A stretch of 64,000 nt of DNA from Patescibacteria group bacterium (GTDB taxonomy: Bacteria > Patescibacteriota > Microgenomatia > UBA1400 > PJMF01). A program made the translations under genes and the position numbers. Location of the stretch: positions 515,271 to 579,270 of the forward strand of contig BOKR01000001.1 in the NCBI GenBank assembly GCA_016861085.1, in the 5' to 3' direction. This document shows, one piece after another, positions 1 through 64,000 of this stretch. Positions within the stretch are counted from its first letter, which is position 1. Every line of letters begins with the position of its first letter. The notes under the pieces are model-generated. The model searched no databases. It had not been told where the DNA came from and saw only the letters and a list, made by a program, of their open reading frames with translations.

Positions 1-612
1 AGTTTCTATGCTACAAAAACCATGACTACCGGTGAAGGTGGTATGCTTACCACAAATAATAAAAAGATTGCTGATTTTGTTGCACGAAACAGGTTGCATG
101 GGATTTCCAGGGATGCATGGAAACGATACCGTAAAGATGGTAGTTGGAAATATGATGTGCTCTATGCTGGCTTCAAATACAATATGACTGATGTTCAGGC
201 CTCGCTCGGTATTCACCAGCTATCTCGTTTAGAAAAATTCATAGAACAAAGAACAAAAATAGTTGGTCTTTATAAAAAAGGATTTTCTAAGAATAAACAT
301 ATCCAGATGCTTTCTACTCCAAATACCGTTAGACATTCATATCACCTCTGTCCTATTTTAGTGACGGGAGTAAAAAGAGACGAGCTTATTAAAAAGTTGA
401 CAGAAATGGAAATTGGTACGAGTGTACATTTTATTCCAATTCACCAGTTTAGTTATTATAAAAAATTTTATCCCGTCAAGAAAAATGATTTGCAAGTAAC
501 TGATTCTGTTTTTAAGCACATTTTGTCTTTACCTTTATTTCCGACTCTTAAACAAGAAGAGATTAATAGGGTTATTAATGCTGTAAATGCCTTGACTTTA
601 GATAGTAAATAG
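1..612 (+). CDS. DegT/DnrJ/EryC1/StrS-family PLP-dependent sugar aminotransferase (PseC/LegC-like); 5' partial, begins before the window
   Basis: Frame continues from position 1 as ...SFYATKTMTTGEGGMLTT, the family's lysine-containing active-site motif. Stop at 612. Confidence 0.8.
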   Translation, partial: SFYATKTMTTGEGGMLTTNNKKIADFVARNRLHGISRDAWKRYRKDGSWKYDVLYAGFKYNMTDVQASLGIHQLSRLEKFIEQRTKIVGLYKKGFSKNKHIQMLSTPNTVRHSYHLCPILVTGVKRDELIKKLTEMEIGTSVHFIPIHQFSYYKKFYPVKKNDLQVTDSVFKHILSLPLFPTLKQEEINRVINAVNALTLDSK

Positions 613-624
613 AAAAGAGGTTCT

Positions 625-1767
625 ATGAAAACTAAACATAGTGTTCCTAATTTTAAGTTAGGAAAGAAAAATGTTGGTAAAAATAGTCCAGTCTTCATTA
701 TTGGAGAGATTGGTATTAATTATGATGGAGAAAGAAAGAAAGCTTTAAAACTTATCTCAGTTGCTGCAAAAGCAGGTGTTGATGCTGTCAAATTTCAAAT
801 ATTTAAGTCAAAACGTATGTACAGTGAAAATGCCGGAAGTTTAATAGTTGCCTCAGGTGATAAGGTTGATATTCATGATCTCATTAAAAAAATGGAGCTG
901 CCATATGAGTGGCTCAAAGAATTAAAGTCATATGCAGAAGATAGGGGTGTAGAGTTTTTTGCATCAGTGTGTGATGAAATAAGTGCTGATGCATTGTTTG
1001 AAACAAAGCCCTGTGCATTCAAAATTGCTTCTTATGAGATAACACATTTACCGTTACTGGAATACGTAACAAAAAAGAAGCTACCTATTGTTCTCTCATG
1101 TGGTGGTGCGACCATGCTTGAGGTTTCTGAAGCTATACAAACAATTAAGGAGGCAGGAGGAAAAGATATTGTTTTAATGCATTGTATTTCTCAATATGAT
1201 GTTCCTCTTACAAAACTGAATCTCAATGTTCTAAAGACTCTGCAGTTACAATTTCCAGATTTAGTCATTGGTTATTCTGATCATTCCGCTCACCCAACAC
1301 TTGCTCCTGTTACCGCAGTAGCACTTGGAGCAAAGGTAATTGAAAAGCACATCACACTGGACAAATCTAGTGAGGGACCTGATCACTCATTTGCTTTAGA
1401 GCCAGATGAACTTGCAGAAATGGTTCAAGCTATCAGAGAAGCAGAACAAAAATTGAAAGATGGAGAGACTGTTGCAGTTTCCCAGAAGACGTTGGGTAGC
1501 TCTGAGCGCATGACATTTAAAAACGAAGTATATGTGCGAAAGTTTGCTTATCGACTGTTATATGCAACACAGCCGATTAAAGTTGGTGACCTTATAACCA
1601 CCAACAATATAGCTGTTCTTCGCTCTGGTGAGAATTATAAAAAGTATTTGAAGATTGGCTTGCACCCTAGATACTACAAATTAATTGTTGAACCTGGTGT
1701 ATATAGAGCTCAACGAAATATTAAAGTTGGTCAAGCAATTTCATGGAATGATATACTGGCACGGTGA
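625..1767 (+). CDS. NeuB-family nonulosonic acid synthase (N-acetylneuraminate/pseudaminic/legionaminic acid synthase) with C-terminal SAF domain
   Basis: PVFIIGEIGINYDG...KAGVDAVKFQ motif at the N-terminus of the TIM barrel. SAF-like C-terminus (IAVLRSGENY...KVGQAISWNDI). RBS-like agagg upstream. Confidence 0.8.
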   Translation: MKTKHSVPNFKLGKKNVGKNSPVFIIGEIGINYDGERKKALKLISVAAKAGVDAVKFQIFKSKRMYSENAGSLIVASGDKVDIHDLIKKMELPYEWLKELKSYAEDRGVEFFASVCDEISADALFETKPCAFKIASYEITHLPLLEYVTKKKLPIVLSCGGATMLEVSEAIQTIKEAGGKDIVLMHCISQYDVPLTKLNLNVLKTLQLQFPDLVIGYSDHSAHPTLAPVTAVALGAKVIEKHITLDKSSEGPDHSFALEPDELAEMVQAIREAEQKLKDGETVAVSQKTLGSSERMTFKNEVYVRKFAYRLLYATQPIKVGDLITTNNIAVLRSGENYKKYLKIGLHPRYYKLIVEPGVYRAQRNIKVGQAISWNDILAR

Positions 1768-2441
1768 AAACAATTACTGTTTCAATAATTATCAGAACTC
1801 ACAATAATCGTGATACAGTACGAAAAGCTGTTGAAAGCGCTCTGAATCAAGTGGTTGAAAGTTTGAATGTTGAAGTTGTTTTGATCGATGATGCTTCAAG
1901 AGATGAGTCGTTTGAAGAAATTGCCGATTACCTTGATCAAGTTTCTTATATTAAGACAAATGGTTTGGGTGCAGTAGCAGCACTAAACCTCGGAATTGTG
2001 AGAGCTACTGGGCAGTATTTTACTATTTTAGATGCGGATGATTTTCTTCCCTCAAATGCGGTAAGAAGTTTAATAAATCCATTTTTGAAAGAAGAAAACA
2101 TTGCTGCAGTATATGGTGATTACTATGAAATTGCTGTTGGCTCAAAAAGTAAAAAGCTAAAAAAAACTTCCCAAAATATTTTTAATACTGTTGCTGGTGG
2201 AATTTTGTTCAAAAAAAAATTAGTTGCTAGTAGTGGCTTATATGATACTTCCCTTTTTTTTCCAGAATACGACCTCTTGATTAAGTTAGAGAGAAAATAT
2301 AAACTGGTTCATGTTAATAAGGTAGTTTACAACTATGTGAGAAGCGGACAAAGCCTTACAGCTTCTGCCCAAAAAGTGATAGAAGGTGTGAAACAACTAG
2401 AAAAAAAATATGGCAAAAAACTACCAATTAGAGAATATTAA
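1764..2441 (+). CDS. Short GT2-family glycosyltransferase
   Basis: VSIIIRTHN, IDDASRDES and DADDF (DxD) motifs of GT-A family 2. GTG start overlapping the upstream stop. Confidence 0.65.
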   Translation: MKTITVSIIIRTHNNRDTVRKAVESALNQVVESLNVEVVLIDDASRDESFEEIADYLDQVSYIKTNGLGAVAALNLGIVRATGQYFTILDADDFLPSNAVRSLINPFLKEENIAAVYGDYYEIAVGSKSKKLKKTSQNIFNTVAGGILFKKKLVASSGLYDTSLFFPEYDLLIKLERKYKLVHVNKVVYNYVRSGQSLTASAQKVIEGVKQLEKKYGKKLPIREY

Positions 2442-2889
2442 AATTGTCGAAATGTTAGAAAGTGACTTGGAGTTATTGCTTTCTTGGAGATCTCATCCTG
2501 ATGCATATATTTTTTTTAAAAGTCAGAAAGGACCACTTAGGTGGTCAGAACACTTCAATTTTTGGCATAATCGTAAGAACAGGGTTGATTTCATCATTTT
2601 TTTTAAGGAAAGTAAAAGATGGAGAAAAGTTGGTAGTATCAACCTCAGTAGATTAGAAACTGAATTACCAGAAATTGGTATTATAATTGGAGAAATGACT
2701 TTACATGGAAATGGGATAGGAACAAAAGCTCTTTCTTTAGGTCTTGAGTGGCTAAAAGATGCTGGCTATAAGAAAGCATTAGCTGTGATTAACACTAAAA
2801 ACGAAGCAAGTAAAAAAATATTTTCAAAAAATGGTTTTGAAAAGAAACACAAAATAGATGTTTGGGAAGAATATACAAAAAACTTATGA
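2410..2889 (+). CDS. GNAT N-acetyltransferase, PseH-like (acetylates the 4-amino sugar nucleotide in pseudaminic-acid-type pathways)
   Basis: GNAT core IGIIIGEMTLHGNGIGTKAL and an N-terminal ...DLELLLSWRS motif typical of PseH. Sits between the NeuB-like synthase and other sugar-tailoring genes. Confidence 0.6.
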   Translation: MAKNYQLENIKIVEMLESDLELLLSWRSHPDAYIFFKSQKGPLRWSEHFNFWHNRKNRVDFIIFFKESKRWRKVGSINLSRLETELPEIGIIIGEMTLHGNGIGTKALSLGLEWLKDAGYKKALAVINTKNEASKKIFSKNGFEKKHKIDVWEEYTKNL

Positions 2890-4193
2890 GTAGCATAAAA
2901 GATCTAATTGCAGAGTCTTATTTGTTGCGTCGAAGTTATGTTGCGGCAGACCTCGTTGAAGCAATTAATAACTTGGCAAAGCATACAAAAGTTGCATACA
3001 AAGACTACACATTCAAGTCTGGTTTAGAGCATAATGGTTGGGTTGTTCCAAGTGATTGGTCAGTTTCGGAAGCAAAAATTTATAAGGATAATACACTTAT
3101 CTATGATGGGATGTTACATCCACTTTCAGTGATTACTCAGTCAGCTTCTTTTACTGGCAAAATCACTCTGCAAGAACTCAAAAAGCATTTATATTTTGCT
3201 CCTCGAAAACCACATGCTATTCCTTTTCACTTTAGACTTTCGTATCGGCCCTGGCAAAAAGAGTGGGGATTTTGTTTGCCAAAAAATGTATTTGATTCTT
3301 TGGCTCCTGGTGAGTATGATGTGAAACTAAATACAACAGAGAAACCAGGAGAGATGGTTGTAAGAGAGTTTACGATACCTGGAAAGTCTAAAGAAACCAT
3401 TGTTTTTGCTGCACACATAGATCATCCAGGTATGTGCAATGATGATCTTGCTGGTTGTGCGGTCGGGGTTTCTTTGTTAAATGCCATCAAAAAACAATTT
3501 AAAAAAACTAAATATACCTACAAATTAATTTTGGTTCAGGAAATTGTTGGTTCAGTCTTTTACCTGAATGCACTCACGACAGAAGAGTTGAAAAACATTA
3601 AATATTCATTATTTTTAGAAATGCTTGGAAATGACAACACAATCAACTTGCAGAAGTCTTTTTTAGGGAACACTTACATAGATGCTGTCTGCACAACAGC
3701 CCTAAATAGCCTAAAAAACCTCTATAGAGTTTGTTCATTTAGAGAATCAGCCGGTAATGATGAAATAGTTTTTGAAGCTCCTGGCTATGAAATTCCAATG
3801 CCATCTATTTCTCGTTGGCCATATGATGAGTATCACACCAGCGATGATAACCTGGAAATTATTCATGAAGATAAACTGCAAGAATCTTTAGAATATTTGC
3901 TAAATATTGTATTTATTTTAGAGAACGATGTTTATGTAAAAAGGACATTTACGGGTATAGTCAGTTTAGCAAACCCAAAATATGATTTGTATATTGATCC
4001 AGGACAAATATTCACAGGTGGTTTGCATCAAAATAATAACGCCACTCAGTTTCAATATATGATGCCAAGACTTCTTGATGGCACATGCAAGATTTCCGAG
4101 CTAGCTCAAAAATTTAATTTAGATTTTAGTTGGTTGTTCAATTATTTGAACAAAATGAAAGAAAAAGGACTTGTACTATTTTTGGAGAAATAA
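2886..4193 (+). CDS. DUF4910/M28-like metallohydrolase-fold protein (aminopeptidase-like domain) in a sugar-tailoring context
   Basis: IVFAAHIDHPGMCNDDLAGCAVGVSLLNAI resembles the M28 Zn-binding region. Start chosen at the ATG overlapping the GNAT TGA stop (ATGA); the ORF track start is 2862. Confidence 0.5.
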   Translation: MSSIKDLIAESYLLRRSYVAADLVEAINNLAKHTKVAYKDYTFKSGLEHNGWVVPSDWSVSEAKIYKDNTLIYDGMLHPLSVITQSASFTGKITLQELKKHLYFAPRKPHAIPFHFRLSYRPWQKEWGFCLPKNVFDSLAPGEYDVKLNTTEKPGEMVVREFTIPGKSKETIVFAAHIDHPGMCNDDLAGCAVGVSLLNAIKKQFKKTKYTYKLILVQEIVGSVFYLNALTTEELKNIKYSLFLEMLGNDNTINLQKSFLGNTYIDAVCTTALNSLKNLYRVCSFRESAGNDEIVFEAPGYEIPMPSISRWPYDEYHTSDDNLEIIHEDKLQESLEYLLNIVFILENDVYVKRTFTGIVSLANPKYDLYIDPGQIFTGGLHQNNNATQFQYMMPRLLDGTCKISELAQKFNLDFSWLFNYLNKMKEKGLVLFLEK

Positions 4194-4197
4194 CAAG

Positions 4198-5214
4198 ATG
4201 AAATTAAAAGTTGGCAAAAAAGTTGATCCAAAAAAATTCAAGCTCGGGCAAATTGAAGATACCAAGAAACTTCATAAAAGAACTGCGAACTTAATAAAAA
4301 GTTATGCTTTAAAAGCAGATGTTATTTTGAATAGTTGTTATCTATGTGGAGAGAAGCTTCCTGACGGTTCATTTGTTACAATCTATAATTTTGATTATTC
4401 CTTCTGCTCCAGTTGTGGGCACTTATCTGGAAAAAAGAGATTAAGTGATCAAAACCTTCAAAAATACTATCAAGAGAATCTTGATTACTCAAAAACATAT
4501 ACTGATGCAACACAGATTCAATATAGACTGAAAAATATTGCACAACCTAAAGTCAAGTTTGTGATGGAACACATTAAGCAGCCAAAAGAAGGGGTTTGGC
4601 TAGATGTTGGTTGTGCCATAGGTGATGTAGTCAAAGTTGTAGAAGAATATGAAAATTGGTCAGCAATAGGATGTGACATCAGTAAACCCTCAATAGAAAT
4701 GGGCAGAAAGCTATTCAATATAGATTTACGACAGGAAAATATTAGCGATTTTCTAGGAAAGAACCCAAGATTACTTTTTGATGTAGTGTCATTTTTTGGT
4801 TATTTCGCTGTAACTTCAAGTCCGCTAAAAGACATGGAGCTTGCTGTCAAGCATTTAAAAAAGCATGGATATATTGTAGTTGGGGATTCAAATGCAGATT
4901 CATTTTCTACAATTATTCAGAAAAGCTACCCTGAATTTTCTACTCGCCACATACTACCACCAAACACCACTCATCAGTTTACAAAAAAATCGATTGAATA
5001 TATTTTTAAAAAATTTGGTATAACTCCAATAGCATACTGGAATTTTGGTTTAGATTTTTTTGAGCTATTGAAGTATTTATCTTTAATGAACAATTCGTTT
5101 CAGGATACACCACTTTGCAACTTTTTAATGGAGAACCTCAATGAATTCCAAAAAGTCATAGATAAAAAATGTATGGGCGACTATTTTATAGTAATAGGCC
5201 AAAAGACGAAGTAG
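4198..5214 (+). CDS. Class I SAM-dependent methyltransferase with N-terminal Cys4 zinc-ribbon (sugar C-methyltransferase-like architecture)
   Basis: CYLCGEK...CSSCGH zinc-binding pairs followed by a Rossmann SAM motif WLDVGCAIGD. ATG 4198 follows the upstream TAA. Confidence 0.6.
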   Translation: MKLKVGKKVDPKKFKLGQIEDTKKLHKRTANLIKSYALKADVILNSCYLCGEKLPDGSFVTIYNFDYSFCSSCGHLSGKKRLSDQNLQKYYQENLDYSKTYTDATQIQYRLKNIAQPKVKFVMEHIKQPKEGVWLDVGCAIGDVVKVVEEYENWSAIGCDISKPSIEMGRKLFNIDLRQENISDFLGKNPRLLFDVVSFFGYFAVTSSPLKDMELAVKHLKKHGYIVVGDSNADSFSTIIQKSYPEFSTRHILPPNTTHQFTKKSIEYIFKKFGITPIAYWNFGLDFFELLKYLSLMNNSFQDTPLCNFLMENLNEFQKVIDKKCMGDYFIVIGQKTK

Positions 5215-5227
5215 TTTGTACAAACTA
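5212..5227. terminator. Perfect 16-nt palindrome tagtttgtacaaacta spanning the stop codons of two convergent genes; possible bidirectional terminator or RNA hairpin
   Basis: Read directly: TAG of the + gene (5212-5214) and TAG of the - gene (5225-5227, reverse complement) are the two palindrome ends. Confidence 0.3.
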
Positions 5228-6478
5228 TTCTAGCACTACATAGTCTGAGATTGCAGCTTTTGCATCATAGGATTTTAAAAATAAAGCTACTATTCTCCTC
5301 GATACTGGAACTCCCAAAGTTTTTTCTAGGAATAGGATTGGGTAAACTAGCCAACTGAATTTTGGTTGATATGTTGTTTGTATTTTGCACTTACTAATAT
5401 CTTGTTTTAGATAACTTGCAATCCTATCAACAGATTTTCCATCGAGTCTATAGTAATTCTCTCGTAAATATTTTGACTGAAATTCTTTATATTTTTTTTC
5501 CCGTTTTTTATCTAAATTTTTTTCTATTATATCTTGCAATTCATCAAGTGTTCTAACGATCGGGTTTCCTGGACTACATTCTGTGAGGAAAGAGTCATAC
5601 TCTTTGTATGGAGCAAGTTGTATTGTTTTGATTCCTTTAATCCAGCATTCCGATGAAACTGTTGAACTCCAGTGTATAGCCATGTCAACACTTTTAATAC
5701 AATTATATAAAGAATATTGTTCCAAAAGAATAAAGTTACTAGCAGTAATTTTTTTGTAAGCAAGAGAGCTTTCTAATGGATGAGGTTTTACGATAATATT
5801 GTAATGGGGTAGTCGCTCACATAGTTTTTGAATTATTTCTATATATTTTTGTTTTGTTAGTGCAACACAAGTATTACTTTTCATCAGTTGCTTAATCGCC
5901 TTACTAAAATAGTTATCCGTTCTTAAATATTCTTCTGAGATTGTTACGAAAGAAGTAAAGAAAAATATGTTTTTTTTCTTCAAATTTGTGTTAACTTTTT
6001 TACTAAATTCTTTTCTCGAAAAAAATTGTCCACCTTTATTTCTAACTAAAAAGTCAATCTTGGGAGAACCAGTGATTTTAATTTTTTTTGGGCTAATATC
6101 AGTTTTAGCAAGTAGTTTTTCGTATCTTTTGCCTGGTATGAATATTTTTGTGAAGTATGTATTGTATGTAATATCTGGATTAAGTAGGAGATCTTCTATT
6201 GCTGGAATTACAGTAATTTCAGCAGGAACTACATATAGTAAAGCTCCAGAATCCAAAACATATTTTGCTAAATCTCTACAACCTTTTTCTAATGTTTGAG
6301 GAATAAATACTATGTCTGGTTTTATTTTATATAAGTAGTAGTACATTCTTTGGATTTCCCCTAGCCCACCAACTATGCTGACTTTTGCACTCAGAGTTTT
6401 TGCCAAAGTTTTTTGTAATAAGATTAAGTAATCTAGTTCTCTTGCTTTGTAGTTACTAAAAATTAATATTTTCTTCAT
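5225..6478 (-). CDS. GT-B-like transferase with KPHP motif: Capsule_synth (KpsC/KpsS)-like or TagB/TagF-like glycosyl/polyol-phosphate transferase
   Basis: ...NIIVKPHPLESS... (HP catalytic motif shared by TagF and KpsS/KpsC families). 417 aa with no TM segments. Confidence 0.45.
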   Translation of the reverse strand: MKKILIFSNYKARELDYLILLQKTLAKTLSAKVSIVGGLGEIQRMYYYLYKIKPDIVFIPQTLEKGCRDLAKYVLDSGALLYVVPAEITVIPAIEDLLLNPDITYNTYFTKIFIPGKRYEKLLAKTDISPKKIKITGSPKIDFLVRNKGGQFFSRKEFSKKVNTNLKKKNIFFFTSFVTISEEYLRTDNYFSKAIKQLMKSNTCVALTKQKYIEIIQKLCERLPHYNIIVKPHPLESSLAYKKITASNFILLEQYSLYNCIKSVDMAIHWSSTVSSECWIKGIKTIQLAPYKEYDSFLTECSPGNPIVRTLDELQDIIEKNLDKKREKKYKEFQSKYLRENYYRLDGKSVDRIASYLKQDISKCKIQTTYQPKFSWLVYPILFLEKTLGVPVSRRIVALFLKSYDAKAAISDYVVLE

Positions 6479-7185
6479 TTTTTCTTGCCTACTATATAAA
6501 GCGTGTACCCATAGTCAAAAGGAAGTTGATGTTCTAACCAAATAAGGGGATTTATAATTCTTCTAACTAATAGCCCGAATGGGCCGATTTTTCCTCTGCT
6601 ACCCAAAAATATTCTATCGAAAGCATCAAAAAAAATAGAAAAAATGTTAGAAAAAATTGGAGCTATGAATAATCCCTTTTCTACCTGTAGCTTGGGAATT
6701 AAGTCAAAATGTTTCATCTTTTTGATAATTCTTTTTCTGTTTATATATTGGTTTGGAGTAAGGAACTGATATATATTAAATATTTTGTATATCAAATGGT
6801 CTACTGCGCAACTAAAAATAATTATTCCATTTTTTTTCAATACTTTATTAACCTCTTTAAAAAAATGATTTAATTCTGAATTAGTCATGTATTGGATAAC
6901 GCCGATAAGAATAATAAGATCAATTGAATTCTTTTTTCCTAAATTTGGTACCATTTTTTTTTCAATCTTTTTAAAATTTATTTTTTTATTTTTATATTTC
7001 TTATTAGCTATAACCAAGCAGTCTTTACTTACTTCATACCCGGTATAGCGAATAATATTGTTGATGTTTAAGTAATCTATAAAAAAGCCATTTCCACATC
7101 CATAATCCACTACCGTAATTTTTTTATCTCCAAAATATTGGTTAATTAAATTGCTAATGTAGTTGTGTGTATTAGACATACTCAA
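6475..7185 (-). CDS. Class I SAM-dependent methyltransferase
   Basis: VVDYGCGNGFF motif I. Post-I acidic residue (GYEVS). Confidence 0.65.
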   Translation of the reverse strand: MSMSNTHNYISNLINQYFGDKKITVVDYGCGNGFFIDYLNINNIIRYTGYEVSKDCLVIANKKYKNKKINFKKIEKKMVPNLGKKNSIDLIILIGVIQYMTNSELNHFFKEVNKVLKKNGIIIFSCAVDHLIYKIFNIYQFLTPNQYINRKRIIKKMKHFDLIPKLQVEKGLFIAPIFSNIFSIFFDAFDRIFLGSRGKIGPFGLLVRRIINPLIWLEHQLPFDYGYTLYIVGKKK

Positions 7186-8053
7186 GTATTTTTTTTACTG
7201 CTTTACTTTTTTTTGATACAGCTACCAAATTTACTGTTTTAGGAAAATTGTAATTAGCATTAATCAAAGAAAGTTTTTCATTATTATCAAATTTAAATAC
7301 AAAAAAATTATTGTTTTTAAGTAGTTCTATTAATTCTTTGGACTTATATCCAAAGTCTGCTATTTTTTTGTTTAACTCAAATAGAATTATACTTATTTTA
7401 TTTTCACGAAAACAATTTTTGGCTCCTTGAAATACAAACAGTTCAGCCCCTTCAACGTCCACTTTAAGAAAATCAATATAATTAATGCCCTTTTCTTTTA
7501 CAAAAGTGTCTAGAGTTATGCAATTAACTATTTTTACATTTTTATCTTCGATATTTTCAGATGCTATGTGATTTATTTCAGACTCAGCCTCCAGAACAAA
7601 CTTGATTTTCCCATTTTTCTTTGATACCGCTTTTTGAATTATCTCAACTCTTTTGCTGAAACCGTTGATTGCTATGTTTTCCTTTAGTAGTGGAATTAAG
7701 CTATCGGTCGGTTCAAAAGCAAAAACTTTTACATTTTTTCCTTTTGAAGCAGCTAAAATTGATTCAGAGCCGATATTTGCGCCCACATCAATAACTAAAT
7801 CACCATTAGTAATCGTTTTGTTTATAAAGTTCATTTCTTCATATTCCGGGAAATTGGCGTATACAACAAAGCTCCCATAAGAACTGTTGGGATAACATAT
7901 AAGTTTAGCAGACTTAGTGATTTGTATTATTGCGGGGATTTTAAAAAAAACTTGATTCAGTTTCCACCAAATTATTTTTAAGAAAGTCTCTCTCTTTCGA
8001 TTTCTATTTAGTGGGTGGTTAAGAAGCTTCTTTAGTTGGTTTATCTTTTGCAT
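7172..8053 (-). CDS. FkbM-family methyltransferase
   Basis: LVIDVGANIGSESI...VFAFEP and a C-terminal FLKVDVEGAE motif characteristic of the FkbM family. Confidence 0.7.
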   Translation of the reverse strand: MQKINQLKKLLNHPLNRNRKRETFLKIIWWKLNQVFFKIPAIIQITKSAKLICYPNSSYGSFVVYANFPEYEEMNFINKTITNGDLVIDVGANIGSESILAASKGKNVKVFAFEPTDSLIPLLKENIAINGFSKRVEIIQKAVSKKNGKIKFVLEAESEINHIASENIEDKNVKIVNCITLDTFVKEKGINYIDFLKVDVEGAELFVFQGAKNCFRENKISIILFELNKKIADFGYKSKELIELLKNNNFFVFKFDNNEKLSLINANYNFPKTVNLVAVSKKSKAVKKILEYV

Positions 8054-9141
8054 GTGGAGTCAATGATCTTTTGTTCCGTAAGTAATGCGTCAATAAAAAA
8101 TTTTGTTGCCCAATTTAGATATGCCAGCCTACAATATCCTTGGTTTTTCAGAATATCACCATATATAGGATCACTACCTGCAATTGCTCCGTTTATAGCT
8201 TTGAATGGCGATGCTATTAGTTGCTTAGTTTTGAGATATTTATTCATTTTTGAAGCGGCATATAAGAATTTCTTGTTCTTGGTGATTTTATATAATTCAA
8301 GCCACATTAAAGAAATTTGAGCGTCCCCAGTTAAACAGGAATATTTGTCTTGTGATTGCCAATTTGAGTCAAAAGATCCAGGTAGAAAATTGTGTTTTAG
8401 ATAATAATTCAAGAGTGGGACAGAACCTCTTAAAGCAATTTTTAAAAGTTGAGAGTTACTTAGTATCAGTCCGGACCAAAGAAAACCTTCTACTGCATAA
8501 GAAATAGTATGTGTATACGGTAGCTGTATGTTTGGTTGTGGAAGTTCATTTTTTGCAAACCACCCGTTTGGTAGTTGTTGACTTTTGGCCCATTCTAAAT
8601 TTTTAATTGCAGCTGTTTTAAATTTGTTTTTTCCAGATATTTGATAGACTTTAAGAATTCCCCATGCTACGCGAGTATGATATGTATGTGTTGTATTTCC
8701 GTATGTATTTTTTACCCATGATCCATCTTTTTCTTGAATTGAGAGCAAATATTCAGCAGCTGCAATGGCTGATTTTAGGTATTTTTTGTTATTAGTGAGC
8801 TCATATATGGCAGATATTCCAATTAGATCTTGTCCCATATTAAATACTACTACTGCATCATCATTCTTTTGTTTTGGTGTATAGAGTTTGTATGCTCCGT
8901 TTGGAAGTTGCATTTTTAGTAAAAAATCTGCCATTTTGATGGCACGTGATCTATATTGTGGATCTTTAAAGTATTCGTATGCATCTAGAAATGTATTGAT
9001 AATGTATCCAGTTGTTTCTATATATGATGGTTGCCAACCATTAAGCAATGAAAACCATGCAGAAACACCGCCGTCACCAGTTTTGTCTTGTGCAAGCATC
9101 AACCATGCAAGCGCAGCCTTAATATTCTTTTTGTTATTCAT
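8041..9141 (-). CDS. Alpha/alpha-toroid repeat protein with prenyltransferase/terpene-cyclase-like QxxDG[GS]W repeats
   Basis: Four spaced repeats: LAQDKTGDGGV, KMQLPNGAY, SIQEKDGSW, SQQLPNGWF. Aromatic-rich. No TM segments. Confidence 0.4.
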   Translation of the reverse strand: MNNKKNIKAALAWLMLAQDKTGDGGVSAWFSLLNGWQPSYIETTGYIINTFLDAYEYFKDPQYRSRAIKMADFLLKMQLPNGAYKLYTPKQKNDDAVVVFNMGQDLIGISAIYELTNNKKYLKSAIAAAEYLLSIQEKDGSWVKNTYGNTTHTYHTRVAWGILKVYQISGKNKFKTAAIKNLEWAKSQQLPNGWFAKNELPQPNIQLPYTHTISYAVEGFLWSGLILSNSQLLKIALRGSVPLLNYYLKHNFLPGSFDSNWQSQDKYSCLTGDAQISLMWLELYKITKNKKFLYAASKMNKYLKTKQLIASPFKAINGAIAGSDPIYGDILKNQGYCRLAYLNWATKFFIDALLTEQKIIDSTCKR

Positions 9142-9145
9142 GCTT

Positions 9146-10378
9146 TTATTCTTTTACTCCAAGTTGATAGAGTTTGATGTTTGTTTTTTTAAAGTCTGAA
9201 TTCAAAAACAAGTTTCTTGTATCATAAACAAAAATGATGTTTTGGTAGCGAGAAAAATCAATTCTTTTATACAAGTCATGATCAGTCAAAACTATTAGTA
9301 TATTTGATAATTTCAAAATGCTTTCTAATTCAAGAAAATCTTTGTTTTTAACAAAAGGATCATTTATTTTCACAGAATAATTTTTTGATAGCAACTCGAA
9401 TATTTTTTTACTTGGAGTTTCTCTTGAATCGTCAATATTTTTCTTGTATGCATAGCCAAGTAACCCTATTTTAGGTTTTTTTACTTTATTTTTTAGAATG
9501 AGGGAATCAATTTTTGCTTGTATTATTTGAGACATTTCTTTGTTTATAAGTAAACTTTTTTCTATCAAGCCTTGATTCTTAGATTCAGGGTCTATAAAAA
9601 ACCAAGGATCGATTGGTATACAATGACCACCTACCCCTGGCCCTGGTTGATGAATTGCAACTCTGGGGTGTTTATTTGAAAGATTGATTGCCTCCCAAAC
9701 ATTAAAATCTAGTTTCTGGGCTATTTGTGAGAACTCGTTTGCTAGTGCGATATTGACTGCTCTATATGTGTTTTCCATTACTTTACAGGCTGCTGCAGTT
9801 GTTGGGTCTGTTGAAAACAAATTACCTTTTACAAACTTTGAGTACAGTAAAGTAGTAGCTTCATTACTCAAAGCATCTATGCCACCAACTATTCTATCGT
9901 TATGAATCATTTCATATAAAGTATTCCCGGGTATTGCTCGTTCTGGACAGTGTGCAAATAAAAATGGTTTGTTCCATGCCTTTATTTTTGGAATTAAAAT
10001 ATCGACACAGTCTCTGGGTGCAATTGTTGATTCAATAATGATTAAATCATTATCTTGAAAAACTTCTCCTATCGAATCTAATGCAGATAAAACAAATTTT
10101 AATTCAGCTGTACCTTTTTTAGCAGGAGTTGGTACTGCTACAATGTATACATCAGAATGTTTTAGGGTTGTTGTTGGAGTAAAGGTTTGTTTTTTTAAAA
10201 CGTTTTTAAATAATGTATCGAGCCCTTTTTCTTCGAAAAACAATTTTTTATTTTTGAGTTTCTCTATTTTCTCAGAATCAATGTCGTAACCAGTTACAGC
10301 AATTCCGGCATTTGCTAAGAGTAACGCAGTTGGCAGACCAATATAACCAAGCCCAAGCATTGTTACTGATTGTTTCAT
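9146..10378 (-). CDS. wecC: UDP-sugar 6-dehydrogenase family, probably UDP-N-acetyl-D-mannosamine dehydrogenase
   Basis: N-terminal Rossmann motif LGLGYIGLPTALLLA. Family-typical length (410 aa). Lies immediately downstream of a UDP-GlcNAc 2-epimerase. Confidence 0.7.
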   Translation of the reverse strand: MKQSVTMLGLGYIGLPTALLLANAGIAVTGYDIDSEKIEKLKNKKLFFEEKGLDTLFKNVLKKQTFTPTTTLKHSDVYIVAVPTPAKKGTAELKFVLSALDSIGEVFQDNDLIIIESTIAPRDCVDILIPKIKAWNKPFLFAHCPERAIPGNTLYEMIHNDRIVGGIDALSNEATTLLYSKFVKGNLFSTDPTTAAACKVMENTYRAVNIALANEFSQIAQKLDFNVWEAINLSNKHPRVAIHQPGPGVGGHCIPIDPWFFIDPESKNQGLIEKSLLINKEMSQIIQAKIDSLILKNKVKKPKIGLLGYAYKKNIDDSRETPSKKIFELLSKNYSVKINDPFVKNKDFLELESILKLSNILIVLTDHDLYKRIDFSRYQNIIFVYDTRNLFLNSDFKKTNIKLYQLGVKE

Positions 10379-10380
10379 AT

Positions 10381-11445
10381 TTATTTCTCCAAAAGCTTTT
10401 CTACAATTATTTTACTTGCCGTTCCATCTCCAAAAGAGTTATTCCAATTTACGGTATTATTTTTAAAAGAATTCCACGCTGCGTTGAACTTGCGTTTACT
10501 GGTGTCTATTATAAAATTTGCTGTCAAAGTTTCTGGTCGTTCTGTTGAGTCACGAAGGGTAACGAGTGGTTTTTTAAGAACATATGCCTCTTCCTGGATG
10601 CCTCCGGAGTCCGTCATTATTAAACTCGCATTATTCAGCAAGGATAACATATCAATGTATCCTACTGGAGAAATGAGACTAATATTTTTGCTTGTACTTA
10701 TATTAAACTCCAAGAGTTTACTTTTTGTCCTTGGGTGTATTGGAAATAAAACTTTCTTGTTCAGTCTCATTGAGGCGTGTTCAACTAAGCTAATCAATTT
10801 AGATAATGATGCTTTTTTGTCGACATTTTCTGCTCTATGTGCTGTTAACAAAATATAAGTATCAGTATCAATTTTTAGTTTTTTGAGTAGTTTTGATTTT
10901 TCTGAGAGTTTAATGTGATCGTAAAGAGCGTCGACTACTGTATTACCGGTAACAGTAATTTGCTTTTTTTGTATTCCTTCATTGAGGAGGTTTTGTTTGG
11001 CAGTTTCTGTTGGTGCAAAGAGAAAGTCACTGATCCTATCAACAATAATTCTATTAATTTCTTCTGGCATCCTGTAATCAAAGCTTCTAAGTCCGGCTTC
11101 AATATGCCCAACTTTTATATGAAGCTTTTTGGCAGCTAGCGCACCTCCTAAGGTCGTATTTGTATCTCCGTGAACCAGAATAACTGATGGTTTGTGTTTT
11201 AAGCACAAAGCTTCAACACCCTCCATAATTTTTCCTGTTTGTGTTGCATGTGTAGCACTTCCAACATTAAGGTTATAGTCAGGTCGTTTTAGCTTTAAGT
11301 CCTTTAAGATGATTCTATCCATATCATAAGAATAATGTTGATTAGAGTGAATAAAAATATGAGGAGTTTTACCTTGCTGCAGTCTTCTTAAAATTGGTGC
11401 TACTTTAATTAGTTCCGGCCTAGTTCCTACAAGTACTGCTATCAT
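10381..11445 (-). CDS. wecB: Non-hydrolysing UDP-N-acetylglucosamine 2-epimerase
   Basis: LVGTRPELIKVAPIL near the N-terminus, HGDTNTTLGGALAA, and a C-terminal DSGGIQEE motif. Start set at the ATGA overlap (11445); the ORF track extends to 11475. Confidence 0.8.
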   Translation of the reverse strand: MIAVLVGTRPELIKVAPILRRLQQGKTPHIFIHSNQHYSYDMDRIILKDLKLKRPDYNLNVGSATHATQTGKIMEGVEALCLKHKPSVILVHGDTNTTLGGALAAKKLHIKVGHIEAGLRSFDYRMPEEINRIIVDRISDFLFAPTETAKQNLLNEGIQKKQITVTGNTVVDALYDHIKLSEKSKLLKKLKIDTDTYILLTAHRAENVDKKASLSKLISLVEHASMRLNKKVLFPIHPRTKSKLLEFNISTSKNISLISPVGYIDMLSLLNNASLIMTDSGGIQEEAYVLKKPLVTLRDSTERPETLTANFIIDTSKRKFNAAWNSFKNNTVNWNNSFGDGTASKIIVEKLLEK

Positions 11446-12608
11446 AATAAATACTTTTTGGCTACTTTTTGCCAAGATAGGTTATTTTCTACTAATTCTC
11501 TACCATTTTTACCCATTTTTTTTCTTTGGTCAGAGTTTAAATATAGATATTCAATCTTTTTAGATAAATCTATAGAATCCCCTTTTTTATATAGTAAAGC
11601 ATTGTTGTTACTTAACCGTTCTTTAACACCAGCAGTGTGATTCACGATATATGGAAGCGAGCAAGCCGCTGCATCATTCATCGAAAGAGATTCTTGAAGT
11701 GGCCAAACAGCTACATCGCTTGCACTATAATATGCCGGAAGTTTTTTATAATTCTTGAACTCTTCCCAAATAATCTTCATTTTTGTATTTTCTGTGGCAA
11801 TATTCAAGCATGTTTCTTTATATTCGAGCGGACCACTTCCGACAAGTAGTAAATAAACATTTTTGTATTTTAAACACAGATTTTCAAATGCTTTAATCAG
11901 AATATCAATTCCCTTACTTTCAATAATCTTTCCGGTATAAATAATAAGAAAATCTTTTTCATTTATATTGTAGTGTTTTCTCACTTTTGTTCTAAGTAAT
12001 GGATCAAAGTGAAAAAGTTCTGTATTAGTTCCGTGTGAGGCTAAAACAATTTTTTTATTTAAACCATAGTACTTCTTAATAACACCTTTTGTTCCCTCTT
12101 GCACCGCAATAATTTTATCTATCTTTTTGTTAATCAAATTTGAAAATAATAACCTGAAAACGAAGTAGAAAGCTTTTTTTAATACTACTTGTGAAGAAAA
12201 CAATTCAGAGGGCAAATGACTATCCACACCTACAAATTTAAAGTTACTGTTATTCTTAAATAGTGAAACTTGAATACTAGCAGGTGTAGTCAATCCAAAA
12301 ACAATAACATAGTTGGGACGAAAAGATTTTATTTTTTGATAAATTCCAAAGAATCCTGACCTTGCAAAAAATTCGAAGTAAACTTTTTGACGAGTAACAA
12401 AAATGCCGTTTTCTTTTTTCTTGCTGGTACCAACTAGTCTAGTTCCTAAGACACTCTGTACGGTCTTTTCATAGTTTGGAAATGGAAAGTATCTGTCTCC
12501 GGTGATTACTTCAACACTATGACCAAGACTTAAAAGTGCCCGAGCTATCTCAGACTCTGCGTAAGATAGTTTTGGTTGAAAATAGTTGCATACTAAAAGT
12601 ATTTTCAT
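11442..12608 (-). CDS. GT4-family (GT-B) glycosyltransferase
   Basis: 388 aa soluble GT-B with the C-terminal nucleotide-sugar-binding region (...SDVAVWPLQESLSMNDAAACSLPYIV...). Confidence 0.65.
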   Translation of the reverse strand: MKILLVCNYFQPKLSYAESEIARALLSLGHSVEVITGDRYFPFPNYEKTVQSVLGTRLVGTSKKKENGIFVTRQKVYFEFFARSGFFGIYQKIKSFRPNYVIVFGLTTPASIQVSLFKNNSNFKFVGVDSHLPSELFSSQVVLKKAFYFVFRLLFSNLINKKIDKIIAVQEGTKGVIKKYYGLNKKIVLASHGTNTELFHFDPLLRTKVRKHYNINEKDFLIIYTGKIIESKGIDILIKAFENLCLKYKNVYLLLVGSGPLEYKETCLNIATENTKMKIIWEEFKNYKKLPAYYSASDVAVWPLQESLSMNDAAACSLPYIVNHTAGVKERLSNNNALLYKKGDSIDLSKKIEYLYLNSDQRKKMGKNGRELVENNLSWQKVAKKYLL

Positions 12609-13282
12609 TTTTTTATAAAAGTGAAGTTGTAATACTCTTTCTTTACTAATTTGTAACCACTGCCAGTTAACTTTTTTACCATGCTATACATCCTTTTTAA
12701 GGATGCAGGCTGATCAAATTCAACACATATAATGTTAGGGTAAATCTTATCATTTAGCATTTTTTTCAAAACTGCATACTCTGCTCCCTCTATATCTATC
12801 TTTAATAGGTCAATTTTGCTGTGTTTGAGTTTTTGCATTATTAATTTGAGAGTTACACAATTTGCTTCAAAGAACTCATTTGTTTTGTGTAGATTAACTA
12901 TAGAGTGTGAAACATGGTTCTTATTTGCTGGTGTAAAAAATTTTTTCTTTGTACTATTTTTCCATAGTCCAAATGGAATAAAAATAAAGCGATCATCCTT
13001 AACATTCTTGCTGACATATTCTATCGATCTTGGTGTAGGATCAAAAGCAAACACCTTTACATTAAACTTTTTTATTAGCTCGAGATCGAAACTCACATCT
13101 TCGCCAACCCCACCTGAGTAACAAATTGAATTCTCATTTAAAATATTCCGAGGAATCCACCAAGATGCGCCAGAATTGCCAAATTTCTGACATACTATTT
13201 TTCTATCGGTAATAAAAAAAAAGATACCTTCACTCAAGACCAACTTTGAATAGTATACTAATTTTTTAAAAATGCTTTTCAT
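12605..13282 (-). CDS. FkbM-family methyltransferase (second copy)
   Basis: YSGGVGEDVSFDL...VFAFDPTP and LKIDIEGAEY motifs. Confidence 0.7.
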   Translation of the reverse strand: MKSIFKKLVYYSKLVLSEGIFFFITDRKIVCQKFGNSGASWWIPRNILNENSICYSGGVGEDVSFDLELIKKFNVKVFAFDPTPRSIEYVSKNVKDDRFIFIPFGLWKNSTKKKFFTPANKNHVSHSIVNLHKTNEFFEANCVTLKLIMQKLKHSKIDLLKIDIEGAEYAVLKKMLNDKIYPNIICVEFDQPASLKRMYSMVKKLTGSGYKLVKKEYYNFTFIKK

Positions 13283-14411
13283 ATAGCTTTTCGTATTTTT
13301 TTGCCATTACTTTTGTAGTATAGCTTGTATTTACAAGTCTTTTTGCATCTTCCTTCATTTTATTAAGCAATCCTTTATTTTTTACAACAAGTTTAAATAA
13401 ATGAGAGAGTTCTTTTTCTAACTTTGAAACCCGAACTATAAATCCGGCATTTTTATTCTCAACTTCGGGAAAATTACATCCGTCACTAATTACAACCGGA
13501 ACGCCTTCTCGCATTGATTCCAGTATGCTTATTGAAAAGCCTTCAGCATATGAAGGATGAATAAATAAATCTGAAATTTTGTAGAGTTCTTTTTTTTCTT
13601 TTTCGCCCACAAAACCTAAAAAATAAACATCTTTTATATCTAAGTTTGCAATGATTGTTTCAAGTTCAGTTTTTCCTCCATCATCAGGTCCAGCTATAAT
13701 AAATTGTGCGTTGATTCTAGATTTCTTCAGAGCTAGTAATGATTCTTTTAAACCTTTTTGTTGGTGGATTTTTCCGATGTACAGTAATGTTATTTTATCT
13801 TTATTTTTTAAAGCTGAAAACTTTTGAGTAGGCTCTACCGATAGTTTCGAAACACCATTATATATGGTAACAATATTATTTAAGCCAAGTTGCTTGAGAT
13901 CATACGCTTCCTTTTGAGAAACAGCTATTACTTGTGTAGCTTTTTTCAAAAAATATATAGAAACTGGAAGCAGTGCTTTCTTAATAGCTGTTTTTTTCTT
14001 CAATCTGAGTGGATCCAAAACTCCGTGAGGAGTCCAAAAAAGTGGTTTTTTGAGAATTATAGAAAGCAATGCTATTAGAAGCTGAGGTATGATAAATACA
14101 TCATGGATATGAACCACATCATATGTCTTGTTATTCTTTATAAAATCAAATACCATGCCGAATCCGGTAAAAAATCTAATTTTAAAAGCTAATGCGTTGA
14201 AAGTATTTCTAAAATATTTCACATGAAAATTATGAGTTGAATTTATTTTTTCTGACTTCAGAATTCTTCTTACTTGATCCCAAACGTCAGTTGTATATAT
14301 TGTCACTGAATTTCTTGATGATAATTGTTTACTCAAATCATAAACCATTTGAGCTGGACCACCATAAGTAAGAGCTGGATAGAGGTAAGAACAAACTTGC
14401 AAAATTCTCAT
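13266..14411 (-). CDS. GT4-family glycosyltransferase
   Basis: PSYAEGFSISILESMREGVPVVISD (the E-x7-E-like motif region of GT4). Confidence 0.75.
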   Translation of the reverse strand: MRILQVCSYLYPALTYGGPAQMVYDLSKQLSSRNSVTIYTTDVWDQVRRILKSEKINSTHNFHVKYFRNTFNALAFKIRFFTGFGMVFDFIKNNKTYDVVHIHDVFIIPQLLIALLSIILKKPLFWTPHGVLDPLRLKKKTAIKKALLPVSIYFLKKATQVIAVSQKEAYDLKQLGLNNIVTIYNGVSKLSVEPTQKFSALKNKDKITLLYIGKIHQQKGLKESLLALKKSRINAQFIIAGPDDGGKTELETIIANLDIKDVYFLGFVGEKEKKELYKISDLFIHPSYAEGFSISILESMREGVPVVISDGCNFPEVENKNAGFIVRVSKLEKELSHLFKLVVKNKGLLNKMKEDAKRLVNTSYTTKVMAKKYEKLYEKHF

Positions 14412-15451
14412 ACAATCTTTTCAATGATTATAAAGTAGATATGAAGAATTGGATTGACAACGTATTTGATAAGAGGGTTTGAAAATTTCTCGAATGTTAT
14501 GGCTGATTCGAATTGTTTAAAAATAGTGGAATCAGCAACTTTCCTCTTACTTTGTATAAATGACCTTTTTTCTACTATATGCTTGTAACTTTTTAGAATA
14601 CTCATATATGTTCTCAATTTAGTTGTACCCCATCTATCAAAGAAAGCAAATATGAGCATTCCCAACTCCATAAATATAAACATTGGGAGTAACAACAAAA
14701 GAGTTTTGATTGAGTAATTTTTTAAGATAGTTACTATTCGATTTCGCTCAATATAAAACAGTTTTTTTTGTAACGGTTGATATGTTTCCTTTGGAATGTA
14801 TTTATAATCGTGAAATAAAATACTCTTCGGTGCGAAAACCATTTTTTTATCGAGTAAATTGAATTTCCAAGATAAATCACTGTCTTCATAATACATAAAA
14901 TAGAATTCATCAAATCCACCAGCCTCAAGAAAGTCTTTCTTGTTTAGCAACACTCCAGAACCACTCAGTGAAAACAATTCACTTTTTTTGGGAATTCTAA
15001 CTTGATTAAAATCACGAAGCCAATCAAACCCTAAATAATGGGTTACTTTTCCAGTTAAATTAATAGTTTTTTTATCAAATAAATACACTAATGGTTGTAC
15101 AGCAGCAATATTTTTTTCATTTATCTCGTTTACTAATGGAGTTAAGAAATTTTTGTCAACAATTGTGTCAGGATTTATAACAAAAAATAGATCACCACGT
15201 GCCATAGCTATTGCTGCATTGTTCGCCTTAGCATATCCTAGATTTTGTGAATTAAAACTTACAACACTTTTATTGGGAAATTTTTTTTGATATTTCAGAA
15301 TAATTTTTTTTGTATTATCACTTGAATTATTGTCAACAATAATAACCTCGAACTGAGGATAGATATTAGAATAAAGCGACACCAAACAAGCTTCTAAATA
15401 TTCTTCAGAGTTATAAGTAACCAAAATAATTGAAACTAAAGGGCTTTTCAT
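14408..15451 (-). CDS. GT2-family glycosyltransferase (rhamnosyltransferase-like, with C-terminal extension)
   Basis: VSIILVTYNSEEYL, IIVDNNSSDNT. Start set at the ATGA overlap with the upstream epimerase stop; the ORF track start is 15475. Confidence 0.7.
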   Translation of the reverse strand: MKSPLVSIILVTYNSEEYLEACLVSLYSNIYPQFEVIIVDNNSSDNTKKIILKYQKKFPNKSVVSFNSQNLGYAKANNAAIAMARGDLFFVINPDTIVDKNFLTPLVNEINEKNIAAVQPLVYLFDKKTINLTGKVTHYLGFDWLRDFNQVRIPKKSELFSLSGSGVLLNKKDFLEAGGFDEFYFMYYEDSDLSWKFNLLDKKMVFAPKSILFHDYKYIPKETYQPLQKKLFYIERNRIVTILKNYSIKTLLLLLPMFIFMELGMLIFAFFDRWGTTKLRTYMSILKSYKHIVEKRSFIQSKRKVADSTIFKQFESAITFEKFSNPLIKYVVNPILHIYFIIIEKIV

Positions 15452-16458
15452 AGAAAACCGTTTTCTATATACCATTCACCCACAATTTTTGAGCCTTCTT
15501 TAAATGACACCTTTGGTTTGTATTCTAATTCTTTTTTTGCTTTAGAAATATTATAGTAATAAGTTGTAGTCATTGTTTTCACTCTAGAGGGAAATAATGG
15601 TAGCGTTTTCCCAGTTGCCCTTGTAAGGATCTGAAAAATATATGCTATACATAATGCTAGTGGTTTAGAAATACAGAGCTTGGGCACTGGTTTCCCAATG
15701 CTTTGCGCCACGTACTTTACTACATCTTTGAATTGGGTTGGATTAGGTCCTGCAATAATGTACTCTCCCGATGATCTTTTAGAAGCACCAGCTAAATATG
15801 TTGCAACTACCAGATCTCTGACAAATACATAATGCATTTTGTTGCTACCATTTCCGATCATTAGAAACTGTCCTGATTTAACAGCCTTATACAGCGCTAG
15901 AGTTGGGCCTTTTTCTCTTGGTCCATAGACACTGGCAGGACGGATAATTGCATATGCTAAACCATATTTTTTGTGAGCTGCTCTTACTGCTTTTTCTGCT
16001 TCCCATTTTGATCTACCATAAAAATTGGTATATGAAGGTTCATGAGTTTCATCCCAATTAACAATGTCACCGATACCTGCTGGCAGCCCATGAACTCCAA
16101 TACTACTATAGTTGATAAATTTCTTAAAATTTTTATTTTTTACAGCTTGAGTAAGTAGGTTCTTTGTCCCTTGTACATTTACATCTTCATATTCAGCATA
16201 CGTTTTGCCATCAAAATCAATTCGGGCAGCAAGATGATACACAGTCGTGACAGTTTCCATTGCTTTTGCAACATCCTTTTTATTTCTGATATCGCCAACT
16301 ATAATGTCAAAATTCCTTTTGGGTAAATTCTCAAGAGATTCTCCAGTTTTTATGAAAAGACGAAGACTAGATATCGGAATTTTTTTTTCGAGGAGATACT
16401 CAACTAAATGAGAGCCAATAAACCCAGCGGCACCAGTAACAAGTATCTTTTCTTTCAT
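15448..16458 (-). CDS. NAD-dependent epimerase/dehydratase (extended SDR) acting on a nucleotide sugar
   Basis: ILVTGAAGFIGSHLVEYLL glycine-rich NAD motif. YxxxK region present (YGRSKWEAE). Confidence 0.75.
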   Translation of the reverse strand: MKEKILVTGAAGFIGSHLVEYLLEKKIPISSLRLFIKTGESLENLPKRNFDIIVGDIRNKKDVAKAMETVTTVYHLAARIDFDGKTYAEYEDVNVQGTKNLLTQAVKNKNFKKFINYSSIGVHGLPAGIGDIVNWDETHEPSYTNFYGRSKWEAEKAVRAAHKKYGLAYAIIRPASVYGPREKGPTLALYKAVKSGQFLMIGNGSNKMHYVFVRDLVVATYLAGASKRSSGEYIIAGPNPTQFKDVVKYVAQSIGKPVPKLCISKPLALCIAYIFQILTRATGKTLPLFPSRVKTMTTTYYYNISKAKKELEYKPKVSFKEGSKIVGEWYIENGFL

Positions 16459-16461
16459 GAA

Positions 16462-17208
16462 TCAACTCTCTAAATTATATTTTAGAATTGCCCACACAGC
16501 CCTAAACGCATCTTTTAATCCGATTTTTTTACCATCCTCATATGTACGACCATGATAAGATATTCCAACTTCATAAATTCGAGCTTTTAATTTGGAGACT
16601 TTTGCTGTAACTTCTGGCTCAATACCAAAAGAGTTCTCTTTTATTTCAATCGACTGAATAATTTCTCTTCTAAAAACTTTGTAACAGGTTTCCATGTCAG
16701 TCATATTTAAGTTAGTAAACATATTTGAAAGAAGAGTAAGTAATGTATTTGCTGCATAATGCCAAAAATATACAACTCTATGAGCCTCTGATCCCATAAA
16801 TCGAGAACCATACACCACATCAGCTCTGCCTTCAAGAATTGGTTGAATAAGTTTTTTGTACTCCTTTGGGTCATACTCCAAATCTGCATCTTGAATGATT
16901 ACAATGTCACCGGTAGCTCTTGAAATGCCCTCACGAAGTGCTGATCCCTTACCACCGTTTTTATCTTTAAGGACTAAAACATCAATCGTACTTTTTATTT
17001 TTTCTAAAAGTTTTCGAGTGCTATCAGTGGATTTGTCATCAACCACAATCAATTCAAGCGATGAAATCCCACTATTTCTTACTTGCTTAATGATCTCAAC
17101 TATAGTTGCCTCTTCGTTGTACACCGGCATAACCACAGAGAGAAGTGGTTTTATTTTTTTTGTTTTAGTTTGCTTTTTTACGTTCATCAATCGCCTGCTT
17201 TCTAACAA
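16462..17208 (-). CDS. GT2 polyprenol-phosphate sugar synthase (DPM1/GtrB/CsbB-like)
   Basis: [32 protein letters not shown] are signature motifs of the Dpm1/GtrB clade. Start uncertain (17208 or 17187). Confidence 0.7.
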
Positions 17209-17500
17209 ATTCCTCTAATTTCTTTTGATTTTCTTTTTGCATGAAATAACTTAAAACCACAAGTACTGTGAGTACCATTAGCGCCAAAACTAATAATAAA
17301 TCAAAAACTCTTTGAAAACTAAGTCGCTGTGTAATTCCAGTTAGGAGATCTGGGAATAATGCTATTATGACAAATAAACCCCACATAGAATACCAAAAGG
17401 ACATTTCAATTAAAGACAGTTTTGATTTGTTTTTGTGAATGGACACCACATACATCATGAATAGAGCAAATAACGTCGCACCAATTTGAAATATACTCAT
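17165..17500 (-). CDS. DUF2304-like small membrane protein (2-3 TM segments) that typically accompanies GtrB-like GT2 enzymes
   Basis: Two hydrophobic helices followed by a charged C-terminus. ATGA overlap with the next GT2 gene. Confidence 0.5.
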
Positions 17501-18171
17501 AATGATATTCTCCAACTCAATATCTTTGTTATCATACGCACAGTATCCAAAATTGTCATCCCCCGCTCTAAATCATGATATATCGTTTTTATTGGGATCG
17601 TACTAAAGGGCATTTTATATTTTGCTGTTCTTGCAGCTATTTCCATTTCAACTGCATAATCTTGAGAATTCCATGCTAATTTTTTGTAGGCATGTTTTGA
17701 AATTGCTTTATAGCCACTTGGAATATCAGGAATATACTCACCAAATAAAAAGTAGATTACAGCAGAAGCAAGTCTATTCATCATAATTCTAACTAATGGC
17801 ATCTTGTCATCAAATGCTCTCACACCAAATACTACGTCTGATGATTCTAGTGCCTTATAAAAGAGCGAGAGTTCTTCTGGATCATGTTGATCATCACTAT
17901 CCATAAAAATAACTGCATCAGCTTTGAGTGTTTTAAAAGCATATTCGCAGCCAGTTTTAAGTGCAGCTCCTTTTCCAAGGTTAATAGAGTGGCATAACAC
18001 ATGCGGAGTTAGTTTTTGTGCTATTATTGCCATTTTGTCTTGAGACCCATCATCAACAACAATAATATTTTTGGATTGCTTTAGAACCTTTTTTAGAACG
18101 GTGGAAATATATTTTTCCTCATTTAATCCTGGAATAATAATCCAGACGTTATCTTTGAGCTGCTTACTCAT
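17497..18171 (-). CDS. GT2 polyprenol-phosphate sugar synthase (GtrB/ArnC-like), second copy
   Basis: IIIPGLNEEKYI, VVDDGSQD, FMDSDDQHDP motifs. 224 aa soluble-type. Confidence 0.7.
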   Translation of the reverse strand: MSKQLKDNVWIIIPGLNEEKYISTVLKKVLKQSKNIIVVDDGSQDKMAIIAQKLTPHVLCHSINLGKGAALKTGCEYAFKTLKADAVIFMDSDDQHDPEELSLFYKALESSDVVFGVRAFDDKMPLVRIMMNRLASAVIYFLFGEYIPDIPSGYKAISKHAYKKLAWNSQDYAVEMEIAARTAKYKMPFSTIPIKTIYHDLERGMTILDTVRMITKILSWRISL

Positions 18172-19091
18172 TAGTCTTTCCAGTAGTTCACAAAGTACTC
18201 TACAGTTTCTGTAATACCTTCATTAATACTAACTCGTGCGTGCCAGCCAAGTATATCTCTTGCTTTTTGAGCACTCGCATACAATACCAATGGATCACCA
18301 GGTCGCTCTGGCATGTGCACAATATTTGCTTTTTTTCCTAGTACGCGTTCAACTTCATGAGCAATTTCTAAGACGGTAGTTGGTTTTTCTGTACTCAAAT
18401 TGAAGTAATGATATTGTCTAGGATTTTTAAGAGCAAACTCTAATGACTTCATATGTGCATCAACAATATCTCGTACATGGATGTAATCTCTTTGGTGTTC
18501 ACCAGAGCCATATACTGTGACCTCTTGATCATTATAAATTTGTTTAATAAATCTTGGCATGGCATGAGATTCTGGTTCATGATGTTCCTCAGGACCATAT
18601 AAATTAAAGTATCGTAGGGCAACTCCAGTAAAACCATGTGCCTGAACATAACTTGAAATGAGGCCCTCCATAGCTAATTTTGTCATACCATATGGATTAA
18701 TTGGGATTGTTCTGTCATTCTCTTTAATTGGAATGTGTTGAGGTTCGCCATACACTGCTGCTGAAGAAGAAAATAAGATAGTCTTAATACCATTTTCTCT
18801 CATAGCCTCTAAAACTGATACTGTTCCAGAAATATTAACATCTACAAATCTTTGTGGGTGTTTAACTGACTCACCAGCTTCAATTAAGCCTGCAAAATGT
18901 AAAACCGCGTCAGCATCTCTAATTTCTTCTCGCATGCGCTTTGTATCTAGGATATCAGCAATTACCGTTTCGACATTTGAATCTTTGCTTGGCTTGATGT
19001 CAATATTTTTGATTTGATGACCCGCGATCTGTAGTGCACGAATCATATGTGTGCCCAAAAATCCTGAACCTCCAGTAACAATAATCTTCAT
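18171..19091 (-). CDS. NAD-dependent nucleotide-sugar epimerase (UDP-glucose 4-epimerase family)
   Basis: MKIIVTGGSGFLGTH; S...YxxxK catalytic region (YGMTKLAME). Confidence 0.7.
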   Translation of the reverse strand: MKIIVTGGSGFLGTHMIRALQIAGHQIKNIDIKPSKDSNVETVIADILDTKRMREEIRDADAVLHFAGLIEAGESVKHPQRFVDVNISGTVSVLEAMRENGIKTILFSSSAAVYGEPQHIPIKENDRTIPINPYGMTKLAMEGLISSYVQAHGFTGVALRYFNLYGPEEHHEPESHAMPRFIKQIYNDQEVTVYGSGEHQRDYIHVRDIVDAHMKSLEFALKNPRQYHYFNLSTEKPTTVLEIAHEVERVLGKKANIVHMPERPGDPLVLYASAQKARDILGWHARVSINEGITETVEYFVNYWKD

Positions 19092-19100
19092 ATTTTTCCT

Positions 19101-20288
19101 TTATGCTATCCAGTATCCCTGGACAAACATGACTGTATGTACTATTAGTAAAACTATACTCATTGTAAACCAAGTATACCTAAAAACTTTAGATTTTTCT
19201 GCCCAAATTGCCAGGATACTGAATATTGGAAAACAAACTAAAATATATCGGGGCATACTAGAAAATGTGCCAGTAATCGTTGGAACAAAGAAAGCTAGCA
19301 ATGCAAACAAAGTGCAACTTAATCTAGTTTTTGTCACTGAAAGTACAATTCCAAGTAATCCAAAAATTCCAACCAAGAACTCTAGAATATATGAATAATA
19401 TTTAAGATCAAATGGTCGAGCAGTTAAAAGTATTTTAATATACCGCCACACCACTTGTGGATATAAAACAACACTTTCTTGTCTGATTCCACCTCCAAAT
19501 TCTGATTGTACATGAAAAAAATAGAGGGGGTCACCAAATTCTTTATATAAATAGTACATATAAGCAAGTAAGCCAGCAGAACCCAATGCAACTATCCCAA
19601 CTGGTTGTATTACTTTTCTCCATGCTGTAAGGCTATTTTTGACGTTTTTTTGTAGTTCTTTAAGAGAGATGCCCCATTGAATATTTGGAAAAACAATTTC
19701 TATAAGTACTGCTGGCAATAATAAAATTCCGGTTACTCTTGTGGCACTTGCAAGCGCAATACAAAGAGCTGTCAACCAATATCTCTTCTTTTGTACAGAC
19801 CAAAATGTACCTATGACAAATAGTAGAAAGAGGGACTCTGTGTAAGATGCAGCAAAGAAGAAAGATGTTGGAAACAACAATAAGACTGCAGTTGCCCAAT
19901 AAGCTACTGTTTGGCTGAAACTATGCTTAATACATTGGTACCAGAAAAAAAGTAACAATAAAAATGAAACATTAGAGACAACTAAACTTGCCAAAAGATA
20001 ATTATCAACTATGAAGTTAACTATCTTTGATAAATACGGATAAACAGGGAAAAAAGCTTGGATAAGATCGGCTCCACGGTAGCCATTTTTCATAATTGTT
20101 AAATAATGAACACCATCAAAATTTGCCCAGGAATACACCCATCTTGGTAAATCAAATGTATCAAGTAGGCCATCGGCGTAAGGAAAGCTTGGATCGTAGG
20201 TTAAAACAGAATCAGCTAAAAAACCAATTAAAAAAAGAGCCAGACGCCAAAACAAAAAAATAATAAATAACTTCCAAAAAGTCTTCAT
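19101..20288 (-). CDS. GT-C-fold membrane glycosyltransferase, PIG-V/Mannosyl_trans2-like (GT76-like)
   Basis: About 10 TM segments. N-terminal loop WANFDGVHYLTIMKNGY resembles the conserved GPI-mannosyltransferase-2 motif. Confidence 0.5.
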   Translation of the reverse strand: MKTFWKLFIIFLFWRLALFLIGFLADSVLTYDPSFPYADGLLDTFDLPRWVYSWANFDGVHYLTIMKNGYRGADLIQAFFPVYPYLSKIVNFIVDNYLLASLVVSNVSFLLLLFFWYQCIKHSFSQTVAYWATAVLLLFPTSFFFAASYTESLFLLFVIGTFWSVQKKRYWLTALCIALASATRVTGILLLPAVLIEIVFPNIQWGISLKELQKNVKNSLTAWRKVIQPVGIVALGSAGLLAYMYYLYKEFGDPLYFFHVQSEFGGGIRQESVVLYPQVVWRYIKILLTARPFDLKYYSYILEFLVGIFGLLGIVLSVTKTRLSCTLFALLAFFVPTITGTFSSMPRYILVCFPIFSILAIWAEKSKVFRYTWFTMSIVLLIVHTVMFVQGYWIA

Positions 20289-21373
20289 TCAGATTTCTCG
20301 TGATTTAGTTTCAACACTTTTTTATATACTGTAGCTGTTTCTTGGGCAGTTTTATCCCAGCTGAAGTTTTGTGACCACTTGTATGCTTCCCGAATAAACG
20401 TATCTCTCCTTGTTTTAGACCAAGAAAGTACTTCAGCTACCTTAGCGGCAAAATCCTCAGCAGTTGGTTCGCTAAAAACCACATGTTCACCACCAACTTC
20501 TAGTAATGATGAATTACGACTACAGACAACTGGAGTGCGACATTGCATAGCTTCTAGAACTGGCAACCCAAATCCTTCATATAAAGAAGGCTGAATATAA
20601 AGCTGTGCACCTGTATATATTGCTCCTAATTCGTCAAGTGATTCAGTTAAAACGTTATTGAGAAAAACGACTCTATCTGAAACATCACTCAATGCCAGCT
20701 GGGTTTCTATCCATTGCCATTCAGGTATTTCTTGAGGAGTAAAGTTCCGGCCCAAACAGACCAACGTAACTGATTCATCTTCAATAAACTTCATCATTTT
20801 TATCAATTGTGGAATGTTTTTATTATAGTTAATATCCCCCACATATAAAATATATTTATCTGGTAGCTTATTTTTATATTTGACTCTTTTAATGATATCC
20901 TCGTCTTGAGCTCTCAAACTTGGATTGGCGGCTAAATACACAACATGAATCTTGTGTTCTGGAATTCTTAAGTGTTTGATAATGTCTGCTTTTGATGCCT
21001 GGGAATCTGTTATGACTGCAGCAGCACTTCTGAGCGCTAATTTTTGTTTCTTTAAGCGTAACTTCCCCTTGATACCAGCTTTGTAGTACTCAGGAAAGAT
21101 AAGTGGGATCACATCATGAACAGTTACAACCTTATTCTTAAATGGATTAATTGGTAACGTATCAAAATAAAGGTCAAAAAAAGGATAATGAATTATATCT
21201 GGCTTAATGGTGTCAGTTTTGCTCATCGTACTACTTTTATGCACCTCAATCTCGCTGATTCCTTCAAGATGTTCTAAAAGTAAACGAGCATATGTGCCAA
21301 TTCCGCGTGAAGAATGCTCACCAGCCAAAACACTTGTCTCAAACACTACAGTAATTTTTTTATCTGCTTGCAT
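20285..21373 (-). CDS. GT4-family glycosyltransferase
   Basis: QPSLYEGFGLPVLEAMQCRTPVVCS motif. Confidence 0.75.
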   Translation of the reverse strand: MQADKKITVVFETSVLAGEHSSRGIGTYARLLLEHLEGISEIEVHKSSTMSKTDTIKPDIIHYPFFDLYFDTLPINPFKNKVVTVHDVIPLIFPEYYKAGIKGKLRLKKQKLALRSAAAVITDSQASKADIIKHLRIPEHKIHVVYLAANPSLRAQDEDIIKRVKYKNKLPDKYILYVGDINYNKNIPQLIKMMKFIEDESVTLVCLGRNFTPQEIPEWQWIETQLALSDVSDRVVFLNNVLTESLDELGAIYTGAQLYIQPSLYEGFGLPVLEAMQCRTPVVCSRNSSLLEVGGEHVVFSEPTAEDFAAKVAEVLSWSKTRRDTFIREAYKWSQNFSWDKTAQETATVYKKVLKLNHEKSE

Positions 21374-22169
21374 AATTACCTTCTTTGGCCAGCTTCTTTT
21401 TTTCTTTTAGTTCCCAAAGCTGTAAGTATGCAACTGCATGATGCAGTCCACTCATGACAGCAAAAACAAATCCGGGTACCCCGTCAACAAACCCTTTATG
21501 TCTGATGAAAATTTGTAAAAAGGTTTTAAGGGGTTTAATACCTATGTACTCGAGTGTAGTTACAGGGTTTATTTGTATACCATCTTTTTCTAACTGGTGT
21601 GCTTTAAAGCTAGTATATGTTCCAAACTTTCGTAAATAATCAGCAAATGTAGGATTAGCAAAGTGAATTAAATGACCTTCTGCCCAACCAATTTCACCTT
21701 TCACTTGCATCTGTTCATGCACATCTTTTTGAGGCAGTTTTGCGTATCCATTTACGTACAGTCGAATAACAGGATCTGGATATTGACCCCCTTTTTGAAA
21801 ATATTGACCTAAAAAGTAATTCTTTCGTTTCAGCCACCAGGCTAGTGGGCCACGATACCCTTCTTTCATGATGATTTTATGGGTTCTTTTGATAAATTCC
21901 TTTAACTCATCATCAGGCCATTCATCTGCATCAAGTTGCAAAACCAACTCACCTTTAGCTTCATCCATAGCCATTTGCTTATTTATATGAAAGTTTGGTT
22001 TGTTAGAAGTAATAATTACTTTTGCCCCAAGCTTCTTAGCTAAATCTGGGGTTTTATCTGTGGAAGAGCCATCTACAACAATGATTTCACCTGCGATTTC
22101 TTTGATTGATCGCAAACATTTTTCAATATTTTTTTCTTCATTGTAAGTAGCTAAAACAACAGAAAGCAT
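21360..22169 (-). CDS. GT2-family glycosyltransferase; first gene of the long minus-strand operon
   Basis: LSVVLATYNEEKNI, IIVVDGSSTDKT, LQLDADEW motifs. Confidence 0.7.
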   Translation of the reverse strand: MLSVVLATYNEEKNIEKCLRSIKEIAGEIIVVDGSSTDKTPDLAKKLGAKVIITSNKPNFHINKQMAMDEAKGELVLQLDADEWPDDELKEFIKRTHKIIMKEGYRGPLAWWLKRKNYFLGQYFQKGGQYPDPVIRLYVNGYAKLPQKDVHEQMQVKGEIGWAEGHLIHFANPTFADYLRKFGTYTSFKAHQLEKDGIQINPVTTLEYIGIKPLKTFLQIFIRHKGFVDGVPGFVFAVMSGLHHAVAYLQLWELKEKKKLAKEGNYASR

Positions 22170-22232
22170 AGAGTCATTGTATCAAAGTCAAGTCGTAATA
22201 TCTAATAGGTCTACGGTATAATGGAATCATAA
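22170..22232. promoter_or_regulatory. Divergent intergenic region between the minus-strand glycan operon and the plus-strand GT-C gene; contains a tataat -10-like hexamer
   Basis: The only non-coding gap in >15 kb. ggtataatgg at about 22216-22225. Confidence 0.2.
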
Positions 22233-23792
22233 ATGTACGTACTTAGTATACTGAAAAAAAATTATATACTCGTTTTCATCTTGCTTTTGGCCTTATTTTT
22301 AAGAGTATACACGATTAGTGGAAACAATATTTTTTTCTACTATGATCAAGCCAGAGACGCAGTTGTTAGCTCCAGCATTATTACTGATAAGGACATAAAG
22401 ATTCAAGGTCCTTCTGTGAGTGGAACAAATGATAGTGTATACCACGGTGTACTATACTATTACGTCATTGCCCCAGCGTATGTACTTGGTGGCGGTAGTC
22501 CATTTGTTGTTTCCGCATACTTGGCAGTCATTTCATTATTGGGAATCATCGTTACCTATAAAATAAGTATAGAAGTCTTTAAATCAAAAACTGTTGGGCT
22601 TATTGCAGCCTTTTTTCAGTCTGTTTCAGCAGTTAGCATTCACTTAAGTACTTGGCTTTCTAACCCGAATTTATCTGGAATATTTGTTCCACTGACATAC
22701 TATTATATTTGGAAAATATTTCTTTCTGAAATAAAACAGTCAAAAATAAGTTATATTTTTTTTGGAGCTAGTATTGCGTTATCTATGCAGTCTGCGTTGC
22801 AGAATATAACAATATTTGGTAGTATTTTTATTGTTTTTATCTATTCAATTTTCAATAAATTCTATAAATTAGAAGTTCAGAAATTACTTTTTTCTGTTTT
22901 TACCTTTTTTGTAGGTATTTCTACAATGATTCTCACTGAAATTCTTATGTATAGACGGGGCATACTTTCACTTGAAAGTTTGAACCTTAACCAACATGAG
23001 ACAAATTTTTTCGAAATATTGCCTCAAATTGCTTCTAAATATTATTTTATTATTTCTAATATTTTGGTTGCGCAAAAACTATTTGTACTTCCAATATTCA
23101 TTGTTCTAATTGCGCTTGTGTTTATCGCTAAAATGAACAGAAAACAAGCTATTTTGATGTTGGTCTTTTTGTTGGCTCCGCTTTGGCTTCTTGTTTGGCA
23201 TTACAGAGATCCAAATCATACATTTATTGGTGTAGAAACTGTTATATTCTTACTGTTATCAGCAGGCATCACACGATTGATAAAGCAAAAGAAGCAAATA
23301 CTCAATTTATTAGGTTTTGCATTTTTGGGAACGTTTGCAGTTGCAAATTTCATACAAATACTTGATTGGAACAAACAACAACATCATCATTTTGGAGTCA
23401 TCCAGAATGGTGCTTTTTTAAACCGCCAACTACAAGTTGTTGACAAAACCTATGAAATAGCTAACGGCTCTCAATTTTCCTTTTCTAGCCTTACAAGTCC
23501 ATATGCAATAAACGCAACATGGGATTATCTGTATAGGTGGCATGGCCAATCCAAATATGGTTACACACCATATTACATTGGTATCGATCAAAAATACTTT
23601 ATTACAGAAAAAGTATTGGAACAAAAATACCAACCAGAAACATTGCATTTTATTATTTTTGAGCCAGATACAACTTTGAGTGAAGAAATTCAAAATGATT
23701 TTATTAAGAATCAATATGACACATTTGGAACATTCACAGTTGATACTAATTACCAATTCGGTTCATTAAAATTAAAACAGCTTGCTCAATAG
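22233..23792 (+). CDS. Polytopic membrane protein, putative GT-C-type glycosyltransferase (family unassigned)
   Basis: 519 aa with at least 10 hydrophobic helices. N-terminal loop FFYYDQARDA is reminiscent of GT-C acidic loop motifs. Confidence 0.4.
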   Translation: MYVLSILKKNYILVFILLLALFLRVYTISGNNIFFYYDQARDAVVSSSIITDKDIKIQGPSVSGTNDSVYHGVLYYYVIAPAYVLGGGSPFVVSAYLAVISLLGIIVTYKISIEVFKSKTVGLIAAFFQSVSAVSIHLSTWLSNPNLSGIFVPLTYYYIWKIFLSEIKQSKISYIFFGASIALSMQSALQNITIFGSIFIVFIYSIFNKFYKLEVQKLLFSVFTFFVGISTMILTEILMYRRGILSLESLNLNQHETNFFEILPQIASKYYFIISNILVAQKLFVLPIFIVLIALVFIAKMNRKQAILMLVFLLAPLWLLVWHYRDPNHTFIGVETVIFLLLSAGITRLIKQKKQILNLLGFAFLGTFAVANFIQILDWNKQQHHHFGVIQNGAFLNRQLQVVDKTYEIANGSQFSFSSLTSPYAINATWDYLYRWHGQSKYGYTPYYIGIDQKYFITEKVLEQKYQPETLHFIIFEPDTTLSEEIQNDFIKNQYDTFGTFTVDTNYQFGSLKLKQLAQ

Positions 23793-25469
23793 TTGATTTA
23801 CTTTTTTTCTAAAAACAATAATTAATCCAATAAAAAATACACTCACTAGAGTTATTGCATTTGCCAATAACACAGTTTTTGTTTGAGTAAATTTGACCTC
23901 TACACTATGCTTGCCTGCTGGTAACCAATACGTTATTACACCCCGGTGATTTATATCTTGAAATTCAATTGGGACCTCTACTCCGTCTGAGTATACTTTC
24001 CAACCTGGATAATAGAATGTGTAATCAATCATTCGAACCGAGTTTTCTGCAGATATTTCATAGGTTCTCAGTGAATTTTTTACAAATACATTCATTAAAT
24101 CAGCTTGACCTTCTAATACTGCAACTTTATCGTCTCTATGAACAGGATATTCTGTTGTACGAGTTGTCCAAATGGTATTCATATTTGATGAATGCAAGTT
24201 ATCGATAGTAAAATAATAGCTGTCTTGGGAAGTTGCAGTGAAATTTTTACCATACACCTGTGCAAATCTATTCCATGACACTACTACAATAATTAACATT
24301 CCTAAAATAATCTGTATACTATCTTTTTTGTGCTTATCAATAAAAAATGCTGCAATAAGAGGTGGGATAAAAATAAAAGTTGATAGCATTCTCCAAGGAA
24401 ATTGAATATTACTTAAAAAATCTATTGAAAGATATATGGGTTCAGCTAATTGAGTGGTTAAGAAAAGTGTGATAATGCCTACAATAACCGATAAGTCAAA
24501 AAGATGAAATTTTTGCTTCTTAATTTTTCGTATAACACCATATACTACTCCAGATAACAATAAAATAAATTCTATTGCTCCAGTTTTAATAAAATGTCCT
24601 CTAGAAAGAATTTCGTTTCTTTCAGTAATAAAGTAGTACCATTGCGGATCAAGGAAATTGTGTAAACCTAATGTAGAGTTAAAAGTATAATAATTTGTAT
24701 ACAACGCATAATAAAAGTATTGAATGTCTTTTAGGAGGGGTAACAAGTAATAACTACTTAACAAAACACCTATAACCCCAGAAGCTGAAATAAGAATAAG
24801 TAACTTTATTTTCTCTTTTTCTTGCAAGATCAAATAGAGAATGTACGGAACAATAAAAAATGCTCCCGTCAAAACATTCATAGGATGGCTTAAGATGAGT
24901 CCAGTAACTGAAAATGAAAGCCAAATAAATGACCACCACGTTTTTTTCCTAGACAGTGCAAACAGAAATATTAGAATAGAAATAAAAAATACTGACGAGA
25001 AATACTCTGGAATAGCACCGCGAATATAGGTATTTATTATTCTATATGGTGCAAAATTAAATAAAAAAGCGCCAATAAAACTAGGCCACTGCCTAAAATA
25101 AAATCGAAGAAAAACATAAAATAACAGCACTGACACCACTGTGGCAATCACATACACCAAATTAAATGAGACAACTACATTATTCGTCAAAAAAGTTAAA
25201 AAACCACCAAGATAGGAAGTTACTTGCTGAATAAAGGACCCAACTGGCAAACCATAATTAGCAAACCCATCAGTCCAACGAACAGGAAAATCACCATCCA
25301 ACAAAGCTGCGTGAAACACAGCCATATTGGTAATATGAGAAGTACCGTCCATATTTGCAGGTTGGTTTTTATAGACAAGGGTATCCAACAAAAACACTAA
25401 TGATGATAGAATGAGTAATAAGAGAGCTAGTAGATCAGTTTTATTTACTAATTTTGATTTAAACAGCAT
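23772..25469 (-). CDS. YfhO-like GT-C membrane glycosyltransferase, paralog 1 of 4
   Basis: N-terminal loop LDGDFPVRW...ANYGLP, mid QFPWRML, and C-terminal extracytoplasmic domain YTFYYPGWKVY...AGKHSVEV. All shared with the genes at 29395, 33534 and 45880. Confidence 0.5.
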   Translation of the reverse strand: MLFKSKLVNKTDLLALLLLILSSLVFLLDTLVYKNQPANMDGTSHITNMAVFHAALLDGDFPVRWTDGFANYGLPVGSFIQQVTSYLGGFLTFLTNNVVVSFNLVYVIATVVSVLLFYVFLRFYFRQWPSFIGAFLFNFAPYRIINTYIRGAIPEYFSSVFFISILIFLFALSRKKTWWSFIWLSFSVTGLILSHPMNVLTGAFFIVPYILYLILQEKEKIKLLILISASGVIGVLLSSYYLLPLLKDIQYFYYALYTNYYTFNSTLGLHNFLDPQWYYFITERNEILSRGHFIKTGAIEFILLLSGVVYGVIRKIKKQKFHLFDLSVIVGIITLFLTTQLAEPIYLSIDFLSNIQFPWRMLSTFIFIPPLIAAFFIDKHKKDSIQIILGMLIIVVVSWNRFAQVYGKNFTATSQDSYYFTIDNLHSSNMNTIWTTRTTEYPVHRDDKVAVLEGQADLMNVFVKNSLRTYEISAENSVRMIDYTFYYPGWKVYSDGVEVPIEFQDINHRGVITYWLPAGKHSVEVKFTQTKTVLLANAITLVSVFFIGLIIVFRKKVNQLLSKLF

Positions 25470-25489
25470 ATTTGTAGGACCATTATAGA

Positions 25490-26089
25490 ATGAATATACT
25501 CAAAAAATCTCATGCAAATAGCACAGTATATTTTGTTGTTGGGTTGCTCATTCTTGTGATTGCATTCATTCAGCAGCCAACACTGCGATCTTGGTTGGGA
25601 ATCGGAAATACAAAGATGTGGAATGATTTGGTTCAAACTGTTAATTCTGGATCTCAATCGGTTGCACAGGATGTATGGATGTTTAGAGAATTCTATTCTC
25701 GAGGCAGAATATATCTACAAAAACAGCAACAGTTTCCTATTCCAGAAGAACTGAGTTCTACAGTAAGCTTGCCAGAGTCATTTTCGCCATATTTACTTTT
25801 TAGGTCTCCAAAGTTAGTAAGTATTGAAGGAAGTTTTATTCAGACCGACTCACTGTTCTTTTCTGAAAAATATCTTAAATCTCTAGGTTGGGAGATGGTA
25901 GCACAATCTAGCTCAACTCAAATTGTTACTTCAAAAGACAAAACAGTTGCACTTATTATTAGTGTTTTTGACATACAAGAAGCAAGCACTGCAAATGGAT
26001 ACTTATATTTTGATTTAAGAGACAATACATTTGCTCAAGCAATGAACCAAAAGAAATGGCTTACCATTAGCCTTGTGTCCTTACAATGA
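25490..26089 (+). CDS. Hypothetical exported/membrane-anchored protein (N-terminal signal anchor)
   Basis: Single N-terminal hydrophobic segment VYFVVGLLILVIAF. Ser/Thr-rich patches. No recognisable domain. Confidence 0.4.
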   Translation: MNILKKSHANSTVYFVVGLLILVIAFIQQPTLRSWLGIGNTKMWNDLVQTVNSGSQSVAQDVWMFREFYSRGRIYLQKQQQFPIPEELSSTVSLPESFSPYLLFRSPKLVSIEGSFIQTDSLFFSEKYLKSLGWEMVAQSSSTQIVTSKDKTVALIISVFDIQEASTANGYLYFDLRDNTFAQAMNQKKWLTISLVSLQ

Positions 26090-27795
26090 TGTATACTCGT
26101 ATGGCAATGCAATTTCTAAAAAAACACAAATTTGCCTTACTCTTAGCATTTGTACTTATTGTAGCTGTACTCCTTAGATTTCCCTTTTTAAGTGTGTTTC
26201 CTCCAAGCATGTTACAAGATGAGGTGGGAATTGGATATGCAGCAATAAGTATTGCTGAAACTGGTATGGATGAATGGGGTGAAAAATTTCCACTCATCTT
26301 TAAGTCATTTGGTGATTTTAAAGCTCCTGGGTTCATTTATGTTACGGCAGTACTATATAAACTGATAGGATGGCAAGAGGTCTTACCTAGAATTACTTCT
26401 GCTATTGCTGGCGTATTTGTAGTTTTGTTCGGGACGCTGTGGATTAAAAAAATATTTAAATCAGATGAACTTGCATTGGTAGCTGGTCTGCTACTCGCTG
26501 CTAATCCTTGGACTATTCACTTAAGCAGAATGGCTCTTGAATCTAACCTTGGCTTAGCTTTTTTTATGGCAGGATTATTGTTTCTCAGCCATGCTCAAAA
26601 CTCGTATTTTAAAATAATTTTGTCAGCAGTTTTTTTTAGTTTCAGCACATATACGTTTCACAGTTTTCGATATGCAGTGATACTTTTTTTACTGGCAACA
26701 ATTTTTGTCACACTCATACTTTACTTCAAAGAAATTAAAAAAAAGACACTATATTTAAAGAGTCTCATTTTTATTTTTGTTATTTCTACTATACTTTCTT
26801 TACCTGGTTTTTTTGCAAAAGGTGCAACTGGAAGACTGAATCAAACACTTATTATTACTTCAGATGACTATATAAAGCTCTCAGAGCACTACGAAAATAA
26901 TTGTCATGGAACTTTTATCGAAATAAATCCAAAATTAACCATTCTATGTAAGCTGAAATATAATAAATTTACCAGACAGGCTTTGATAGGAGTTGAGAGC
27001 TTGGTTAAGCATTTTTCACCAGATTTTCTATTTATTTCTGGTGATACAGAGGTGTTGCGCAATCCAACACAAAGTGGCCAATTTTATGTATTTTTACTGC
27101 CATTCTGGATGATTGGTTCTCTTTTGTTGTTTAAAAACATAAAAGAACAGTATCCTATACTACTTGGGTATTTTGTTGCGCTTGTGCCTTCCACAGTTTC
27201 AGGTAACCCACACTCTACGCGCCTTTCAATTCTTATACCATTTGTACTCGTTACTCTTGTACTAGGGTATCAGTTTTTAAAAGACTATTTCAGAAAAGTT
27301 ACATATTTTTCCTTCACATTTTTGAGCATTCTTCTTGTGTTTCTTGGTCTATTCGTAATTCGGTATTCTGTTGATACATTTGCTACTCATGAAATTACTG
27401 CAACATATCTTTCATACGCTAAAAGAGTAGCAATGCTAGAAGGTGAATACCTCAAAAAAGGATATACTGTCTTTGCTGATCATGACCTCTACCCAGAACC
27501 ACACATGTATTATGCTTACTTCAATAAAATTGATCCAAGGATAACTCAGGAGTCGTTTGCCAAAATCTACGAGGAATCTGCCGGTTTTTCCCGACCAAAG
27601 CAATTCGGAGAGTCTCTCTTTTTTGAAAAAGGCGACTTTTTTGCACTCGACTGTGAACTGAATAAAATAAAGCCATCAGTCTTTTTTACTAATGATGCTC
27701 TTGAGAAAATTGAACCAATCACTATTATTAAAGACAATACGCATTTATACAGTTTTGTATATGTTTATGAAGGTTCACAAAAATGCTTGGATTAG
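26086..27795 (+). CDS. PMT/ArnT-like GT-C glycosyltransferase (GT39/GT83-like), paralog 1 of 4
   Basis: First extracytoplasmic loop carries a DE motif (MLQDEVGIGYAA). About 12 TM segments. Confidence 0.6.
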   Translation: MMYTRMAMQFLKKHKFALLLAFVLIVAVLLRFPFLSVFPPSMLQDEVGIGYAAISIAETGMDEWGEKFPLIFKSFGDFKAPGFIYVTAVLYKLIGWQEVLPRITSAIAGVFVVLFGTLWIKKIFKSDELALVAGLLLAANPWTIHLSRMALESNLGLAFFMAGLLFLSHAQNSYFKIILSAVFFSFSTYTFHSFRYAVILFLLATIFVTLILYFKEIKKKTLYLKSLIFIFVISTILSLPGFFAKGATGRLNQTLIITSDDYIKLSEHYENNCHGTFIEINPKLTILCKLKYNKFTRQALIGVESLVKHFSPDFLFISGDTEVLRNPTQSGQFYVFLLPFWMIGSLLLFKNIKEQYPILLGYFVALVPSTVSGNPHSTRLSILIPFVLVTLVLGYQFLKDYFRKVTYFSFTFLSILLVFLGLFVIRYSVDTFATHEITATYLSYAKRVAMLEGEYLKKGYTVFADHDLYPEPHMYYAYFNKIDPRITQESFAKIYEESAGFSRPKQFGESLFFEKGDFFALDCELNKIKPSVFFTNDALEKIEPITIIKDNTHLYSFVYVYEGSQKCLD

Positions 27796-29420
27796 TCAAA
27801 AAAAATACTCATATTGCTATATTGGTAGTAACCTTACTAGCAGCATTCATTTTTAGAACAATACAATTGGCACAAACCCCAAGCGGTTTTCATGCCGATG
27901 AAGCTTCATTTTATATAAATGCAGTTTCACTTTCACAAACCGGTATGGATGAAGATGGGAATAAACTACCGCTTTCACTTGCTTCGCTTATTGATCCCAA
28001 GCCAGCTTTGTACTCCTATTTACAGATACCTTTCTTATTTATTTTTGACAACCAAGTTTTTGCAGCACGATTTGCCTCAGCCGTGTTATCCATTCTATCG
28101 CTTGGATCATTATATTTACTCATAAAAGAAATTGCAGACAAAAAAATTGCCTTACTAATTACAATTGTTCTGTCTATCTCCCCCTGGCATGTAATTGTTA
28201 GTAGAGGAACTCAAGAAGTTATCACTTCATTTTTCTTTCTAGTTGCGACTTTTTTATTTTTAGTTCAGTACCTAAAAAATCAAAAAAAATCTATTGTGTT
28301 AATTCCTTTTGCAATTAGTGGTTTTTTAAGCATGTACTTGTATCACTCAGCAAAAATAGTATTACCTCTCTTAATTTTGTGCTTTGTTATTTTCTATTTC
28401 AAAAAAACAAAAGAGTATCTCAAAAAAAGTGTCACAGTATTACTTATAATTGCCACGGCTACTCTATTCTCTCTTTTTATTCAAGAGAGTGCATCAAGAA
28501 TATCTGCAGTAAGTATTTTTAATGACCAAGGACCACAACAAAAATTATTTGAGCAAATTTACACCAACAGAACAGAGGTGCCAGTTTCTATAGTAAGAGT
28601 TTTTTACAACAAAGTACAAACGTATACCCTTGCAATTTTTCATGAATACACCAACTATTTTTCTCCTGAATTTTTATTTTTTTCCGCTTCTAAGCCAACA
28701 CGAAACTCAATAACTGATCATGGACTATTGTATTTAATTGAGCTGCCACTAATAGCAATTGGTCTTTACGCTGCCATTAAGAATAAACGAAGAGACTTTT
28801 TTTTATTTGTTGCTTTACTCATCATTAGCCCCATTCCTGCAAGTTTAACCACTCAAGAAACCCCTAGTTTATTGCGTTCATTTCCAATGGTCATTTCTTT
28901 AGCATATTTTGTTGCAATGGGTATTGATGCATTATTTAAAATTAATTCAAAGCTAATAAAAGCTTTAGTAGTATCTTCTATTTCTGTTATATATCTCTGG
29001 CATATGTGCTACTTTGCATTACAGTATCATGTGCAAACCAGGTTTACACAGCCTTGGTTTAGGAATACTCCATATACTAAAATTGCTCAAGAAGTAGCAC
29101 TGATTTCAGATGGATTTGAAAGGATAGAAGTTACAAATGACTTACGTCCGTTATATGCATATTTTGTAATAGAAAATTTAATTTCTATTGAAGAGCTTCA
29201 AGCACATCCATATGCCCGTAACCTTAGTAATTACAATCTTGGAAAGTTCAGTTTTAATAGAGATGTGTGTGATTTTGGTGACATTAAAATGAACGTTTTG
29301 TATATTGCAGAGATTGGTTGCCGCGAGAAAAACTCAAAGTTATCTCAAATGGAAGTGATAAAAGTAATTTCATACGACGACAACACCCAAGCATATGAAC
29401 TTTTACAAGTTACTCAGTAA
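27783..29420 (+). CDS. PMT/ArnT-like GT-C glycosyltransferase, paralog 2
   Basis: GFHADEASFYINAV DE-motif loop. Polytopic. Confidence 0.6.
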   Translation: MLGLVKKNTHIAILVVTLLAAFIFRTIQLAQTPSGFHADEASFYINAVSLSQTGMDEDGNKLPLSLASLIDPKPALYSYLQIPFLFIFDNQVFAARFASAVLSILSLGSLYLLIKEIADKKIALLITIVLSISPWHVIVSRGTQEVITSFFFLVATFLFLVQYLKNQKKSIVLIPFAISGFLSMYLYHSAKIVLPLLILCFVIFYFKKTKEYLKKSVTVLLIIATATLFSLFIQESASRISAVSIFNDQGPQQKLFEQIYTNRTEVPVSIVRVFYNKVQTYTLAIFHEYTNYFSPEFLFFSASKPTRNSITDHGLLYLIELPLIAIGLYAAIKNKRRDFFLFVALLIISPIPASLTTQETPSLLRSFPMVISLAYFVAMGIDALFKINSKLIKALVVSSISVIYLWHMCYFALQYHVQTRFTQPWFRNTPYTKIAQEVALISDGFERIEVTNDLRPLYAYFVIENLISIEELQAHPYARNLSNYNLGKFSFNRDVCDFGDIKMNVLYIAEIGCREKNSKLSQMEVIKVISYDDNTQAYELLQVTQ

Positions 29421-31104
29421 ACACAAAAAAATAATTGTCAGTTTGTTTGTTATTTTTGTTTTAATAATTTTTTCAAATAGGCAATTACTAAGAGATGTAG
29501 TGTATGAAAGTGATGATTATAAGTTACACGCTGTGCGAGTTGCTAATTACTATTTGGCTCTCAAGCAAGGGCAGTTCCCAGTGAGATGGGGCCCAAATCT
29601 AAACGGCGGATATGGCTATCCTTCTTTTAACTACATGTATCACACTCCTTATTTCATCGGTGCTGTACTGCATTCTACTGGATTTAGTGTACAAGAAAGT
29701 CTTAATCTAACGGTGCTTTTATCTCTTCTGCTGGCGAGTGTTAGTTGCTATTTTTTTGTGCGATCATACAGTACATCTGAACCTTGGAATATGTTATTAG
29801 CACTTTTTTTTGTTCTTAATCCTTATATCTTATTAAATGTTTATTGGAGAGGTGCAATCGGTGAACTATTCTTTTACGCTACAACCCCCCTTTTCTTTTT
29901 GGGTATAAAACACTTACTAGAAGGTAGAAAAAAAGATTTTTACTTTCTACTGACTGCAACTTCAGTTATGATATTGACACTTTCTCACCTGCCTTCACTT
30001 ATTCCACTTCTCTTACTTTTTATCTTTTTTATTGTAACGAATAAAGAAAAACTCTCAATCAAAAAGGCAATCTTTATTGTTTTTGCTTGTGTGTTAGGAT
30101 TCCTGTTAAGCGCTTGGTATTGGATTCCTGCCTATTTTGAACAGTGGATGGTTATCTATGAAAATGCTGGGTCATTAGCGAAATATCAAACGCAGTTTGT
30201 AAATAGTATTAATTTATTTACTATCTCGAAATCAGGCAACAGTAGCGAGTTTTTTAAAGATGTTTTACAAATTGGAAGCATATCAGTTGTAGCATTTGTT
30301 TTTGGAATAGCGTTATTGCGAAAAACAAAAAAAAATACTACATGGCTGCTACTCATCATCATTTGCCTTGTTTTAATTTCAGAAGCTTCTTTACCACTTT
30401 GGAACAAATTTACACCTCTACAATATGTGCAGTTTCCTTGGAGATTTTTATGGATAATTATTTTTTCTACAGTAATGATACTAATACATATTGTTACTGA
30501 GAAAAAAGTTTCACATTTCATAAAAAAAATCATAGCTACAAGCATTTTTCTTGGATTGATTATATCCACAAGATCGTATGTTATTAACAAAGGAGAAACT
30601 AATAGACTAGACTTTGATTGGTATCATCCAACTTTTGAAACCGGTTCAAGCTTCAATGAACACTTGCCAGTTTGGGCCAAGACTTCATACTACTTTCCCG
30701 ATGAGCTGCTGTATGTCACTGCAACACAAGCTGCGACACTACAAAAGAACAATCTAGTAACGAGCATCCATAAACTTTCAGAATTACAGCCGACAATTCT
30801 AAAATTTGATGGAAAGACTATTTCATATTCAATTCATCCTGACCAAGAAATCATCGTATTATTTAAACGCCTGTTTTACCCCGGCTGGGAGGCTTCACTT
30901 GAGAAAGAAAAGCAGAAAATAATAATAAATATTCCTGAATATGAAGGGATTATTGCAGTTACAGTACCTAATCAGAAATCAACGGTAACGATCGATTTTA
31001 CTGGTTTTACACCATTAAGAAAATGTGCTGAAATCATTTCTGTATTTTCCTTCCTGTTTCTAGTCGGACAAATTATTTTTAAACAGTATAAAATGAGGAT
31101 ATGA
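29395..31104 (+). CDS. YfhO-like GT-C membrane glycosyltransferase, paralog 2
   Basis: KQGQFPVRWGPNLNGGYGYP, QFPWRFLW, and a C-terminal FYPGW...domain. Confidence 0.5.
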   Translation: MNFYKLLSKHKKIIVSLFVIFVLIIFSNRQLLRDVVYESDDYKLHAVRVANYYLALKQGQFPVRWGPNLNGGYGYPSFNYMYHTPYFIGAVLHSTGFSVQESLNLTVLLSLLLASVSCYFFVRSYSTSEPWNMLLALFFVLNPYILLNVYWRGAIGELFFYATTPLFFLGIKHLLEGRKKDFYFLLTATSVMILTLSHLPSLIPLLLLFIFFIVTNKEKLSIKKAIFIVFACVLGFLLSAWYWIPAYFEQWMVIYENAGSLAKYQTQFVNSINLFTISKSGNSSEFFKDVLQIGSISVVAFVFGIALLRKTKKNTTWLLLIIICLVLISEASLPLWNKFTPLQYVQFPWRFLWIIIFSTVMILIHIVTEKKVSHFIKKIIATSIFLGLIISTRSYVINKGETNRLDFDWYHPTFETGSSFNEHLPVWAKTSYYFPDELLYVTATQAATLQKNNLVTSIHKLSELQPTILKFDGKTISYSIHPDQEIIVLFKRLFYPGWEASLEKEKQKIIINIPEYEGIIAVTVPNQKSTVTIDFTGFTPLRKCAEIISVFSFLFLVGQIIFKQYKMRI

Positions 31105-32929
31105 CCAATATGCTAAAAAAAATGACTAAAGCAAGTTTGTTACTTCTCACTCTGATTTTCGGAATTGGAATCTTCACTCGATTTTATGCTATTTCTACTA
31201 TTCCACCATTTATTCCTCACGATGAGCTTGGTTATTTTATTAATGCCAAAGCGCTACAACTTTCTGGTACAGATATAACTGGCACTTGGAATCCATTTTC
31301 TTTAGTTCCAGTAACACCAACCTTAGCTGAATTAACTACACATCTGATTGTCTTATTTAACTGGCTTCCAATTAGCCAAATAGTAGCTGCAAAGTTACCA
31401 TTCTTACTCATGAGCCTACTTTTACCATTTCTAATTGCAGGAATCTCATATGAATTTACAAAATCAAAACAGGTATCAGTCTTTGCTTGGGTCATTACGC
31501 TCTTTAATCCTTGGGTATGGCAAATTGGTAGAATGCCATTTGATGGATATGCAAGCTTCTTTTTTATACCTTTGGTGCCTATGTATTATTAAAATTAAAG
31601 GATTGGCAAAAGTTGTGGTCTATTCCAATCTTATTTGTTGGCTTCTATCAGTATCAGGGTCATAAGTTAGTTTTTTTGTTCTGGGTTTTTGCTTTCTTTT
31701 TATATTCAATAAAATCGCATTTAGTCATCTCAAAAAATAGTATTAAAACAATTAAAAATTTTCCAGTTAAGCGAATTATTCCTCAGATTATTGTTTTGCT
31801 TTTCTCATTTTTATTGTTCACCTTCTACCTTTTCGTGCAGCTGCCAAATCACAAAAGTAAAGATAGATTAAACACTCTATTTACTCCAAGTTCTTCTGAG
31901 ATTGCTCAACTGGTTAATGAGCAAAGAAGATTGAGTCTGGATTCTCCATTAAATAAGGTATTCATAAATAAGTATAGTATTTGGACTGGTAAGATATTTG
32001 AGCGTTTTACAGAGACTTATGGTTTTCACTTTTTATTTCTTGAAGGACAAGTAAGCAATTCTGCATGGAGTGTTTGGAATCATGGTATTTTTTATATTGT
32101 TGATGCAGTTCTAATTATATTTGGTTTTATTTACTTGATTATTTCCAAGAGACAGCGACTCCTGTTGTTCTTGCTTTCACTTCTTGCCATTCTTGTTGTT
32201 CCAAGCTTGATATCTTCAGACAGATCATATTTCTTTAGATCATCACTCAATATTTCCATTTTAATTTTTGCTGCATCACTTGGTGCTGAATTTATCAGAA
32301 AATATTTTCCAAAAATTATTCAATTATTCTTTGTCCTTATCTATGCAATAAGTATCTTTCATTTTGCTTATCTATATTTTGTGCGCTACCCAATTATTGC
32401 CTCTGATAGGCAGTTTTTTAGTGATAGAGTTCTGGCCGAATATTTACGAAGAGTTCCTGAAACCCAAAAAGTTGTCCTCTTTAGCCCTGAGCCAGAATTT
32501 ACTGTTTCTACATATCTATTTTTTAATAATATACTAAACAAAGATACCATCTCTGAAATTCAAAACGCATATAAACTTCAAAACTATCAAATTGGAGCTA
32601 AAAAATTTATTGGCGATTGTTTACCAATCGAAATAGTTAATTCAGATGAAGTTGTAATTAGTAGACATGATATTAGAAGGTGTGAACCAAATGAAGACAC
32701 CACTTTAAACTCAGAACCTGTCACTGACATTCAAACTTTTTACAACTCACTCCAGATTCAAGCAATCAAAGATAGCGGAACGTACTATCACATTTATAAT
32801 GATCAGCTTTGTTCTGGCTTAGAGATAAATCCATATCTTAGAATTGTGAGCCCTAATCAATTTGATTTTGGAGCAATGTCAGATAAGGAATTTTGCCAAG
32901 CTTGGATTTCAAAATTAATTGAAAATTAA
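31101..32929 (+). pseudogene. PMT/ArnT-like GT-C glycosyltransferase (paralog 3), split into two ORFs by a frameshift. This may be a pseudogene, a phase-variable gene or a sequencing artefact
   Basis: ORF 31101-31592 carries the DE loop (IPHDELGYFINA) and ends at a TAA. ORF 31613-32929 continues the TM-rich body in the -1 frame. The two frames overlap only at about 31544-31592, around a T6 run near 31560-31565. Combined length is about 600 aa, matching the intact paralogs. Confidence 0.5.
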
Positions 32930-33495
32930 TTAACTTTCAGATATGTGGCGTTGTACCACAGTTTATCTTTAAGTAACTCTTTTTCTTTGGGGATGTAATC
33001 AAACATTCCAACAACCTTCTGCATTTCCTCAATTGACTCAACAAACGCAAATACATACTCTGTGTCAGTAGCTTTAATGAGAACAAAATCATTCCCTTTT
33101 GAAACAATTTCACCGGGAAACTCATTTGTTATTTTTTTAAGTGCCTCGTCTGCTGTACTAGAAACAACTGCATCAAGACTTCGTAGATAAGTCGAATCAT
33201 AATAAAATAGTGGAGTTACAGCATCAGCTACAGAAATAATTCTGAATGTGCCGTAAAAACCAGTAAATTCTTCATCTCGTAAAAAAGTCCCTGGGCTAAA
33301 CCGTTCTCTGAATTCCCAATATTTTTCTGGATCAAACTCATTTGCTAACAAATCTCTTTTGAGTTTTTCAAATAACCCAATTCGATAATCGGAATTAAAT
33401 TTTGGCTTGAGATAAGGATGCTGAAAAACCGAGACTACCATAACAAGAACTGCAACTATAATGAAAAAAAGTCGATTCGAAGGCTGAGTAATCAT
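32926..33495 (-). CDS. Hypothetical membrane-anchored extracytoplasmic protein
   Basis: N-terminal TM segment LFFIIVAVLVMVVSVF followed by a soluble domain. 4-nt convergent overlap with the upstream gene. Confidence 0.4.
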   Translation of the reverse strand: MITQPSNRLFFIIVAVLVMVVSVFQHPYLKPKFNSDYRIGLFEKLKRDLLANEFDPEKYWEFRERFSPGTFLRDEEFTGFYGTFRIISVADAVTPLFYYDSTYLRSLDAVVSSTADEALKKITNEFPGEIVSKGNDFVLIKATDTEYVFAFVESIEEMQKVVGMFDYIPKEKELLKDKLWYNATYLKVN

Positions 33496-33533
33496 GAATT
33501 TATTATAGCACTACAATGAGGTATACTTGATCC

Positions 33534-35201
33534 ATGCAATTTACTTCTAGACTTGTGTTAGGGCTCTTACTCGTTCTTGTTAGTTTTATAAGCTTAGCAG
33601 ATTTAATTTATAGGCCGGGACATCCGGTAACTTTTGATGGGCATGTGCACATGACCACAATGAACCAATTTGCACAAAGCTTATATGATGGTGAGTTTCC
33701 CGTTACTTGGGCAAATAATTTTGCCAATTTTGGTCACCCATTACCAATAATTGCACACCAAGTACCAGCATATTTAGGTGCTACTTTAATATTACTCGGA
33801 TTTTCCACAGAGCTTGCGTACATCTCATTAATTTCTGTATCTGTTCTTTTTTCTAGCTTTTTGTTTTATGCTTTCTTTAGAAAATTTGCTGATCAAGCAC
33901 TTTCACTTACAGCAACTGTTTTTTCTGTATTTTTTCCGTATAGAGTATTAAACATTTATACAAGAGGTGGACTCCCTGAATTAATGGCAACAATTTTTCT
34001 CCCCATTTTGTTGCTTGCTGTATGGAACGTCCAAAAAAAGAAGTATTTTAAGGCGACTTTACTCTTTTATATAGGTGTACTTGGTACTGCACTGACACAC
34101 CCCATGATGCTTGTTATTTTTTGTGTTCCTGTACTAGCATACTTTTTTTATGGATTAGATAAAAAACATTTAAAAAAAGAATTGCAAATAGCAGTTGTTG
34201 GCGCTAGTTTAGGCATACTCAGTGCGAGCTACTATCTTATCCCTCTTTTAATTGAGATGCGCTATTTTTACCAATCAAGGGTTGAAAAAGCTGTCGGAGC
34301 AGACACCTTTTTAACAGTCAAGCAACTTTATGATCCTACTTGGTACTATACACTCACACATCCGGGTCCAAGAGGTAACTATATCAAGTTAGGAACAATT
34401 GAGTGTATCATTTTAGCTCTCGCAGTAACAATATTAGTCTCACTATTACTGCTACCAAAACACCAATATATAAAAAAATACTTTAACAAAGATACGGCAA
34501 AAAATTTACTTTTTTGGACGAGCCTAAGTGGTTTGTTATTACTACTTATGTTACCTATTAGTAAACTACTGTATTCACTTCCTGTAATATATCAAATTCA
34601 ATATCCTTGGAGATTTTTAGCGGCATTACAAATTACTATTCCTTTGGTTTTTATTTTTCTCATTCAAACTTTTAAAAAACTGAACAACTTTTATATTTTT
34701 ATTGTTTGTATTGCGTTAGTTTTGTGGTTTAGAATTCCACAGTTCTACGGCAAGAACTATATTGTCCAACCTGAAAGTGATTATTTTTTTAATCAAGCAA
34801 ATTTACACAGCACTAACTTCAATACAGTATGGTCTAGTAATACTGAAGACTACGAGAAAAAAACCGTCCAAGCGAAAATAATTGAGGGAGCAGGCGAGCT
34901 CACAATACTAGAAGAAAAGAATGCAAGCCGCCTATATAAAACCAAAAGTGATTTCGAATTGAGACTACTAGACTATACTTTTTACTTTCCAGGATGGACT
35001 ACATATGTTGATGGGTCACCAGTTATTATTGAGTATCAAGATCCAAGCTACAGAGGCTTAATTACTTATAAGGTCCCTTCAGGAGAACATGAGATTAAAG
35101 TTGTATACGAATATTCAAAAGTAAGATTAGTCGGGTTATTAGCAACAGTTGTAGGGCTGCTAGCATTTCCAGTAGTTTTATTTATTATTCGAAAAAAATA
35201 G
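33534..35201 (+). CDS. YfhO-like GT-C membrane glycosyltransferase, paralog 3
   Basis: YDGEFPVTWANNFANFGHP, QYPWRFLA, and C-terminal YTFYFPGWTTYVDG...SGEHEIKV. Confidence 0.5.
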   Translation: MQFTSRLVLGLLLVLVSFISLADLIYRPGHPVTFDGHVHMTTMNQFAQSLYDGEFPVTWANNFANFGHPLPIIAHQVPAYLGATLILLGFSTELAYISLISVSVLFSSFLFYAFFRKFADQALSLTATVFSVFFPYRVLNIYTRGGLPELMATIFLPILLLAVWNVQKKKYFKATLLFYIGVLGTALTHPMMLVIFCVPVLAYFFYGLDKKHLKKELQIAVVGASLGILSASYYLIPLLIEMRYFYQSRVEKAVGADTFLTVKQLYDPTWYYTLTHPGPRGNYIKLGTIECIILALAVTILVSLLLLPKHQYIKKYFNKDTAKNLLFWTSLSGLLLLLMLPISKLLYSLPVIYQIQYPWRFLAALQITIPLVFIFLIQTFKKLNNFYIFIVCIALVLWFRIPQFYGKNYIVQPESDYFFNQANLHSTNFNTVWSSNTEDYEKKTVQAKIIEGAGELTILEEKNASRLYKTKSDFELRLLDYTFYFPGWTTYVDGSPVIIEYQDPSYRGLITYKVPSGEHEIKVVYEYSKVRLVGLLATVVGLLAFPVVLFIIRKK

Positions 35202-36353
35202 CTTGTGCTTTCTTGAAAATAGTATTGCCAGAACAGCTAATAGTAACAAACCTGAACCTATGGAAAATGTTACAGTATGCACAGACGTTGCATCAATATA
35301 TTTACCAATGTAGTACGCACCAAAAACGTATGGTATATTGGCTAACATACTATACGTTGAAAGCGTAGTGGCTCTATATTTAGAAATAGTTTCAGAATTA
35401 ATTGTTGCACTTGCGTTGTTTCCAAACAATTCAATCAGACCATTTCTTAGCACAATAACAACAGTACCCAAAATGACCGATGTGTATGGAATGATTACCA
35501 TACTTACAGAAATAAACACCGCAAATAGCAGGACTGACTTCCAAACTCCAATTCGTCGTGAAATGGGCAATGCCATCTGACCAAAAATTGATGAAACAAA
35601 ATACATTCCAAAAACAATGAGACCAAGCTGTGAGCTATTCCACCCTTGCTCAACTAATTGAGAATCAATTAAAACATGACCATTAATAACAACGAACATT
35701 GTCAAAAGAATTAATAACATATTTTTTATCAGTACCCGCCTTGACTTAAATAATTCCCTAAAGCCATATATATTCTGCTTAATATAGTTACTCCAAGTAA
35801 AGACTTCAGAATCAATTGGTGGCTCTTTCAAAAATAGGCTCAAAAAAATGGCTACGAAAATCATTAGAGCTAAACCAAGGAATGGATATCCAGGATTCAT
35901 TTTATATAAAATGCCGCCAAATATACTTGAAACTGCCAAAGAAGCCATTTTGAAGCTTGAGATATTACTCAATACTTTTTGATATGTTTGCTCGCGTTTT
36001 TCTGTAAGTAGTGTGTCATATACTAATGCTTCAACTGTTCCAGATGAAAAAGCAGAGCTAATAGTTGCCATTACGACACCAAGAGCCAAAAAAGAAAATG
36101 AATCTGCTGTACCCATGAAAATATAACCTATGAAACCAAACAGATATGATACTGTCAAGGTATATTTCTTTCCCAACATATCAGCGATAGCTCCTGTTGG
36201 GATTTCGGCTAATACAGAGGTTATAATCATTATAGATTCTAGTACCCCGATCCCTGAGTAATCTGTATGCAGTAGATAAAAAAGTACCCAGATTGGTGCC
36301 CAAAAACGACTATAATTAAGGATTGTAAGAATATATACAAGTTTGATATTCAC
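35178..36353 (-). CDS. MFS-superfamily transporter
   Basis: About 12 TM segments with an MFS-like loop between TM2 and TM3 (GAIADMLGKK). Confidence 0.6.
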   Translation of the reverse strand: MNIKLVYILTILNYSRFWAPIWVLFYLLHTDYSGIGVLESIMIITSVLAEIPTGAIADMLGKKYTLTVSYLFGFIGYIFMGTADSFSFLALGVVMATISSAFSSGTVEALVYDTLLTEKREQTYQKVLSNISSFKMASLAVSSIFGGILYKMNPGYPFLGLALMIFVAIFLSLFLKEPPIDSEVFTWSNYIKQNIYGFRELFKSRRVLIKNMLLILLTMFVVINGHVLIDSQLVEQGWNSSQLGLIVFGMYFVSSIFGQMALPISRRIGVWKSVLLFAVFISVSMVIIPYTSVILGTVVIVLRNGLIELFGNNASATINSETISKYRATTLSTYSMLANIPYVFGAYYIGKYIDATSVHTVTFSIGSGLLLLAVLAILFSRKHKLFFSNNK

Positions 36354-36356
36354 AAC

Positions 36357-37982
36357 CTACTCCACACTCTGTTTTGTTCTGAAAAATTGGAATCGAACTG
36401 ATCCATCAGCCCCATAGATAATATGATCAGCTTGTTCTATTGGGAGATCATCCATTCCACTGCCGACAATCAGCGTATTTTTTCGTAAGAAATCTCCCAT
36501 ATTAATTTTGTCAGTAAATTCATATTTAATAAGCGAACCACCCTGATACCAAATTGGGTTGGTCTTTCTAACAAATAATGCATAGATGTATGGTTGACCA
36601 TAATCTGAAGTAAAAATTATTTTTTCAACAGGTTCAGTTCCTTCACCAGTTTCGTATTTTTGAGCAAGTCGAAATGCCTCAAGGTATCCGTCATTAAAAT
36701 CATTCGTAGAAGCTTGAGCAAAGTTTGTAAAATAATGCCAAACAAACGATACAGAAAACAAAACATGTATTGCAATCATACTCCCGACAAATGACTTAAC
36801 AACAATATTTTTTTCCTTATGAGTACCAGAAACTTGGATATTTAGTTTTGACTTCTCAAGTATATTGATTATGTAATCAAGTCCAAAGACAGCCAAAAAA
36901 ATAAATCCTGGTAATGCGAGTAACGCTCTATTCGCATGTGGTACTTCCATAGCCACACTAGCAGGTAGTAGTCCCGCAAAAATAATACCAAGAGATAATA
37001 GTTGGTATTTGAAGCTACTTGATTTCTTGCTCTGTCTTAAAATAGAAATTACTCCAGCTGTTACCAAAAAGAAAGTTGTAATAAATAGTACTCCCAAATA
37101 TCCCGCTCCATGTCTTAAAGTTGTTGTTTCACCTCTGAGTAAAAATTCCGGTGAAAGATGAACTGCATAACTTTTAATAACGTATGCTAGTTTTTGAATT
37201 AAGCCTAAATCTGAAGAAAAAATTGTCACCCCAGCTCTTGTTAATCCCTTACCAAACACCGAGTCCAGAATAAATGGAATCAAACCAACTACAAAAATGG
37301 TTAGTGGTAAAACAATTCTTTTTAAATTTGTGATAATTTGTCTAGAAAATAAAACAATAAATATGAATCCAAGAACTGGTAGCGCTATTTTAGCGCTGTG
37401 ATATGTATAAATTGCCGCGTCAAAAAGCACTGCAGCACCAAATAATAAATGTGGTTTTTTAAAATCTGCTTTGAGTGCTTTAATACAAAAAAGCAATCCC
37501 CAGATAATAAAAGCTAACGCAATCCCTGATTCAAATCCAGCCCGAGAAAAATGAATGTGCCAAGGAGATGTTGTTATTAAAACACCAGCAAGAAGTGCAA
37601 ATAATTTTTTATATCTATGTGTTTCAAATATCTCTTCAGTAAGAATTATTATTCCTAGGATAGCGAGTAATGAGAATACTGCAAAGGGAAGTCTAACTGC
37701 AAATAGGTTCATGCCAAATAGGTATGTAGAAATTCCGTTCATATAAATAGCCAACGGGGCCTTATAGTCTCCAAACGACATAAAGCTCACAGGTAAGAAA
37801 TTGAGCCATTCATCTCTTCTTGTATGTACAACAGCATATCCGTTATATCCTATTGCTGCCTCATCCCAGGTCATTCCATGAGGTACATCAGCTAGCTGAT
37901 AAAATCTAATGAATACTGCTATCAACAATATCCCCAAAACAGAAAAGAAATACCAATGTTTGTTTAATACAGTACCTATCAT
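36357..37982 (-). CDS. PMT/ArnT-like GT-C glycosyltransferase, paralog 4
   Basis: HGMTWDEAAIGYNGY DE-motif loop. Polytopic. Confidence 0.6.
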   Translation of the reverse strand: MIGTVLNKHWYFFSVLGILLIAVFIRFYQLADVPHGMTWDEAAIGYNGYAVVHTRRDEWLNFLPVSFMSFGDYKAPLAIYMNGISTYLFGMNLFAVRLPFAVFSLLAILGIIILTEEIFETHRYKKLFALLAGVLITTSPWHIHFSRAGFESGIALAFIIWGLLFCIKALKADFKKPHLLFGAAVLFDAAIYTYHSAKIALPVLGFIFIVLFSRQIITNLKRIVLPLTIFVVGLIPFILDSVFGKGLTRAGVTIFSSDLGLIQKLAYVIKSYAVHLSPEFLLRGETTTLRHGAGYLGVLFITTFFLVTAGVISILRQSKKSSSFKYQLLSLGIIFAGLLPASVAMEVPHANRALLALPGFIFLAVFGLDYIINILEKSKLNIQVSGTHKEKNIVVKSFVGSMIAIHVLFSVSFVWHYFTNFAQASTNDFNDGYLEAFRLAQKYETGEGTEPVEKIIFTSDYGQPYIYALFVRKTNPIWYQGGSLIKYEFTDKINMGDFLRKNTLIVGSGMDDLPIEQADHIIYGADGSVRFQFFRTKQSVE

Positions 37983-37989
37983 AGTTTTA

Positions 37990-39567
37990 CTATTCCTTCA
38001 TTGGTGTAGCCGTGTACACCACTAGCCTGTCCCCAAATTCTTTTTGAGAAATGATTTGATCATACTTTTGACGCCCCCACCAATTTCCCAATAACTCAGA
38101 ATCCTGTTTATCAGTCACAATATAGTAAATGACTTTTGGTCTACCTTGCCATCTTTGACCATATCTTGTATCAATTTCATCTAGGAGGTCAACCTTTTCC
38201 TTGACATAATTTGGTACTCCTGGTTCATATGCAAATTCAAGAGGCAACACTTCTCCTTGTAAGCCCTGAGCTAAAAATTCATACTGAAATGGAAAATCAT
38301 AAATATCTGGTTGATAGGTGTATACCGAAAAATCTCTTTCCCCAGCATCCAATCTAATATACTCAATAACCTTTTGTTTTGTTATGTACATTCCTGAGTC
38401 AGTTACAAATTTTGGTTTTTCTATCAAAAGAAAATAATGTAATCTACTGAGAGCTGTCAAAACATATAGTGCAATAAAAACGATAACAAATTGCTTATTT
38501 AGCTTATGTACCACTGTTCCGACTAAAATCGTTGCCACAGGAATAAGTGGGTACACATACCATAAATTAAAGTGTAAAAATAAAAACCCAAGTGTAGGTA
38601 TCAAAAAAAATACGCCTGAGATCAAAAAAATTTTTCTTAATTGCAAATCAATTTTCTTATTTTTATATATAAACCAAACAGAAAAAATAATAAAAAATAA
38701 AAATAAATAACCTAACCATGGTGCTGTCATATCTGGTCGTGATTCAAAAATAATATTTCTTGTTTCACCAAAAATTGTGTTTATTACGTGCTCGACTTTA
38801 TTGGTGCTCAGACCATCACCCTCACCACCCCTGGAAAAATATTCAATGATTGCTTTTGCTTGTGGAAAATTATTTTTAAATTCGAACAAGAGTTGCGGAA
38901 TAAATGGTACCGCAAAAGAAATAACAGCAATCAAAATATTTTTTAGTGATGGCCAAAGTTTATGTAGCAGTAGTACTAACAAAATAATAACCGGATAAAA
39001 AATAGCAAAAGCCGAAGAAAAATGAAATCCCAAACTTGCCGTTAGTGCTAAACCTGCTAGTAATTTGTTGTCAATTTTTTTGAGCTGAACCTGCTTAAGT
39101 AGCAACACGATAATAATAATTGTGAGTAAAGTCATTGGATATGGGTTCCAAGCACTTTTCGAAATCATTAACCAAAATCCAGAGAAACCTATGATTACTG
39201 CTGATTCTAAGTTGAAATATCTATAAACCAAAAACATTTGCAATAGTACTAATATGCTCATTGCAACGGCCGCAGAAGCAGGATTAAGTCCAGAAATAAG
39301 ATAAAAAGGTGCCAATAAATAATACCAAGCTGGTCCAAAATAGAGTCCTGGAATACTGGTCCAGGGCCCAATAAATTTTAACTCTGGAATTGAAATCATG
39401 TGTAAAATTGCAAGAGAATCCTTACCGTGGTCGAATAAAAAAGGAACAACATTATCTTGAATATATGAAAATCTCATTACAGCAGCCAAAAAAAATAATG
39501 CTAAAAACCATTTATGTTTTGCTATAATTTTCTTACTATTCTTTGTAATTAATTTCATATTTTTCAC
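37990..39567 (-). CDS. Polytopic membrane protein, putative GT-C-like glycosyltransferase (family unassigned)
   Basis: 525 aa with many TM helices. N-terminal loop FLFDHGKDSLAILHM. Confidence 0.35.
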   Translation of the reverse strand: MKNMKLITKNSKKIIAKHKWFLALFFLAAVMRFSYIQDNVVPFLFDHGKDSLAILHMISIPELKFIGPWTSIPGLYFGPAWYYLLAPFYLISGLNPASAAVAMSILVLLQMFLVYRYFNLESAVIIGFSGFWLMISKSAWNPYPMTLLTIIIIVLLLKQVQLKKIDNKLLAGLALTASLGFHFSSAFAIFYPVIILLVLLLHKLWPSLKNILIAVISFAVPFIPQLLFEFKNNFPQAKAIIEYFSRGGEGDGLSTNKVEHVINTIFGETRNIIFESRPDMTAPWLGYLFLFFIIFSVWFIYKNKKIDLQLRKIFLISGVFFLIPTLGFLFLHFNLWYVYPLIPVATILVGTVVHKLNKQFVIVFIALYVLTALSRLHYFLLIEKPKFVTDSGMYITKQKVIEYIRLDAGERDFSVYTYQPDIYDFPFQYEFLAQGLQGEVLPLEFAYEPGVPNYVKEKVDLLDEIDTRYGQRWQGRPKVIYYIVTDKQDSELLGNWWGRQKYDQIISQKEFGDRLVVYTATPMKE

Positions 39568-39584
39568 ATCGTTTTCACGATATA

Positions 39585-40511
39585 TTAAATTATTACTTTA
39601 TTTTTTTGCATGTGTTTCTTACGTTTATAATTCCAATAGGGAAGCCACAAATAATATTGTAGTAATTGCCAAAAAGTCGCATTTTTTTTCACAAAAGCAA
39701 CTGCATTCTTCCAACTCATGTCTAGTATTTTTTGTAAACCAAAAACGTCGATGTTAGTTGATTCATGAACATGAAACACAATTGCTTTTTCATCGAACAA
39801 CACTTTCCAGCCATTTTTACGAGCTTGAAAGGAGAGATCAACATCCTCCCAATAGGCAGGATAAAACGTTTGATCAAAGCCGTTTAGAAAAACCCACTTT
39901 TGCTTATCAAACATACCGCTACCTCCACTTACCCAAGCAGTTTGACCAGAAATCATGTCTGTAGCTTTACTATGCATAAACATACCTTTTTCAAACCACA
40001 ACTTGTTTTTACCTGACCTATCTCCACTTTCATCTCGTTCAAATTCTAAACATCCAACTGCAAATACTAAGGGGTCAGTAAAATGCTGTATCAACTCTGA
40101 TCTAACATTTTTGGTAGGTTTAACATCGTTATTGAGTAGAAAAATATACTGTTTACTGGAAAACATAACCCCAATATTAGCTGCTGCTGCAAAACGCATA
40201 TTTTTTTCTAAAGCAACCAAATATATAGTAATTTTATTTTTTCCAATAACTGCAATGTTAGTATATAGTTTGTAAATAAAGTCTGTTGGTTGTGGAAAAT
40301 ATTTTTTAGATACAGCTGTAGGCAATTGAACACGTTTTGTTAATTTTAACTTATAGGTGCGAATTAAATATTTAACACTTTCATCGGAACTATTATCATC
40401 GACAATCACAAGCTCATCTCCATTACTCAAACAACGCAACACGTCAGGCAAAAACTTTTTTAAAAGTGTTTGACCGTTGTAGTTTGGAATAACGGCGGAT
40501 ACAATTTGCAT
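39585..40511 (-). CDS. GT2-family glycosyltransferase
   Basis: VSAVIPNYNGQTLL, LVIVDDNSSDES motifs. Confidence 0.7.
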   Translation of the reverse strand: MQIVSAVIPNYNGQTLLKKFLPDVLRCLSNGDELVIVDDNSSDESVKYLIRTYKLKLTKRVQLPTAVSKKYFPQPTDFIYKLYTNIAVIGKNKITIYLVALEKNMRFAAAANIGVMFSSKQYIFLLNNDVKPTKNVRSELIQHFTDPLVFAVGCLEFERDESGDRSGKNKLWFEKGMFMHSKATDMISGQTAWVSGGSGMFDKQKWVFLNGFDQTFYPAYWEDVDLSFQARKNGWKVLFDEKAIVFHVHESTNIDVFGLQKILDMSWKNAVAFVKKNATFWQLLQYYLWLPYWNYKRKKHMQKNKVII

Positions 40512-41594
40512 TTAGAACATCTCCCAAAGTGTTTTCTCAAATTCTTGTTTACTAAATTTTTTAACTTGATTAAGTGATACTTCTTGAAATTTTTTATATG
40601 TATCTGGATTAGTTATTAAGTCCTTGGTAATTTCAACACATTGCTCACCAGTTTCCCAAAGCAAATCATGTAATGGTAAACCTAGAATCTCTTTTTGACC
40701 GCCTTTTTTGATAACAATAGGTACACAGCCAGCTGCCATAGCCTCTATTGTACTAATACCAAAATGCTCAACTTTTTCAGGGTTTGAATTTTCATCAACA
40801 CCAAACCCCGTTGCATGCCAATAGAATGAGGCTGTTTTATACAAAGAAACCAGCTCATCTCTGGAGACAGTAGTTTTTATTTCAATGGGATATGCTCCAA
40901 CTGAATCTTTTACTTGATTAAAGTAAAGTTCATCTTCAACTGATCCAACTAAAACCAATCTCCACCCCTGCGTTTCATTTTTATATTCATCAACCAGTTT
41001 TTTAAACAGCTGAACTAAAACATCTTGGCGTTTACTATGCAGTTGCCTAAAAAAACGACCAACGTTTAGAATTATCTTTTCTTTATTTTTTTTAGGTGAA
41101 ATTTCATCTAAAGAAACAAGTGGATAATGTACAAAGTTAATTGTTGTATTCCAGCTCTTTTCAATAACACTTTTAGTAAATTGGGAATTAGTATTTTTTA
41201 CATTCCAACTTGCGAGTTTAATTTTCTGCCATACATTCAGTGAGTTTGTAAAAGGAATTTGCACATGCAAGATATTTTTCTTTGCCATACTCAAAAAGAA
41301 GCTGCCATCTGTAACATAATATACTGCGTCATATAAGCTAGTTTCTTGTAATTTTTCATATATTGAACCAGTTTTTAATTTTGAAGAAATAAAAGTTATT
41401 TTTTTCAAGCTATAATTTAAAAATTGTTCATATTTATTAGTAATTTCATTTATTTTTTCACGTGAAATAAATTCTTCTGATAGTGCAATAAAAACCTCAT
41501 GTTTTGTAGCAACAGTAGTTGCAACATCAAAAAAATGTTTTTCACCACCACCAAGGTGGTCTGGAATATACGGAGAATAAAATAATACTCGCAT
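40512..41594 (-). CDS. GT4-family glycosyltransferase
   Basis: HFGISTIEAMAAGCVPIV. Start set at the internal ATG (MRVLFYSPY) that forms an ATGA overlap with the upstream stop; the ORF track start 41678 would overlap by 85 nt. Confidence 0.7.
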   Translation of the reverse strand: MRVLFYSPYIPDHLGGGEKHFFDVATTVATKHEVFIALSEEFISREKINEITNKYEQFLNYSLKKITFISSKLKTGSIYEKLQETSLYDAVYYVTDGSFFLSMAKKNILHVQIPFTNSLNVWQKIKLASWNVKNTNSQFTKSVIEKSWNTTINFVHYPLVSLDEISPKKNKEKIILNVGRFFRQLHSKRQDVLVQLFKKLVDEYKNETQGWRLVLVGSVEDELYFNQVKDSVGAYPIEIKTTVSRDELVSLYKTASFYWHATGFGVDENSNPEKVEHFGISTIEAMAAGCVPIVIKKGGQKEILGLPLHDLLWETGEQCVEITKDLITNPDTYKKFQEVSLNQVKKFSKQEFEKTLWEMF

Positions 41595-42412
41595 TACTGA
41601 CTCTTCCACATGTTTTCGATTTCTGCTTCTTTTGCTACATATTTTTCCGAAATCGAAGGCTTTTGCTGTAACTCCCATACCTGAATGTACACTATCACAC
41701 GGTTTATCCCCTGAATCACTGCTTCAACCAAGCCCGCCATACCGTCTTTATACCCCTGCTTTAAAACCGCACGTCTAAAAAACTCCATAAACCCTTTTCT
41801 AAACAAGGTTAGCAACGTTACTTTTGGAACTCCGGCTTTGAATAGCTCTTTTGCTTCAATTGGAGTCCAGGCAGCAGTTTTATGTAGACCGCTGACTGTA
41901 TCTCTGTGTGTAAAATGAACGAGCTTTGTCTGCAAATCAGCAACTTCTCCTGAATATTTGGGACTTTCGTGAACCTGCCCAAACCAACCCGTTATTGCAT
42001 TCTTTTCAAAAACTCGCTCTACCCAATCATCCTGCCATCCACCGGCTTTAAATCGCTTCCCAAAGTAAATATTTTCACGCTGAACCCTAAACACTTTTGT
42101 ATCTGATGTTTCAATCATTACTTTGATTTCTTTGGCTAATGTAGGTGTGACTCGCTCATCAGCATCGATATACAAAACCCAAGCCGATTTAGCTCTCTTT
42201 AAAGCTTCTTCTCTGAGGCGAGAGAAGGAATCATGTTTAAATGAAATAACGATTGCACCAAGACTCTCAGCAATTTCACGAGTCTCATCAGTTGAACCAT
42301 CATCAATTACAATTATTTCATTGCACCACAACACACTTTTAATGCAGTTTGCAATCATTTCTGCTTCATTTTTAGCGATTATCAAAGCACTAATTGACAG
42401 TTGTTTACTCAT
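41594..42412 (-). CDS. GT2-family glycosyltransferase (WaaE/KdtX-like)
   Basis: ISALIIAKNEAEMI, IVIDDGSTDET, YIDADERV motifs. Confidence 0.65.
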   Translation of the reverse strand: MSKQLSISALIIAKNEAEMIANCIKSVLWCNEIIVIDDGSTDETREIAESLGAIVISFKHDSFSRLREEALKRAKSAWVLYIDADERVTPTLAKEIKVMIETSDTKVFRVQRENIYFGKRFKAGGWQDDWVERVFEKNAITGWFGQVHESPKYSGEVADLQTKLVHFTHRDTVSGLHKTAAWTPIEAKELFKAGVPKVTLLTLFRKGFMEFFRRAVLKQGYKDGMAGLVEAVIQGINRVIVYIQVWELQQKPSISEKYVAKEAEIENMWKSQ

Positions 42413-42461
42413 AAGATCATCTTACCTCAAAAGGAGCTTGTGACCAACTGGTACTTTGCAA

Positions 42462-43394
42462 TTATAGGATCGGCTGTTTACCGAATTGCATAGTAAAAAA
42501 ATGAACAATAGCTTGGCGTTGCGCTGACGAACCAAAAACAAGGATTGAAACAGCTATTCTCATAGCGGTAACAATTTCTTTCCAGGTTCCATGCTTAAAT
42601 GCAAACAGTAATCTATTTCTTGTTTGGTAGTACTCATGAATAACCGAGCCTGAACCACCACTTGAACCAGCATTTTTATGATATACAACCGATGAAGGAC
42701 AAAACGCTACTTTATATCCAGCTTTGGTAACTCTTACACTCCAGTCGACATCTTCAAGATACAAGAAAAAACGTTTATCAAACATTCCAACCTTTTCCAA
42801 GATCTCACGTTTCACCAAAACACTACAACCCGTCGCAAAATCAGATTCTGTCTGAGTATCAAACTGTCCCCTATCAACCTCATCAACTCCTCTATGAAAT
42901 GCAGCTAAATGATTCCAATCAATAGAGCCACCAGCATACCACAAAACAGTACCAAGCTCTGATTTCTTGTACGACTCACTGTGAAACTCTCTCCCCTTTG
43001 AAAAATAAATTTTTGATCCCACCATACCAATGCGTGGATCAGATTGTGCAGTACGCACCAATTCTTTTAAAAACTCTTCATCTACAGTTGTGTCATTATT
43101 GAGGAGTAATACATAATCAGAATTGTATTTCTCAACGCCATAATAAACACCAAGATTATTCCCTCCAGTAAATCCTTTGTTCGTTTCACTTCTAATAACT
43201 TCAATGTGATCAGTTTGTAAATCCTTAGGTAATTCAAAAATATCTTTTGAGGCATTATCCACAACAATAATATTACATTTAAAACCTGAGCATTTGATCT
43301 TTTCAAGTGAACGCAAACAATCAATGGTGTCTTCTCTTGAGTTATAGGTAATGAGTATGATTGAAACATGAATCATAGAATGCCTATTATACAA
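42462..43394 (-). CDS. GT2-family glycosyltransferase (rhamnosyltransferase-like)
   Basis: VSIILITYNSREDT, IIVVDNASKD, LLLNNDTTV motifs. Confidence 0.7.
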   Translation of the reverse strand: MYNRHSMIHVSIILITYNSREDTIDCLRSLEKIKCSGFKCNIIVVDNASKDIFELPKDLQTDHIEVIRSETNKGFTGGNNLGVYYGVEKYNSDYVLLLNNDTTVDEEFLKELVRTAQSDPRIGMVGSKIYFSKGREFHSESYKKSELGTVLWYAGGSIDWNHLAAFHRGVDEVDRGQFDTQTESDFATGCSVLVKREILEKVGMFDKRFFLYLEDVDWSVRVTKAGYKVAFCPSSVVYHKNAGSSGGSGSVIHEYYQTRNRLLFAFKHGTWKEIVTAMRIAVSILVFGSSAQRQAIVHFFTMQFGKQPIL

Positions 43395-44324
43395 CTATAT
43401 ATATAACTTTCGACGAATTTTCCAAATAAGTTGTCTAATACCAGAAGTATTCTCAACGTGCCAGTTTGCAATCCAGTATGCAAGCTCCCTATTAAACTGT
43501 GCTAATTCGGATACAGTTGCTTCTTCTTGTTGTTTATCAGATTCAGGAAATCCACTCTTTTCCCAAGATTTTATAGCCACTACAGCTTCAGAAAACCCTT
43601 GTAGTAACGATAATGCCAGTCCATGAGTACCATCATTTACTCCTCTTTGTGCAAAAAACCGAGATAAAAACTCAGAGTAAAATTTCTTTGTGATACATGA
43701 GCCATCAACTTCTGTCTGTTCTTTTTCGAGTTCAGTTACCAATTCCTCAGACTGAATTGAAGTATATCTATTCAACCGGTCAATGTATTGATTAACATGT
43801 TGATAGTTATGGTGAATAAGCGCAATACCAGTGACAGCTGGTAATTCCCTTACTTCTCCTTTTGTAATTGGAATTGAATGAATTTCATCAGACCAAGAAA
43901 CAAACCCTTTCTTGAAAAGTCTCAATACATAATCTGGCCACCAGCCTGTCTTTTCAAAAGCCTTGTTAAAAATATAGTTAAGTCGTGGAATATAATAACA
44001 ATCAGCAGTTTCTTCACCTGAATCTGAAGATTTCAGAATTCCTTTAATAGCTTTTTCTAGTTCTTGTGGAACTTCTTCATCAGCATCTAAAATTAAAATC
44101 CAGTCTCCACTTGCTTTTTTAATCGCAAAATTTCGAGCTGGCTCTACATACCCCACATCTTTATGAGCAAAAATTTTATCGGTATATTTAGTTGCAATTT
44201 CTACCGTACTATCGTCGCTTTTCATGTCAACAATGATTATTTCATCGGCAAATGAGACAGATTTTAATGCAGCTTCTATTGTTTTTTCCGCATTCTTTGT
44301 ATTAATGACGACTGATAGTTTCAT
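43395..44324 (-). CDS. GT2-family glycosyltransferase
   Basis: LSVVINTKNAEKTI, IIIVDMKSDDST, ILDADEEV motifs. Confidence 0.7.
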   Translation of the reverse strand: MKLSVVINTKNAEKTIEAALKSVSFADEIIIVDMKSDDSTVEIATKYTDKIFAHKDVGYVEPARNFAIKKASGDWILILDADEEVPQELEKAIKGILKSSDSGEETADCYYIPRLNYIFNKAFEKTGWWPDYVLRLFKKGFVSWSDEIHSIPITKGEVRELPAVTGIALIHHNYQHVNQYIDRLNRYTSIQSEELVTELEKEQTEVDGSCITKKFYSEFLSRFFAQRGVNDGTHGLALSLLQGFSEAVVAIKSWEKSGFPESDKQQEEATVSELAQFNRELAYWIANWHVENTSGIRQLIWKIRRKLYI

Positions 44325-45883
44325 GAACGTAAGCTCCTTAACTCCATGAGTACTTTATTTTTTCCAAACAACAGTAGTGTAACAAAATAGGTGAGGGCAG
44401 TTAAGAGCATACCAAACAAGAAGTGCTTAAAACTTTGTGACCAAATTTGTATACCCAGGCCTCCAACTACGGCCATCGCTACAGATGCAAGTGTCTGTCG
44501 CCATACCTGATCAATAAATGAGAGTGGGACAACTTTCTTGACCATAATGACAGAGAAAATTGAAGTAAAAGAAATAAAGAATGATGCAATTGCCACCCCG
44601 TTGTACCCAAACATATAAACACAAATCGGAGTAACTATCCAAGTTAATATAGTCCACATCATCATTAATTTGAGCGTTTTGTTTATCTGACCAATCGCAT
44701 TAAGTGTATTTGTAAGAGGAGTTGAAACAGCACTCCAAGCAATACTAAGACTAAATAACACTAAACTAAAAACAGCAGGTTCCCATTTCTGCCATTTTGG
44801 TATCAGCTGAATAAATGGCCAAATGAAAACACTCATACCAACTAAGATTGGAAATATCGCCAATGTTATAAAGAATATTGATTTTTCTATTGCACGCTTG
44901 AGTGCTTGAGTATTTCCTTGTAGTCTTGAAAAAGTTGGGAACGTAATAGCCATTACATTTTGAACTGTTAAATTATAGGGATACATAGAGTAGTTTTTGC
45001 CCCAATTGATATAACCAAACTCTGCCAAATTTAAATATAATCCAAGAACTAAATAAAACAATTGATCTTTAATTCTCGCCAAAAAATCATTAATTTGAAA
45101 TTTAACTCCAAACTTAAACATCTCTGCAAATGCTACTTTACTAAATCCAAATGACAAAGCCCAAGGTTGAATCATAAACATTGAAAGAGCACCAACTATA
45201 GACCGCATAAAAATAGCGTACGCATATGCCATTGCACCCACACCCTTAATTGCAAGAAAGATTAAAATGCCATTAAATACCAGTTGCTCTATGATTTGAG
45301 GTATCACTAACTTAGAAAATTCCAAACGTCTTTCCAGTATCACAGAGGGTATTGTTTTAAGCGAAGCAAGCGGAAATCCAAGAGCTAATGAAAGTAAAAT
45401 CCAGACACCTGCTGGACCAGTCTTGGCCTGAATAACACCTGTGGCAAGCACCAAAAGAACAATTCCAACAATAACCCAACTCAATGCTTGCTGAATCGTG
45501 AATGCGGTCACATAATCGGCCTTAGTAGGGTCAGATTTTTTTTGAATCAGTGATGCAGCTAATCCTACATCTGAAAAAAAAGTCAACAATCCAACTATCG
45601 GAATCACTAATCCATAAATTCCGAAATCCTCTGGAGTAAAATACCAAGAAAGTACTGCAACCGAAGCCAAACCAATTCCTTGCAAAAAAATGGTTCTTAT
45701 AAAGTAAGAAATTGCTCCACTAACAGTTTTTTTCTTAATGTCACGCAATACTTCTGTTTCAACTTGAGTATCATGGACTTCTTGTTCAGGAAACAAGTCT
45801 GTCACTTCCGGTTCAAGCTCCTGAGAAAAGAGTGCTGACTTTTTGCGCTTAACCTCTAAGCTAGCTTGTACTTTATTAATCAT
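44321..45883 (-). CDS. Wzx-type oligosaccharide/polysaccharide flippase (MOP superfamily)
   Basis: 520 aa with about 14 TM helices, polysaccharide-biosynthesis-protein-like topology. Located at the head of a GT2/GT4 block. Confidence 0.55.
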   Translation of the reverse strand: MINKVQASLEVKRKKSALFSQELEPEVTDLFPEQEVHDTQVETEVLRDIKKKTVSGAISYFIRTIFLQGIGLASVAVLSWYFTPEDFGIYGLVIPIVGLLTFFSDVGLAASLIQKKSDPTKADYVTAFTIQQALSWVIVGIVLLVLATGVIQAKTGPAGVWILLSLALGFPLASLKTIPSVILERRLEFSKLVIPQIIEQLVFNGILIFLAIKGVGAMAYAYAIFMRSIVGALSMFMIQPWALSFGFSKVAFAEMFKFGVKFQINDFLARIKDQLFYLVLGLYLNLAEFGYINWGKNYSMYPYNLTVQNVMAITFPTFSRLQGNTQALKRAIEKSIFFITLAIFPILVGMSVFIWPFIQLIPKWQKWEPAVFSLVLFSLSIAWSAVSTPLTNTLNAIGQINKTLKLMMMWTILTWIVTPICVYMFGYNGVAIASFFISFTSIFSVIMVKKVVPLSFIDQVWRQTLASVAMAVVGGLGIQIWSQSFKHFLFGMLLTALTYFVTLLLFGKNKVLMELRSLRS

Positions 45884-47613
45884 TTCTTTTTATGGTACCA
45901 GAAGAATATTCCAGATGATACACCAACCCCTACTATTGTTAGCCATAATCCAAATTGTCTTACTGGTGTTTGCTTTAGTTGTATAGAAACCGTATGTTCA
46001 CCAGCTGGTACACTTACTTGTACAAACCCCTCATCTGATTGAGTAACAGCTGTTTTTACACCGTCAATATCTGCTGACCATCCAGGAAAATCTGCGATTG
46101 CAAATACTAGCTGTTGATCAGTATGAGAAGTCACAGCAATTCTTTTTATGTGAACTTTATCATCGAGTATTTTGTAGGAAATCACGCAATTTTCTATTAC
46201 CTGACAATATAACACATGGCCTCTGAGCGCTGCTGGTTCGATCACTTTTTGTTGAATTTGGATTGGAATGTAGTCGGGAAGCGTATTACTCATTTCTGTT
46301 CTCAGCTTGTTTTCATCAGAATAAAAATAATCACTCAGATCAGACCTAAAAATTTCAGGCTGAAAATATTTGCTGTTCATGACAATCATGAGCAGTAGTA
46401 AAAAAAGTCCATACCCAAATTTTAACAACTTGTTCTGTAATAAAGCAGGTAGTGACCCAATAGCTAAAGCCAAAAATACAGTTGCAGCTGAAAGGTATCT
46501 CCATGGGAATTGTAAAAACTCTAAAGCTGGAAACAACTCCCAAATAAATTCCAACTTCGCCGTAGTCATCAACAATGAGACTGCGAGAATAACAATGAAA
46601 AAGAGATAGAAAATTGTGTGTTTTTCAAGTGATAGCGTACCTTTTTTCTGAAGAATTCCGGCAACTGCTTTCAGAACAATATAACCAGAAAGAAACAATC
46701 CTAGTAATTGGCCAAATCCCAAATAAAATGAAATGTCATCTAATGGACCATAGGTAGAACCACCATACCCCCAGTTCTCGATAAAAAATTGTCTCAGCGA
46801 CAAAAAATGCAATTTGTAGTTAAAATAGTCTGCCAAAATGGTTGGTTCAAGTCGGGTAAAATCCTTTTCAAGCAATGCTGGGACTGTATAAAATGAGCTC
46901 AAAAGCACTGCTAACCCATATAATGCTGCAAGTTTTAATACAATGTTCCAAAAGTATTTTTTGATTTTCTTGTCAGATTTACTCTCAAGCAGTACATACA
47001 TTAGACCAAACAGGATTGAAAATGGTAAGAAAACAAGTGCCGTTAAATTATGACTCAGTAATAACACAGTAATTGAGCCAAGTAGGATTAGCCATCCGTT
47101 TTTTTCACCCTTAACTGTCTTAATAATTCCTAACAAGATAAATGGCAAACACATGATTCCCCACGCTTCACTTACTGCTCCCCTCACAAATAAATTGACA
47201 GCCCTATATGGAGCTAAAGTAAGAGCAGCGCTTACGAGTAGGCCACCTGTTATTCCGAATAAACGTTTTCCAAGTACATATCCACCTATAGTTGTACCCA
47301 CTGCTGTGAGTAACATAAGCAATTTAATGGAATCTATCAATGAAAAACCAATAATATATAAAAGTGATCCAACATAATAAGGAAGCGGAGCATAAAATTC
47401 AAACAGTGGCATGCCGTATCCATAGCCCAAATTTGAGCTCCAAATCACTGGGAAATGACCATCCTTGAGCCCAGCAGTCATCTCAACAATACGAGCGCCT
47501 TGAGTGAAATCATGCACTCTAAAAAAATCAGACCTAAATAATGCCCATGAGCTGGCTAAGATTATTGAGAGCAAAATTAGGACAACTAAATATTTTTGAA
47601 TTATTCTAAACAT
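45880..47613 (-). CDS. YfhO-like GT-C membrane glycosyltransferase, paralog 4
   Basis: KDGHFPVIWSSNLGYGYGMP, QFPWRYLS, and C-terminal DFPGWSADIDG...AGEHTVSIQL. Confidence 0.5.
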   Translation of the reverse strand: MFRIIQKYLVVLILLSIILASSWALFRSDFFRVHDFTQGARIVEMTAGLKDGHFPVIWSSNLGYGYGMPLFEFYAPLPYYVGSLLYIIGFSLIDSIKLLMLLTAVGTTIGGYVLGKRLFGITGGLLVSAALTLAPYRAVNLFVRGAVSEAWGIMCLPFILLGIIKTVKGEKNGWLILLGSITVLLLSHNLTALVFLPFSILFGLMYVLLESKSDKKIKKYFWNIVLKLAALYGLAVLLSSFYTVPALLEKDFTRLEPTILADYFNYKLHFLSLRQFFIENWGYGGSTYGPLDDISFYLGFGQLLGLFLSGYIVLKAVAGILQKKGTLSLEKHTIFYLFFIVILAVSLLMTTAKLEFIWELFPALEFLQFPWRYLSAATVFLALAIGSLPALLQNKLLKFGYGLFLLLLMIVMNSKYFQPEIFRSDLSDYFYSDENKLRTEMSNTLPDYIPIQIQQKVIEPAALRGHVLYCQVIENCVISYKILDDKVHIKRIAVTSHTDQQLVFAIADFPGWSADIDGVKTAVTQSDEGFVQVSVPAGEHTVSIQLKQTPVRQFGLWLTIVGVGVSSGIFFWYHKKK

Positions 47614-47625
47614 ACTCTACGTTCA

Positions 47626-47655
47626 TTGTATCCTAACTTGAACTAATGATAAAAT
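47626..47655 (+). promoter_or_regulatory. Candidate sigma70-like promoter for the LCP gene (ttgtat -N18- tg-a-taaaat)
   Basis: Located in the divergent 50-nt gap. -35-like 47626-47631 and extended -10-like 47647-47655 sit about 9 nt upstream of ATG 47664. Confidence 0.25.
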
Positions 47656-47663
47656 GACAAAGT

Positions 47664-48752
47664 ATGCAAGAAAAAACTGAAGTCAAAGTACCAACAGCCT
47701 CATCAATCTTTTTTAAAGCTACGCTTCTTAGTTTGCTGTTCGTTGGTGTTATGCTTCTTGTCACAGCTCTTGGAGTTGCTCTGTTTGGATACTCTAAACT
47801 AAATCAATTTGCCAAACAGGCACACACCACTCCCACTGAGCTGAAAACAGTAGTAACAACTGCACTACAAACCACACCAAAGCAAACTGACGGTTATAAA
47901 ACTATCTTATTGCTTGGTGTTGACACAGTTACTAACAAACCAAATAGCCCTGAACTTACTGACACACTCCTGCTGCTATCGATTAATATGGACACAGGAA
48001 AAATTAGTACCCTTTCACTCCCTAGAGATCTTTGGGCACCAGCATATCAAACAAGAATTAACGCTTTATACGAATATGGAAAAGAAAAATACCCACAGCG
48101 TCCAGAACAATTTCCAGAAGAAGTTATTTCTGAACTAACCGGCATTACAATCGACCACACTATCACTTTGTCGCTTGGTACAGTCGCAGAAATCATTGAT
48201 ATTTTGGGTGGAATTGATGTGGACGTTGTTGAGGGCTTTGTTGATACTCAGTTTCCAAGAGAAGACATCGATATTCATACTGCAACTTCGCAAACACAGC
48301 TCTATGAAACAATATCTTTTGAAAAAGGACTACAGCATATGGATGGTGCTACCACCTTAAAATATATCAGAAGTAGAAAATCTACAGACCTCTCACAAGG
48401 CACTGATGTTGCCCGCTCACAACGTCAGCAACAAGTTATTTCAGCACTTATTTCTCGAATACAAAATTTCTCAATATTCAAAGACGTTGATGCGTTCGCC
48501 CAATTGTATGTGTTGTATTCTGACACTTTTGAAAAACAATTCACCAAGGTTGAAGCCATTGCAACACTTAATTATTTACTACCATATCTAGAAACAATTG
48601 ACTTGAATTCAAATTCATTAACAATTTATCCTGATGATAAGAATGGTGTCATCACTAACCCACCTGTTTCAAAATATAAGGGACAATGGGTGTATGAAAT
48701 ACGTGATTTAGCAAACTTCCAAACAGAAGTTAAAAAATCGTTAAGAGAATAG
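47664..48752 (+). CDS. LytR-CpsA-Psr (LCP) family glycopolymer-to-peptidoglycan phosphotransferase
   Basis: N-terminal TM anchor then ILLLGVDTV...TDTLLLLSIN...LSLPRD motifs characteristic of the LCP domain. Confidence 0.75.
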   Translation: MQEKTEVKVPTASSIFFKATLLSLLFVGVMLLVTALGVALFGYSKLNQFAKQAHTTPTELKTVVTTALQTTPKQTDGYKTILLLGVDTVTNKPNSPELTDTLLLLSINMDTGKISTLSLPRDLWAPAYQTRINALYEYGKEKYPQRPEQFPEEVISELTGITIDHTITLSLGTVAEIIDILGGIDVDVVEGFVDTQFPREDIDIHTATSQTQLYETISFEKGLQHMDGATTLKYIRSRKSTDLSQGTDVARSQRQQQVISALISRIQNFSIFKDVDAFAQLYVLYSDTFEKQFTKVEAIATLNYLLPYLETIDLNSNSLTIYPDDKNGVITNPPVSKYKGQWVYEIRDLANFQTEVKKSLRE

Positions 48753-48754
48753 AT

Positions 48755-48994
48755 ATGCTATTTATTTTTGAAAAACACAACAAGCCGATTCAAGATAAAT
48801 GGATTATTCGATTTCTTATTGTATTGACTCTCATTCTCTCAATAGCTGCTGGTTATTTTCATGCAGTACTTGTCGCGGAGCAAAAAAAATACGCAAAACT
48901 TGAAGATCTGTATGTAAGAGTTAGAACAGAGTTGGGAAGAGAAGAAACTCAGCGACTCATTGATTTCTCAAGAGAAAAAGAAATAAGTAATTGA
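48755..48994 (+). CDS. Small hypothetical membrane protein (one TM segment)
   Basis: 79 aa with hydrophobic helix IIRFLIVLTLILSIAAGYF and a charged C-terminus. Start overlaps the LCP stop region. Confidence 0.3.
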   Translation: MLFIFEKHNKPIQDKWIIRFLIVLTLILSIAAGYFHAVLVAEQKKYAKLEDLYVRVRTELGREETQRLIDFSREKEISN

Positions 48995-49029
48995 TTATTA
49001 CAGAATCTCAAGGTAAGCTAGGGGCAGAT

Positions 49030-50052
49030 ATGCAAGAAACTAGAACTTTACTCGTAACAGGCGGAGCCGGATTTATTGGTTCGAATTTTATCTTATATTG
49101 GCTGAAAAAATATCCAGAAAGTAAAATTATTAACCTTGATGCTTTGACCTATGCTGGTAATTTGGCAAACTTACGTTCGATCCAAAACTACCCAAACTAT
49201 ACTTTTGTTGAGGGCAGCATTACAAATAAAGAACTTGTGGATAATATTATGGACGATGTAGATGCTGTAGTTCACTTTGCTGCAGAGTCTCATGTTGACC
49301 GATCTATTCTTGATCCTGGTATATTTTTGCAAACCAACGTTATCGGTACACATATCCTCTTAGAGTCAGCGCTTACAAATAATGTGCAACACTTTCATCA
49401 TATTTCTACAGATGAAGTTTTTGGATCACTACCACTCAACACACCTGAAGCCCAATTTAGTGAGACTACCCCATACGACCCACGCAGTCCTTACTCTGCT
49501 AGTAAGGCATCTTCAGATCACTTAGTCAGGGCCTATGGAGAAACCTATGGACTCTCCTACACTATAACTAATTGTTCAAATAACTATGGAGAGTATCAAT
49601 TCCCAGAAAAATTGATTCCATTGGCCATCACAAATATCATGGATGGTCTCAAAGTTCCTGTGTATGGTGATGGAATGCAAGTGCGCGATTGGCTTTATGT
49701 GCAAGATCACTGCACAGCTATTGATTTAGTTTTACATGCAGATAAGTCAAGTAATACATACGTTGTCGGGGGTCTCACTGAAGACGTTCCTAATATAGAA
49801 ATAGTAAAAATGATTCTCAAGATTATGGGTAAAGGTGAAGATATGATTGAATTTGTGACAGATAGACCTGGTCACGACAAGAGATACAGTGTTAACTGGT
49901 CAAAAATAAAAACTGAGCTCGGGTGGAAACCGTCAGTATCTTTTGAAGAAGGTTTAGAAAAGACAATTCATTGGTATCAGGAAAACAGACATTGGTGGGA
50001 ACCGCTCAAAGCCGCCAATCAAGAATTTTTCAAGAAGAATTACTCAAAGTAA
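49030..50052 (+). CDS. rfbB: dTDP-glucose 4,6-dehydratase
   Basis: LLVTGGAGFIGSNF; YSASKASSDHLVRAY catalytic YxxxK; DRPGHDKRY. The ORF track start 48991 is probably an N-terminal over-extension. Confidence 0.85.
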   Translation: MQETRTLLVTGGAGFIGSNFILYWLKKYPESKIINLDALTYAGNLANLRSIQNYPNYTFVEGSITNKELVDNIMDDVDAVVHFAAESHVDRSILDPGIFLQTNVIGTHILLESALTNNVQHFHHISTDEVFGSLPLNTPEAQFSETTPYDPRSPYSASKASSDHLVRAYGETYGLSYTITNCSNNYGEYQFPEKLIPLAITNIMDGLKVPVYGDGMQVRDWLYVQDHCTAIDLVLHADKSSNTYVVGGLTEDVPNIEIVKMILKIMGKGEDMIEFVTDRPGHDKRYSVNWSKIKTELGWKPSVSFEEGLEKTIHWYQENRHWWEPLKAANQEFFKKNYSK

Positions 50053-50061
50053 AAGGTAATT

Positions 50062-50649
50062 ATGAAAACTACATTTTCACCTTCTCAAGAAAACAAAATT
50101 AGTGAAACAATTCACAAAACTGCAATTGAAGGACTGTATTTTATCCCGCACAAACATTTTCCAGACGAGCGTGGATTTTACAGTGAACTTGCTCGAACCC
50201 CAGAGATTGATGCTCTAACTGGTGAGACTTTTGTTGCTAAACAGTTTAATCAGTCACGCTCAATTCAGAATGTTATTCGGGGAATTCACGCTGAAGACTG
50301 GAATAAGTTGGTTACCGTAACAAACGGTCTTTGCTTTTGCGCCCTTGTGGACTTGAGAAAGCACTCCCCTACTTTTGGCAAACACGAAACCTTGGCGATT
50401 GGTACAGCCCAAGAAGCTCTCAAAGGTTCTTTATATATCTCAAGAGGAATTGGAAACTCTTTTTGTGTTGTTCAAGGGCCAGTTGACTACGTCTATGCCG
50501 TCGACTCTCTCTGGTCAGAGCGTGATAAAAGTAAAGATGTCGCTATAAATTTATTTGATCCAGAGCTAAATATTGAGTGGCCAATTCCAAAAGAACAAAT
50601 GATTATTTCTGACAGAGACACAAATAGTATCTTATTAAAAAACTTGTAA
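50062..50649 (+). CDS. rfbC: dTDP-4-dehydrorhamnose 3,5-epimerase
   Basis: Cupin-fold RmlC motifs: FPDERGFYSE, and the catalytic His/Tyr region. Confidence 0.8.
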   Translation: MKTTFSPSQENKISETIHKTAIEGLYFIPHKHFPDERGFYSELARTPEIDALTGETFVAKQFNQSRSIQNVIRGIHAEDWNKLVTVTNGLCFCALVDLRKHSPTFGKHETLAIGTAQEALKGSLYISRGIGNSFCVVQGPVDYVYAVDSLWSERDKSKDVAINLFDPELNIEWPIPKEQMIISDRDTNSILLKNL

Positions 50650-50663
50650 AAGGGACAAAGTAC

Positions 50664-51539
50664 ATGAAACAGGCAGTATTGGTTACTGGTGCAAATGGGT
50701 TGGTTGGATCAAAATTCACACAGCAGTTCGCGGACACATATGATTTTGTCTCTTTAGACATCTCAAACCCCCTCAATCCTGTCGATATTACACAGTCAGC
50801 TTCAGTGCTGAAGGCACTAGAAAATACGCAAGCCAAGCACATTGTTCACTACGCAGCCTACACAGATGTTACTGGAGCATGGAAGCAAAATGGTGATGAA
50901 TCAGGAATCGCTTATAAGGTGAATGTAGATGGAACAAAAAACATTATTGCTGCCTGTGAAAAAACAAACAAACACCTTATCCATATTTCTACAGCATATG
51001 TATTCAATGGTGAAAAAGAAGGGCTATACTCAGAAAGTGATGAACTGAGCCCAATAGAATGGTATGGTCATACCAAAGCAGAAGCGGAACGTGCCGTAAC
51101 GGAATCAAACATCAAATGGACTATTTTAAGAATTGATCAGCCATTCAGATCTGACACACAGGTTCGACCAGATGTTGTGCGAAGAGTTGCCCAAGGACTT
51201 ACAGATGGTACTTTGTATCCTCAGTTCACCAATCACTATTTTGGGCCAACATATATAGATGACTTTGCCAGAGTCGTTGATTTTATTATAAAAACAGATA
51301 CTATTGGATTATTCAATGCCTCATCAGGTGAAAAATGGACAGATTTTGATTTCGCCAAGCTGGTAAATGAAACATTACAACTCAATGGTACAGTTAAGCC
51401 TGGAGACTTAGATAATTATCTAAGAACTCTTGATCGGCCATATCAACGAAATACTGCAATGGACGTAAGTAAACTCAAAAGTATCCTTGACTTTGAACTC
51501 TTATCAGTAAAAGAAGCCGTTAAGACTGTCGTGATTTAG
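50664..51539 (+). CDS. rfbD: dTDP-4-dehydrorhamnose reductase
   Basis: VLVTGANGLVGSKF. RmlD-like length (291 aa). Follows rfbB-rfbC. Confidence 0.75.
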   Translation: MKQAVLVTGANGLVGSKFTQQFADTYDFVSLDISNPLNPVDITQSASVLKALENTQAKHIVHYAAYTDVTGAWKQNGDESGIAYKVNVDGTKNIIAACEKTNKHLIHISTAYVFNGEKEGLYSESDELSPIEWYGHTKAEAERAVTESNIKWTILRIDQPFRSDTQVRPDVVRRVAQGLTDGTLYPQFTNHYFGPTYIDDFARVVDFIIKTDTIGLFNASSGEKWTDFDFAKLVNETLQLNGTVKPGDLDNYLRTLDRPYQRNTAMDVSKLKSILDFELLSVKEAVKTVVI

Positions 51540-52173
51540 TTTTGCGCCACTGTGAAATTTTTTCATGATCCCCAGTCAGTAAAATTTCAGGTACCTGCCA
51601 GCCCCTATATACTTCTGGCCTAGTATAGGTTGGAAAACCAAGCTTTCCTGGAATTGAATGAGATTCATCTGCGAAACTTTCTTCATTACCTAAAACACCA
51701 GGAATTAGACGAGCCACCGCATCTAAAATGACTGCAACAGCTGGTTCACCACCCGTAAGCACATAATCGCCAATTCGTAACTCCTCATCGATAAGATTAT
51801 CTGCAACTCGTTCATCAACTCCTTCATAATGGCCACAAATCAACACTAACTCTTCTAATTGTGCATACTCTTTTGCGATTATTTGGTCAAACAATTTACC
51901 CTTAGCTGAAGTAAGTACAATTTTTTTCTTATCCATTTCTTTGTTCACCCCAATATGTTGCAGTGCCAAATCAATAGGTTCAACCTTCATCACCATTCCC
52001 GGACCACCTCCAAACGGGCGATCATCAGTCATTTTGTGTTTATCTAAAGCAAAATCTCGTATATCAATGATTGTAAACTCAACTAATTCTTTTTTTTGAG
52101 CTCTTTTGATCATAGAAGTTGCAAGAATTGAATCAAAATATTCTGGAAACAATGTCAAAATTGTTATTTTCAT
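51520..52173 (-). CDS. trmD: tRNA (guanine37-N1)-methyltransferase
   Basis: ITILTLFPEYFDS, DDRPFGGGPGMVMK, and the SPOUT knot region GHYEGVDERV. Confidence 0.9.
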   Translation of the reverse strand: MKITILTLFPEYFDSILATSMIKRAQKKELVEFTIIDIRDFALDKHKMTDDRPFGGGPGMVMKVEPIDLALQHIGVNKEMDKKKIVLTSAKGKLFDQIIAKEYAQLEELVLICGHYEGVDERVADNLIDEELRIGDYVLTGGEPAVAVILDAVARLIPGVLGNEESFADESHSIPGKLGFPTYTRPEVYRGWQVPEILLTGDHEKISQWRKTKSRQS

Positions 52174-52230
52174 CTTCTATATTATATCTTAGTAGTGCAA
52201 GGAAAACAAAAAACTTGCTATCATATACGT

Positions 52231-53307
52231 ATGGCACAAGAACAAGCTGGACCAACACTCACGAGTATCACATACGCCGGACGCCAAACCGTAAAATTCG
52301 GTTTAATTTTCCTTGTAATTTTAATGGTTGGAAGAATCACCATTAACGCTTTCGTCGCCTATTGGAAAGCAACACACTCAGAACCACCTCCTCCACCAAC
52401 GGTTGGGTTTGGCTTACTTCCTCCTATTAAATTTCCAGCTCAAACTGAAGATGATAAACCAATCTCTTATAAGTTAGAAACCGCTACAGGCACAACTCCA
52501 GATTTTGGTGATAGAGCTAAAGTGTTTTTTATGCCAAAGGCAACAGCTAGCTTACTTGCAGACCAAAGTGCAAAAGCTACAGCGGCCAAGCTTGATTATG
52601 TTTTCGAACCGCAAGCCCTGACAACAGAACTATACCGATGGAATCGGTCTCAACCACTACTGTCCACACTTGAAATGAATATTAGAACTAACAGTTTTAA
52701 GATTACAAGCAATTATTTATCTCTTCCAGAGCTCTTGGTCAATAAACAGGTGCCCTCTGGTTTTGAAGCAATTAACAGGGTCAAAACGATGTTGAAACGA
52801 GCTGATTTACTTGCTGATGATGTTGCCACTGCCTCAGGAGAAATCGTATACCTCAAATCCTTAGGTGGGGAGTTGGCACCGGCTGTTTCACAATCCGATG
52901 CTGACTTTATTCAAGTTGATCTCAATAGATACCCAATTGACGGTGTATTTAGAATGTATACTCCTGAAGGCTATATCGGTTCAATAACTGCAATTCTGAC
53001 TGGTGCTTTTGAGAGCAGAGATTCAATTGTTGAGCTTTTCTATAATTATCATCAGGTAGACTATGAGCAAGTGCACACTTATCCACTGAGAACCAGTCAG
53101 TCTGCATGGCAAATTTTGCAGGCTGGTGAAGGGTATATTGCAGTCAAAGGTTCCGATGATGCTGCTGTTGTTCGGACTGTAAGCTTGGGATATTTTGACT
53201 CTTTTGAAGAACAAGAGTACCTGCAACCTGTGTATGTTTTTGAAAATGCCGATAGTGGGTTTGTGGGATACGTTCCGGCCTTAGATCCAAAATATATCCA
53301 GAAATAA
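52231..53307 (+). CDS. Hypothetical membrane-anchored protein with poly-proline linker
   Basis: TM segment FGLIFLVILMVGRITINAF then SEPPPPPTVGFGLLPP and a roughly 280-aa soluble domain with no recognisable motif. Alternative start at 52195. Confidence 0.35.
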   Translation: MAQEQAGPTLTSITYAGRQTVKFGLIFLVILMVGRITINAFVAYWKATHSEPPPPPTVGFGLLPPIKFPAQTEDDKPISYKLETATGTTPDFGDRAKVFFMPKATASLLADQSAKATAAKLDYVFEPQALTTELYRWNRSQPLLSTLEMNIRTNSFKITSNYLSLPELLVNKQVPSGFEAINRVKTMLKRADLLADDVATASGEIVYLKSLGGELAPAVSQSDADFIQVDLNRYPIDGVFRMYTPEGYIGSITAILTGAFESRDSIVELFYNYHQVDYEQVHTYPLRTSQSAWQILQAGEGYIAVKGSDDAAVVRTVSLGYFDSFEEQEYLQPVYVFENADSGFVGYVPALDPKYIQK

Positions 53308-53334
53308 ATCATTCCCTGGGGTATAATACCAGTT

Positions 53335-54768
53335 ATGAAAGTACGCACACGAATGGCCCCAAGTCCGACTGGCGAGATGCATGTTGGAAGTCTCTCTATT
53401 TCACTTAAGAATTATGCTTTCGCAAAAAGACATGGTGGACAATTTATTCTTAGAATTGAAGACACAGATAAAACCAGAGAAATCGAAAACGGTGTTGAGT
53501 TGATTCAAGATATTCTTAAAAAATATGGCATTACCTGGGATGAAGGCCCTGGGGTTGGTGGTGATCATGGTCCATATATTCAGTCTCAAAGGCTTGATAT
53601 GTATAAAAAATATGCTGAGCAGCTCGTCTCAGAAAAAAAAGCATATTATTGTTTTTGTACTACTGAAAGGCTTGAAAAACTTCGCGACTCACAAAGAGAG
53701 CAAAAGATTCCACCAAAGTACGACAGCCATTGTAAATCACTTTCAGCAGATGAAATCAAACAAAGAATTGAGAGTAACGAACCTCATGTCATTCGTCTGG
53801 CTGTACCACAAAACAGAGAAATTACCTTCACAGACTTAATTAGAGGTGACATTAGTTTCAACTCAAGTACTGTTGATGATCAAGTGTTATTGAAATCAGA
53901 CGGCTACCCAACTTACCACATGGCAGTTGTTGTTGATGACCATTTAATGGATATCACTCATATTATGCGTGGAGAAGAATGGATCAGCTCAACTCCAAAA
54001 CATATTTTACTCTATCAAGCATTTGGCTGGGAGTTACCACAGTTCGCACACATTCCAGTGTATCTCAACCCCGACGGTCAAGGAAAAATGAGCAAACGAA
54101 AAGGGCATGTAAGTGCACAGTCATTTTTAGATCGTGGCTATTTACCAGAAGCCATGCTCAACTTCTTTATGATTCTTGGGTGGGCACGTGAGGATGAAAT
54201 TGAAATCATGACACTAGATGAATATGTTAAAGCATTTGATCCAAAAGATGTCAGCCAAAAATCTGTTGTTTTTGATATCAAAAAACTAAACTGGATTAAT
54301 GGTGTGTACATTAGAAAACTCACTGTAGAACAACTTTTAGAAAAAATAACTCCATTTTTACCCAATGATTTTCCAACCCAAAAATTGAGTATCATTCTGC
54401 CGTTAATTCATGAACGCCTAGAAACTCTCGCCGATATTGAACAACTAACATCATTCTTCTATCGCGATATTTCTGTTGATACACAGCTGCTTCTTAAAAA
54501 ATCATCAGTAACTGAAGTAAAACAGCAACTTGAGGCCACTCTGAGTGTTTTACAGGCTATTGAGCCAAAAAATTGGAACGTTGCAACTATTGAAATAGCT
54601 GTCCGTGAACTTGCAGAAAAGAATAACTGGAAACCGGGCCAGTACTTTATGATGCTACGTCTTGCCGCAACAGGAAGTAAAGCTACTCCACCACTGTTTG
54701 ATACTTTGTATGTAGTTGGAAAAGAACTCATGCTGCAAAGGCTTGCAGCTGCCCTCAAACTCATCTAG
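53335..54768 (+). CDS. gltX: Glutamyl-tRNA synthetase
   Basis: APSPTGEMHVG (HIGH-type), FILRIEDTD, KMSKRKG (KMSKS). Confidence 0.9.
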   Translation: MKVRTRMAPSPTGEMHVGSLSISLKNYAFAKRHGGQFILRIEDTDKTREIENGVELIQDILKKYGITWDEGPGVGGDHGPYIQSQRLDMYKKYAEQLVSEKKAYYCFCTTERLEKLRDSQREQKIPPKYDSHCKSLSADEIKQRIESNEPHVIRLAVPQNREITFTDLIRGDISFNSSTVDDQVLLKSDGYPTYHMAVVVDDHLMDITHIMRGEEWISSTPKHILLYQAFGWELPQFAHIPVYLNPDGQGKMSKRKGHVSAQSFLDRGYLPEAMLNFFMILGWAREDEIEIMTLDEYVKAFDPKDVSQKSVVFDIKKLNWINGVYIRKLTVEQLLEKITPFLPNDFPTQKLSIILPLIHERLETLADIEQLTSFFYRDISVDTQLLLKKSSVTEVKQQLEATLSVLQAIEPKNWNVATIEIAVRELAEKNNWKPGQYFMMLRLAATGSKATPPLFDTLYVVGKELMLQRLAAALKLI

Positions 54769-54780
54769 AATGAGTATGTA

Positions 54781-55659
54781 ATGCCTGCCGTAATTCAGCC
54801 ACCATCCGAAAAGTTGACAAAACTAAAATTGTTTCTAGAAAAAACAAAAACTGATTTTTATTCTGAAAATTCTGAGCTTGCTGATTGGATGAATGATCGA
54901 AAACTTGTTGTAGAACAACTTGGTGTCTCTAAAAAAGATCAAGAATTACAACAAATTGAGATTGATTCCGTTGAGAAAGAGTTAGTCGAAAAATTAGCTC
55001 AATCTAAAACAACAGACAAGCCACTTGCCTCAAAAATCACCAAAGAAGAATTCGACTCAATTATGGAAAAAATAGTTGAACTCTTAAAACTTCCTGCCGG
55101 AAAGCTTGAAGAAGAATCTGAGCTGTACCTGGAACAACAATTGTCTGATATTCTTGGATTTGATGTTAATGCAAATCTGGACGGTCACACACTTTTGTTT
55201 TCAACCGGAGTTATGAAGGCTACATCACACCTTAAACGTTCTCCCACTGACACTCTTGAAAACCATACTAATTATCACGAAGCTGGACTGAGTCTCAATC
55301 GAAGTGCGTTTGGGTGGTTTTCTGGTAGTACCGAAATCGACCAAACAGCAATTGACCAAGAAAAATATTATGTTGCTGTCCCTTTGTACTATCATGAGGA
55401 TTGGAATACTAAGTTTACTGAATTAAAACAGTGGTATAAATTCAGAAAAGTCGTAGTTATCAACCCTGCAGAGCGAATTGCAGTAGTTGGAGTTATTGGT
55501 GATATCGGTCCCTCAACCTATACTAGACGTCAATTTGGGGGCTCACCAGAGCTTATTCATGCAGGAAAAATATGGAGCCCAAAAAGCGCAGGGAAAGTAT
55601 TATTACTTTTTGTAGATGATCCTAAAAATACTGTTCAACTCGGACCAATACTCTTATGA
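54781..55659 (+). CDS. Hypothetical protein with C-terminal RlpA-like double-psi beta-barrel (DPBB)-like region
   Basis: C-terminus KVVVINPAERIAVVGVIGDIGPS...RRQFGG resembles the RlpA/expansin DPBB core. N-terminal half is coiled/acidic. Confidence 0.3.
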   Translation: MPAVIQPPSEKLTKLKLFLEKTKTDFYSENSELADWMNDRKLVVEQLGVSKKDQELQQIEIDSVEKELVEKLAQSKTTDKPLASKITKEEFDSIMEKIVELLKLPAGKLEEESELYLEQQLSDILGFDVNANLDGHTLLFSTGVMKATSHLKRSPTDTLENHTNYHEAGLSLNRSAFGWFSGSTEIDQTAIDQEKYYVAVPLYYHEDWNTKFTELKQWYKFRKVVVINPAERIAVVGVIGDIGPSTYTRRQFGGSPELIHAGKIWSPKSAGKVLLLFVDDPKNTVQLGPILL

Positions 55660-56000
55660 AAACACTTGATTTAATTAACATTGATTCATTTAAACAAAAC
55701 TATTATAAAGCGTTGCTTCCACTTGAAGAAATTAATGCTTTTTTAGGTCAGTTTGAAGAACGAGAACTTGAAGCTGCAACACAATCACTAATCTCTCTGT
55801 TTGACGTTGCTATTACAAAAACGGTTTTACTCAATTTAGACTCTGTTCCCGAAAAACAAGAATTTTTGCGGCTTGCACAAGATGATTATACAAGCCCTGC
55901 GGTACTGGATTTTCTTATTGATACGTTTCCAGGTAGCGAAGAACTTATTAAACAAGCGTTAGAACGAACACTTCTTAGTGCAAAAAAGGCGATACTGTAG
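55656..56000 (+). CDS. Hypothetical protein (114 aa)
   Basis: No recognisable motif. 4-nt overlap with the upstream gene. Confidence 0.3.
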   Translation: MKTLDLINIDSFKQNYYKALLPLEEINAFLGQFEERELEAATQSLISLFDVAITKTVLLNLDSVPEKQEFLRLAQDDYTSPAVLDFLIDTFPGSEELIKQALERTLLSAKKAIL

Positions 56001-56016
56001 TATCGTAGGACATGTC

Positions 56017-56406
56017 ATGCTCATTATTAATCTACATATTGGCTCAAGATTTCCCGTCGATAGAAAAAAGCTCAGGGCGGCTGCAAAAAAAGTTCTTGAT
56101 GAAAACAGTGTTACTCACGCGCAAGTTGATATTTCAGTTGTTGGAAAAAGAAAAATTAAAGAACTAAATGAGTCAAAGCTCAAACATGAAGGCGAAACTG
56201 ACGTCCTCTCTTTTCCACAGCACGAAAAAAATAATTTGTATGACTTTCCTCTGCCAGAGGGGATTCCTCCACATTTAGGCGATATTGTTATTAGTTTTCC
56301 AGAAGCTGTTAAAACAGCCAGAAGATACGGAAAGCTCGTTGACGATCAAATTTGTTTTTACTTACAACACGGAATGATGCACTTACTTGGGTATCACCAC
56401 GAATAG
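56017..56406 (+). CDS. ybeY: rRNA maturation endoribonuclease YbeY
   Basis: C-terminal zinc motif HGMMHLLGYHHE (HxxxHxxGYxH). DVLSFP motif. Confidence 0.85.
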   Translation: MLIINLHIGSRFPVDRKKLRAAAKKVLDENSVTHAQVDISVVGKRKIKELNESKLKHEGETDVLSFPQHEKNNLYDFPLPEGIPPHLGDIVISFPEAVKTARRYGKLVDDQICFYLQHGMMHLLGYHHE

Positions 56407-56408
56407 CT

Positions 56409-57992
56409 ATGTCATGGAATAGAACATACCGACCAACCTCAGTTGCCGACTTGCACTTGGATTTTGTCAGGACCCAAATTCAGCGAATGATGGACGCTGG
56501 GAAAATCCCTCAAGCTTTGTTATTTGCTGGACCAAAGGGTACTGGTAAAACTTCAACTTCTAGAATTATTGGTGCTGTCGTTAATGATCCAAAAAATGAG
56601 TCCACAGTTACTTCAGTCTATTTTAAAAAAGAAAAACCAAAGAAAAAATTAGTCGAACCTGATCCCAGTAGTGAATTTAATCAAAAAATCTTTGCTGGAA
56701 CCTCATTTGTAGTACAGGAAATGGATGCTGCCAGTAATCGCGGTATTGATGATATTAGGCAATTGAAAACTCGCGCCTATTTACCACCCCAAGAAGGGAA
56801 GATGTCCGTCTTTATTCTTGACGAAGCACACATGCTCACCACTGAAGCATTTAATGCCCTTCTAAAATTGCTTGAAGAGCCTCCAGAACACGTTATTTTT
56901 ATTCTAGCCACAACTGAGCTCCACAAAATCCCTGACACTATTATTTCTAGATGCCAGTTAGTTGAATTCAGAAAGGCAACCCCAAGAGAAATCACTAATC
57001 GACTTAAAAGTATATTGATTTCCGAAAAAATTGAATTTGAGGATGAAGCTCTTGCAGTAATAGCAACCAACGCCGATGGTAGCTTTAGGGATGCCGTTAA
57101 GTTACTTGAGTTATCCTCGCAATCAGGTAAAGTTACAATTGCCGAAGTTTCAGCATACACCAGTGCAGCCGTTACCGTTGAAGTAGAGCTACTTTTGAAA
57201 TACTTATTGAATAAAGATGAAAAGGCAGTTGTAGAACTTTTTGAAACCCTTAGAGAAAAAAATGTCGAACAACAGTACTTCCACAAATCACTCCTTACAT
57301 TAATTCACACAAGTTTATTGCAGAATCTTAAAATAGCTTCAGGTGAGTCAGTCATTAATAAGACAGTAGCCCAATTTTTACTTCAAGAACTCAGCAGTTC
57401 TGAACTGAGCTCTGCATCACCAATCCCACATCTGAGGCTTGAGTTGAAGATCCTTGAATTAATAGATCGATCAAAAAATAAATCAGGTGGAACTGTAAAA
57501 AAAAATCCTGAGGTGAGCTCAAAAACAGCACCCGATACTTCTATTACCCATTCAACAAGTAGTCAGTCAACGCCTTCTCAGTACGAACGAGAGTTTTCAG
57601 CTCAAGTAAATCGTGAAGATACACTCTCAGATACAGTAAGCGTTCAAAACAGCACTCAATTCTTGGGTGATGCTACTCTATTAAAACAAAAATGGAGTGA
57701 ATTTGTTGAGACTTTAGCTATCAACAACTCAACCTTAGCCGTGCTGCTGCGATCTGCAAAACTTGTATCTGTTCAAGAGCATTTAGCTGTAATTGGGGTC
57801 TACTACAACTTTCATCAGGAACAGTTATCCCAACAAAAAGCGTTATCCATCATTCAAGATTGTATAAAACAAATAATAGGCGACTACATTGAGCTTGAAT
57901 TCATTTTGCTCAAAACCCCAGACAAGGCAGAACTTATAGAACCACAAAAAACCGATACTTTGGTCAACTCTGCGCTACAAGCACTCCTCTAA
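56409..57992 (+). CDS. dnaX: DNA polymerase III subunit gamma/tau
   Basis: ALLFAGPKGTGKTSTSRI Walker A; ILDEAHML; SRCQ motif. Start at ATG 56409 just after the ybeY stop; the ORF track start 56352 overlaps ybeY. Confidence 0.85.
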   Translation: MSWNRTYRPTSVADLHLDFVRTQIQRMMDAGKIPQALLFAGPKGTGKTSTSRIIGAVVNDPKNESTVTSVYFKKEKPKKKLVEPDPSSEFNQKIFAGTSFVVQEMDAASNRGIDDIRQLKTRAYLPPQEGKMSVFILDEAHMLTTEAFNALLKLLEEPPEHVIFILATTELHKIPDTIISRCQLVEFRKATPREITNRLKSILISEKIEFEDEALAVIATNADGSFRDAVKLLELSSQSGKVTIAEVSAYTSAAVTVEVELLLKYLLNKDEKAVVELFETLREKNVEQQYFHKSLLTLIHTSLLQNLKIASGESVINKTVAQFLLQELSSSELSSASPIPHLRLELKILELIDRSKNKSGGTVKKNPEVSSKTAPDTSITHSTSSQSTPSQYEREFSAQVNREDTLSDTVSVQNSTQFLGDATLLKQKWSEFVETLAINNSTLAVLLRSAKLVSVQEHLAVIGVYYNFHQEQLSQQKALSIIQDCIKQIIGDYIELEFILLKTPDKAELIEPQKTDTLVNSALQALL

Positions 57993-58062
57993 AAAAGAAC
58001 CGCTAGATTCGAATAGATTGTTATAGTAAAATTGGACTATTAGTAAGAAAGGAAATAGTAAT

Positions 58063-58344
58063 ATGGCGAATCCACTCAAAGCCCTCGGAGACTTAAACAA
58101 ACTCAGAAAACAGGCACAACAAATGCAACAGCAATTACAAGCTGAAGAAATCAGAATTGAAGAAGGTGATATTTTAGTCGTTATTTCTGGTGACCAAAAA
58201 ATCAAACAGTTCTCTGTCCAAGGAGTTTCAAGCCCAGAAGCGATTGAAGTTTTGAACAAAGCAATCAAAAAATCACAAGAACTAGCTGCCAAAAAACTGC
58301 AAGCAATGACCGGCGGACTCGGCGGTATGCTTGGTGGAAATTAA
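58063..58344 (+). CDS. ybaB: Nucleoid-associated protein YbaB/EbfC
   Basis: 93 aa, coiled N-terminus QAQQMQQQLQ, typical size and position downstream of dnaX. RBS aaggaaa. Confidence 0.8.
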   Translation: MANPLKALGDLNKLRKQAQQMQQQLQAEEIRIEEGDILVVISGDQKIKQFSVQGVSSPEAIEVLNKAIKKSQELAAKKLQAMTGGLGGMLGGN

Positions 58345-58358
58345 TTTTTTAAAGCTTA

Positions 58359-58958
58359 ATGCAAATCCTATTTGCTTCACAAAATAAAGGCAAACAAAAT
58401 GAGGCAAGGGCTTTATTTAAAGACTTACCTGTCGAATTTGTGTTTCCTGATCAATTTCCCGAGTTGGCTGGATTTGATCCAGAGGAAACAGGAACAACAT
58501 TTGCAGAAAATGCCCTCTTGAAAGCTCGAGCATATGCAGAGGTAGTACAAATCCCTTGCATTGCTGATGATTCTGGGGTTGAGGTTGACGGCATGGATCA
58601 GCTTCCTGGAGTTCATTCTAATCGTTGGTTTGAAGGAACTGCTGATGAACGTAACGAAGAAGTGCTCAAAAGACTAACCCCAGACAAACCACGAACGGCT
58701 CGGTATATTACTGTGGCCTGTTATTACGACCCAGTATCAGAGGAGTATGCTTTGTATGAAGAGACTCAAGAAGGCTCGATCGCTCATAAAAGTGTACAAG
58801 GTGAGGGTTTTGACTATGATCGAATTTTTATTCCAGAGGGTTATGACAAAACCTACTCCCAACTCGGCCAAGAGGTGAAAAATCAAAATTCACAACGAGC
58901 TCGAGCGTATAGAAAGCTTCACGAGTTCCTCAAAGAACTGCTTGCCCTTAAACGCTAA
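58359..58958 (+). CDS. rdgB: Non-canonical purine NTP pyrophosphatase (Ham1/RdgB)
   Basis: ILFASQNKGK N-terminus; FAENALLKA; ADDSG motifs. Confidence 0.8.
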   Translation: MQILFASQNKGKQNEARALFKDLPVEFVFPDQFPELAGFDPEETGTTFAENALLKARAYAEVVQIPCIADDSGVEVDGMDQLPGVHSNRWFEGTADERNEEVLKRLTPDKPRTARYITVACYYDPVSEEYALYEETQEGSIAHKSVQGEGFDYDRIFIPEGYDKTYSQLGQEVKNQNSQRARAYRKLHEFLKELLALKR

Positions 58959-58976
58959 TCCTGTATAGTATGTGGC

Positions 58977-60182
58977 ATGAACGAATACATTCCCTCTAAA
59001 AAAATATTACAAAAATACGCAGATGTACTGGTTAATTTCGCACTTAATGGCGGTAGTGGTATTAAGAAAGGTGAAGTAGTCCAAATTACTGTGCCTGACG
59101 TTGCCAAACCACTCGCTAAGGAACTATATATTGCAGCACTCAAAGCTGGTGCACACCCAATGCTTCGACTTGTCCCAACAGGGTTTGATCGTGACTTTTA
59201 TTCCTATGCATCACAAGATCAACTCACACACTTCCCTGAAAAATTTTTGCGTGCAAAAGCTGACTTGCTAGATCATGTCATCTCAGTTATTGCCGATCCT
59301 GACCCAAATGAATTGAAAGGTATCGATTCAAAAAAAATTATGCTCTCCCGAGAGGCTCAATATCCATACAGAGAATGGCTGTTTGATAAAGAACACAAAA
59401 AACAATTTAGCTGGACTTTAGGACTTTGGGGAACCCAGGCAAAAGCTGATATTGTTGGTCTTTCACTCAAAAAGTACTGGGATCAAATTATCAGTGCCTG
59501 TTTTCTTGATAAGCCAGATCCTGTAGCTGAATGGAAAAAACTTACAAAAATGCAACGAGACATCAAGGACAAACTCAATGCTTTAGAAATCGATACAGTT
59601 CGTGTCGTCGGACCCGATGTTGATCTTACCATTAAGCTTGGTGCAAATCGTGCTTGGAAAACTGGTAGTGGCTGTAATATTCCTTCGTTTGAACACTTCA
59701 CTTCACCAGATTGGAGAGGCACACATGGCTGGATCTCATTCAATCAACCATTATATCGATATGGCAATGTAATTGAAGGTGTAAAACTAGAATTTAAAGA
59801 CGGTATTGTTACAAAAGCAACAGCTAAAAAGGGAAAAAAGGTTTTATTAGACATGTTGGCTACAAAAAATGCTAATAAGTTGGGTGAATTTTCACTCACT
59901 GATACTCGCTTTTCTAGAATTACCCACCCAATGGCTGAAACATTATTTGATGAAAACATTGGTGGACCATTTGGAAATACTCATGTAGCTGTGGGTATGG
60001 CTTACAAGGATTGTTATAAAGGTGATGCCGCCACAGTGTCTGAAAATGAATGGGAACAAATGGGATATAACAACTCTTCAGTACACACCGATATTGTTAG
60101 CACAACAGATAGGACTGTGACTGCCACATTGGTTTCTGGAGAAAAGTTGGTAATTTATCAAAACGGTCAATTTACCTTGTAA
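58977..60182 (+). CDS. M29-family aminopeptidase (AmpS/PepS-type)
   Basis: N-terminus YADVLVNFALNGGSGIKKGEVV typical of thermophilic-metalloprotease M29 family. 401 aa. Confidence 0.65.
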   Translation: MNEYIPSKKILQKYADVLVNFALNGGSGIKKGEVVQITVPDVAKPLAKELYIAALKAGAHPMLRLVPTGFDRDFYSYASQDQLTHFPEKFLRAKADLLDHVISVIADPDPNELKGIDSKKIMLSREAQYPYREWLFDKEHKKQFSWTLGLWGTQAKADIVGLSLKKYWDQIISACFLDKPDPVAEWKKLTKMQRDIKDKLNALEIDTVRVVGPDVDLTIKLGANRAWKTGSGCNIPSFEHFTSPDWRGTHGWISFNQPLYRYGNVIEGVKLEFKDGIVTKATAKKGKKVLLDMLATKNANKLGEFSLTDTRFSRITHPMAETLFDENIGGPFGNTHVAVGMAYKDCYKGDAATVSENEWEQMGYNNSSVHTDIVSTTDRTVTATLVSGEKLVIYQNGQFTL

Positions 60183-60226
60183 AAGGTAATGAATTATTGA
60201 CGAACGAGTAAAATATATTTAAAACT

Positions 60227-62041
60227 TTATCTCTTTAACGCCTTGACCCGGGCATCTTTGGTTAATAACTTTTTGCGAAGTCTTAAAGATATTGGCGTTA
60301 CTTCAAGCAATTCATCGTCCTCAATAAAGTCTAGGCAACGTTCCAAACTCATTTCAACCGGTGGTGCAATTTTGAGCATCACATCTGCATTTGATCTAAA
60401 GTTAGTTAACTGTTTTCCCTTGGCAATATTCATTTCCATATCTTCTTGTTTTCGGTTCAAGCCAATGATTTGACCCTCATATACATTTGCACCAGCAGGA
60501 ACAAACGTATCACCTCTTTTTTGGATTGCGTCAAGTGCATAGGTGGTTGCAACACCACTCTCAGAAGCAATTAAAACACCATTACGCATTCTTTCAACGG
60601 CTTCACCAGCTGGGAAGTATCCTAAAAATCTACTGGCAAACAATCCATTTCCTCTTGTTTTAGTTAAGATTTCACTTCTAAATCCAAGTAAATTTCTGCT
60701 TGAAATCTCAAACACCATTCTTGTATTCCCTTTTTCGTTGGTCACAGAATCTTTCATCATTGCTCTTCTCTTTCCAAGTTCTTCAACAATGACACCAGTG
60801 TAGCTGCTTTCAATTTCAACAGTTAGCTCTTCTATTGGCTCATGCAATGTTCCGTCGATTTCTTTCAAAATAACTTCAGGTTTTCCGACTTCAAGCTCAT
60901 ATCCTTCACGGCGCATATTCTCAATGAGCACTGCTAAATGAAGCTCACCTCTGCCTGAAACAATAAAACCAGTTCCATTTGGATTTGGATTGATTCTCAA
61001 GCCAATATTGGTTTTCTTCTCTTTTAGTAATCTATCTCCGATTTGTCTGACAGTAGAAAATTCACCTTCTTTACCAGAAAAGGGAGAGGTATTAGCAGCA
61101 ATTTGAATATTTAGAGTAGGCTCGGTGACATAGATCATTGGATATCCTGTTAGATCATTTGGATCAGTCACAGTCTGGCCAATCTTGACATCAGTGATTC
61201 CAGTCAAAGAAATAATGTCTCCAGGAATACTTTCTGGAACTTCAATTGTCTCCAAACCTTTACTCGTAAAAACACCTTGAACTTTGTAATTTCCAACCTT
61301 ATCATTCTCTTCTAAAAGAGCAATTTGTTGGCCTGTTTTTATAACACCTTGTTTTACTTTACCAATAGCACGAACTCCTTTGTAAATATCATATTCAATA
61401 TTTGAGACCTGCATTTTAAATGGAAGTGTTTCATTTGTGACTGGTGCGGGAACTTCGTTTAGGATAGTTTCAAACAAAGGTTCTAGTGTGGCTGGTTCAT
61501 CAAATGACTGTGGCATTGAAAGCCATGCTTTTCCTTCTCTGGCAACTGCATATAAAATTGGGAAAATAAGCTGGTCATCACGGTGCGCAAGTTGCAAAAA
61601 TAAATCTTCAACTTCTTGCTGAACACGAGCCACTTCTGCATCTTTACGATCAATTTTGTTGATTACAACAATCATCTGCAAATTGTTAGCGAGCGCCTTT
61701 TCCAAAACAAATCGAGTTTGGGGCAATGGACCTTCAGCTGCATCAACAATTAACAGTGCACCTTCTGCCATACTAATAACGCGTTCAACTTCACCACCAA
61801 AATCAGCGTGACCTGGAGTATCAATAATATTGATTTTGATATCATTATAGGCAACAGAAGTTGTTTTAGCTAAAATGGTAATACCACGTTCTCTTTCTTG
61901 GTCATTGCTGTCCAGAATAGTGGTTTGCTGCATCTCAGCCTGATTGTCACGAAACGTCTTAGTTTGCTTGAGCATACCATCCACAAGTGTAGTCTTACCG
62001 TGGTCAACGTGTGCAATGATTGCGATATTTCTTAATTCCAT
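60227..62041 (-). CDS. typA: Translational GTPase TypA/BipA
   Basis: IAIIAHVDHGKTTLVD G1, DTPGHADFGGEV G3, NKIDR G4. Length 604 aa. Confidence 0.9.
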   Translation of the reverse strand: MELRNIAIIAHVDHGKTTLVDGMLKQTKTFRDNQAEMQQTTILDSNDQERERGITILAKTTSVAYNDIKINIIDTPGHADFGGEVERVISMAEGALLIVDAAEGPLPQTRFVLEKALANNLQMIVVINKIDRKDAEVARVQQEVEDLFLQLAHRDDQLIFPILYAVAREGKAWLSMPQSFDEPATLEPLFETILNEVPAPVTNETLPFKMQVSNIEYDIYKGVRAIGKVKQGVIKTGQQIALLEENDKVGNYKVQGVFTSKGLETIEVPESIPGDIISLTGITDVKIGQTVTDPNDLTGYPMIYVTEPTLNIQIAANTSPFSGKEGEFSTVRQIGDRLLKEKKTNIGLRINPNPNGTGFIVSGRGELHLAVLIENMRREGYELEVGKPEVILKEIDGTLHEPIEELTVEIESSYTGVIVEELGKRRAMMKDSVTNEKGNTRMVFEISSRNLLGFRSEILTKTRGNGLFASRFLGYFPAGEAVERMRNGVLIASESGVATTYALDAIQKRGDTFVPAGANVYEGQIIGLNRKQEDMEMNIAKGKQLTNFRSNADVMLKIAPPVEMSLERCLDFIEDDELLEVTPISLRLRKKLLTKDARVKALKR

Positions 62042-62091
62042 ATGTTCCTTAATTTAGGCGAAACGTATATTATACCCTAAAACAGACAATT

Positions 62092-63792
62092 TTGGTAGTT
62101 ATGCGTAATAAAAGAATGTTTTACACTGTGATAATGGAAAACGAAAACACAAATAACCCAGTAGCATATTTTTGCGCCGAATTCGGCTTTGACCCCAAAA
62201 TTCCGATTTATGCTGGGGGCTTAGGAGTATTGTCAGGAGACACTATTAAAGAAGCCGCAGATCAAAACATCCCTTTCATAGGAATAGGTTTGATGTACAG
62301 AGGCTACGGGGTTATCCAAAAAATAGATGCTGATGGCCTACAATTTGAAGAAAATAACCTTTTTGATCCGGCTGTTGTTGGACTTGAACATGTGTATCTA
62401 GATGAGATGCCACTGTTTATTAAAGTTCATCTCACAGAACTTGATGTTTGGGTACGAGTTTGGAAAAAAACATTTTCAGAGCAAGTAACGCTATATCTAC
62501 TTGACACTGAAACCGATCAAAACATGCCAACTGAACGTAGTATCACTTCAACACTATATTCTGGTACTCCAGATACCATGCTTAAACAACAGCTGATTTT
62601 GGGTATTGGAGGAGTAAAACTACTCAATACCCTTGGAATTAAGCCAAAGGTGTACCACATGAATGAAGGTAGACCAAACTTTTTGCATTGGGAAGTAATA
62701 CGAGAACTTATGAGAACACATGAAATTTCTTATAAGCAAGCTAAAGAAATCGCTATTAGTAAAACTGTATATACCAATCACACATTAGTTGCTGCAGGTA
62801 ATCAAAGCTATCCAAAAGATTTATTAGCTTTATACAGTGAATATTACGCTGAAAAAATGGGAATCGCTGTAAGCGAACTACTTGCTGACGGCATAACTGA
62901 AGAAGCACCTGATCAATTTTCAGTGACACAAGCAGCACTTAACACTTCAAGAACGGCAAATGGAGTGAGTGCCTACCATACACAACTATCACAAAAACTT
63001 TGGCCATCATACAACTGGGTTAACATCACCAATGGGGTTCATATGCCTACCTGGCAATCAACAACTGTGAAAGATGCTGCTGCTCATCCTGAAGCACTTT
63101 GGCAGGCACATGTTCTTGAAAAAAGAAATTTAGCTGAATTTGTTAAACAAAGAACTGGATACTCTTTCAATCCTGAGTATATGGTTATTTCATGGGCTAG
63201 AAGACTAGCCGGCTACAAACAGTTCAATATCTTATTCGAAGATCTTGAGCGACTTAAAAAAATTGTTGCAGACTCAAAAAAACCAGTCCAAATTTTGATG
63301 TCTGGCAAAGCACATTCTGGTGACACTGCAGGAAAACAAGAGTTGCAAAAAATCATTAAGATTATGGCAAATGAACTTGCAGGTCATGCACTCTTTATTC
63401 CAAACTATGACATTTCAATTGCTCAAATGCTAGTTAAAGGGAGTGACCTTTGGTTAAATACACCAAAAATGGGCTATGAAGCAAGTGGTACTTCTGGAAT
63501 GAAAGCAATTGCTAATGGTGTGATTAATCTCACAGTAATGGATGGGTGGTCAAAAGAAGTTAATTGGAACGGTGTTGGTTTTGTATTAGATGACAAAAAT
63601 TTGCCACTTGATTTATACGACCAACTAGAAAAAAATTGTATTTCATTATTTTATAACAGATCTGAAAATGGCATTCCAGAACAATGGGTTGCAATGATGC
63701 AGAAATCAATTGAGTTATCAAATAAATTCAGCACACAAAGGATGCTTAAAGAATATACAGAAAGACTATACAATGGCCATACAAAAGTATAA
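62092..63792 (+). CDS. glgP: Alpha-glucan (glycogen/maltodextrin) phosphorylase, short GT35 type
   Basis: YFCAEFG...GGLGVLSGD N-terminal motif, and PLP-site region MSGKAHSGD...GTSGMK. The true start may be the internal ATG (MENENT...). Confidence 0.7.
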   Translation: MVVMRNKRMFYTVIMENENTNNPVAYFCAEFGFDPKIPIYAGGLGVLSGDTIKEAADQNIPFIGIGLMYRGYGVIQKIDADGLQFEENNLFDPAVVGLEHVYLDEMPLFIKVHLTELDVWVRVWKKTFSEQVTLYLLDTETDQNMPTERSITSTLYSGTPDTMLKQQLILGIGGVKLLNTLGIKPKVYHMNEGRPNFLHWEVIRELMRTHEISYKQAKEIAISKTVYTNHTLVAAGNQSYPKDLLALYSEYYAEKMGIAVSELLADGITEEAPDQFSVTQAALNTSRTANGVSAYHTQLSQKLWPSYNWVNITNGVHMPTWQSTTVKDAAAHPEALWQAHVLEKRNLAEFVKQRTGYSFNPEYMVISWARRLAGYKQFNILFEDLERLKKIVADSKKPVQILMSGKAHSGDTAGKQELQKIIKIMANELAGHALFIPNYDISIAQMLVKGSDLWLNTPKMGYEASGTSGMKAIANGVINLTVMDGWSKEVNWNGVGFVLDDKNLPLDLYDQLEKNCISLFYNRSENGIPEQWVAMMQKSIELSNKFSTQRMLKEYTERLYNGHTKV

Positions 63793-63818
63793 AAAATTTT
63801 ATTCATTAATGGTTGAAC

Positions 63819-64000
63819 AAAACGAAGCATTACTTAATACATTTGACCGGATTCATGCAGAGTATGTCCTCAATCCAAGTAAGAATGAAAAGGAATTTAA
63901 TAAGGTTGGCTTAGATGTCGTTGATATTGTCAGATTCTGGGAACGCAAATTATGTTCTGGCATGGAACGAGGTAATAACGGCGTGTATTCTGATAAACTA
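63819..64000 (+). CDS. Hypothetical protein, 3' partial (runs off the window)
   Basis: Open frame from ATG 63819 to the window end (about 60 aa). No motif recognised. Confidence 0.25.

Follow-up and report, generated by a model that had tools for sequence, protein, structure and literature searches.

Our results indicate, with a probability of about 0.7, that an operon at the start of the window (the whole stretch analysed, 64,000 nucleotides) makes a CMP-activated 5,7-diamino nonulosonic acid of the SpsE (Bacillus legionaminic-acid) type, by a route in which a small GT2-family protein serves as the hydrolase. Positions 1-5214 are the downstream part (3' two-thirds) of this single plus-strand operon, which belongs to a Patescibacteria (CPR) genome and runs in the order Wzx flippase, CMP-transferase, DegT, NeuB, GT2, GNAT, DUF4910, methyltransferase. 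The CPR-like genome that had been proposed from the letters alone agrees with the origin of proteins GIK83866.1 and GIK83871.1, which come from a Patescibacteria group bacterium MAG with BroJett025_ locus tags. The genes in the window, including the three accessory genes beside the cassette (6475..9141), are the following:

1..612 (+), DegT-family PLP aminotransferase, 3' part (PF01041, E 2e-53)
625..1767 (+), NeuB-family nonulosonate synthase with C-terminal SAF domain (PF03102, 259.8 bits, E 3e-77; GenBank GIK83866.1)
1764..2441 (+), small soluble GT2, 225 aa (PF00535, 95 bits, E 5e-27)
2410..2889 (+), GNAT (Acetyltransf_3) N-acetyltransferase, MJ1062 type (PF13302, 60.9 bits, E 3e-16)
2886..4193 (+), DUF4910/DUF2172 M28-peptidase-like protein with C-terminal winged helix (PF16254, 183.6 bits; PF09940, 70.6 bits; PF04389, 45.3 bits)
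4198..5214 (+), SAM-dependent methyltransferase (Methyltransf_23; PF13489, 45.4 bits)
5225..6478 (-), GT-B glycosyltransferase, SpsB/TagB-like, BFO_1060 family, 417 aa, convergent with the operon
6475..7185 (-), class I methyltransferase
7172..8053 (-), FkbM methyltransferase
8041..9141 (-), alpha/alpha-toroid protein

The original prediction described contiguous DegT, NeuB and PseH-like GNAT genes. All three exist on the plus strand, but the GT2 gene lies between NeuB and GNAT; it had gone unmentioned, as had the DUF4910 and methyltransferase genes of the same 5214 nucleotides. The upstream genes were supplied by four contigs (L001-L004) that are 100% identical to the window across 10.7-11.8 kb. 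On these, a CTP_transf_3 gene (the CMP-transferase) lies directly 5' of DegT, upstream of position 1 as expected, and is preceded by the Wzx flippase. On the opposite strand upstream are a CBS-fused SDR, a GT-B enzyme and the WbuX/HisH/HisF acetamidino genes (WbuX, 342.8 bits; cut-off 203).

That the genes form a nonulosonic-acid biosynthesis module was borne out by this CMP-activating enzyme and by the synthase, which scored about 280 bits with NeuB-type models and 16 bits with DAHP-synthase models. The first refuting outcome named with the original prediction, a grouping with KDO-8-P/DAHP synthase-like paralogues, was thus not obtained. The synthase has a SAF domain (25.5 bits; cut-off 21) and falls under both NCBIfam equivalog cut-offs (NeuB_NnaB, 280.3 of 399.65 bits; PseI, 245.6 of 340.25). 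Its PDB matches were B. subtilis SpsE (1VLI, 370 bits), PseI (8H2C, 172 bits) and NmNeuB (138 bits), and a neighbour-joining tree, which gives the clade placement suggested with the original prediction, groups it with Bacillus SpsE. Judged by sequence, the synthase is a member of the SpsE clade and no PseI. In B. subtilis, SpsE is required for legionaminic acid (Dubois et al., 2020; PMC7439481); this requirement, the sole functional anchor of the proposed reading, comes from genetics and not from enzymology, which counts against that reading.

The window opens in frame at the PLP-lysine motif (SFYATK) of DegT and holds its C-terminal 203 aa (residues 180-382 of 382); L001 carries the complete gene (8840-9988). 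Among NCBIfam models, the complete protein scores best with PseC (408.5 bits; cut-off 423.5), the ArnB model gives 382 bits, and ArnB is the top PDB match. Identity is 44% to B. velezensis SpsC (339 bits) versus 32% to the canonical Mesorhizobium PseC (219 bits), and on this comparison we assign DegT as an SpsC orthologue. The CMP-transferase resembles PseF, not SpsF: PseF is its best NCBIfam model (149.7 bits, clearly below the cut-off), and it is 35% identical to Mesorhizobium PseF, a point against the SpsE-type explanation. As for the acetyltransferase, the GNAT fold was confirmed and its identity as a PseH orthologue was rejected, with 28 bits to the PseH model (cut-off 93) and 22 bits to PDB 4XPK versus 139 bits to PDB 3EO4 (M. 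jannaschii MJ1062). In some gene calls the GNAT may start at the ATG at 2452. In related cassettes its slot is filled by a formyltransferase or an LbH acyltransferase.

The GT2 has a GT-A fold with a DAD motif at residues 90-92. Its AF2 model (pLDDT 93) is nearest, among solved structures, to an uncharacterised Leptospira glycosyltransferase (6P61), and this ordinary fold with its DxD motif has no feature that separates a hydrolase from a transferase. In nine more contigs its gene invariably comes immediately 3' of NeuB, and others have it fused to NeuB or GNAT; of 12 GT2-seeded metagenome loci flanked by 3 kb or more on each side, 11 also carried NeuB. A PseG-family HMM matched in none of 51 GT2-type loci and in all 12 SpsG/PseG-type comparison loci. 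Because PseG/SpsG-like hydrolases are thus absent from the former and present in the latter, we infer that the GT2 is the missing NDP-sugar hydrolase; it appears to replace the usual enzyme as a functional analogue of PseG, SpsG or LegG. The alternative is that it is an ordinary glycosyltransferase. GT2-type synthases form one subclade of the tree, so the mutual exclusion may reflect a single evolutionary event and not many independent ones.

The order CMP-transferase, DegT, NeuB, GT2, N-acyltransferase is kept in CPR, DPANN and other contigs, and with an optional SDR and an optional DUF4910-methyltransferase pair it recurs in L086, L087, L089, L090, L091, L092 and L093. Fusions of NeuB with GT2, GNAT or CTP_transf_3, and of GT2 with GNAT, were seen. 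The conserved core has six genes (SDR, DegT, acyltransferase, GT2, NeuB, CMP-transferase), which equals the six steps of the known pseudaminic (Pse) and legionaminic (Leg) routes. Linkage of the DUF4910 family to spsE/spsF-type sugar loci has been reported in ten bacterial clades (Das et al., 2014; PMC4000134). As here, the CA_C2195/DUF4910 loci of that study hold a DUF4910/DUF2172/wHTH protein among spsE-like, spsF-like, glycosyltransferase, N-acetyltransferase and methyltransferase genes. Unlike ours, the study included no CPR or DPANN, and it left the glycosyltransferase beside spsE without an assigned role and the sugar without an identity; the present analysis adds the gene order of the cassette, its fusions and the exclusion of PseG.

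No UDP-GlcNAc 4,6-dehydratase of the PseB, PglF or LegB type occurs in the ~73 kb made up of the window and the 9.4 kb preceding it, and no protein of the present genome is among the best 120 relatives (at least 49% identity) of the cassette-type PseB-like enzyme. A PseB had been expected upstream. Instead, the only SDR there near the operon is the divergently transcribed CBS-fused protein, which scores 45 bits with the PseB model and carries S-T-C-S-V-Y-G in place of the dehydratase Asp-Glu acid/base pair. Its top PDB match is 6VO6, which we take to be a C4 dehydrogenase. The related cassettes L086, L087 and L089 have a PseB/FnlA-like gene inside the cassette (308-333 bits to the PseB model). 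In at least seven other cassettes (L090, L091, L093, L103, L105, L111 and L131) the CBS-SDR is the only SDR within the available sequence, which suggests that it can supply the 4-keto-forming step; the nonulosonate pathway may also be incomplete in the present genome.

We infer the catalytic roles, above all formation of the NDP-4-keto-HexNAc, hydrolysis by the GT2 and tailoring, as follows. An SDR would make the NDP-4-keto-HexNAc; here the CBS-SDR is the sole candidate close to the operon, and related cassettes would use the PseB/FnlA-like dehydratase instead or additionally. The SpsC-type DegT would aminate C4, the MJ1062-type GNAT would acetylate the new 4-amine, and the small GT2, with water as acceptor, would release the free hexose from the nucleotide. 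The SpsE-type NeuB would then condense PEP with the 2,4-diamino-hexose to the nine-carbon acid, and the CTP_transf_3 enzyme would make the CMP-sugar. The upstream WbuX/HisH/HisF may convert an N-acetyl to an acetimidoyl group, with further tailoring by DUF4910 and the methyltransferase. Finally, the sugar would pass to a surface glycan through SpsB/TagB-like GT-B enzymes, one in the window (417 aa) and one upstream (494 aa).

This locus shares with the B. subtilis legionaminic-acid pathway (SpsM, C, D, G, E, F; Dubois et al., 2020; PMC7439481) the synthase (48% identical to SpsE), the SpsC-type DegT, a UDP-sugar-style pathway, a GNAT rather than an LbH acetyltransferase, and an SpsB/TagB-like GT-B. 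It differs in its dedicated GT2, which has no Bacillus counterpart in that position, in its MJ1062-type GNAT and PseF-like CMP-transferase, and in having no SpsM/PseB-type dehydratase at the locus; the CBS-SDR, DUF4910, methyltransferase and WbuXYZ are extra. No homologues of SpsG (PseG-like hydrolase), SpsD or SpsF were found by tblastn.

The classical pseudaminic-acid pathway, with PseC/PseH/PseI in the window, PseB/PseF upstream and Pse5Ac7Ac or Pse5Ac7Am as product, is the reading first given to these genes, and we consider it unlikely. The reference was a Mesorhizobium operon (L100; PseB/C/H/G/I/F as in H. pylori and C. jejuni), with which the locus shares the six-step logic: SDR, aminotransferase, GNAT acetylation, nucleotide release, PEP condensation and CMP activation. 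The best NCBIfam models of DegT and the CMP-transferase are PseC and PseF, the acetyltransferase is a GNAT like PseH, and related cassettes hold a PseB/FnlA-like dehydratase. Pse also needs only a simple hydrolase, whereas such an enzyme would not do the 2-epimerisation required for legionaminic acid, a point that counts against the SpsE-type explanation. Yet every Pse equivalog cut-off tested was missed (PseC narrowly; PseI, PseH and PseF clearly), no PseB was found in the ~73 kb and no PseG at the locus, the synthase is far nearer SpsE, DegT is nearer SpsC, and the GNAT is no PseH. Moreover, a PseB-like sequence need not mean Pse, because B. subtilis SpsM, a PseB-like, retaining dehydratase, feeds Leg synthesis. 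Under the preferred SpsE-type reading, a legionaminic-type configuration has slightly less than even odds, another isomer or derivative is somewhat less probable, and a pseudaminic one is doubtful.

That the cassette is a non-functional remnant, left with no 4-keto substrate unless this is scavenged from a host, is rather improbable. Loss of a PseB-like dehydratase would fit the presence of its gene in three related cassettes and the lack of any protein of the present genome among the 120 relatives described above; in the window, the DUF4910 start codon (ATG, 2886) and the GNAT stop overlap as ATGA, and no gene lies between. Against this, each of the eight operon genes is an uninterrupted ORF that keeps its conserved motifs, the other cassettes with the CBS-SDR alone suggest that this enzyme can supply the step, and the search around the operon covered ~73 kb of a 1.17-Mb genome. 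More improbable still is a different ulosonic acid, either Neu5Ac/Kdn from WecB-supplied ManNAc or a 9-hydroxy 5,7-diamino sugar formed via a non-dehydrating C4 oxidase. A non-hydrolysing WecB (369 bits) and WecC lie 5-6 kb from the cassette, and the 6VO6 match, the missing dehydratase residues and the ArnB match of DegT could be read this way. But WecB comes with a WecC partner, as expected for UDP-ManNAcA synthesis, and it is no conserved neighbour of the cassette; the synthase is under the NeuB equivalog cut-off and is tied in operons of many phyla to an aminotransferase and an N-acyltransferase.

The 417-aa GT-B is a candidate CMP-nonulosonate transferase by profile comparison. It scored 133 bits with NF046086 (cut-off 200) and 116.6 bits with TIGR04396 (cut-off 125), and hhalign gave the SpsB family (probability 99.5%, E 6e-23), Epimerase_2 (E 8e-7) and PseG (63%). 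In T. forsythia, genetic evidence supports BFO_1060 orthologues as the Pse/Leg transferases (Tanf_01245/TFUB4_00887; Tomek et al., 2017; PMC5420450). The GT-B fits their profile end to end and has the HP motif, although it is below the family cut-off and the D/E-D/E-G motif was not found. Its gene follows the methyltransferase in L086, L087, L089 and L090, directly or with one gene between (L087).

The DUF4910 protein (158 bits to PDB 3K9T, CA_C2195) is a putative tailoring enzyme. The methyltransferase, which has an N-terminal four-Cys zinc ribbon (Cys-x2-Cys...Cys-x2-Cys), may methylate the sugar or its N-acyl/acetimidoyl group; it is always paired with DUF4910. The pair is kept in the same four cassettes, and homologues of the three accessory genes flank each of them.

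Six genes were found in the interval from position 1 to 5214 of the window by ORF listing and profile searches. All lie on the plus strand in the same direction and are tightly packed. The first codons of the window, in phase with the first gene, encode its PLP-lysine motif SFYATK.

Genes of the interval (window positions, strand, product and support)
1-612, plus, DegT aminotransferase, C-terminal 203 aa (PF01041, E 2e-53)
625-1767, plus, NeuB-family synthase with SAF domain (259.8 and 25.5 bits)
1764-2441, plus, GT2, 225 aa (PF00535, 95.2 bits)
2410-2889, plus, GNAT (Acetyltransf_3, 61 bits)
2886-4193, plus, DUF4910/DUF2172/M28-like protein (profile search)
4198-5214, plus, SAM methyltransferase with an N-terminal four-cysteine ribbon (profile search)

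The original prediction had described a contiguous DegT, NeuB and GNAT module performing the PseC, PseI and PseH steps in a CPR-like genome. The three genes exist, with profile matches on the plus strand, but they are not contiguous, as GT2 parts NeuB from GNAT; GT2 itself, the DUF4910 protein and the methyltransferase had been left out. The guess about the genome was right: the GenBank entries GIK83866.1 ("SpsE") and GIK83871.1 (BroJett025_04930) come from a Patescibacteria group bacterium MAG (longest contig, 1.17 Mb) obtained from an anammox-reactor enrichment.

Upstream DNA was obtained by exact-protein look-up from four contigs (L001-L004), which match the window at 100% identity for 10.7-11.8 kb and reach 9.4 kb beyond its position 1. 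A CMP-activating enzyme had been predicted upstream, and a CTP_transf_3 cytidylyltransferase gene does lie there, directly 5' of DegT and preceded by a Wzx flippase gene. The divergent upstream genes encode a 469-aa fusion of a CBS domain and an SDR (CBS-SDR), a 494-aa GT-B protein, HisH, HisF/WbuZ, and a WbuX N-acetyl-sugar amidotransferase (342.8 bits against a cut-off of 203).

Feature upstream of window position 1
L001 1009-3565, minus, WbuX, HisF/WbuZ and HisH paralogues, the acetamidino-forming trio

Enzymes of the WbuX/HisF/HisH type are known to convert N-acetyl groups to acetimidoyl groups. The trio also lay beside the cassette in L086, L087, L091 and L093, and L088 had two WbuX paralogues.

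The synthase is a member of the NeuB family, with scores above the Pfam gathering thresholds for the NeuB domain (PF03102, 259.8 vs 22.1 bits) and for SAF (25.5 vs 21 bits); models of DAHP synthase, with whose paralogues it might have clustered, reached only 16 bits. It missed the equivalog cut-offs for PseI (TIGR03586, 245.6 vs 340.25 bits) and NeuB_NnaB (TIGR03569, 280.3 vs 399.65 bits). Identity was 33-35% to three PseI references and 35-36% to two PGAP-named NeuB proteins, the latter serving with the TIGR03569 model as stand-ins for LegI. SpsE of B. subtilis was by a wide margin the closest of all PDB sequences (1VLI, 370 bits, E 1e-109), compared with 172 bits for C. jejuni PseI and 138 bits for N. 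meningitidis NeuB. A neighbour-joining tree grouped it with Bacillus SpsE (48% identity), apart from the three PseI and two NeuB references. We assign the synthase to the SpsE clade of the NeuB family on these PDB scores and this tree, which was made without bootstrap, there being no curated SpsE threshold. The full-length DegT of L001 missed the PseC model (TIGR03588, 408.5 vs 423.5 bits) and was closer to SpsC (44% identity, 339 bits) than to the canonical PseC of Mesorhizobium (32%, 219 bits); its best PDB match was ArnB.

Dubois et al. (PMC7439481) showed by genetics that B. subtilis needs spsM, C, D, G and E to make legionaminic acid, via UDP-linked intermediates, and that its PseB-like SpsM acts as a retaining dehydratase. 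Taken with these genetics, the SpsE-clade placement would point toward a Leg-type product and away from Pse, by analogy with one genetically characterised relative. The proposal that the clade predicts the sugar would then turn against the Pse assignment that it accompanied.

GNAT missed the PseH model (TIGR03585, 28 vs 93.1 bits) and matched M. jannaschii MJ1062 at 139 bits, against 22.5 bits for PseH 4XPK. The CMP-transferase, whose gene is outside the window, carries the CTP_transf_3 domain; its best model was PseF (TIGR03584, 149.7 vs 205.7 bits) and its best PDB match NeuA 9FTB (129 bits), and with 35% identity to Mesorhizobium PseF it is PseF-like. No homologues of SpsD, SpsF or SpsG were found by tblastn. 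What the window cassette has in common with Bacillus sps is limited to SpsC and SpsE, the remaining pathway not being sps-like; with the Pse pathway it has no more than the general logic in common. We conclude that this is a genuine nonulosonic acid (NulO) module, the outline of which had been correctly recognised and the details mis-assigned. It is a mosaic SpsE-type cassette and a member of a widespread, biochemically uncharacterised type.

The gene tables of nine further contigs with SpsE-clade synthases (44-64% identity) revealed two types. Seven of the nine (L086, L087, L089, L090, L091, L092, and L093) encoded, in this order, CTP_transf_3, DegT, NeuB, GT2, and an N-acyltransferase. In most of these, CBS-SDR and/or a PseB-like SDR came next, often with DUF4910 and methyltransferase genes and an SpsB-like GT-B; WbuXYZ and a second GT-B were also found near the cassettes. 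The slot after GT2 was occupied by a GNAT, a formyltransferase or an LbH acyltransferase, an interchange that supports a role of this slot in N-acylation. NeuB and GT2 were fused in L088, and other fusions joined NeuB to GNAT, NeuB to CTP_transf_3, and GT2 to GNAT. L094 (Lachnospiraceae) and the Bacillus loci had a PseG/SpsG-like gene and were without such a GT2.

Some of these contigs had peculiarities. In L089 (11120-13392, Chisholmbacteria-type), a formyltransferase is fused to the GT2 beside NeuB, with a PIG-L deacetylase after it, and the locus of the NeuB-GT2 fusion (L088, 415-5813) also holds HAD, ATP-grasp, GAPDH-like and transaldolase-like genes; both gene sets are further, uncharacterised tailoring variants. 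The DegT of L092 (7777-9004) was called as two pieces of 235 and 181 aa, which could reflect a frameshift or an assembly error, or mark a pseudogene.

In the known Pse, Leg and Sps routes, the di-N-acyl hexose has to be released from its nucleotide, a step carried out by PseG, LegG/NeuC or SpsG. A PseG-family HMM built here had no match in the window or in L001. It matched none of the 51 GT2-type loci (the window, L001, L007, L086-L093, and 40 GT2-seeded metagenome loci; some loci are duplicated or overlap, and some contigs are short). By contrast, the model matched 12 of 12 SpsG/PseG-type loci, including L013 from outside its training set; this comparison set came from a contig profile search, in which the matches listed were mostly distant PseI/NeuB-type loci and did not include the window's own genome.

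GT2 itself keeps company with the synthase. The family recognised by its FPEYDLL motif was NeuB-associated in 25 of 42 loci, and NeuB was present in 11 of the 12 family members flanked on each side by 3 kb or more; plasmid matches were generic or broken GT2 genes without NeuB context. The motif D90-A-D92-D93 was invariant in alignment A2. The AF2 model (pLDDT 93) has an ordinary GT-A fold for which Foldseek returned GT2 structures, the nearest being an uncharacterised Leptospira protein (6P61). The modelled fold places the protein among GT2 enzymes and is silent on whether its acceptor is water.

Two other proteins of the locus were considered for the hydrolysis or the 2-epimerisation. Epimerase_2 genes were near only a few GT2-type loci, and the sole one at this locus encodes a non-hydrolysing WecB (369 bits, against 79 for the NeuC model), which was ruled out as the 2-epimerase of the pathway, being paired with WecC and not conserved beside the cassette. 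The second candidate, as a hydrolysing 2-epimerase, was the 417-aa GT-B, which is convergent with the operon (5225-6478, minus strand). It had come into view by a faint Epimerase_2 match in the profile search. Profile-profile comparison gave E 8e-7 for Epimerase_2 and 63% for PseG, and a far stronger match to the SpsB/TagB-like family (99.5% probability, E 6e-23), on which the epimerase role was rejected. Members of the BFO_1060 family in T. forsythia are genetically supported Pse/Leg transferases (PMC5420450). The 417-aa GT-B missed the model of that family (NF046086, 133 vs 200 bits) while aligning with positions 2-362 of its 365. Its stronger SpsB/TagB-like and BFO_1060 matches lead us to read it as a transferase, and it probably acts as the BFO_1060 enzymes do, though outside the curated family.

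With the GT-B read as a transferase, and given the mutual exclusion of GT2 and PseG/SpsG, we infer that GT2 is the NDP-sugar hydrolase. The conserved core has six genes for six steps, and GT2 alone is left over. The odds lean slightly toward this assignment. GT2-type synthases form one subclade, so the exclusion may reflect a single replacement event. Leg synthesis also calls for inversion at C2, which a simple hydrolase would not bring about. We found no literature on a GT-A replacement of PseG.

For the first step, no PseB/PglF/LegB 4,6-dehydratase was found in the window and upstream DNA, where PseB had been expected; the best PseB-model score was the 45 bits of CBS-SDR. A tblastn search of the same DNA with three cassette PseB-like proteins gave only weak SDR cross-matches; the window otherwise encodes one GalE-like and one reductase-like SDR and a bona fide RmlB. 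No BroJett025-genome protein was among the best 120 relatives of the PseB-like enzyme of L086; this is suggestive only, and the pathway may be incomplete in this organism.

Most GT2-type cassettes have either CBS-SDR or the PseB-like dehydratase. Of the two, CBS-SDR alone was present in the window, L090, L091, L093, L103, L105, L111, and L131, the PseB-like enzyme only in about thirteen GT2-type loci, and both in L086 and L087. The CBS-SDR orthologues keep S-[T/S]-C-S-V-Y-G...Y-A-[R/K]-x-K, where RmlB has S-T-D-E (the canonical STDE motif is found in the window RmlB). Their cysteine presumably occupies the position of the base in GDP-fucose synthase-type epimerases. The best PDB match of CBS-SDR was 6VO6 (159 bits), which we take to be the C4 dehydrogenase Cj1427. 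Judged by these motifs and matches, CBS-SDR could act as an atypical dehydratase, as a C4 oxidase or as an epimerase. Its role and the GT2-for-PseG replacement are new, testable hypotheses, not demonstrated facts. In L086 (12329-13351) and L089 (13922-14953), a PseB/FnlA-like dehydratase gene lies between GNAT and DUF4910; at the corresponding window junction (2889/2886), GNAT and DUF4910 overlap (ATGA) with no trace of such a gene.

The cassette stands at the start of a roughly 60-kb glycan island with methyltransferases, an alpha/alpha-toroid protein, WecB/WecC, and GT4 and GT2 enzymes.

Further features of the glycan island (window positions)
8041-9141, minus, 366-aa alpha/alpha-toroid protein
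16462-17208 and 17497-18171, minus, two small GT2, polyprenyl-phosphate-sugar synthase-like (best models AglJ, ArnC, PpgS)
22233-47613, both strands, run of large membrane proteins (438-577 aa)
47664-48752, LytR-CpsA-Psr (LCP) ligase, then rmlB, rmlC and rmlD at 48991-51539

Ten of the large ORFs between 22 and 47.6 kb were tested; at least six matched GT-C-type families (PMT_2, YfhO, PTPS_related), and the rest had no family match. Candidates for extracytoplasmic glycosyltransferases are thus unusually dense in this run. The two small GT2 enzymes would supply them with lipid-linked donors. The LCP and rml genes are the far end of the island, with housekeeping genes after them, and their presence suggests that polymers are attached to peptidoglycan. 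The island fits complex glycopolymers displayed on the cell wall, in agreement with the surface-glycan context suggested earlier. The alpha/alpha-toroid protein, with weak matches to pectate-lyase, LanC, GH127 and squalene-cyclase, is kept beside the cassette in L086, L087, L089, and L090.

These results can be joined in one reading, to which we give, as a whole, a probability of roughly 0.35. The cassettes would form a monophyletic SpsE-type subclade with members in CPR bacteria, DPANN archaea and further lineages. A dedicated GT-A-fold GT2 of ~220 aa would have replaced the GT-B-fold hydrolase (PseG, SpsG, LegG) in this subclade. In many members, the window cassette among them, CBS-SDR, with Cys-Ser for the dehydratase Asp-Glu, would have replaced the PseB-type dehydratase. 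The product could be an undescribed NulO isomer or derivative (N-formyl or N-acetimidoyl, methylated). In this organism, a wall polymer would display it; the adjacent Wzx/ABC systems would export that polymer, and the LCP enzyme at 47.7 kb would ligate it.

Nonulosonic acids count among the major determinants of surface recognition in microbes. CPR/Patescibacteria lead a host-attached life, and a sialic-acid-like envelope sugar would therefore bear directly on attachment and on immune or phage evasion; no literature linking NulO to these bacteria was found in the library searched. If the proposed role of GT2 is true, a small family now annotated as "hypothetical" or "glycosyltransferase" would carry out nucleotide-sugar hydrolysis in a widespread type of pathway. 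Its annotation would be fixed in many metagenomic genomes, and a new catalyst, possibly with a new sugar, would be at hand for chemo-enzymatic routes to hard-to-synthesise compounds. If it is wrong, this is one more sps-like sugar locus, with SpsE already annotated in GenBank.

The DUF4910 protein belongs to its family by profile scores (PF16254, 183.6 bits; DUF2172, 70.6 bits), with a weak C-terminal HTH_45 (19 bits), and matched 3K9T (CA_C2195) at 158 bits. The linkage of DUF4910 to spsE/spsF-type loci was described in 2014 (Das et al., PMC4000134) and is not new. A plasmid of Halorussus aquaticus (L096, NZ_CP100401.1) has SDR, DegT, NeuB-family, DUF4910 and polysialyltransferase-family genes together, and its NeuB-family protein is 40% identical to that of the window; this cultured haloarchaeon could serve as a tractable organism for DUF4910-linked NulO loci.

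Follow-up and report, generated by a model that had tools for sequence, protein, structure and literature searches.

Organisation of the locus

The stretch of DNA analysed here (64,000 nucleotides, referred to as the window) belongs to a Patescibacteria (Pacebacteria-like) genome. Positions 16462-18171 consist of exactly three overlapping ORFs, which encode two family 2 glycosyltransferases, termed GT2-A and GT2-B, separated by a small membrane protein of the DUF2304 family (Table 1). In public records the genes already carry the labels "glycosyltransferase family 2" and "DUF2304 family protein". The three genes are translationally coupled, with the stop codon of GT2-A and the start codon of the DUF2304 gene sharing an ATGA overlap and the ATG of GT2-B located 23 nt within the end of the DUF2304 gene. 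Upstream, the stop codon of the GalE-like gene overlaps the start of GT2-A by 1 nt. A scan for promoters and terminators returned counts at or below the shuffled expectation; a plausible extended -10 promoter-like site is located upstream of the first gene of the operon. Among the nine GT2 genes of the window only GT2-A and GT2-B display the DxDx(Q/E)(H/Y)xP motif, and within this set the two are mutual closest paralogues (~50 bits, 26% identity). A Wzx-type transporter, an LCP ligase and rml genes are also encoded within the 64 kb.

Table 1. Position and assignment of the three-gene unit and of the neighbouring genes discussed in the text.
Feature	Coordinates	Strand	Description
GT2-A	17497..18171	-	224 aa, GT2 without TM segments; Pfam GT2, motif FMDSDDQHDP
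DUF2304 protein	17165..17500	-	111 aa, 3 TM segments; PF10066
GT2-B	16462..17187	-	241 aa, Dpm1-fold GT2 without TM segments; motif DADLEYDP
GalE-like UDP-hexose 4-epimerase	18171..19091	-	NCBIfam galE
GT-C, polytopic, PIG-V/PMT_2-like	19101..20288	-	395 aa; Pfam Mannosyl_trans2 (PIG-V)
SDR2, second SDR epimerase/dehydratase-family gene	15448..16458	-	Pfam Epimerase; directly downstream of GT2-B
Wzx-type transporter	44321..45883	-	Pfam Polysacc_synt_3; 26 kb from the three-gene unit

GT2-A and the DUF2304 protein

GT2-A (Pfam GT2, E = 8.6e-24; DSD at residues 91-93) contains no hydrophobic segment by TM prediction. For comparison with characterised families, NCBIfam models and PDB chains stood in for the sequences of GacI, PpgS, WpsA, CsbB and AglJ. 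The top NCBIfam match of GT2-A is PpgS (NF058614, 2.3e-25), aligned over the full length of the protein; the score of 89.4 bits, against an equivalog cut-off of 370, indicates that GT2-A is not an orthologue of PpgS, and the sugar specificity of the latter is thus not transferable. The best PDB sequence match is the dolichyl-phosphate-mannose-synthase-type enzyme (DPMS) of P. furiosus, aligned over residues 9-221, while the AF2 model (pLDDT 92) has ArnC and DPMS as leading Foldseek matches, with strong matches to GpgS, an enzyme with a soluble acceptor, interleaved among them. In the alignment with PfDPMS, residues E12, D39, D89, D91, Q93, H94, R117 and R131 are all retained in GT2-A, the last six corresponding to D91, D93, Q95, H96, R118 and R128.

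The DUF2304-like nature of the small protein, suggested from sequence alone, was confirmed by an HMM search (PF10066, E = 1.7e-16; 60.8 bits, gathering cut-off 25.5). The protein displays three hydrophobic segments followed by a K/R-rich C-terminal tail, predicted to be a cytoplasmic helix (about residues 88-111), in which E96 and R100 are invariant or nearly so in the homologue alignment, and its MSIFQ start is kept in 39 of 39 homologues. In known systems, the DUF2304 proteins GacJ, Rv3632 and WpsB are encoded right after a TM-less GT2, which they bind and activate, and a DUF2304 activator lowers the Km of the synthase for Und-P from 18.7 to 1.1 µM; in GacI/GacJ-type systems the product is then used by a GT-C enzyme. 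In the AF2 model of the WpsA/WpsB pair, the GT2 is contacted by the C-terminal helix of its DUF2304 partner, and DPMS is the closest solved fold. In architecture, the GT2-A/DUF2304 pair corresponds to GacI/GacJ, PpgS/Rv3632 and WpsA/WpsB. GT2-A is thus predicted to be the catalytic subunit of a polyprenyl-phosphate sugar synthase of the GacI/PpgS/WpsA type and, by analogy with GacJ, Rv3632 and WpsB, the DUF2304 protein is predicted to be its membrane anchor and activator.

GT2-B

The length of GT2-B counted from the ATG equals the NCBI-annotated length (P0241). The protein (Pfam GT2, E = 6.7e-35; DADLEYDP at residues 100-107) has no TM segment and hence lacks the C-terminal TM helices of GtrB, CsbB, ArnC and type-III DPMS, in which respect it can be compared with DPM1 or GacI. 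Its leading NCBIfam matches are AglJ (2.4e-36, residues 24-244) and ArnC (5.4e-20), and its leading PDB matches are DPMS (1.6e-19, residues 16-237) and ArnC (5e-16). AglJ, which initiates on Dol-P, scores 125.7 bits, compared with 24 bits for AglG, which elongates; the 126 bits obtained with the AglJ equivalog model are far below its cut-off of 325, and the sugar specificity of AglJ is therefore not transferable to GT2-B. In the AF2 model (pLDDT 88), Foldseek ranks 1 to 20 are occupied by ArnC, DPMS or GtrB, with GpgS behind, and the NCBIfam GpgS match is confined to residues 13-127.

Both GT2-A and GT2-B retain the residues by which DPMS binds metal and donor, as well as the acceptor-phosphate Arg117, apart from Gln93, which is kept only in GT2-A. 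In GT2-B the DxD motif and the Arg117 equivalent (R129) are kept, while Gln93 is replaced by Glu104 and His94 by Tyr105. DPMS Arg131 and Ser135 align to Trp and Ala in GT2-B, in an interface-helix region where the alignment is uncertain. Relatives of GT2-B at 50-60% identity bear fused GtrA/DPMS-type TM domains (five cases) or PMT_2 GT-C domains (two cases), about 25 relatives have TM domains directly after the catalytic domain, and 32 of the 84 long relatives are fused to SAM methyltransferases. The window methyltransferases (6475.. and 4171..) display no homology to these fused methyltransferase domains. A fusion of DUF2304 to a GT2-B-type domain was found in none of the best 150 cluster representatives, so a partnership between GT2-B and the DUF2304 protein is suggested by the adjacency of their genes alone. 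The sequence and fold comparisons predict that GT2-B is a second polyprenyl-phosphate glycosyltransferase, from a subfamily different from that of GT2-A, for which the DUF2304 protein is possibly also the anchor and activator.

Conservation across related Patescibacteria loci

Synteny was assessed in 43 related Patescibacteria genomes, in which the GT2-A/DUF2304 pair is the conserved core: GT2-A immediately precedes DUF2304 in 42 of the 43 loci, and the ATGA overlap is present in 34 of the 39 genome loci evaluated. A GalE-like SDR gene is located immediately upstream of GT2-A in 31/43 loci and an orthologue of the 395-aa GT-C upstream of the pair in 32/43, such that the module GT-C(19101)-GalE-like-GT2-A-DUF2304 recurs in about 31-32 loci, with which a GT2 and a GT4 are also conserved. 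The slot after DUF2304 is variable, being occupied by GT2-B in 10 loci and by a WcaE-like GT2 in 23. Wherever GT2-B is present (10/43) its start lies within the end of the DUF2304 gene; locus L036 has it between DUF2304 and the WcaE-like gene that usually follows, the latter not being replaced. A TM-bearing PgfS/GtrB-like GT2 occurs in 11 loci and GT2-B in 10, and in no locus are both found within 6 kb. GT2-B is thus a lineage-variable addition to the conserved pair.

Neighbouring epimerases, GT-C enzyme and flippase candidates

The GalE-like enzyme matches NCBIfam galE at 7e-66 (222 bits, cut-off 262), and its best PDB matches are UDP-glucose 4-epimerases (4e-50). It shares 32% identity with E. 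coli GalE, in which Y299 corresponds to L270 of the protein described here. It probably supplies the nucleotide sugar used by GT2-A. The second SDR gene, SDR2 (Pfam Epimerase, 1.9e-38; family matches weak), was considered as a dedicated partner of GT2-B and rejected: it travels with the downstream GT2_14408/GT4_13266 block, including at locus L002, where GT2-B is absent, and is therefore not specific to GT2-B.

The 395-aa GT-C exceeds the Mannosyl_trans2 (PIG-V) cut-off (27.8 bits, cut-off 22.4), has a weak PMT_2 match and contains about ten hydrophobic segments; searches of the PDB with the protein sequence, and with a profile of 29 sequences, returned no solved relative. The sequence-only reading had joined the synthases to a GT-C array in a donor-plus-transferase system. 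A GT-C partner is plausible, but the conserved one is encoded within the operon, and the 395-aa PIG-V-like protein is most likely the cognate transferase for the GT2-A/DUF2304 product, the divergently placed array being a less likely partner.

The only flippase-like candidate in the window is the Wzx-type transporter (Polysacc_synt_3, 1.5e-47; 12 hydrophobic segments), whose link to the GT2-A/DUF2304 system across 26 kb is tentative. The GtrA-like protein that the sequence-only reading had raised was not found: PF04138 had no match in the scanned window ORFs of at least 100 aa, and the unannotated membrane ORFs were also negative at E<=1. The window scan revealed no flippase gene adjoining the GT2-A/DUF2304 pair. 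The DUF2304 protein itself was considered as a flippase of the SMR or ArnE/ArnF kind and this was rejected: comparison of the DUF2304 profile with E. coli ArnE and ArnF by hhalign revealed no relationship, and an NCBIfam hit to MdtI, an SMR protein, was very weak (E = 0.004) and was treated as TM composition bias.

Comparison with characterised systems

GacI/GacJ of Streptococcus pyogenes and EpaI/EpaJ of Enterococcus faecalis comprise a GlcNAc-P-undecaprenol synthase and its DUF2304 activator, acting with the Wzx protein GacK and the GT-C enzyme GacL. The locus described here resembles them in architecture: a TM-less GT2 (~225-230 aa) is followed by a co-transcribed DUF2304 gene (~110 aa, 3 TM) in a rhamnose/LCP-type wall-glycan locus with GT-C enzymes and a Wzx. 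It differs in its CPR host, in the upstream coupling of a GalE-like gene, a hint that the sugar may not be GlcNAc, in the second Dpm1-fold GT2 overlapping the end of DUF2304 and in the distance of the Wzx gene. In Mycobacterium tuberculosis, PpgS (Rv3631) is a polyprenyl-phospho-N-acetylgalactosaminyl synthase stimulated by the DUF2304 protein Rv3632 and accompanied by the GT-C Rv3779; the gene for the UDP-Gal/GalNAc 4-epimerase GalE1 (Rv3634c) is close to that of PpgS (PMC5389812). The best-scoring curated family of GT2-A, the DUF2304 partner and the nearby 4-epimerase are shared with this system, although GT2-A is not orthologous to PpgS and arabinogalactan, the PpgS acceptor polymer, has no counterpart here. 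In Lactococcus, the GacI/GacJ homologues WpsA/WpsB produce GlcNAc-P-C55, which primes assembly of the pellicle repeat unit; its elongation is carried out by WpsC, a GT that varies between strains and whose gene directly follows wpsB. Both the pair and the variable GT gene straight after DUF2304 recall this arrangement, but the downstream GT2-B is itself Dpm1-like, unlike a generic elongating GT.

With P. furiosus DPMS, GtrB of Synechocystis and ArnC of Salmonella, GT2-A and GT2-B share a GT-A catalytic domain, the Arg117 equivalent, helices at the interface-helix positions and, of the DxD(L)Q(H) metal motif, the DxD in both and the Gln and His in GT2-A, at 19-26% identity; they have none of the C-terminal TM helices that those enzymes carry. 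In this respect they resemble human DPM1, which is TM-less and tethered by the small membrane protein DPM3.

These comparisons uphold the sequence-only reading overall, with refinements. Its two GT2 enzymes with a Dpm1/GtrB signature flanking a protein of two to three TM segments were recovered, with motifs DSDDQHDP and DADLEYDP and three TM segments. Its assignment to polyprenol-phosphate sugar synthases is supported as a class, but the kind named, GtrB/CsbB/ArnC, gives way to GacI/GacJ, PpgS/Rv3632 and WpsA/WpsB as the closest systems, because GtrB, CsbB and ArnC have C-terminal TM helices of their own while GT2-A and GT2-B are TM-less. The description of the two enzymes as soluble is imprecise: in both models, hydrophobic or amphipathic helices occupy the places of the interface helices of DPMS, and GT2-A and GT2-B are therefore more likely peripheral membrane enzymes. 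Finally, two different lipid-linked sugars, as had been proposed, are plausible, but only for the sub-lineage carrying GT2-B, as this gene is found in only 10 of the 43 loci.

Proposed mechanism and alternative interpretations

The preferred interpretation, to which we assign a probability of roughly 70%, is that a GacI/GacJ-type GT2-A/DUF2304 synthase and a second synthase, GT2-B, provide C55-P-sugars for surface glycosylation by GT-C enzymes. GT2-A and the DUF2304 protein would form a GacI/GacJ-type complex at the inner face of the membrane, in which the three-TM protein would dock GT2-A through its basic C-terminal helix and improve use of the lipid acceptor. GT2-A would transfer a single sugar from a UDP-sugar, probably a 4-epimerised hexose or HexNAc produced by the enzyme encoded upstream, onto polyprenyl (C55) monophosphate, with the metal held by the DxD motif and Gln. 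The lipid-linked sugar would next be flipped by some flippase and, outside the membrane, be used by a GT-C, the likeliest being the 395-aa PIG-V-like protein, whose gene is the second one upstream. GT2-B would produce a second polyprenyl-P-sugar for further GT-C enzymes encoded at the locus, possibly with the same DUF2304 protein as its membrane partner. A bolder extension, which we regard as speculative, is that one DUF2304 subunit is common to two TM-less Dpm1-fold catalytic subunits, GT2-A coupled to the start of its gene and GT2-B to the end. Such a "two-headed" synthase would use one membrane platform to load two different sugars onto polyprenyl phosphate and, in this CPR sub-lineage, would replace the separate TM-bearing GtrB-like enzyme of sister lineages.

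An alternative that is possible, if unlikely, follows the Lactococcus Wps pathway: the sugar-P-C55 made by GT2-A/DUF2304 would serve as a primer instead of a monosaccharide donor, be extended to an oligosaccharide by cytoplasmic glycosyltransferases of the operon, be flipped by a Wzx protein and be transferred en bloc to a wall polymer by a GT-C. Candidates for the extension are the variable GT2 after DUF2304 (here GT2-B), the GT2 at 21360 and the GT4 at 20285. WpsC offers a precedent for elongation by the product of the gene directly after wpsB, the corresponding slot is likewise variable here, the module is accompanied by a conserved GT2 and GT4, and the 64-kb window contains Wzx, LCP ligase and rml genes and no detected initiating phosphoglycosyl transferase of the WecA/WbaP type. 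Against it, the fold, motifs and relatives of GT2-B are those of initiating polyprenyl-P transferases, as seen in the scores for AglJ and AglG and in the fusions to GtrA/DPMS TM and GT-C domains, and at L036 GT2-B is added before the WcaE-like gene, not substituted for it. A primer role for the GT2-A product is contradicted by no finding made here. Improbable, in our estimation, is that GT2-B acts not on lipid phosphate but on a soluble phosphorylated or small-molecule acceptor, as GpgS does, or on a sugar destined for later methylation. Both GT2 models have strong Foldseek matches among GpgS structures, Arg131 and Ser135 of the DPMS acceptor site are not kept in GT2-B, and the frequent methyltransferase fusions of its long relatives are atypical of known Dpm1, GtrB and ArnC; yet the top 20 Foldseek matches, all polyprenyl-P transferases, precede GpgS, the NCBIfam GpgS match extends only over residues 13-127, other relatives are fused to GtrA/DPMS TM and GT-C domains, and the gene is constantly adjacent to one for a membrane protein in a surface-glycan operon.

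A role of the DUF2304 protein beyond activation, as a flippase for the lipid-linked sugar functionally analogous to GtrA or ArnE/F, appears very improbable. The lack of GtrA in the window and of a flippase gene beside the pair would leave room for it, as would the MdtI match and the idea, raised in PMC12992685, that PfDPMS might flip its product by means of its TM domain; however, the profile comparison with ArnE and ArnF gave no relationship, and GacJ and WpsB are documented activators in systems where separate Wzx-type flippases, GacK and WpsG, are present. That GT2-A and GT2-B are processive polysaccharide synthases, the outcome named in the sequence-only reading as contrary to its own, can be given almost no weight. 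The sole support is that the N-terminal GT2 part resembles PgaC/IcaA, NodC and chondroitin synthase, and these matches end near residue 125, covering only the nucleotide-binding half; both proteins lack TM helices and have no QxxRW in their translations, while their full-length and fold matches group them with Dpm1, PpgS, AglJ, ArnC and GtrB-type enzymes.

Implications

The three genes belong to an ordinary kind of system that is already understood, here in a lineage that has received little study, and current understanding is not overturned. The combination of a GacI/GacJ-type synthase with a GT-C partner, earlier characterised in streptococci, enterococci, lactococci and mycobacteria, is now extended to Patescibacteria (CPR), organisms with tiny genomes that nevertheless carry large surface-glycan loci. 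The GT-C/GalE-like/GT2/DUF2304 module provides a concrete entry point to the surface sugars of CPR, and the GT2-A/DUF2304/GT2-B arrangement lends itself to asking whether a single DUF2304 protein is able to work with two or more catalytic subunits.

Gene organization

The span from 16462 to 18171, in which the sequence-only reading had recognized two GtrB/CsbB/DPM1-like synthases around a DUF2304-like partner, consists of exactly three consecutive minus-strand ORFs. The start codon of the DUF2304 gene was fixed by the residues MSIFQ, conserved in 39 of 39 aligned homologues, and the 241-aa form of GT2-B was adopted, as in the public record (P0241). The stop of the upstream epimerase gene shares 1 nt with the start of GT2-A, the GT2-A stop and DUF2304 start overlap as ATGA, accompanied by a GGAG-type ribosome-binding site, and 23 nt of the DUF2304 gene end overlap GT2-B, with the ATG inside. 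The remaining genes of the operon encode GT2s, GT4s, SDRs, a UDP-GlcNAc 2-epimerase, a UDP-sugar dehydrogenase and methyltransferases. Public records, which name relatives of the window Pacebacteria, Woesebacteria or Microgenomates, already annotate these genes as "glycosyltransferase family 2" and "DUF2304 family protein".

Table. Positions and principal attributes of the features in the window
Feature	Position	Strand	Attributes
GT2-A	17497..18171	minus	224 aa; Pfam GT2, 8.6e-24
DUF2304 protein	17165..17500	minus	111 aa; PF10066, 1.7e-16, 60.8 bits vs cut-off 25.5
GT2-B	16462..17187	minus	241 aa; Pfam GT2, 6.7e-35
Operon containing the trio	22169 down to 5225	minus	18 genes, tightly packed
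Module stretch	19101-22169	minus
395-aa membrane protein (19101)	19101..20288	minus	~10 TM segments
DADE-type GT2 (21360)	21360-22169	minus	heads conserved module
DADE-type GT2	41594-42412
DADE-type GT2	43395-44324
GT-C-like array	22233-47613		ten polytopic proteins
Wzx-like protein	44321..45883		flippase candidate
MFS protein	35178..36353		flippase candidate
NeuB-containing gene set	22-4193	plus
366-aa protein	8041-9141	minus	in glycan operon
LCP ligase and rml-like genes	47664-51539

Family and fold of GT2-A and GT2-B

Curated families, PDB sequences, residues and fold all agree that both GT2s are Dpm1/GtrB-like. The best NCBIfam family of GT2-A is PpgS (2.3e-25, residues 9-213 against model positions 2-215 of 226), followed by AglJ, and that of GT2-B is AglJ (2.4e-36), followed by ArnC, with all scores far below the equivalog cut-offs. 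Pyrococcus furiosus DPMS (PfDPMS) is the top PDB sequence match of both enzymes, aligned along the entire catalytic domain with its C-terminal helices, and ArnC comes next. Functional residues of PfDPMS (PMC5526996) were mapped onto both GT2s through these alignments. E12, D39, D89, D91, Q93, H94, R117 and R131 are all kept in GT2-A; GT2-B retains E12, D39, D89, D91 and R117, while Q93 and H94 are replaced by Glu and Tyr, respectively. The DxDx(Q/E)(H/Y)xP motif is confined to GT2-A and GT2-B among the nine GT2 genes of the window, where the two are mutually nearest paralogues (26% identity).

AlphaFold2 models of GT2-A and GT2-B were confident (pLDDT of 92.1 and 88.4, respectively), and hydropathy assigned no TM segments to either enzyme. 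In Foldseek searches of the PDB, the GT2-B model retrieved only ArnC, DPMS or GtrB at ranks 1-20 (E of 4e-17 to 3e-12), with GpgS after these; for GT2-A, ArnC was on top, followed by DPMS and GpgS interleaved. Action of GT2-B on a soluble acceptor, in the manner of GpgS, is improbable. Processive synthesis can be practically discounted: PgaC/IcaA, NodC and similar NCBIfam families do match both GT2s, but these matches end near residue 125, and neither enzyme clusters with processive synthases by family, PDB sequence, residues or fold.

The three GT2 genes with a "DADE" motif are paralogous (90-109 bits among themselves), and their Pfam match is limited to approximately the N-terminal two-thirds of the GT2 model.

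The DUF2304 protein and its closest known systems

The PF10066 score establishes the middle protein as a member of DUF2304. Hydropathy reveals three TM segments, and since loop 1 and the C-tail are K/R-rich, an N-out, C-in topology is predicted. DUF2304 proteins are known from the literature as partners of TM-less GT2s of this kind. Streptococcal GacJ (113 aa, 3 TM) and GacI associate in a complex that withstands detergent, and GacJ lowers the Km of GacI for Und-P from 18.7 to 1.1 uM, and Mycobacterium tuberculosis PpgS is stimulated by Rv3632. EpaI/EpaJ and the lactococcal WpsA/WpsB are further pairs; in an AF2 model of the latter the C-terminal helix of the DUF2304 protein touches the GT2, a WpsB-WpsA fusion retains activity, and DUF2304-GT2 fusions occur naturally.

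GT2-A and the DUF2304 protein match GacI/J, PpgS/Rv3632 and WpsA/B in size, absence of TM helices from the GT2, gene order and coupling, and the pair belongs to this already characterised kind of system. The polyprenyl-phosphate synthase assignment is supported, but GtrA/B/C, CsbB/YfhO and ArnC/ArnT, the parallels originally drawn, are less close because their synthases bear their own TM helices.

A conserved module in Patescibacteria

A one-genome-per-species scan identified relatives of this DUF2304 protein at 43 loci, whose ORFs were mapped against the window proteins. Essentially all of these loci derive from MAGs of Patescibacteria, several of which clearly bear an incorrect taxon label. 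GT2-A lies immediately 5' of DUF2304 in 42 of the 43 loci, with the ATGA overlap in 34 of 39 evaluated, a GalE-like SDR immediately precedes GT2-A in 31/43, and an orthologue of the 395-aa membrane protein is found farther upstream in 32/43, usually preceded by orthologues of GT2 21360 and GT4 20285. The 395-aa protein scores above the Pfam gathering cut-off of PIG-V, a Dol-P-Man-using GT-C, and weakly matches PMT_2; no solved relative was detectable by sequence. This synteny defines the conserved unit as GT-C, GalE-like epimerase, GT2-A and DUF2304, a complete donor-plus-transferase set, flippase excepted. The set lies inside one operon rather than facing the array.

The order GT2(21360)-GT4(20285)-GT-C(19101)-GalE-like-GT2-A-DUF2304 is kept in ~30 Patescibacteria genomes, often with an extra ~550-aa YfhO/PTPS-like membrane protein after the GT4. 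The window has no such gene there, and the closest relatives of this protein in the window (29395, 23772, 33534, 45880) all belong to the array. Many public MAG records whose locus is clearly of Patescibacteria type bear the title "uncultured Pseudomonadales bacterium"; one names Limisphaerales and one Methylococcaceae (odd titles: L001, L003, L010, L012, L015, L017, L020, L021, L024, L025, L027, L029-L031, L035, L037-L039); these are probably taxonomic mislabels.

Distribution and relatives of GT2-B

A true GT2-B orthologue follows DUF2304 in only 10 of the 43 loci. In 23 loci the next gene encodes a generic GT2 of WcaE/TuaG type, and a gene for a GDP-fucose-synthase-like SDR comes after it; in L036, GT2-B sits between DUF2304 and the WcaE-like gene without replacing it. 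Wherever present, GT2-B overlaps the DUF2304 gene end by 8-23 nt, including homologues of 66-69% identity from two further look-ups. The strict adjacency of this TM-less form suggests that the DUF2304 protein may also be the membrane partner of GT2-B.

The subfamily is large (2434 cluster representatives at E<=1e-30 in an exhaustive search of representatives). Fusions were surveyed in the best 150 of these, mostly ~48-64% identical, of which 84 have at least 300 aa. These long relatives include fusions to SAM methyltransferases (~32/84), GtrA/DPMS TM domains (5/84) and PMT_2 GT-C domains (2/84), and about 25/84 carry 3-11 TM segments immediately after the catalytic domain; no DUF2304 fusion was found among the best 150. 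Fusion to DPMS-type TM domains and GT-C argues that the subfamily also makes polyprenyl-P-sugars.

The fused methyltransferases are of the class-I SAM type, unexplained by known Dpm1, GtrB or ArnC systems, and the window's own methyltransferases have no homology to them. Two relatives, P0457 and P0481, each have a pair of Dpm1-like GT2 domains fused in tandem.

Eleven of the 23 loci with a WcaE-like gene (L005, L006, L011, L014, L016, L017, L023, L024, L026, L027, L033; ~7-11 kb in locus coordinates) also encode a 316-aa TM-bearing PgfS/GtrB/ArnC-like GT2; the copy in L006, the one locus scanned, scores 246 bits against PgfS. In about six of these sister-lineage loci a ~520-aa polytopic protein lies near this GT2, and the GDP-fucose-synthase-like SDR is usually present. 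The set has the look of an additional glycosylation module of the classical three-component kind, missing from the window. No GT2-B and GtrB-like gene co-occur within 6-kb flanks in the 43 loci.

Proposed mechanism, sugar and fate of the product

By analogy with characterised homologous systems, GT2-A would dock on the DUF2304 protein at the cytoplasmic membrane face and move one sugar from a UDP-sugar onto C55-P via a DxD/Gln-bound metal ion. The C55-P-sugar would then be flipped and used outside by a GT-C, for which the 395-aa protein is the best candidate. For GlcNAc-P-Und from GacI, flipping by Wzx-type GacK and use by the GT-C GacL have been proposed. No GtrA was found in the window, where the Wzx-like and MFS proteins are the only flippase candidates.

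The SDR coupled to GT2-A resembles GalE, matching solved GalEs at 4e-50 and sharing 32% identity with the E. coli enzyme, and the bulky gatekeeper Tyr299 of the latter is replaced by Leu; a smaller residue here admits N-acetylated substrates. M. tuberculosis, like the window, has a GalE-type epimerase, whose proximity to ppgS (Rv3631) is deduced from locus numbering; this UDP-Gal/GalNAc 4-epimerase gene, Rv3634c, is studied in PMC5389812. Together these features hint at Gal or GalNAc as a reasonable guess for the GT2-A sugar.

The main alternative, which leaves the identity of the GT2-A/DUF2304 pair untouched, is a different fate, in which its product would be elongated as a primer instead of serving as monosaccharide donor. 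In Lactococcus, a strain-variable GT whose gene directly follows wpsB elongates the GlcNAc-P-C55 from WpsA/WpsB, prior to Wzx flipping and GT-C transfer. This scheme is matched by three features: the gene slot after DUF2304 varies among loci, the module includes a conserved GT2 and GT4, and no WecA/WbaP-type initiator lies within the 64-kb window. GT2-B itself, however, resembles an initiating rather than an elongating enzyme, and this fate is possible though doubtful. That the DUF2304 protein is itself the flippase is very improbable, as profile comparison revealed no resemblance to either ArnE or ArnF.

Other features of the window

The window encodes eleven polytopic GT-C-like proteins, the eleventh (19101) in the operon. 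The array comprises YfhO/PTPS-like paralogues (23772, 29395, 33534, 45880), PMT_2-like paralogues (26086, 27783, 36357, weakly 31613) and the singletons 22233 and 37990; Pfam yields nothing significant for 26086, 37990 or 31613. The NeuB-containing set (DegT-type aminotransferase cut by the window edge, NeuB, 225-aa GT2, GNAT acetyltransferase, DUF4910/M28 peptidase-like protein) looks like one for nonulosonic acid synthesis of pseudaminic or legionaminic type. The 366-aa protein, encoded next to the UDP-sugar dehydrogenase gene, weakly matches alpha/alpha-toroid families (pectic acid lyase, glucuronyl C5-epimerase C-terminus, GH127, LanC-like) and could be a uronic-acid-modifying enzyme. An LCP (LytR-CpsA-Psr) ligase gene is followed by rmlB-, rmlC- and rmlD-like genes, so that the locus resembles Gram-positive clusters for rhamnose-rich wall polysaccharides.

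Significance

The original observation is confirmed and its interpretation is supported with refinements. No paper linking Patescibacteria to this system was found. The trio, with a Dpm1-fold enzyme coupled to the DUF2304 gene at either end, constitutes a lineage-specific elaboration, in which the DUF2304 subunit might, tentatively, be common to both GT2s.

Follow-up and report, generated by a model that had tools for sequence, protein, structure and literature searches.

Eleven GT-C-type enzymes, ten intact and one frameshifted, are encoded in a single cell-wall glycan gene island of a Patescibacteria bacterium with a tiny genome. The island lies in the 64-kb stretch of DNA analyzed here (the window; Table 1), and the eleven GT-C genes span approximately 18 kb. 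The locus is probably the membrane-side half of a cell-envelope glycan island of about 50 kb, carried by a bacterium with Microgenomates-type relatives.

Family and fold of the eleven membrane proteins

The first-pass annotation described eleven large multi-TM proteins. All of these open reading frames are present and all encode polytopic proteins with approximately 8–10 hydrophobic segments each; a hydropathy scan gave this number for A, B, C, E, F, G, K, M, N, and P (about nine for A), consistent with the 8–13 TM helices that define membership. Profile searches reproduced the proposed family split, with C, G, K, and P in the PTPS_related/YfhO group, F and M in PMT_2, and A in Mannosyl_trans2. 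Six proteins (A, C, F, G, M, and P) score above a Pfam cut-off, E, H/I, and K join by BLASTP, and B joins by hhalign to the N family. The four PMT-like proteins are F and M, which exceed the PMT_2 (PF13231) cut-off of 26.1 bits, together with E and H/I, which have no direct Pfam match and are placed by all-versus-all BLASTP homology to F and M (7e-32, 6e-23, and 1e-7). In the YfhO-like group, C, G, and P reach the PF09586/PF10131 threshold, while K is included by homology to C only (32% identity, E 5e-90); K is also related to P (E 1e-30). The YfhO score of P, 27.2 bits, is just below the cut-off of 28.5. The match of A to PF04188 (27.8 bits, cut-off 22.4) covers profile positions 58–262 of 443 and its membership is marginal.

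The two proteins left without a family, B and N, belong together: B aligns to the N-family profile over 443 columns (hhalign probability 97.9%, E 4e-13). The N family, which is marked by the motif FxFDHGKD, has no Pfam match of its own, and its distant members reach PMT_2 at 21–32 bits. A structural model of N shows a helical TM bundle and a C-terminal alpha/beta domain; its best structural matches are ArnT, PMT, and the eukaryotic ALG/PIG mannosyltransferases, at a sequence identity of 10–14%. The fold common to solved GT-C enzymes is seen in the modelled N and is predicted from profiles for the YfhO-like and PMT_2-like proteins; hhalign links all three groups to one another at the profile level. 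PDB sequence searches with the N-family, YfhO-like, and PMT_2-like profiles returned nothing relevant, and NCBIfam gave two matches in all, both sub-threshold.

An Asp-containing motif with a putative catalytic role follows TM1 in all eleven proteins. The DE loop reported for the PMT-like proteins is indeed found after TM1, as QDE in E, ADE in F, WDE in M, and HDE in H. The first extracytoplasmic loop contains YDQARD in B (D40 and D44), FDHGKD in N, with both aspartates invariant in 46 sequences, and ADS in A. In C, G, K, and P, an Asp after TM1 usually has a His nearby. Low Pfam scores (B 17.6, K 24.9, M 28.3, and A 27.8 bits) and the absence of a direct Pfam match for E, N, and H/I could be taken to mean that these are permeases or structural membrane proteins merely resembling GT-C enzymes. 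No member of the eleven moved to a permease family (MFS and Wzx are encoded by additional genes), and this reading, largely refuted, is extremely improbable. Homology and profile evidence indicates that all eleven are members of the GT-C superfamily. The term 'PMT-like' is valid in this broad sense alone: only B matches PF02366 (PMT, GT39), at 17.6 bits against a cut-off of 22.7, which does not place it in GT39, and Pfam detects no MIR domain in any array protein.

A 163-residue open reading frame (31101–31592) had been taken for a small exported protein. It is instead the DE-loop-bearing N-terminal fragment (H) of a PMT_2-like gene, the remainder of which (I) occupies 31613–32929. In BLASTP, H aligns with the N-terminal regions of E, F, and M, and I with the C-terminal part of F. 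The ortholog in the related locus L007 spans the junction in two frames (...ASFFF / FYTFGAY...), and the orthologs in L005, L006, L007, and L043 are single intact reading frames of 589–613 residues. A sequencing artefact was judged unlikely because three other assemblies carry the same split.

Table 1. Predicted features of the glycan island, in window coordinates
Feature	Position	Strand	Assignment	Evidence or remark
GT2	16462–17208	−	Candidate polyprenyl-phosphate sugar synthase (DPMS/ArnC/GtrB-like)	Glycos_transf_2 120.9 bits
DUF2304	17165–17515	−	Small membrane protein (GacJ/Rv3632 type)	DUF2304 60.8 bits; three hydrophobic segments
GT2	17497–18171	−	GacI-sized candidate polyprenyl-phosphate sugar synthase	Glycos_transf_2 84.8 bits
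A	19101–20288	−	PIG-V-like GT-C, 395 aa	Mannosyl_trans2 27.8 bits; PMT_2 25.1 bits
A-module GTs	20285–22169	−	Cytoplasmic GT4 (20285–21373) and GT2 (21360–22169)	Pfam; module kept in relatives
B	22233–23792	+	GT-C of N/B family, 519 aa	hhalign to N-family profile
C	23772–25469	−	YfhO/PTPS_related-like GT-C, 565 aa	PTPS_related 66.2 bits
D	25490–26089	+	N-terminally anchored protein, 199 aa; J paralog	Divergently paired with C
E	26086–27795	+	PMT_2-like GT-C, 569 aa	No direct Pfam match; BLASTP M 7e-32, F 6e-23
F	27783–29420	+	PMT_2-like GT-C, 545 aa	PMT_2 42.7 bits
G	29395–31104	+	YfhO-like GT-C, 569 aa	PTPS_related 59.7 and YfhO 47.3 bits, both above cut-off
H+I	31101–32929	+	Single PMT_2-like GT-C gene, interrupted by a −1 frameshift	T6 run at 31560–31565
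J	32926–33495	−	N-terminally anchored protein, 189 aa	Divergently paired with K
K	33534–35201	+	YfhO/PTPS_related-like GT-C, 555 aa	PTPS_related 24.9 bits, just below cut-off 26.4
L	35178–36353	−	MFS transporter, not GT-C	MFS_1 77.6 bits
M	36357–37982	−	PMT_2-like GT-C, 541 aa	PMT_2 28.3 bits; conserved core
N	37990–39567	−	GT-C, 525 aa, family without Pfam match	Conserved core
Five GTs	39585–44324	−	Cytoplasmic GT2, GT4, GT2, GT2, GT2	Pfam; conserved core
O	44321–45883	−	Wzx-type flippase, not GT-C	Polysacc_synt_3 162.7 bits
P	45880–47613	−	YfhO/PTPS_related-like GT-C, 577 aa	PTPS_related 37.5 bits
LCP	47664–48752	+	LytR-CpsA-Psr glycopolymer-to-peptidoglycan ligase	LytR_cpsA_psr 97.8 bits; divergent from P
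rmlB, rmlC, rmlD	48991–51539	+	dTDP-rhamnose synthesis	GDP_Man_Dehyd/Epimerase, dTDP_sugar_isom, RmlD_sub_bind

Conserved gene order and duplication history

The layout of the array is more than chance: two other species (L043 and L044) show an identical gene order over 16462–35201, and a core operon is found again in about a dozen species. In L043 and L044, the genes from A to K, the C/D pair among them, are collinear with those here and 52–85% identical, with orthologs of C at 71–73%. The core consists of rmlD, rmlB, and LCP on one strand and P, Wzx, GT2, GT2, GT2, GT4, GT2, N, and M on the other, the order of the five cytoplasmic glycosyltransferases being kept in about a dozen species. P is the first gene of this operon; its orthologs adjoin LCP and Wzx in most related loci, O adjoins P in every related locus compared, and M comes after N in most. 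LCP is kept beside P and Wzx, and relatives also keep RmlB and RmlD in synteny with it. Orthologs of A sit in a GT2-GT4-A-epimerase-GT2 module in five loci (L013, L014, L036, L043, and L044).

The first-pass annotation also saw a repeating cassette of a YfhO-like protein, a small exported protein, and two PMT-like proteins. The supposed small protein is H, a fragment of the split gene, and therefore no such cassette exists. The history of duplication drawn from it does not hold either: the paralogs are old, each having its own orthologs at 55–79% identity in other species. A recent duplication was ruled out at the DNA level, where positions 19000–48800 contain no repeat longer than 41 nt and the matches that do occur show 64–84% identity and fall at conserved motifs. 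Judging from protein similarity, the truly duplicated unit is a divergent two-gene module, represented by C/D and K/J, and it is ancient (32% identity between C and K, 17% between D and J). D has no Pfam or NCBIfam match, and its direct BLASTP comparison with J is not significant (E 0.054). Their homology is supported by an intermediate sequence, the L005 ortholog of J, which matches D at 2e-7, and by a full-length alignment in which D matches the J family end to end and keeps its invariant residues. A scan for promoters and terminators was uninformative, as sites were no commoner than in shuffled sequence, and no Rfam family was found in the 64-kb window.

Donor supply, export, and the likely product

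Two GT2 genes flanking the DUF2304 gene are candidates for donor synthesis. The best solved relatives of the first (16462–17208) are DPMS 5mlz (1.7e-19 over the whole catalytic domain), ArnC (about 5e-16), and GtrB 5ekp, and it has no TM segment; those of the second (17497–18171) are, in order, DPMS 5mlz (2.8e-10), GalT1 (5hea), and ArnC. The DUF2304 family includes GacJ, which stimulates GacI, and Rv3632, which does the same for PpgS; both targets are polyprenyl-phosphate sugar synthases (10.1101/180810). A third candidate synthase, the GT2 at 1764–2441, was rejected, as its best solved relatives are ordinary GT2 enzymes. Only two candidate synthases are therefore seen, versus ten intact GT-C enzymes.

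The interval from 22233 to 47613 also holds genes that the first reading did not mention: the MFS gene, the Wzx gene, and five cytoplasmic GT2/GT4 genes. The five glycosyltransferases have no TM segments, and the best solved relative of one of them (42462–43394) is a GlfT2-type galactofuranosyltransferase (8e-13). In L005, L006, L008, and others, the position of the MFS gene is occupied by an unannotated reading frame of about 650 residues, and in L007 no gene was detected between the M and K orthologs. Synthesis of dTDP-rhamnose is reported to be conserved in Microgenomatia (PMC9166423). Of the Wzx/Wzy-dependent pathway, the 64-kb window contains Wzx and the LCP ligase. It holds no initiating phosphoglycosyl transferase (WecA/TagO/WbaP type; Bac_transf, MraY-type), no recognizable Wzy (Wzy_C, O-ag_pol_Wzy, EpsG), and no ABC exporter, so that the pathway is incomplete as seen there and the rest may lie elsewhere in the genome.

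Extracytoplasmic glycosylation dependent on polyprenyl-phosphate sugars, as originally proposed, is the best reading of this gene set (two DPMS/ArnC/GtrB-like GT2 genes, DUF2304, Wzx, LCP, and rmlBCD), and the nearby DPMS/ArnC-like, DUF2304, and Wzx genes support the use of such donors at the outer face of the membrane. From these genes we infer the donor lipids, the order of steps, and that the acceptor is a wall polysaccharide and not a protein. In the cytoplasm, GT2 and GT4 enzymes would assemble an oligosaccharide or polysaccharide on a polyprenyl carrier; the two DPMS/ArnC-like enzymes would load single sugars onto polyprenyl monophosphate, probably helped by the GacJ-type DUF2304 protein. 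Wzx would bring the lipid-linked sugars to the outer face, and the MFS protein may contribute to this step. There the ten intact GT-C enzymes, from four subfamilies and each probably with its own donor and linkage specificity, would polymerize, transfer, and branch the glycan, and the neighboring LCP enzyme would join the product to peptidoglycan.

The original proposal left the acceptor as wall polymer, protein, or both. Some or most of the GT-C enzymes could be protein O-glycosyltransferases that use polyprenyl-phosphate sugars to modify S-layer proteins, pilins, or Ser/Thr-rich extracytoplasmic regions of membrane proteins, as the YfhO-family proteins PgtC2 and PgfM1/M2 glycosylate proteins in streptococci and Pmt does in actinobacteria. 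However, the tight synteny of the core with LCP, rml, and Wzx argues for a polymer linked to peptidoglycan; MIR domains are lacking and the PF02366 score of B is sub-cut-off; and D, J, and the neighboring reading frames are not Ser/Thr-rich by eye. Wall-polymer assembly is favored because the LCP-rml-Wzx synteny is conserved, and we keep protein targets as an unlikely option. It is less probable still that the array makes a membrane-anchored lipoglycan or glycolipid (lipomannan/LAM-like), with GT-C enzymes extending a lipid-anchored primer outside and the MFS protein flipping the anchor like LtaA: the LCP ligase is the most conserved neighbor of the core, the MFS gene is absent from the closest syntenic relatives (L005 and L007), and no anchor-synthesis genes were identified.

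For the wall polymer, we tentatively suggest a more specific scheme, itself somewhat unlikely, in which the main glycopolymer of this lineage is made largely outside the membrane by a dedicated GT-C assembly line, which would parallel the making of mycobacterial arabinogalactan. The N/B family or P would, speculatively, replace the missing Wzy as polymerase on polyprenyl-linked oligosaccharides, like the GT-C enzyme WpsI in Lactococcus; D and J would be specific partners of C/K-type enzymes; and the variable extra GT-C genes may form a species-specific surface glycan code for host attachment or phage evasion. The 'combinatorial' glycosylation suggested earlier is unproven. Close species share a stable gene order and content, although the complement varies across the wider lineage, with about 1–8 GT-C-like genes counted up to 10 kb from the N ortholog in both directions.

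Related systems and significance

Glycosylation systems of three and four components have been described, as has the Wps 'complex modification system', in which one GT-C enzyme acts as polymerase and another as transferase (PMC9574508). Genes for all four component types of GacIJKL (candidate GT-A polyprenyl-phosphate sugar synthase, DUF2304, Wzx, and GT-C) occur in the locus but do not form one contiguous operon. The rhamnose-rich wall polysaccharide systems GacI/GacJ/GacK/GacL and Wps of Lactococcus lactis likewise combine a GT-A enzyme and DUF2304 activator with cytoplasmic elongating glycosyltransferases, Wzx, outside-acting GT-C enzymes (the polymerase WpsI and the transferases WpsJ and GacL), an LCP ligase, and rml genes. 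The locus studied here differs in several respects: its ten intact GT-C enzymes, against one to three in those systems, come from other subfamilies; no rhamnan ABC transporter or Rgp-type genes were recognized; about 27 kb separate the GacI/J-like genes from Wzx; and the organism belongs to the Patescibacteria and has a genome of about 1.2 Mb.

In the three-component CsbB/GtcA/YfhO system of teichoic-acid glycosylation (Bacillus, Listeria) and in protein glycosylation by streptococcal PgtC2 and PgfM1/M2, the GT-C proteins resemble the YfhO-like group: G and P match the YfhO model (P just sub-cut-off), all four members (C, G, K, and P) fit the related PTPS_related model, the proteins are polytopic with a C-terminal TM segment, and a polyprenyl-phosphate sugar is the donor to be expected. 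A role of YfhO in LTA glycosylation has been reported (PMC5836110). The YfhO scores here are low (at most 47 bits), PTPS_related fits better, no GtrA/GtcA-type flippase or GtrB-type GT2 with TM segments was found, and none of the annotated genes in the window was recognized as a teichoic-acid synthesis gene. Mycobacterial and corynebacterial arabinogalactan/LAM assembly (GlfT2; AftA-D, EmbA-C, PimE; PpgS-Rv3632; Lcp1) also employs a distinct GT-C battery, polyprenyl-phosphate sugars, a DUF2304 partner of a synthase, a GlfT2-like GT2, rhamnose, and LCP ligation to make a wall polymer outside. Its genes are dispersed, whereas those here are clustered at one locus, with no sequence-level orthology to Emb or Aft proteins and no Glf or DPA-synthesis genes seen. 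ArnT, PMT (GT83/GT39), and the eukaryotic ALG/PIG enzymes share the GT-C fold and the acidic motif in the first outer loop, but beyond the low identity and PMT scores and the lack of MIR domains, they surely act on other acceptors.

The genomes of Patescibacteria (CPR) are tiny, and every member cultivated so far lives attached to another microbe. To our knowledge, almost nothing has been established about their envelope chemistry, and literature searches on GT-C/YfhO arrays in Patescibacteria/CPR found no description, in line with the original remark that such a system had not been characterized in these organisms. The longest contig with an identical N protein is 1.17 Mb; if this is nearly the whole genome, the array occupies about 1.5% of it. 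Together with the layout conserved in related species, this investment implies that these cells cannot do without an elaborate surface glycan made outside the membrane. The close relatives with the same layout suggest that much of the surface sugar coat of these reduced cells is probably built outside the membrane. CAZy-style CPR surveys report mainly GT2 and GT4, and may overlook the GT-C investment of this group. The analysis defines a concrete conserved operon (LCP divergent from YfhO-like, Wzx, five glycosyltransferases, N, and M), a GT-C family without a Pfam match (FxFDHGKD), and the candidate accessory family D/J. The operon, the N family, and D/J provide testable entry points to CPR cell walls, host recognition, and phage receptors.

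A glycan-biosynthesis island with eleven GT-C genes

Bases 1 to about 51,500 form a single large glycan-biosynthesis island, as seen in the ORF listing and Pfam scans, followed by the housekeeping genes trmD, gltX, dnaX and bipA. The flagged interval sits between a left part that supplies unusual sugars and a right end that carries the LCP ligase and rml genes. Two of the four methyltransferases in the left part are of the FkbM type, and the genes of this part suggest that nonulosonic, uronic and methylated sugars occur in the glycan. An M28-like DUF4910 protein is also encoded there, as is a soluble protein with matches to Pec_lyase, glucuronyl C5-epimerase and LanC-like proteins. Just outside the island, a 370-aa ORF without a match in the Pfam scan encodes a single N-terminal TM segment and, after it, a poly-proline stretch.

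The eleven ORFs that the first-pass annotation listed as GT-C genes exist and are polytopic, based on the ORF listing and a hydrophobic-segment scan. In all-against-all BLASTP, the YfhO-like genes C, G, K and P are all paralogs of one another (23–32% identity), E hits both M (7e-32) and F (6e-23), and B and N match reciprocally at 9e-9. Profile–profile comparison connects the PMT_2-like genes to N (probability 97.2%) and the YfhO-like to the PMT_2-like genes (96.3%). GT-C identity holds for all eleven; assignment to unrelated transporter or permease families, the outcome named beforehand as speaking against it, did not arise, and a role of the array unrelated to glycosyl transfer is essentially excluded. 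The earlier account of the interval was incomplete in one respect: Pfam also finds an MFS gene, a Wzx gene and five GT2/GT4 genes. Among the latter, the core GT4 and the GT2 upstream of it share 85 nt when each is called as its longest ORF; translation of the GT4 probably begins downstream of the start so called.

Features of the island and its right flank, with profile scores in bits
Feature	Position	Strand	Assignment
Left part	1-15475 (1-15.5 kb)		Unusual-sugar supply: DegT, NeuB, GNAT, UDP-GlcNAc 2-epimerase, UDP-sugar dehydrogenase, four methyltransferases, several GT2/GT4
Soluble protein	8041-9141		
First DUF2304-flanking GT2	16462-17208		
Second DUF2304-flanking GT2	17497-18171		
A	19101-20288		Mannosyl_trans2 27.8
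B	22233-23792	+	GT-C, N/B family
C	23772-25469		PTPS_related 66
D	25490-26089	+	Small anchored protein
E	26086-27795		GT-C
F	27783-29420		PMT_2 42.7
G	29395-31104		PTPS_related 60, YfhO 47
H	31101-31592		N-terminal part of split GT-C
I	31613-32929		C-terminal part of split GT-C
J	32926-33495	-	Small anchored protein
K	33534-35201		PTPS_related 24.9 (cut-off 26.4)
MFS transporter	35178-36353	-	Within flagged interval
M	36357-37982		PMT_2 28.3
N	37990-39567	-	GT-C, N/B family
Five soluble GT2/GT4	39585-44324		Within flagged interval
Core GT4	40512-41678	-	
GT2 upstream of core GT4	41594-42412	-	
GlfT2-like core GT2	42462-43394	-	
Wzx flippase	44321-45883	-	Within flagged interval
P	45880-47613		PTPS_related 37.5; YfhO 27.2 (below cut-off)
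LCP ligase	47664-48752		Right end of island
rmlB, rmlC, rmlD	48991-51539		Right end of island
370-aa ORF	52195-53307	+	

The N/B family and the history of the paralogs

N has no match in Pfam, NCBIfam or PDB sequence searches. In an alignment of 46 homologs, F-x-F-D-x-G-K-D is invariant directly after TM1, with a nearly invariant His at the x position. The AlphaFold2 model of N has a mean pLDDT of 93, and its fold relatives by structure comparison include mycobacterial Aft and Emb enzymes. The alignment of B with the profile of the N family spans 443 columns (probability 97.9%, E 4e-13), and B contains an equivalent D-x-x-x-D motif. An exhaustive HMMER search with the N family returned 458 clusters at E≤1e-30 and 2,628 at E≤1e-10. 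Core members have no Pfam match and more distant ones just attain PMT_2, so N and B are a divergent offshoot related to PMT_2. Named homologs come from MAGs of Microgenomates, Pacebacteria, Woesebacteria and Beckwithbacteria. BroJett025_05230, from a 'Patescibacteria group bacterium' MAG, is identical to N; contigs carrying identical N reach 1,173,889 bp.

The repeating cassette proposed initially, a YfhO-like gene, a small exported protein and two PMT-like genes, is absent. Instead, the duplicated unit is a divergent gene pair, in which a YfhO-like GT-C gene of the C/K subtype stands beside the gene for a small protein with an N-terminal anchor: C is paired with D, and K with J. The two small proteins share only 17% identity, yet they align end to end, have the family's invariant residues in common and are linked by an ortholog in the related locus L005; from these alignments we consider them distant paralogs. 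Neither has a Pfam match; both combine an N-terminal anchor with an alpha/beta domain whose fold matches, all weak, are Mog1/PsbP/DcrB/LpqN-like. The pairs are kept in loci L005, L007, L008, L026, L043 and L044, with D/J evolving faster (52–59% identity) than most neighbouring GT-C genes (57–79%). A search of the region found no DNA repeats. In L043 and L044, every paralog is matched by a separate ortholog (52–85% identity) and the gene order is the same, a pattern largely kept in L005 and L007. The GT-C duplications are therefore ancient.

H, first reported as a separate small ORF of 163 aa, and I (438 aa) are one PMT_2-like GT-C gene. By BLASTP, H resembles the N-termini of E, F and M, and I the C-terminal part of F. 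With 62% identity, the 613-aa ortholog in L007 matches two reading frames of the window, and these join at ASFFF/FYTFGAY within a T-run; orthologs are also intact in L005, L006 and L043. A -1 frameshift lies at 31557-31566, where T6 (31560-31565) would need to be T7 to restore the frame. Because three other, independent assemblies of the same organism share the split, the frameshift is real, and the gene is either a pseudogene or in an off state; it could be a slipped-strand on/off switch.

Conservation across relatives

A genome scan with N-family motifs gave 36 loci, and all those with informative titles are Patescibacteria. Loci L007, L010-L013, L017, L022, L023, L025, L027, L028 and L034-L039 are titled 'uncultured Pseudomonadales bacterium ... 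binchicken/SRP...'. These contigs hold a Patescibacteria-type locus at 35–75% identity, and the titles look like placeholder mislabels of MAGs.

Mapping the window's proteins onto the loci revealed a core that recurs in about a dozen species: rmlD, rmlB and LCP on one strand, with trmD alongside, and P, Wzx, GT2, GT2, GT2, GT4, GT2, N and M on the other. A second recurrent module comprises GT2, GT4, A, an epimerase, GT2, DUF2304 and GT2. The remaining GT-C genes vary: counted up to 10 kb away from the N ortholog in both directions, there are 1–8 GT-C-like genes, a lower bound because the count rests on BLAST comparison with the window's proteins. In this range the window has seven, as many as L005 and L007, out of a total of eleven. 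Beside the M ortholog, L005 (13180-15117), L006, L008, L013, L014, L016 and L021 share a conserved ORF of about 650 aa that carries no annotation; in the window, the MFS gene takes its place.

Proposed pathway and significance

Among solved structures, dolichol-phosphate mannose synthase is closest to both GT2 proteins flanking the DUF2304 gene; ArnC is among the matches of both, and GtrB among those of the first. DUF2304 members include GacJ and Rv3632, which stimulate GacI and PpgS, respectively (10.1101/180810). This GT2-DUF2304-GT2 set matches published three-/four-component transmembrane glycosylation and the L. lactis Wps 'complex modification system'. In Wps, cytoplasmic glycosyltransferases build a C55-P-linked oligosaccharide, a Wzx protein flips it, the GT-C enzyme WpsI polymerises and the GT-C enzyme WpsJ transfers, and the rhamnan backbone is proposed to be attached to peptidoglycan by an LCP enzyme (PMC9574508). 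The component types of the core operon are exactly those of Wps.

In the proposed pathway, lipid-linked sugars would be synthesised intracellularly and then flipped by Wzx; the ten intact GT-C enzymes would polymerise, transfer and branch a wall glycopolymer, probably rhamnose-containing, which LCP would ligate to peptidoglycan. Neither an initiating phosphoglycosyl transferase nor Wzy is present in the 64-kb window; either they are encoded outside it, or the polymerase is one of the GT-C enzymes, N or P. The closest solved relatives of one core GT2 are GlfT2-type galactofuranosyltransferases (8e-13); the window showed no UDP-galactopyranose mutase. Given this GT2 and the Aft/Emb fold matches of N, the overall logic also resembles mycobacterial arabinogalactan assembly. 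PimE/Aft-like fold matches and the MFS gene make a lipoglycan a possible product. Protein O-glycosylation by some members of the array is a real alternative to the wall glycopolymer: in streptococci, the YfhO-family enzymes PgtC2 and PgfM1/M2 glycosylate proteins within Ser/Thr-rich regions.

A full-text literature search turned up no account of arrays of GT-C, YfhO or PMT genes in CPR/Patescibacteria; one CPR ecogenomics paper reports mainly GT2 and GT4 among CAZymes and conserved dTDP-rhamnose synthesis (PMC9166423). Since its mechanism class is well known, the array is not categorically new. It stands out for the number of GT-C genes that a genome of about 1.2 Mb carries, for an operon whose architecture is conserved, for a GT-C family without a Pfam match, and for the paired D/J proteins.

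Follow-up and report, generated by a model that had tools for sequence, protein, structure and literature searches.

What has become of a surface-glycosylation gene that is deposited as two adjoining reading frames? A Patescibacteria genome has approximately 11 paralogues of the GT-C type within a surface-glycosylation cluster of 28 kb. The gene is one of these, and it could have been inactivated, could be switched on and off by a homopolymer, could be rescued during its expression, could function as two parts, or could simply have been read wrongly. We have addressed this question in a 64-kb segment of the genome, referred to as the window; the features discussed are listed in Table 1.

The disrupted gene and the site of the lesion

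A premature TAA closes the N-terminal frame and a TGA closes the 5' side of the -1 frame, confining the shift site to positions 31544-31589. The sequence-only reading of this DNA had described an N-terminal part of 163 aa ending at 31590-31592, a remainder of about 438 aa in a -1 frame opening at about 31544 just after a TGA, and a switch of frame within about 50 nt containing the T6 run, and each of these holds, with the frame overlap being 46 nt. The T6 run is the sole homopolymer in this overlap. From 31544 onwards no stop codon interrupts the -1 frame until its end at 32927-32929, and its first start codon is the TTG at 31613. Insertion of one T yields a 609-aa product, as against the protein of roughly 600 aa that had been proposed, and this aligns end-to-end with the in-window paralogue at 27783..29420 (blastp E 7e-21).

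The N-terminal fragment is native through residues 1-155, and its final eight residues (IPLVPMYY) are out of frame. It holds the invariant D41-E42 pair in the first external loop; the C-terminal fragment accounts for most of the transmembrane helices and also contains an invariant GFYQYQGHK motif and an external domain with four invariant cysteines. The junction peptide of the truncated product is SFFFIPLVPMYY, and its counterpart in the restored frame is SFFFYTFGAY. There are 98 T6 and 48 T7 runs in the window, so that a T6 run is by itself ordinary. An alternative genetic code in which TGA is a sense codon was rejected, since standard-code open reading frames densely cover the window and it is a TAA that ends the N-terminal frame.

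Table 1. Features of the disrupted gene and its immediate surroundings (window coordinates).
Feature	Position	Strand	Comment
Whole disrupted gene	31101..32929	+	Encodes a 609-aa membrane glycosyltransferase of the GT-C fold once a T is restored
N-terminal fragment ORF, 163 aa	31101..31592	+	GenBank GIK83895.1
TGA shutting the -1 frame on its 5' side	31541..31543	+
T6 run, site of the 1-nt deletion	31560..31565	+	T7 in intact alleles (TTC TTT TTT TAT = F F F Y)
Premature TAA of the N-terminal fragment	31590..31592	+
C-terminal fragment ORF, 438 aa from TTG	31613..32929	+	GenBank GIK83896.1
Terminator-like hairpin just 3' of the gene	32944..32960	+	Between the disrupted gene and the convergent gene 32926..33495

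Reproducibility of the T6 allele

Homopolymers are the commonest place for indel errors and the gene is otherwise perfectly healthy, both of which would be expected if the true genome had T7 and the missing base were a sequencing or assembly artefact, the alternative that the sequence-only reading had raised. However, T6 was obtained separately in contigs from DRR258780, DRR258781, SRR8466088, SRR7904081, and SRR10579387, five runs whose independence is judged from their accession numbers alone (DDBJ and NCBI), as well as in the GenBank MAG, whereas identical flanks are read as T7 in three runs from a sister strain. The T6 and T7 states were scored from assembled contigs and proteins. The T6-bearing contigs are 100% identical to the window, with the exception of L006, which has one mismatch. 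Moreover, approximately 136 other A/T runs of at least 7 nt are present in the window and none of them breaks a gene; no other split genes were seen in the 64 kb, showing that the assembly is not generally indel-prone. An artefact is very unlikely given the recurrence of T6 in the assemblies of five runs, and the T6 allele is genuine.

One pair of open reading frames, 55978..56406 and 56352..57992, looked suspicious as a possible sign of an indel-prone assembly, but the two are separate and ordinary in appearance, presumably ybeY and dnaX from their translations. Their overlap arises from longest-ORF extension.

Intact alleles and the ancestral state

The sister strain, represented by contigs (L001, L002, and L008) from three sequencing runs (SRR31091722/24/25) with approximately 97% nucleotide identity, has T7 and an intact gene whose 609-aa protein is 98% identical to the repaired product, bearing out the earlier assumption that T7 is the intact state. 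In a global MAFFT alignment of the window with the sister strain the missing T is the single indel in 16.6 kb, as against 539 substitutions; the 4-5 gap openings reported by blastn against L001 and L002 were discounted because the global alignment gives only one. T7 is also found in the next-closest orthologues, L035 and L036-38, and together with the sister strain this establishes T7 as ancestral.

An intact 609-aa protein, P0001, is 98% identical to the repaired product with 100% coverage, and no truncated protein occurs among the 40 database homologues, which are full-length at 575-618 aa. The sequence-only reading had proposed comparing the T run among relatives and asking whether orthologues are also split: close relatives have T7, and none of the 40 homologues is split. 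Two other species (L013 and L022) have in-frame nonsense codons in their own copies, so that the family has been lost repeatedly, through different lesions.

A membrane glycosyltransferase with a predicted GT-C fold

The AlphaFold2 model of P0001 has a pLDDT of 88.5 and a pTM of 0.89, and every one of the best 26 Foldseek matches in the PDB is a GT-C enzyme (E 8e-5 to 0.3; TM approximately 0.35-0.45). The model has the multi-pass membrane fold seen in STT3, PMT, ArnT, and ALG enzymes, and acidic residues lie in its first extracytoplasmic loop; these are D41 and E42, which follow helix 10-28 and are invariant in 40 homologues. The PMT DE motif likewise places an Asp-Glu pair in the first external loop. 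The predicted structure thus supports the earlier assignment as a GT-C glycosyltransferase, and the DE loop does lie in the N-terminal part.

Sequence searches are less specific. Neither the repaired protein nor P0001 matches any Pfam or NCBIfam family, and a PDB sequence search gave no match at E <= 1. Only one of the 40 homologues shows any match to PMT_2 (E 1.2e-4), and no match at the gathering score was found for PMT or PMT_2 (GT39-like; PF02366 and PF13231). Homology to the PMT_2-positive paralogue at 27783..29420 is clear (hhalign 99.9%, E 8.5e-31). ArnT (GT83; 5ezm) ranks 11th among the structural matches with a TM of 0.34, no better than other GT-C enzymes. The earlier description as 'PMT/ArnT-like' is therefore apt for fold and paralogy, but not for sequence.

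Like the GT-C enzymes that use polyprenyl-phosphate sugars (PMT/GT39, ArnT/GT83, STT3/PglB/AglB, ALG9/ALG12, DPY19, and YfhO-type), the protein is predicted to combine a multi-helix membrane module with an external C-terminal domain. It differs from them in its own GFYQYQGHK motif and four-Cys C-terminal domain, and the TM is only about 0.4. In its intact 609-aa form the protein defines a GT-C family that is uncharacterised and for which neither Pfam nor NCBIfam has a model, and this family, with its D41-E42 pair, GFYQYQGHK motif, and four C-terminal cysteines, seems to be confined to Microgenomates-type Patescibacteria. GT2 genes, a Wzx-like Polysacc_synt_3 gene, and an MFS gene share the cluster, and from this context the enzyme is a putative user of a polyprenyl-phosphate-linked sugar donor on the external side of the membrane.

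Age of the lesion and selection

The repaired gene has a dN/dS of 0.071 relative to L001, and its neighbours range from 0.05 to 0.29. There are 11 amino acid differences from L001, only approximately 3-7 of which arose on the window lineage, and 43 synonymous differences from the intact allele; comparison with the intact allele revealed no second lesion in the repaired gene. The neighbour-like dN/dS, the few derived changes, and the single lesion together indicate that the gene has been neutral for no more than about a tenth of the branch, and the lesion is thus very young.

Two features of a recent pseudogene are present, disruption relative to intact orthologues and reproducibility of the lesion, and a third, relaxed selection or added decay, is not seen. 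Such an absence of decay leaves just two options, a very young pseudogene or a gene still in use, and a low dN/dS would equally be expected of a gene that is ON in part of the population or rescued at a low level by slippage. The 'fresh pseudogene' that the sequence-only reading gave as an alternative fits all of the data, including the intact orthologues and the solitary lesion, and the split gene is probably a redundant GT-C paralogue that recently lost its function through a frameshift now fixed in the clone.

The T run as a candidate switch

Phase-variable surface glycosyltransferases are classic in Campylobacter, Neisseria, Haemophilus, and Helicobacter, and the sequence-only reading had suggested phase variation for this gene, in which the run would act as a contingency tract, T7 (ON) and T6 (OFF) interconverting by slipped-strand mispairing to give heterogeneous surface glycans, with the window captured in the OFF state. 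The gene belongs to this classic target class, shows no decay, and has in-frame and out-of-frame lengths among close relatives (T6 here and T7 at approximately 97% identity). A surface-glycosylation frame that is set by homopolymer length, with both ON and OFF lengths among related strains, is what it shares with poly-G genes for LOS and capsule in Campylobacter jejuni, with Neisseria lgt and pgl, and with the Helicobacter pylori fucosyltransferases. However, T6 and T7 among close relatives are equally expected from a one-off mutation, and the length tracks lineage, with T6 in all contigs of the clone (five runs and the MAG) and T7 in all contigs of the sister strain. At the assembly level there is accordingly no variation in tract length within a strain or population. 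The T7 version of the clone's own protein is absent from its 90% cluster in a collection of 15 billion proteins, and an exact-pattern scan of JGI metagenome contigs gave no match to T5-T9 alleles of the site.

The properties of the tract also argue against a switch. Campylobacter, Neisseria, and Helicobacter tracts are long, usually at least 8 G/C, differ in length inside a single culture, and show conservation of the DNA itself, whereas the present tract of 7 T is short for an A/T contingency tract, is simply what a conserved F-F-Y (TTT TTT TAT) encodes at 35% GC, is interrupted in many orthologues, down to 2-6 T, and is invariant across samples of the clone. Thus nothing in it exceeds coding needs or is conserved as DNA in the manner of a hypermutable repeat. 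In the aligned 16.6 kb, 44 other runs of at least 7 nt are unchanged, and so are an A8 (31115) and a T7 (31671) in the gene itself. Long A/T tracts are not enriched relative to synonymous-codon shuffles, either in the disrupted gene (3, with 3.2 expected) or across the 11 GT-C genes (49, with 44.5 expected and an sd of 4.6).

Phase variation is therefore unlikely, and we give slightly less credence still to a working ON/OFF switch dedicated to one gene in a large battery of GT-C surface-glycosylation genes, with its low dN/dS maintained by use in an ON sub-population. If true, it would be the first hint of homopolymer-driven surface phase variation in the host-dependent, ultra-small Patescibacteria (CPR); a literature search found no paper on phase variation in Patescibacteria. 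Tract heterogeneity in reads, if shown, would make the locus a candidate for CPR surface phase variation, but the present findings do not point there.

Possible slippage rescue or a split enzyme

The disrupted gene could also be rescued without any change in its DNA, through RNA polymerase slippage on T6 or a -1 P-site slip of tRNA-Phe (UUU UUU). Pairing is fully restored after a -1 slip on U6, so that the product would be identical to the protein of the intact allele, and even a little full-length FFFY protein would hold the gene under selection, in keeping with the low dN/dS. Transcriptional-slippage insertions do occur in A/T runs, but their frequency climbs exponentially with run length, the RNA:DNA hybrid is 9 bp, and a run of six nucleotides is at the low end for slippage (PMC5574713). 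Shuffled sequences fold just as well as the 95 nt downstream (z = 0.35), there is no in-frame canonical X XXY YYZ heptamer, U6 being the only slippery sequence, and the frameshift is conserved in no orthologue. We consider rescue of this kind improbable. A programmed frameshift, whether ribosomal or transcriptional, was rejected, as the orthologues are all single-frame and the downstream structure is absent.

Alternatively, translation could begin again at TTG 31613 and the two halves could function together as a split enzyme. An AAGGA has arisen 11 nt 5' of this codon through a derived, synonymous A-to-G change at 31600, and SD-like motifs precede 13 of 55 starts, compared to a background of 6.7%. 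However, this change is one of the 43 synonymous differences and is unremarkable among them, the transmembrane helix 148-165 is destroyed, residues 156-170 are missing from both products, and none of the orthologues is split. A functional split enzyme is thus extremely unlikely.

Origin and consequences of the frameshift

A recent loss-of-function mutation can be accounted for as follows. The single base would have been lost, T7 to T6, by slippage during replication of the Phe-Phe-Tyr codons (TTT TTT TAT), and the T6 allele would then have become fixed in the clone. This clone is represented by the 1.17-Mb MAG 'Patescibacteria group bacterium BroJett025', and its relatives are Microgenomates. 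As a result of the deletion, the 609-aa glycosyltransferase ends after residue 155, partway through a predicted transmembrane helix (148-165 in the GT-C model). Because the catalytic D41-E42 loop is cut off from the GFYQYQGHK motif and the external Cys-rich domain, activity is most likely abolished. The disrupted gene is the last in a + strand run of overlapping genes (25490..32929) and the last of its transcription unit, and with the hairpin and convergent neighbour that follow it, no further gene is exposed to polarity from the frameshift. The loss is presumably tolerated for this reason and because of the approximately 11 GT-C paralogues in the cluster.

Homopolymer frameshift pseudogenes are known from the AT-rich reduced genomes of Buchnera and Blochmannia (PMC3017870, PMC5574713). 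The present gene resembles these in having a 1-nt change in an A/T run within a coding sequence of a small, low-GC genome, in being otherwise intact, and in having intact orthologues. It differs in that the endosymbiont cases discussed as slippage-rescued have runs of approximately 9-11, whereas that described here is short, T7 to T6, and in that the host is a free-living or epibiotic member of the Patescibacteria from reactor metagenomes, rather than an insect endosymbiont.

The locus provides a small but clean case of gene turnover in very large GT-C arrays, with a paralogue caught just after its inactivation, and nonsense alleles in two other species. Its main implication is one of annotation hygiene, in that GIK83895.1 and GIK83896.1 are halves of one frameshifted gene.

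Structure and intact form of the split glycosyltransferase gene

Both reading frames of the putative glycosyltransferase gene at 31101..32929, together with the T6 run (31560-31565) between them, were found where the sequence-only reading had placed them; the frames overlap by 46 nt, and this run is the sole homopolymer within the overlap. One added T yields a 609-aa product, reading ...DGYASFFFYTFGAYVLLKLKDWQK..., that is 98% identical to the intact relative P0001, agreeing with the proposal that a single-base change restores a protein of about 600 aa. The 455 codons that follow contain neither a further stop nor another indel. The T6 run as such is commonplace, because the 35% GC window holds 98 T6 and 48 T7 runs.

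Reading-frame features of the split gene
Feature	Position	Strand	Detail
N-terminal ORF, 163 aa	31101..31592	+	stop TAA 31590-31592
TGA closing the frame one base behind	31541-31543	+	5' limit of the downstream frame
Downstream frame, open	31544 to stop 32927-32929	+	first start codon TTG 31613, giving a 438-aa ORF

Homology indicates that the two ORFs are one gene. Searching 5.8 billion protein clusters yielded 40 homologues, each of 575-618 aa and with at least 94% query coverage, and the best of these, P0001 (609 aa, 98% identity, 100% coverage), has the junction SFFFYTFGAY, identical to that predicted by T7 repair. Residues 1-506 of the repaired protein align with the neighbouring paralogue at 27783..29420 (25% identity, E 7e-21), which the 40-homologue profile matches with 99.9% probability in an alignment spanning the junction.

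P0001 and its near-twin P0044 are encoded by contigs L001, L002, and L008 of a sister strain (runs SRR31091724, -25, and -22), which are collinear with the window at ~97% nucleotide identity and contain T7 at the site. When L001 (16.6 kb) and window positions 26283..42929 are aligned globally, they differ by 539 substitutions and one indel, the T of the target gene. The aligned region includes 45 A/T runs of at least 7 nt and 13 of at least 8 nt (counting the A8 and T7 within the target gene), and every other run of at least 7 nt has the same length in L001 and the window. T7 is also present in the next-closest orthologues, L035 (72% protein identity) and L036-38 (68%), and its occurrence across these relatives and the sister strain indicates that T7 is ancestral, bearing out the view that it is the intact state. 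Distant orthologues spell the conserved F-F-Y with TTC or TAC codons and have runs of 2-7 T; T7 is a by-product of Phe-Phe-Tyr coding at low GC and not a conserved DNA element. No orthologue is split at the same place, and the frameshift is absent from all of them.

Origin of the T6 allele

We regard it as likely that a dispensable GT-C paralogue was recently inactivated here by an ordinary deletion through replication slippage. Slippage would have removed one T from T7, and the resulting T6 frameshift would have become fixed in a clone present in several reactor metagenomes. The finding is real yet ordinary.

A homopolymer error, initially considered as the alternative, is very unlikely as the source of T6. 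Five runs have Logan assemblies that contain the 163-aa fragment and a 160-aa alternative call (DRR258780, DRR258781, SRR8466088, SRR7904081, and SRR10579387), whose independence is judged from accession numbers alone, and GenBank also has the fragments (GIK83895.1 / GIK83896.1) in a 1,173,889-bp contig of the MAG 'Patescibacteria group bacterium BroJett025'. All of the clone contigs contain T6 and, over lengths of 1.2-21.7 kb, match the window at 100% identity except for one mismatch in L006; identical flanks contain T7 in three sister-strain runs, and no other gene in the 64-kb window is broken. A literature search found no paper mentioning the five runs.

Contigs L003-L007 and L041, from the Logan assemblies of these five runs, match window positions 19395-41592 over up to 21.7 kb with no more than one mismatch and so represent one clone; DDBJ and NCBI accessions both occur among the five runs. 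The recurrence could mean that the runs share an inoculum or laboratory, or that the clone is very widespread.

Age of the lesion and selection

The repaired gene and L001 differ by 43 synonymous and 12 non-synonymous changes, with a dN/dS (Nei-Gojobori) of 0.071 that is alike in the two halves (0.063 and 0.072); for the eleven flanking genes the ratio lies between 0.05 and 0.29. Polarisation of the 11 amino-acid differences with 27 orthologues places three (V334, S386, and A391) clearly on the window lineage and about four on the other, with four ambiguous. We estimate that neutral drift over the whole branch would give roughly 80 replacements (dS/2 about 0.06, about 1,400 non-synonymous sites), so that selection can have been absent from the gene over no more than about a tenth of the branch. 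Either the lesion arose very recently or the gene remains in use. The fresh pseudogene offered as one possibility fits the intact orthologues, the low dN/dS, and the otherwise undamaged downstream codons.

Two adjacent genes at 35178-37982 (an MFS transporter and a 541-aa PMT_2-like gene) have a dS of about 0.30-0.32 against L001, compared with 0.03-0.12 for the remaining genes, which looks like recombination import from a more divergent lineage.

Use of the T run as an ON/OFF switch is compatible with the low dN/dS and with the T6/T7 polymorphism between strains, but no test gave it support and the proposed phase variation now appears unlikely. No tract variation was seen within the clone at the assembly level, and none of the five members of the 90% cluster holding both fragments is a T7 version of the window clone. 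When synonymous codons were shuffled within each gene, A/T runs of at least 7 nt were as expected in the target gene (3 observed, 3.2 expected) and in the eleven GT-C genes (49 observed, 44.5 expected, sd 4.6); runs of at least 8 nt in the latter numbered 13, with 17.3 expected.

If the P-site slipped by -1 on UUU UUU, exactly the native protein would result, so a trace of full-length product may be made without a DNA change. However, shuffled sequences fold as well as the 95 nt 3' of the run (z = 0.35), no orthologue has the shift, and U6 is short against a 9-bp RNA:DNA hybrid, making rescue by slippage quite improbable. Measured slippage climbs exponentially with run length, and no frame restoration by transcription error was observed in the same study (PMC5574713).

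That the two halves form a functional split enzyme is highly implausible. At 31600 (window 31598-31615) the window clone has a derived synonymous change from A to G (AAA to AAG, Lys), where L001, L035, and L009 have A. The change generates AAGGA 11 nt before TTG 31613, at which the downstream fragment has its first start codon. However, it is one of the 43 synonymous differences and probably arose by chance, and residues 156-170 would be present in neither fragment.

Protein family and genomic context

Neither the repaired protein nor P0001 matches Pfam or NCBIfam models, and the family profile has no match among PDB sequences; DUF6056, Dpy19, or PMT_2 is touched by a few of the more distant members. 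AlphaFold2 gives a confident model of P0001 (pLDDT 88.5, pTM 0.89), for which the 26 top PDB matches by Foldseek (E from 8e-5, TM about 0.4) are without exception GT-C glycosyltransferases, namely STT3/OST, ALG12, ALG9, Pmt4, ArnT, PglB, AglB, DPY19, Emb, and AftA. The GT-C assignment is thus supported by the predicted structure, and the narrower PMT/ArnT label holds for fold and paralogy but no further. Invariant residues include D41-E42 in the first external loop, F182/Y185/K189 in a GFYQYQGHK motif, and four cysteines in the C-terminal domain. The frameshift, at residue 155-156 within modelled helix 148-165, parts the acidic loop from all other conserved elements.

The target gene is the last in a plus-strand run of overlapping genes (25490..32929); beyond it lie a terminator-like hairpin and a convergent gene. 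Given the high GT-C redundancy and the lack of a polar effect, losing a single paralogue should carry little cost. Relatives of the protein occur in MAGs of Woesebacteria, Pacebacteria, and Microgenomatus, and the orthologues of two of these species have in-frame nonsense codons in the C-terminal external domain (TAA at L013:~7444-7446, MAG CAZTBN010000012.1; TGA at L022:~7366-7368, Ca. Pacebacteria UBA6180), the frame then continuing unchanged to the normal end. These suggest repeated loss of the family through unrelated lesions, or are possibly truncated variants.

Genes for GT-C-like membrane proteins are unusually dense at window positions 19101-47613 (about 19 to 48 kb), where about eleven of them (395-609 aa) have PMT_2, PTPS_related/YfhO, or PIG-V-like hits or, in several cases, no Pfam match. 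GT2 and GT4 transferase genes lie between them, as do those for a Wzx-like flippase and an MFS transporter. Two small conserved genes without a Pfam match, 32926-33495 (-; 189 aa) and 25490-26089 (+; 199 aa), stay beside GT-C genes in each of the related loci (L001, L035, and L036). Among L009-L034, many GTDB representative MAGs with the target-type gene (binchicken / SRP*_co* TPA assemblies) bear the title 'uncultured Pseudomonadales bacterium', which for carriers of a Microgenomates-type gene is almost certainly a placeholder or mislabelled taxonomy.
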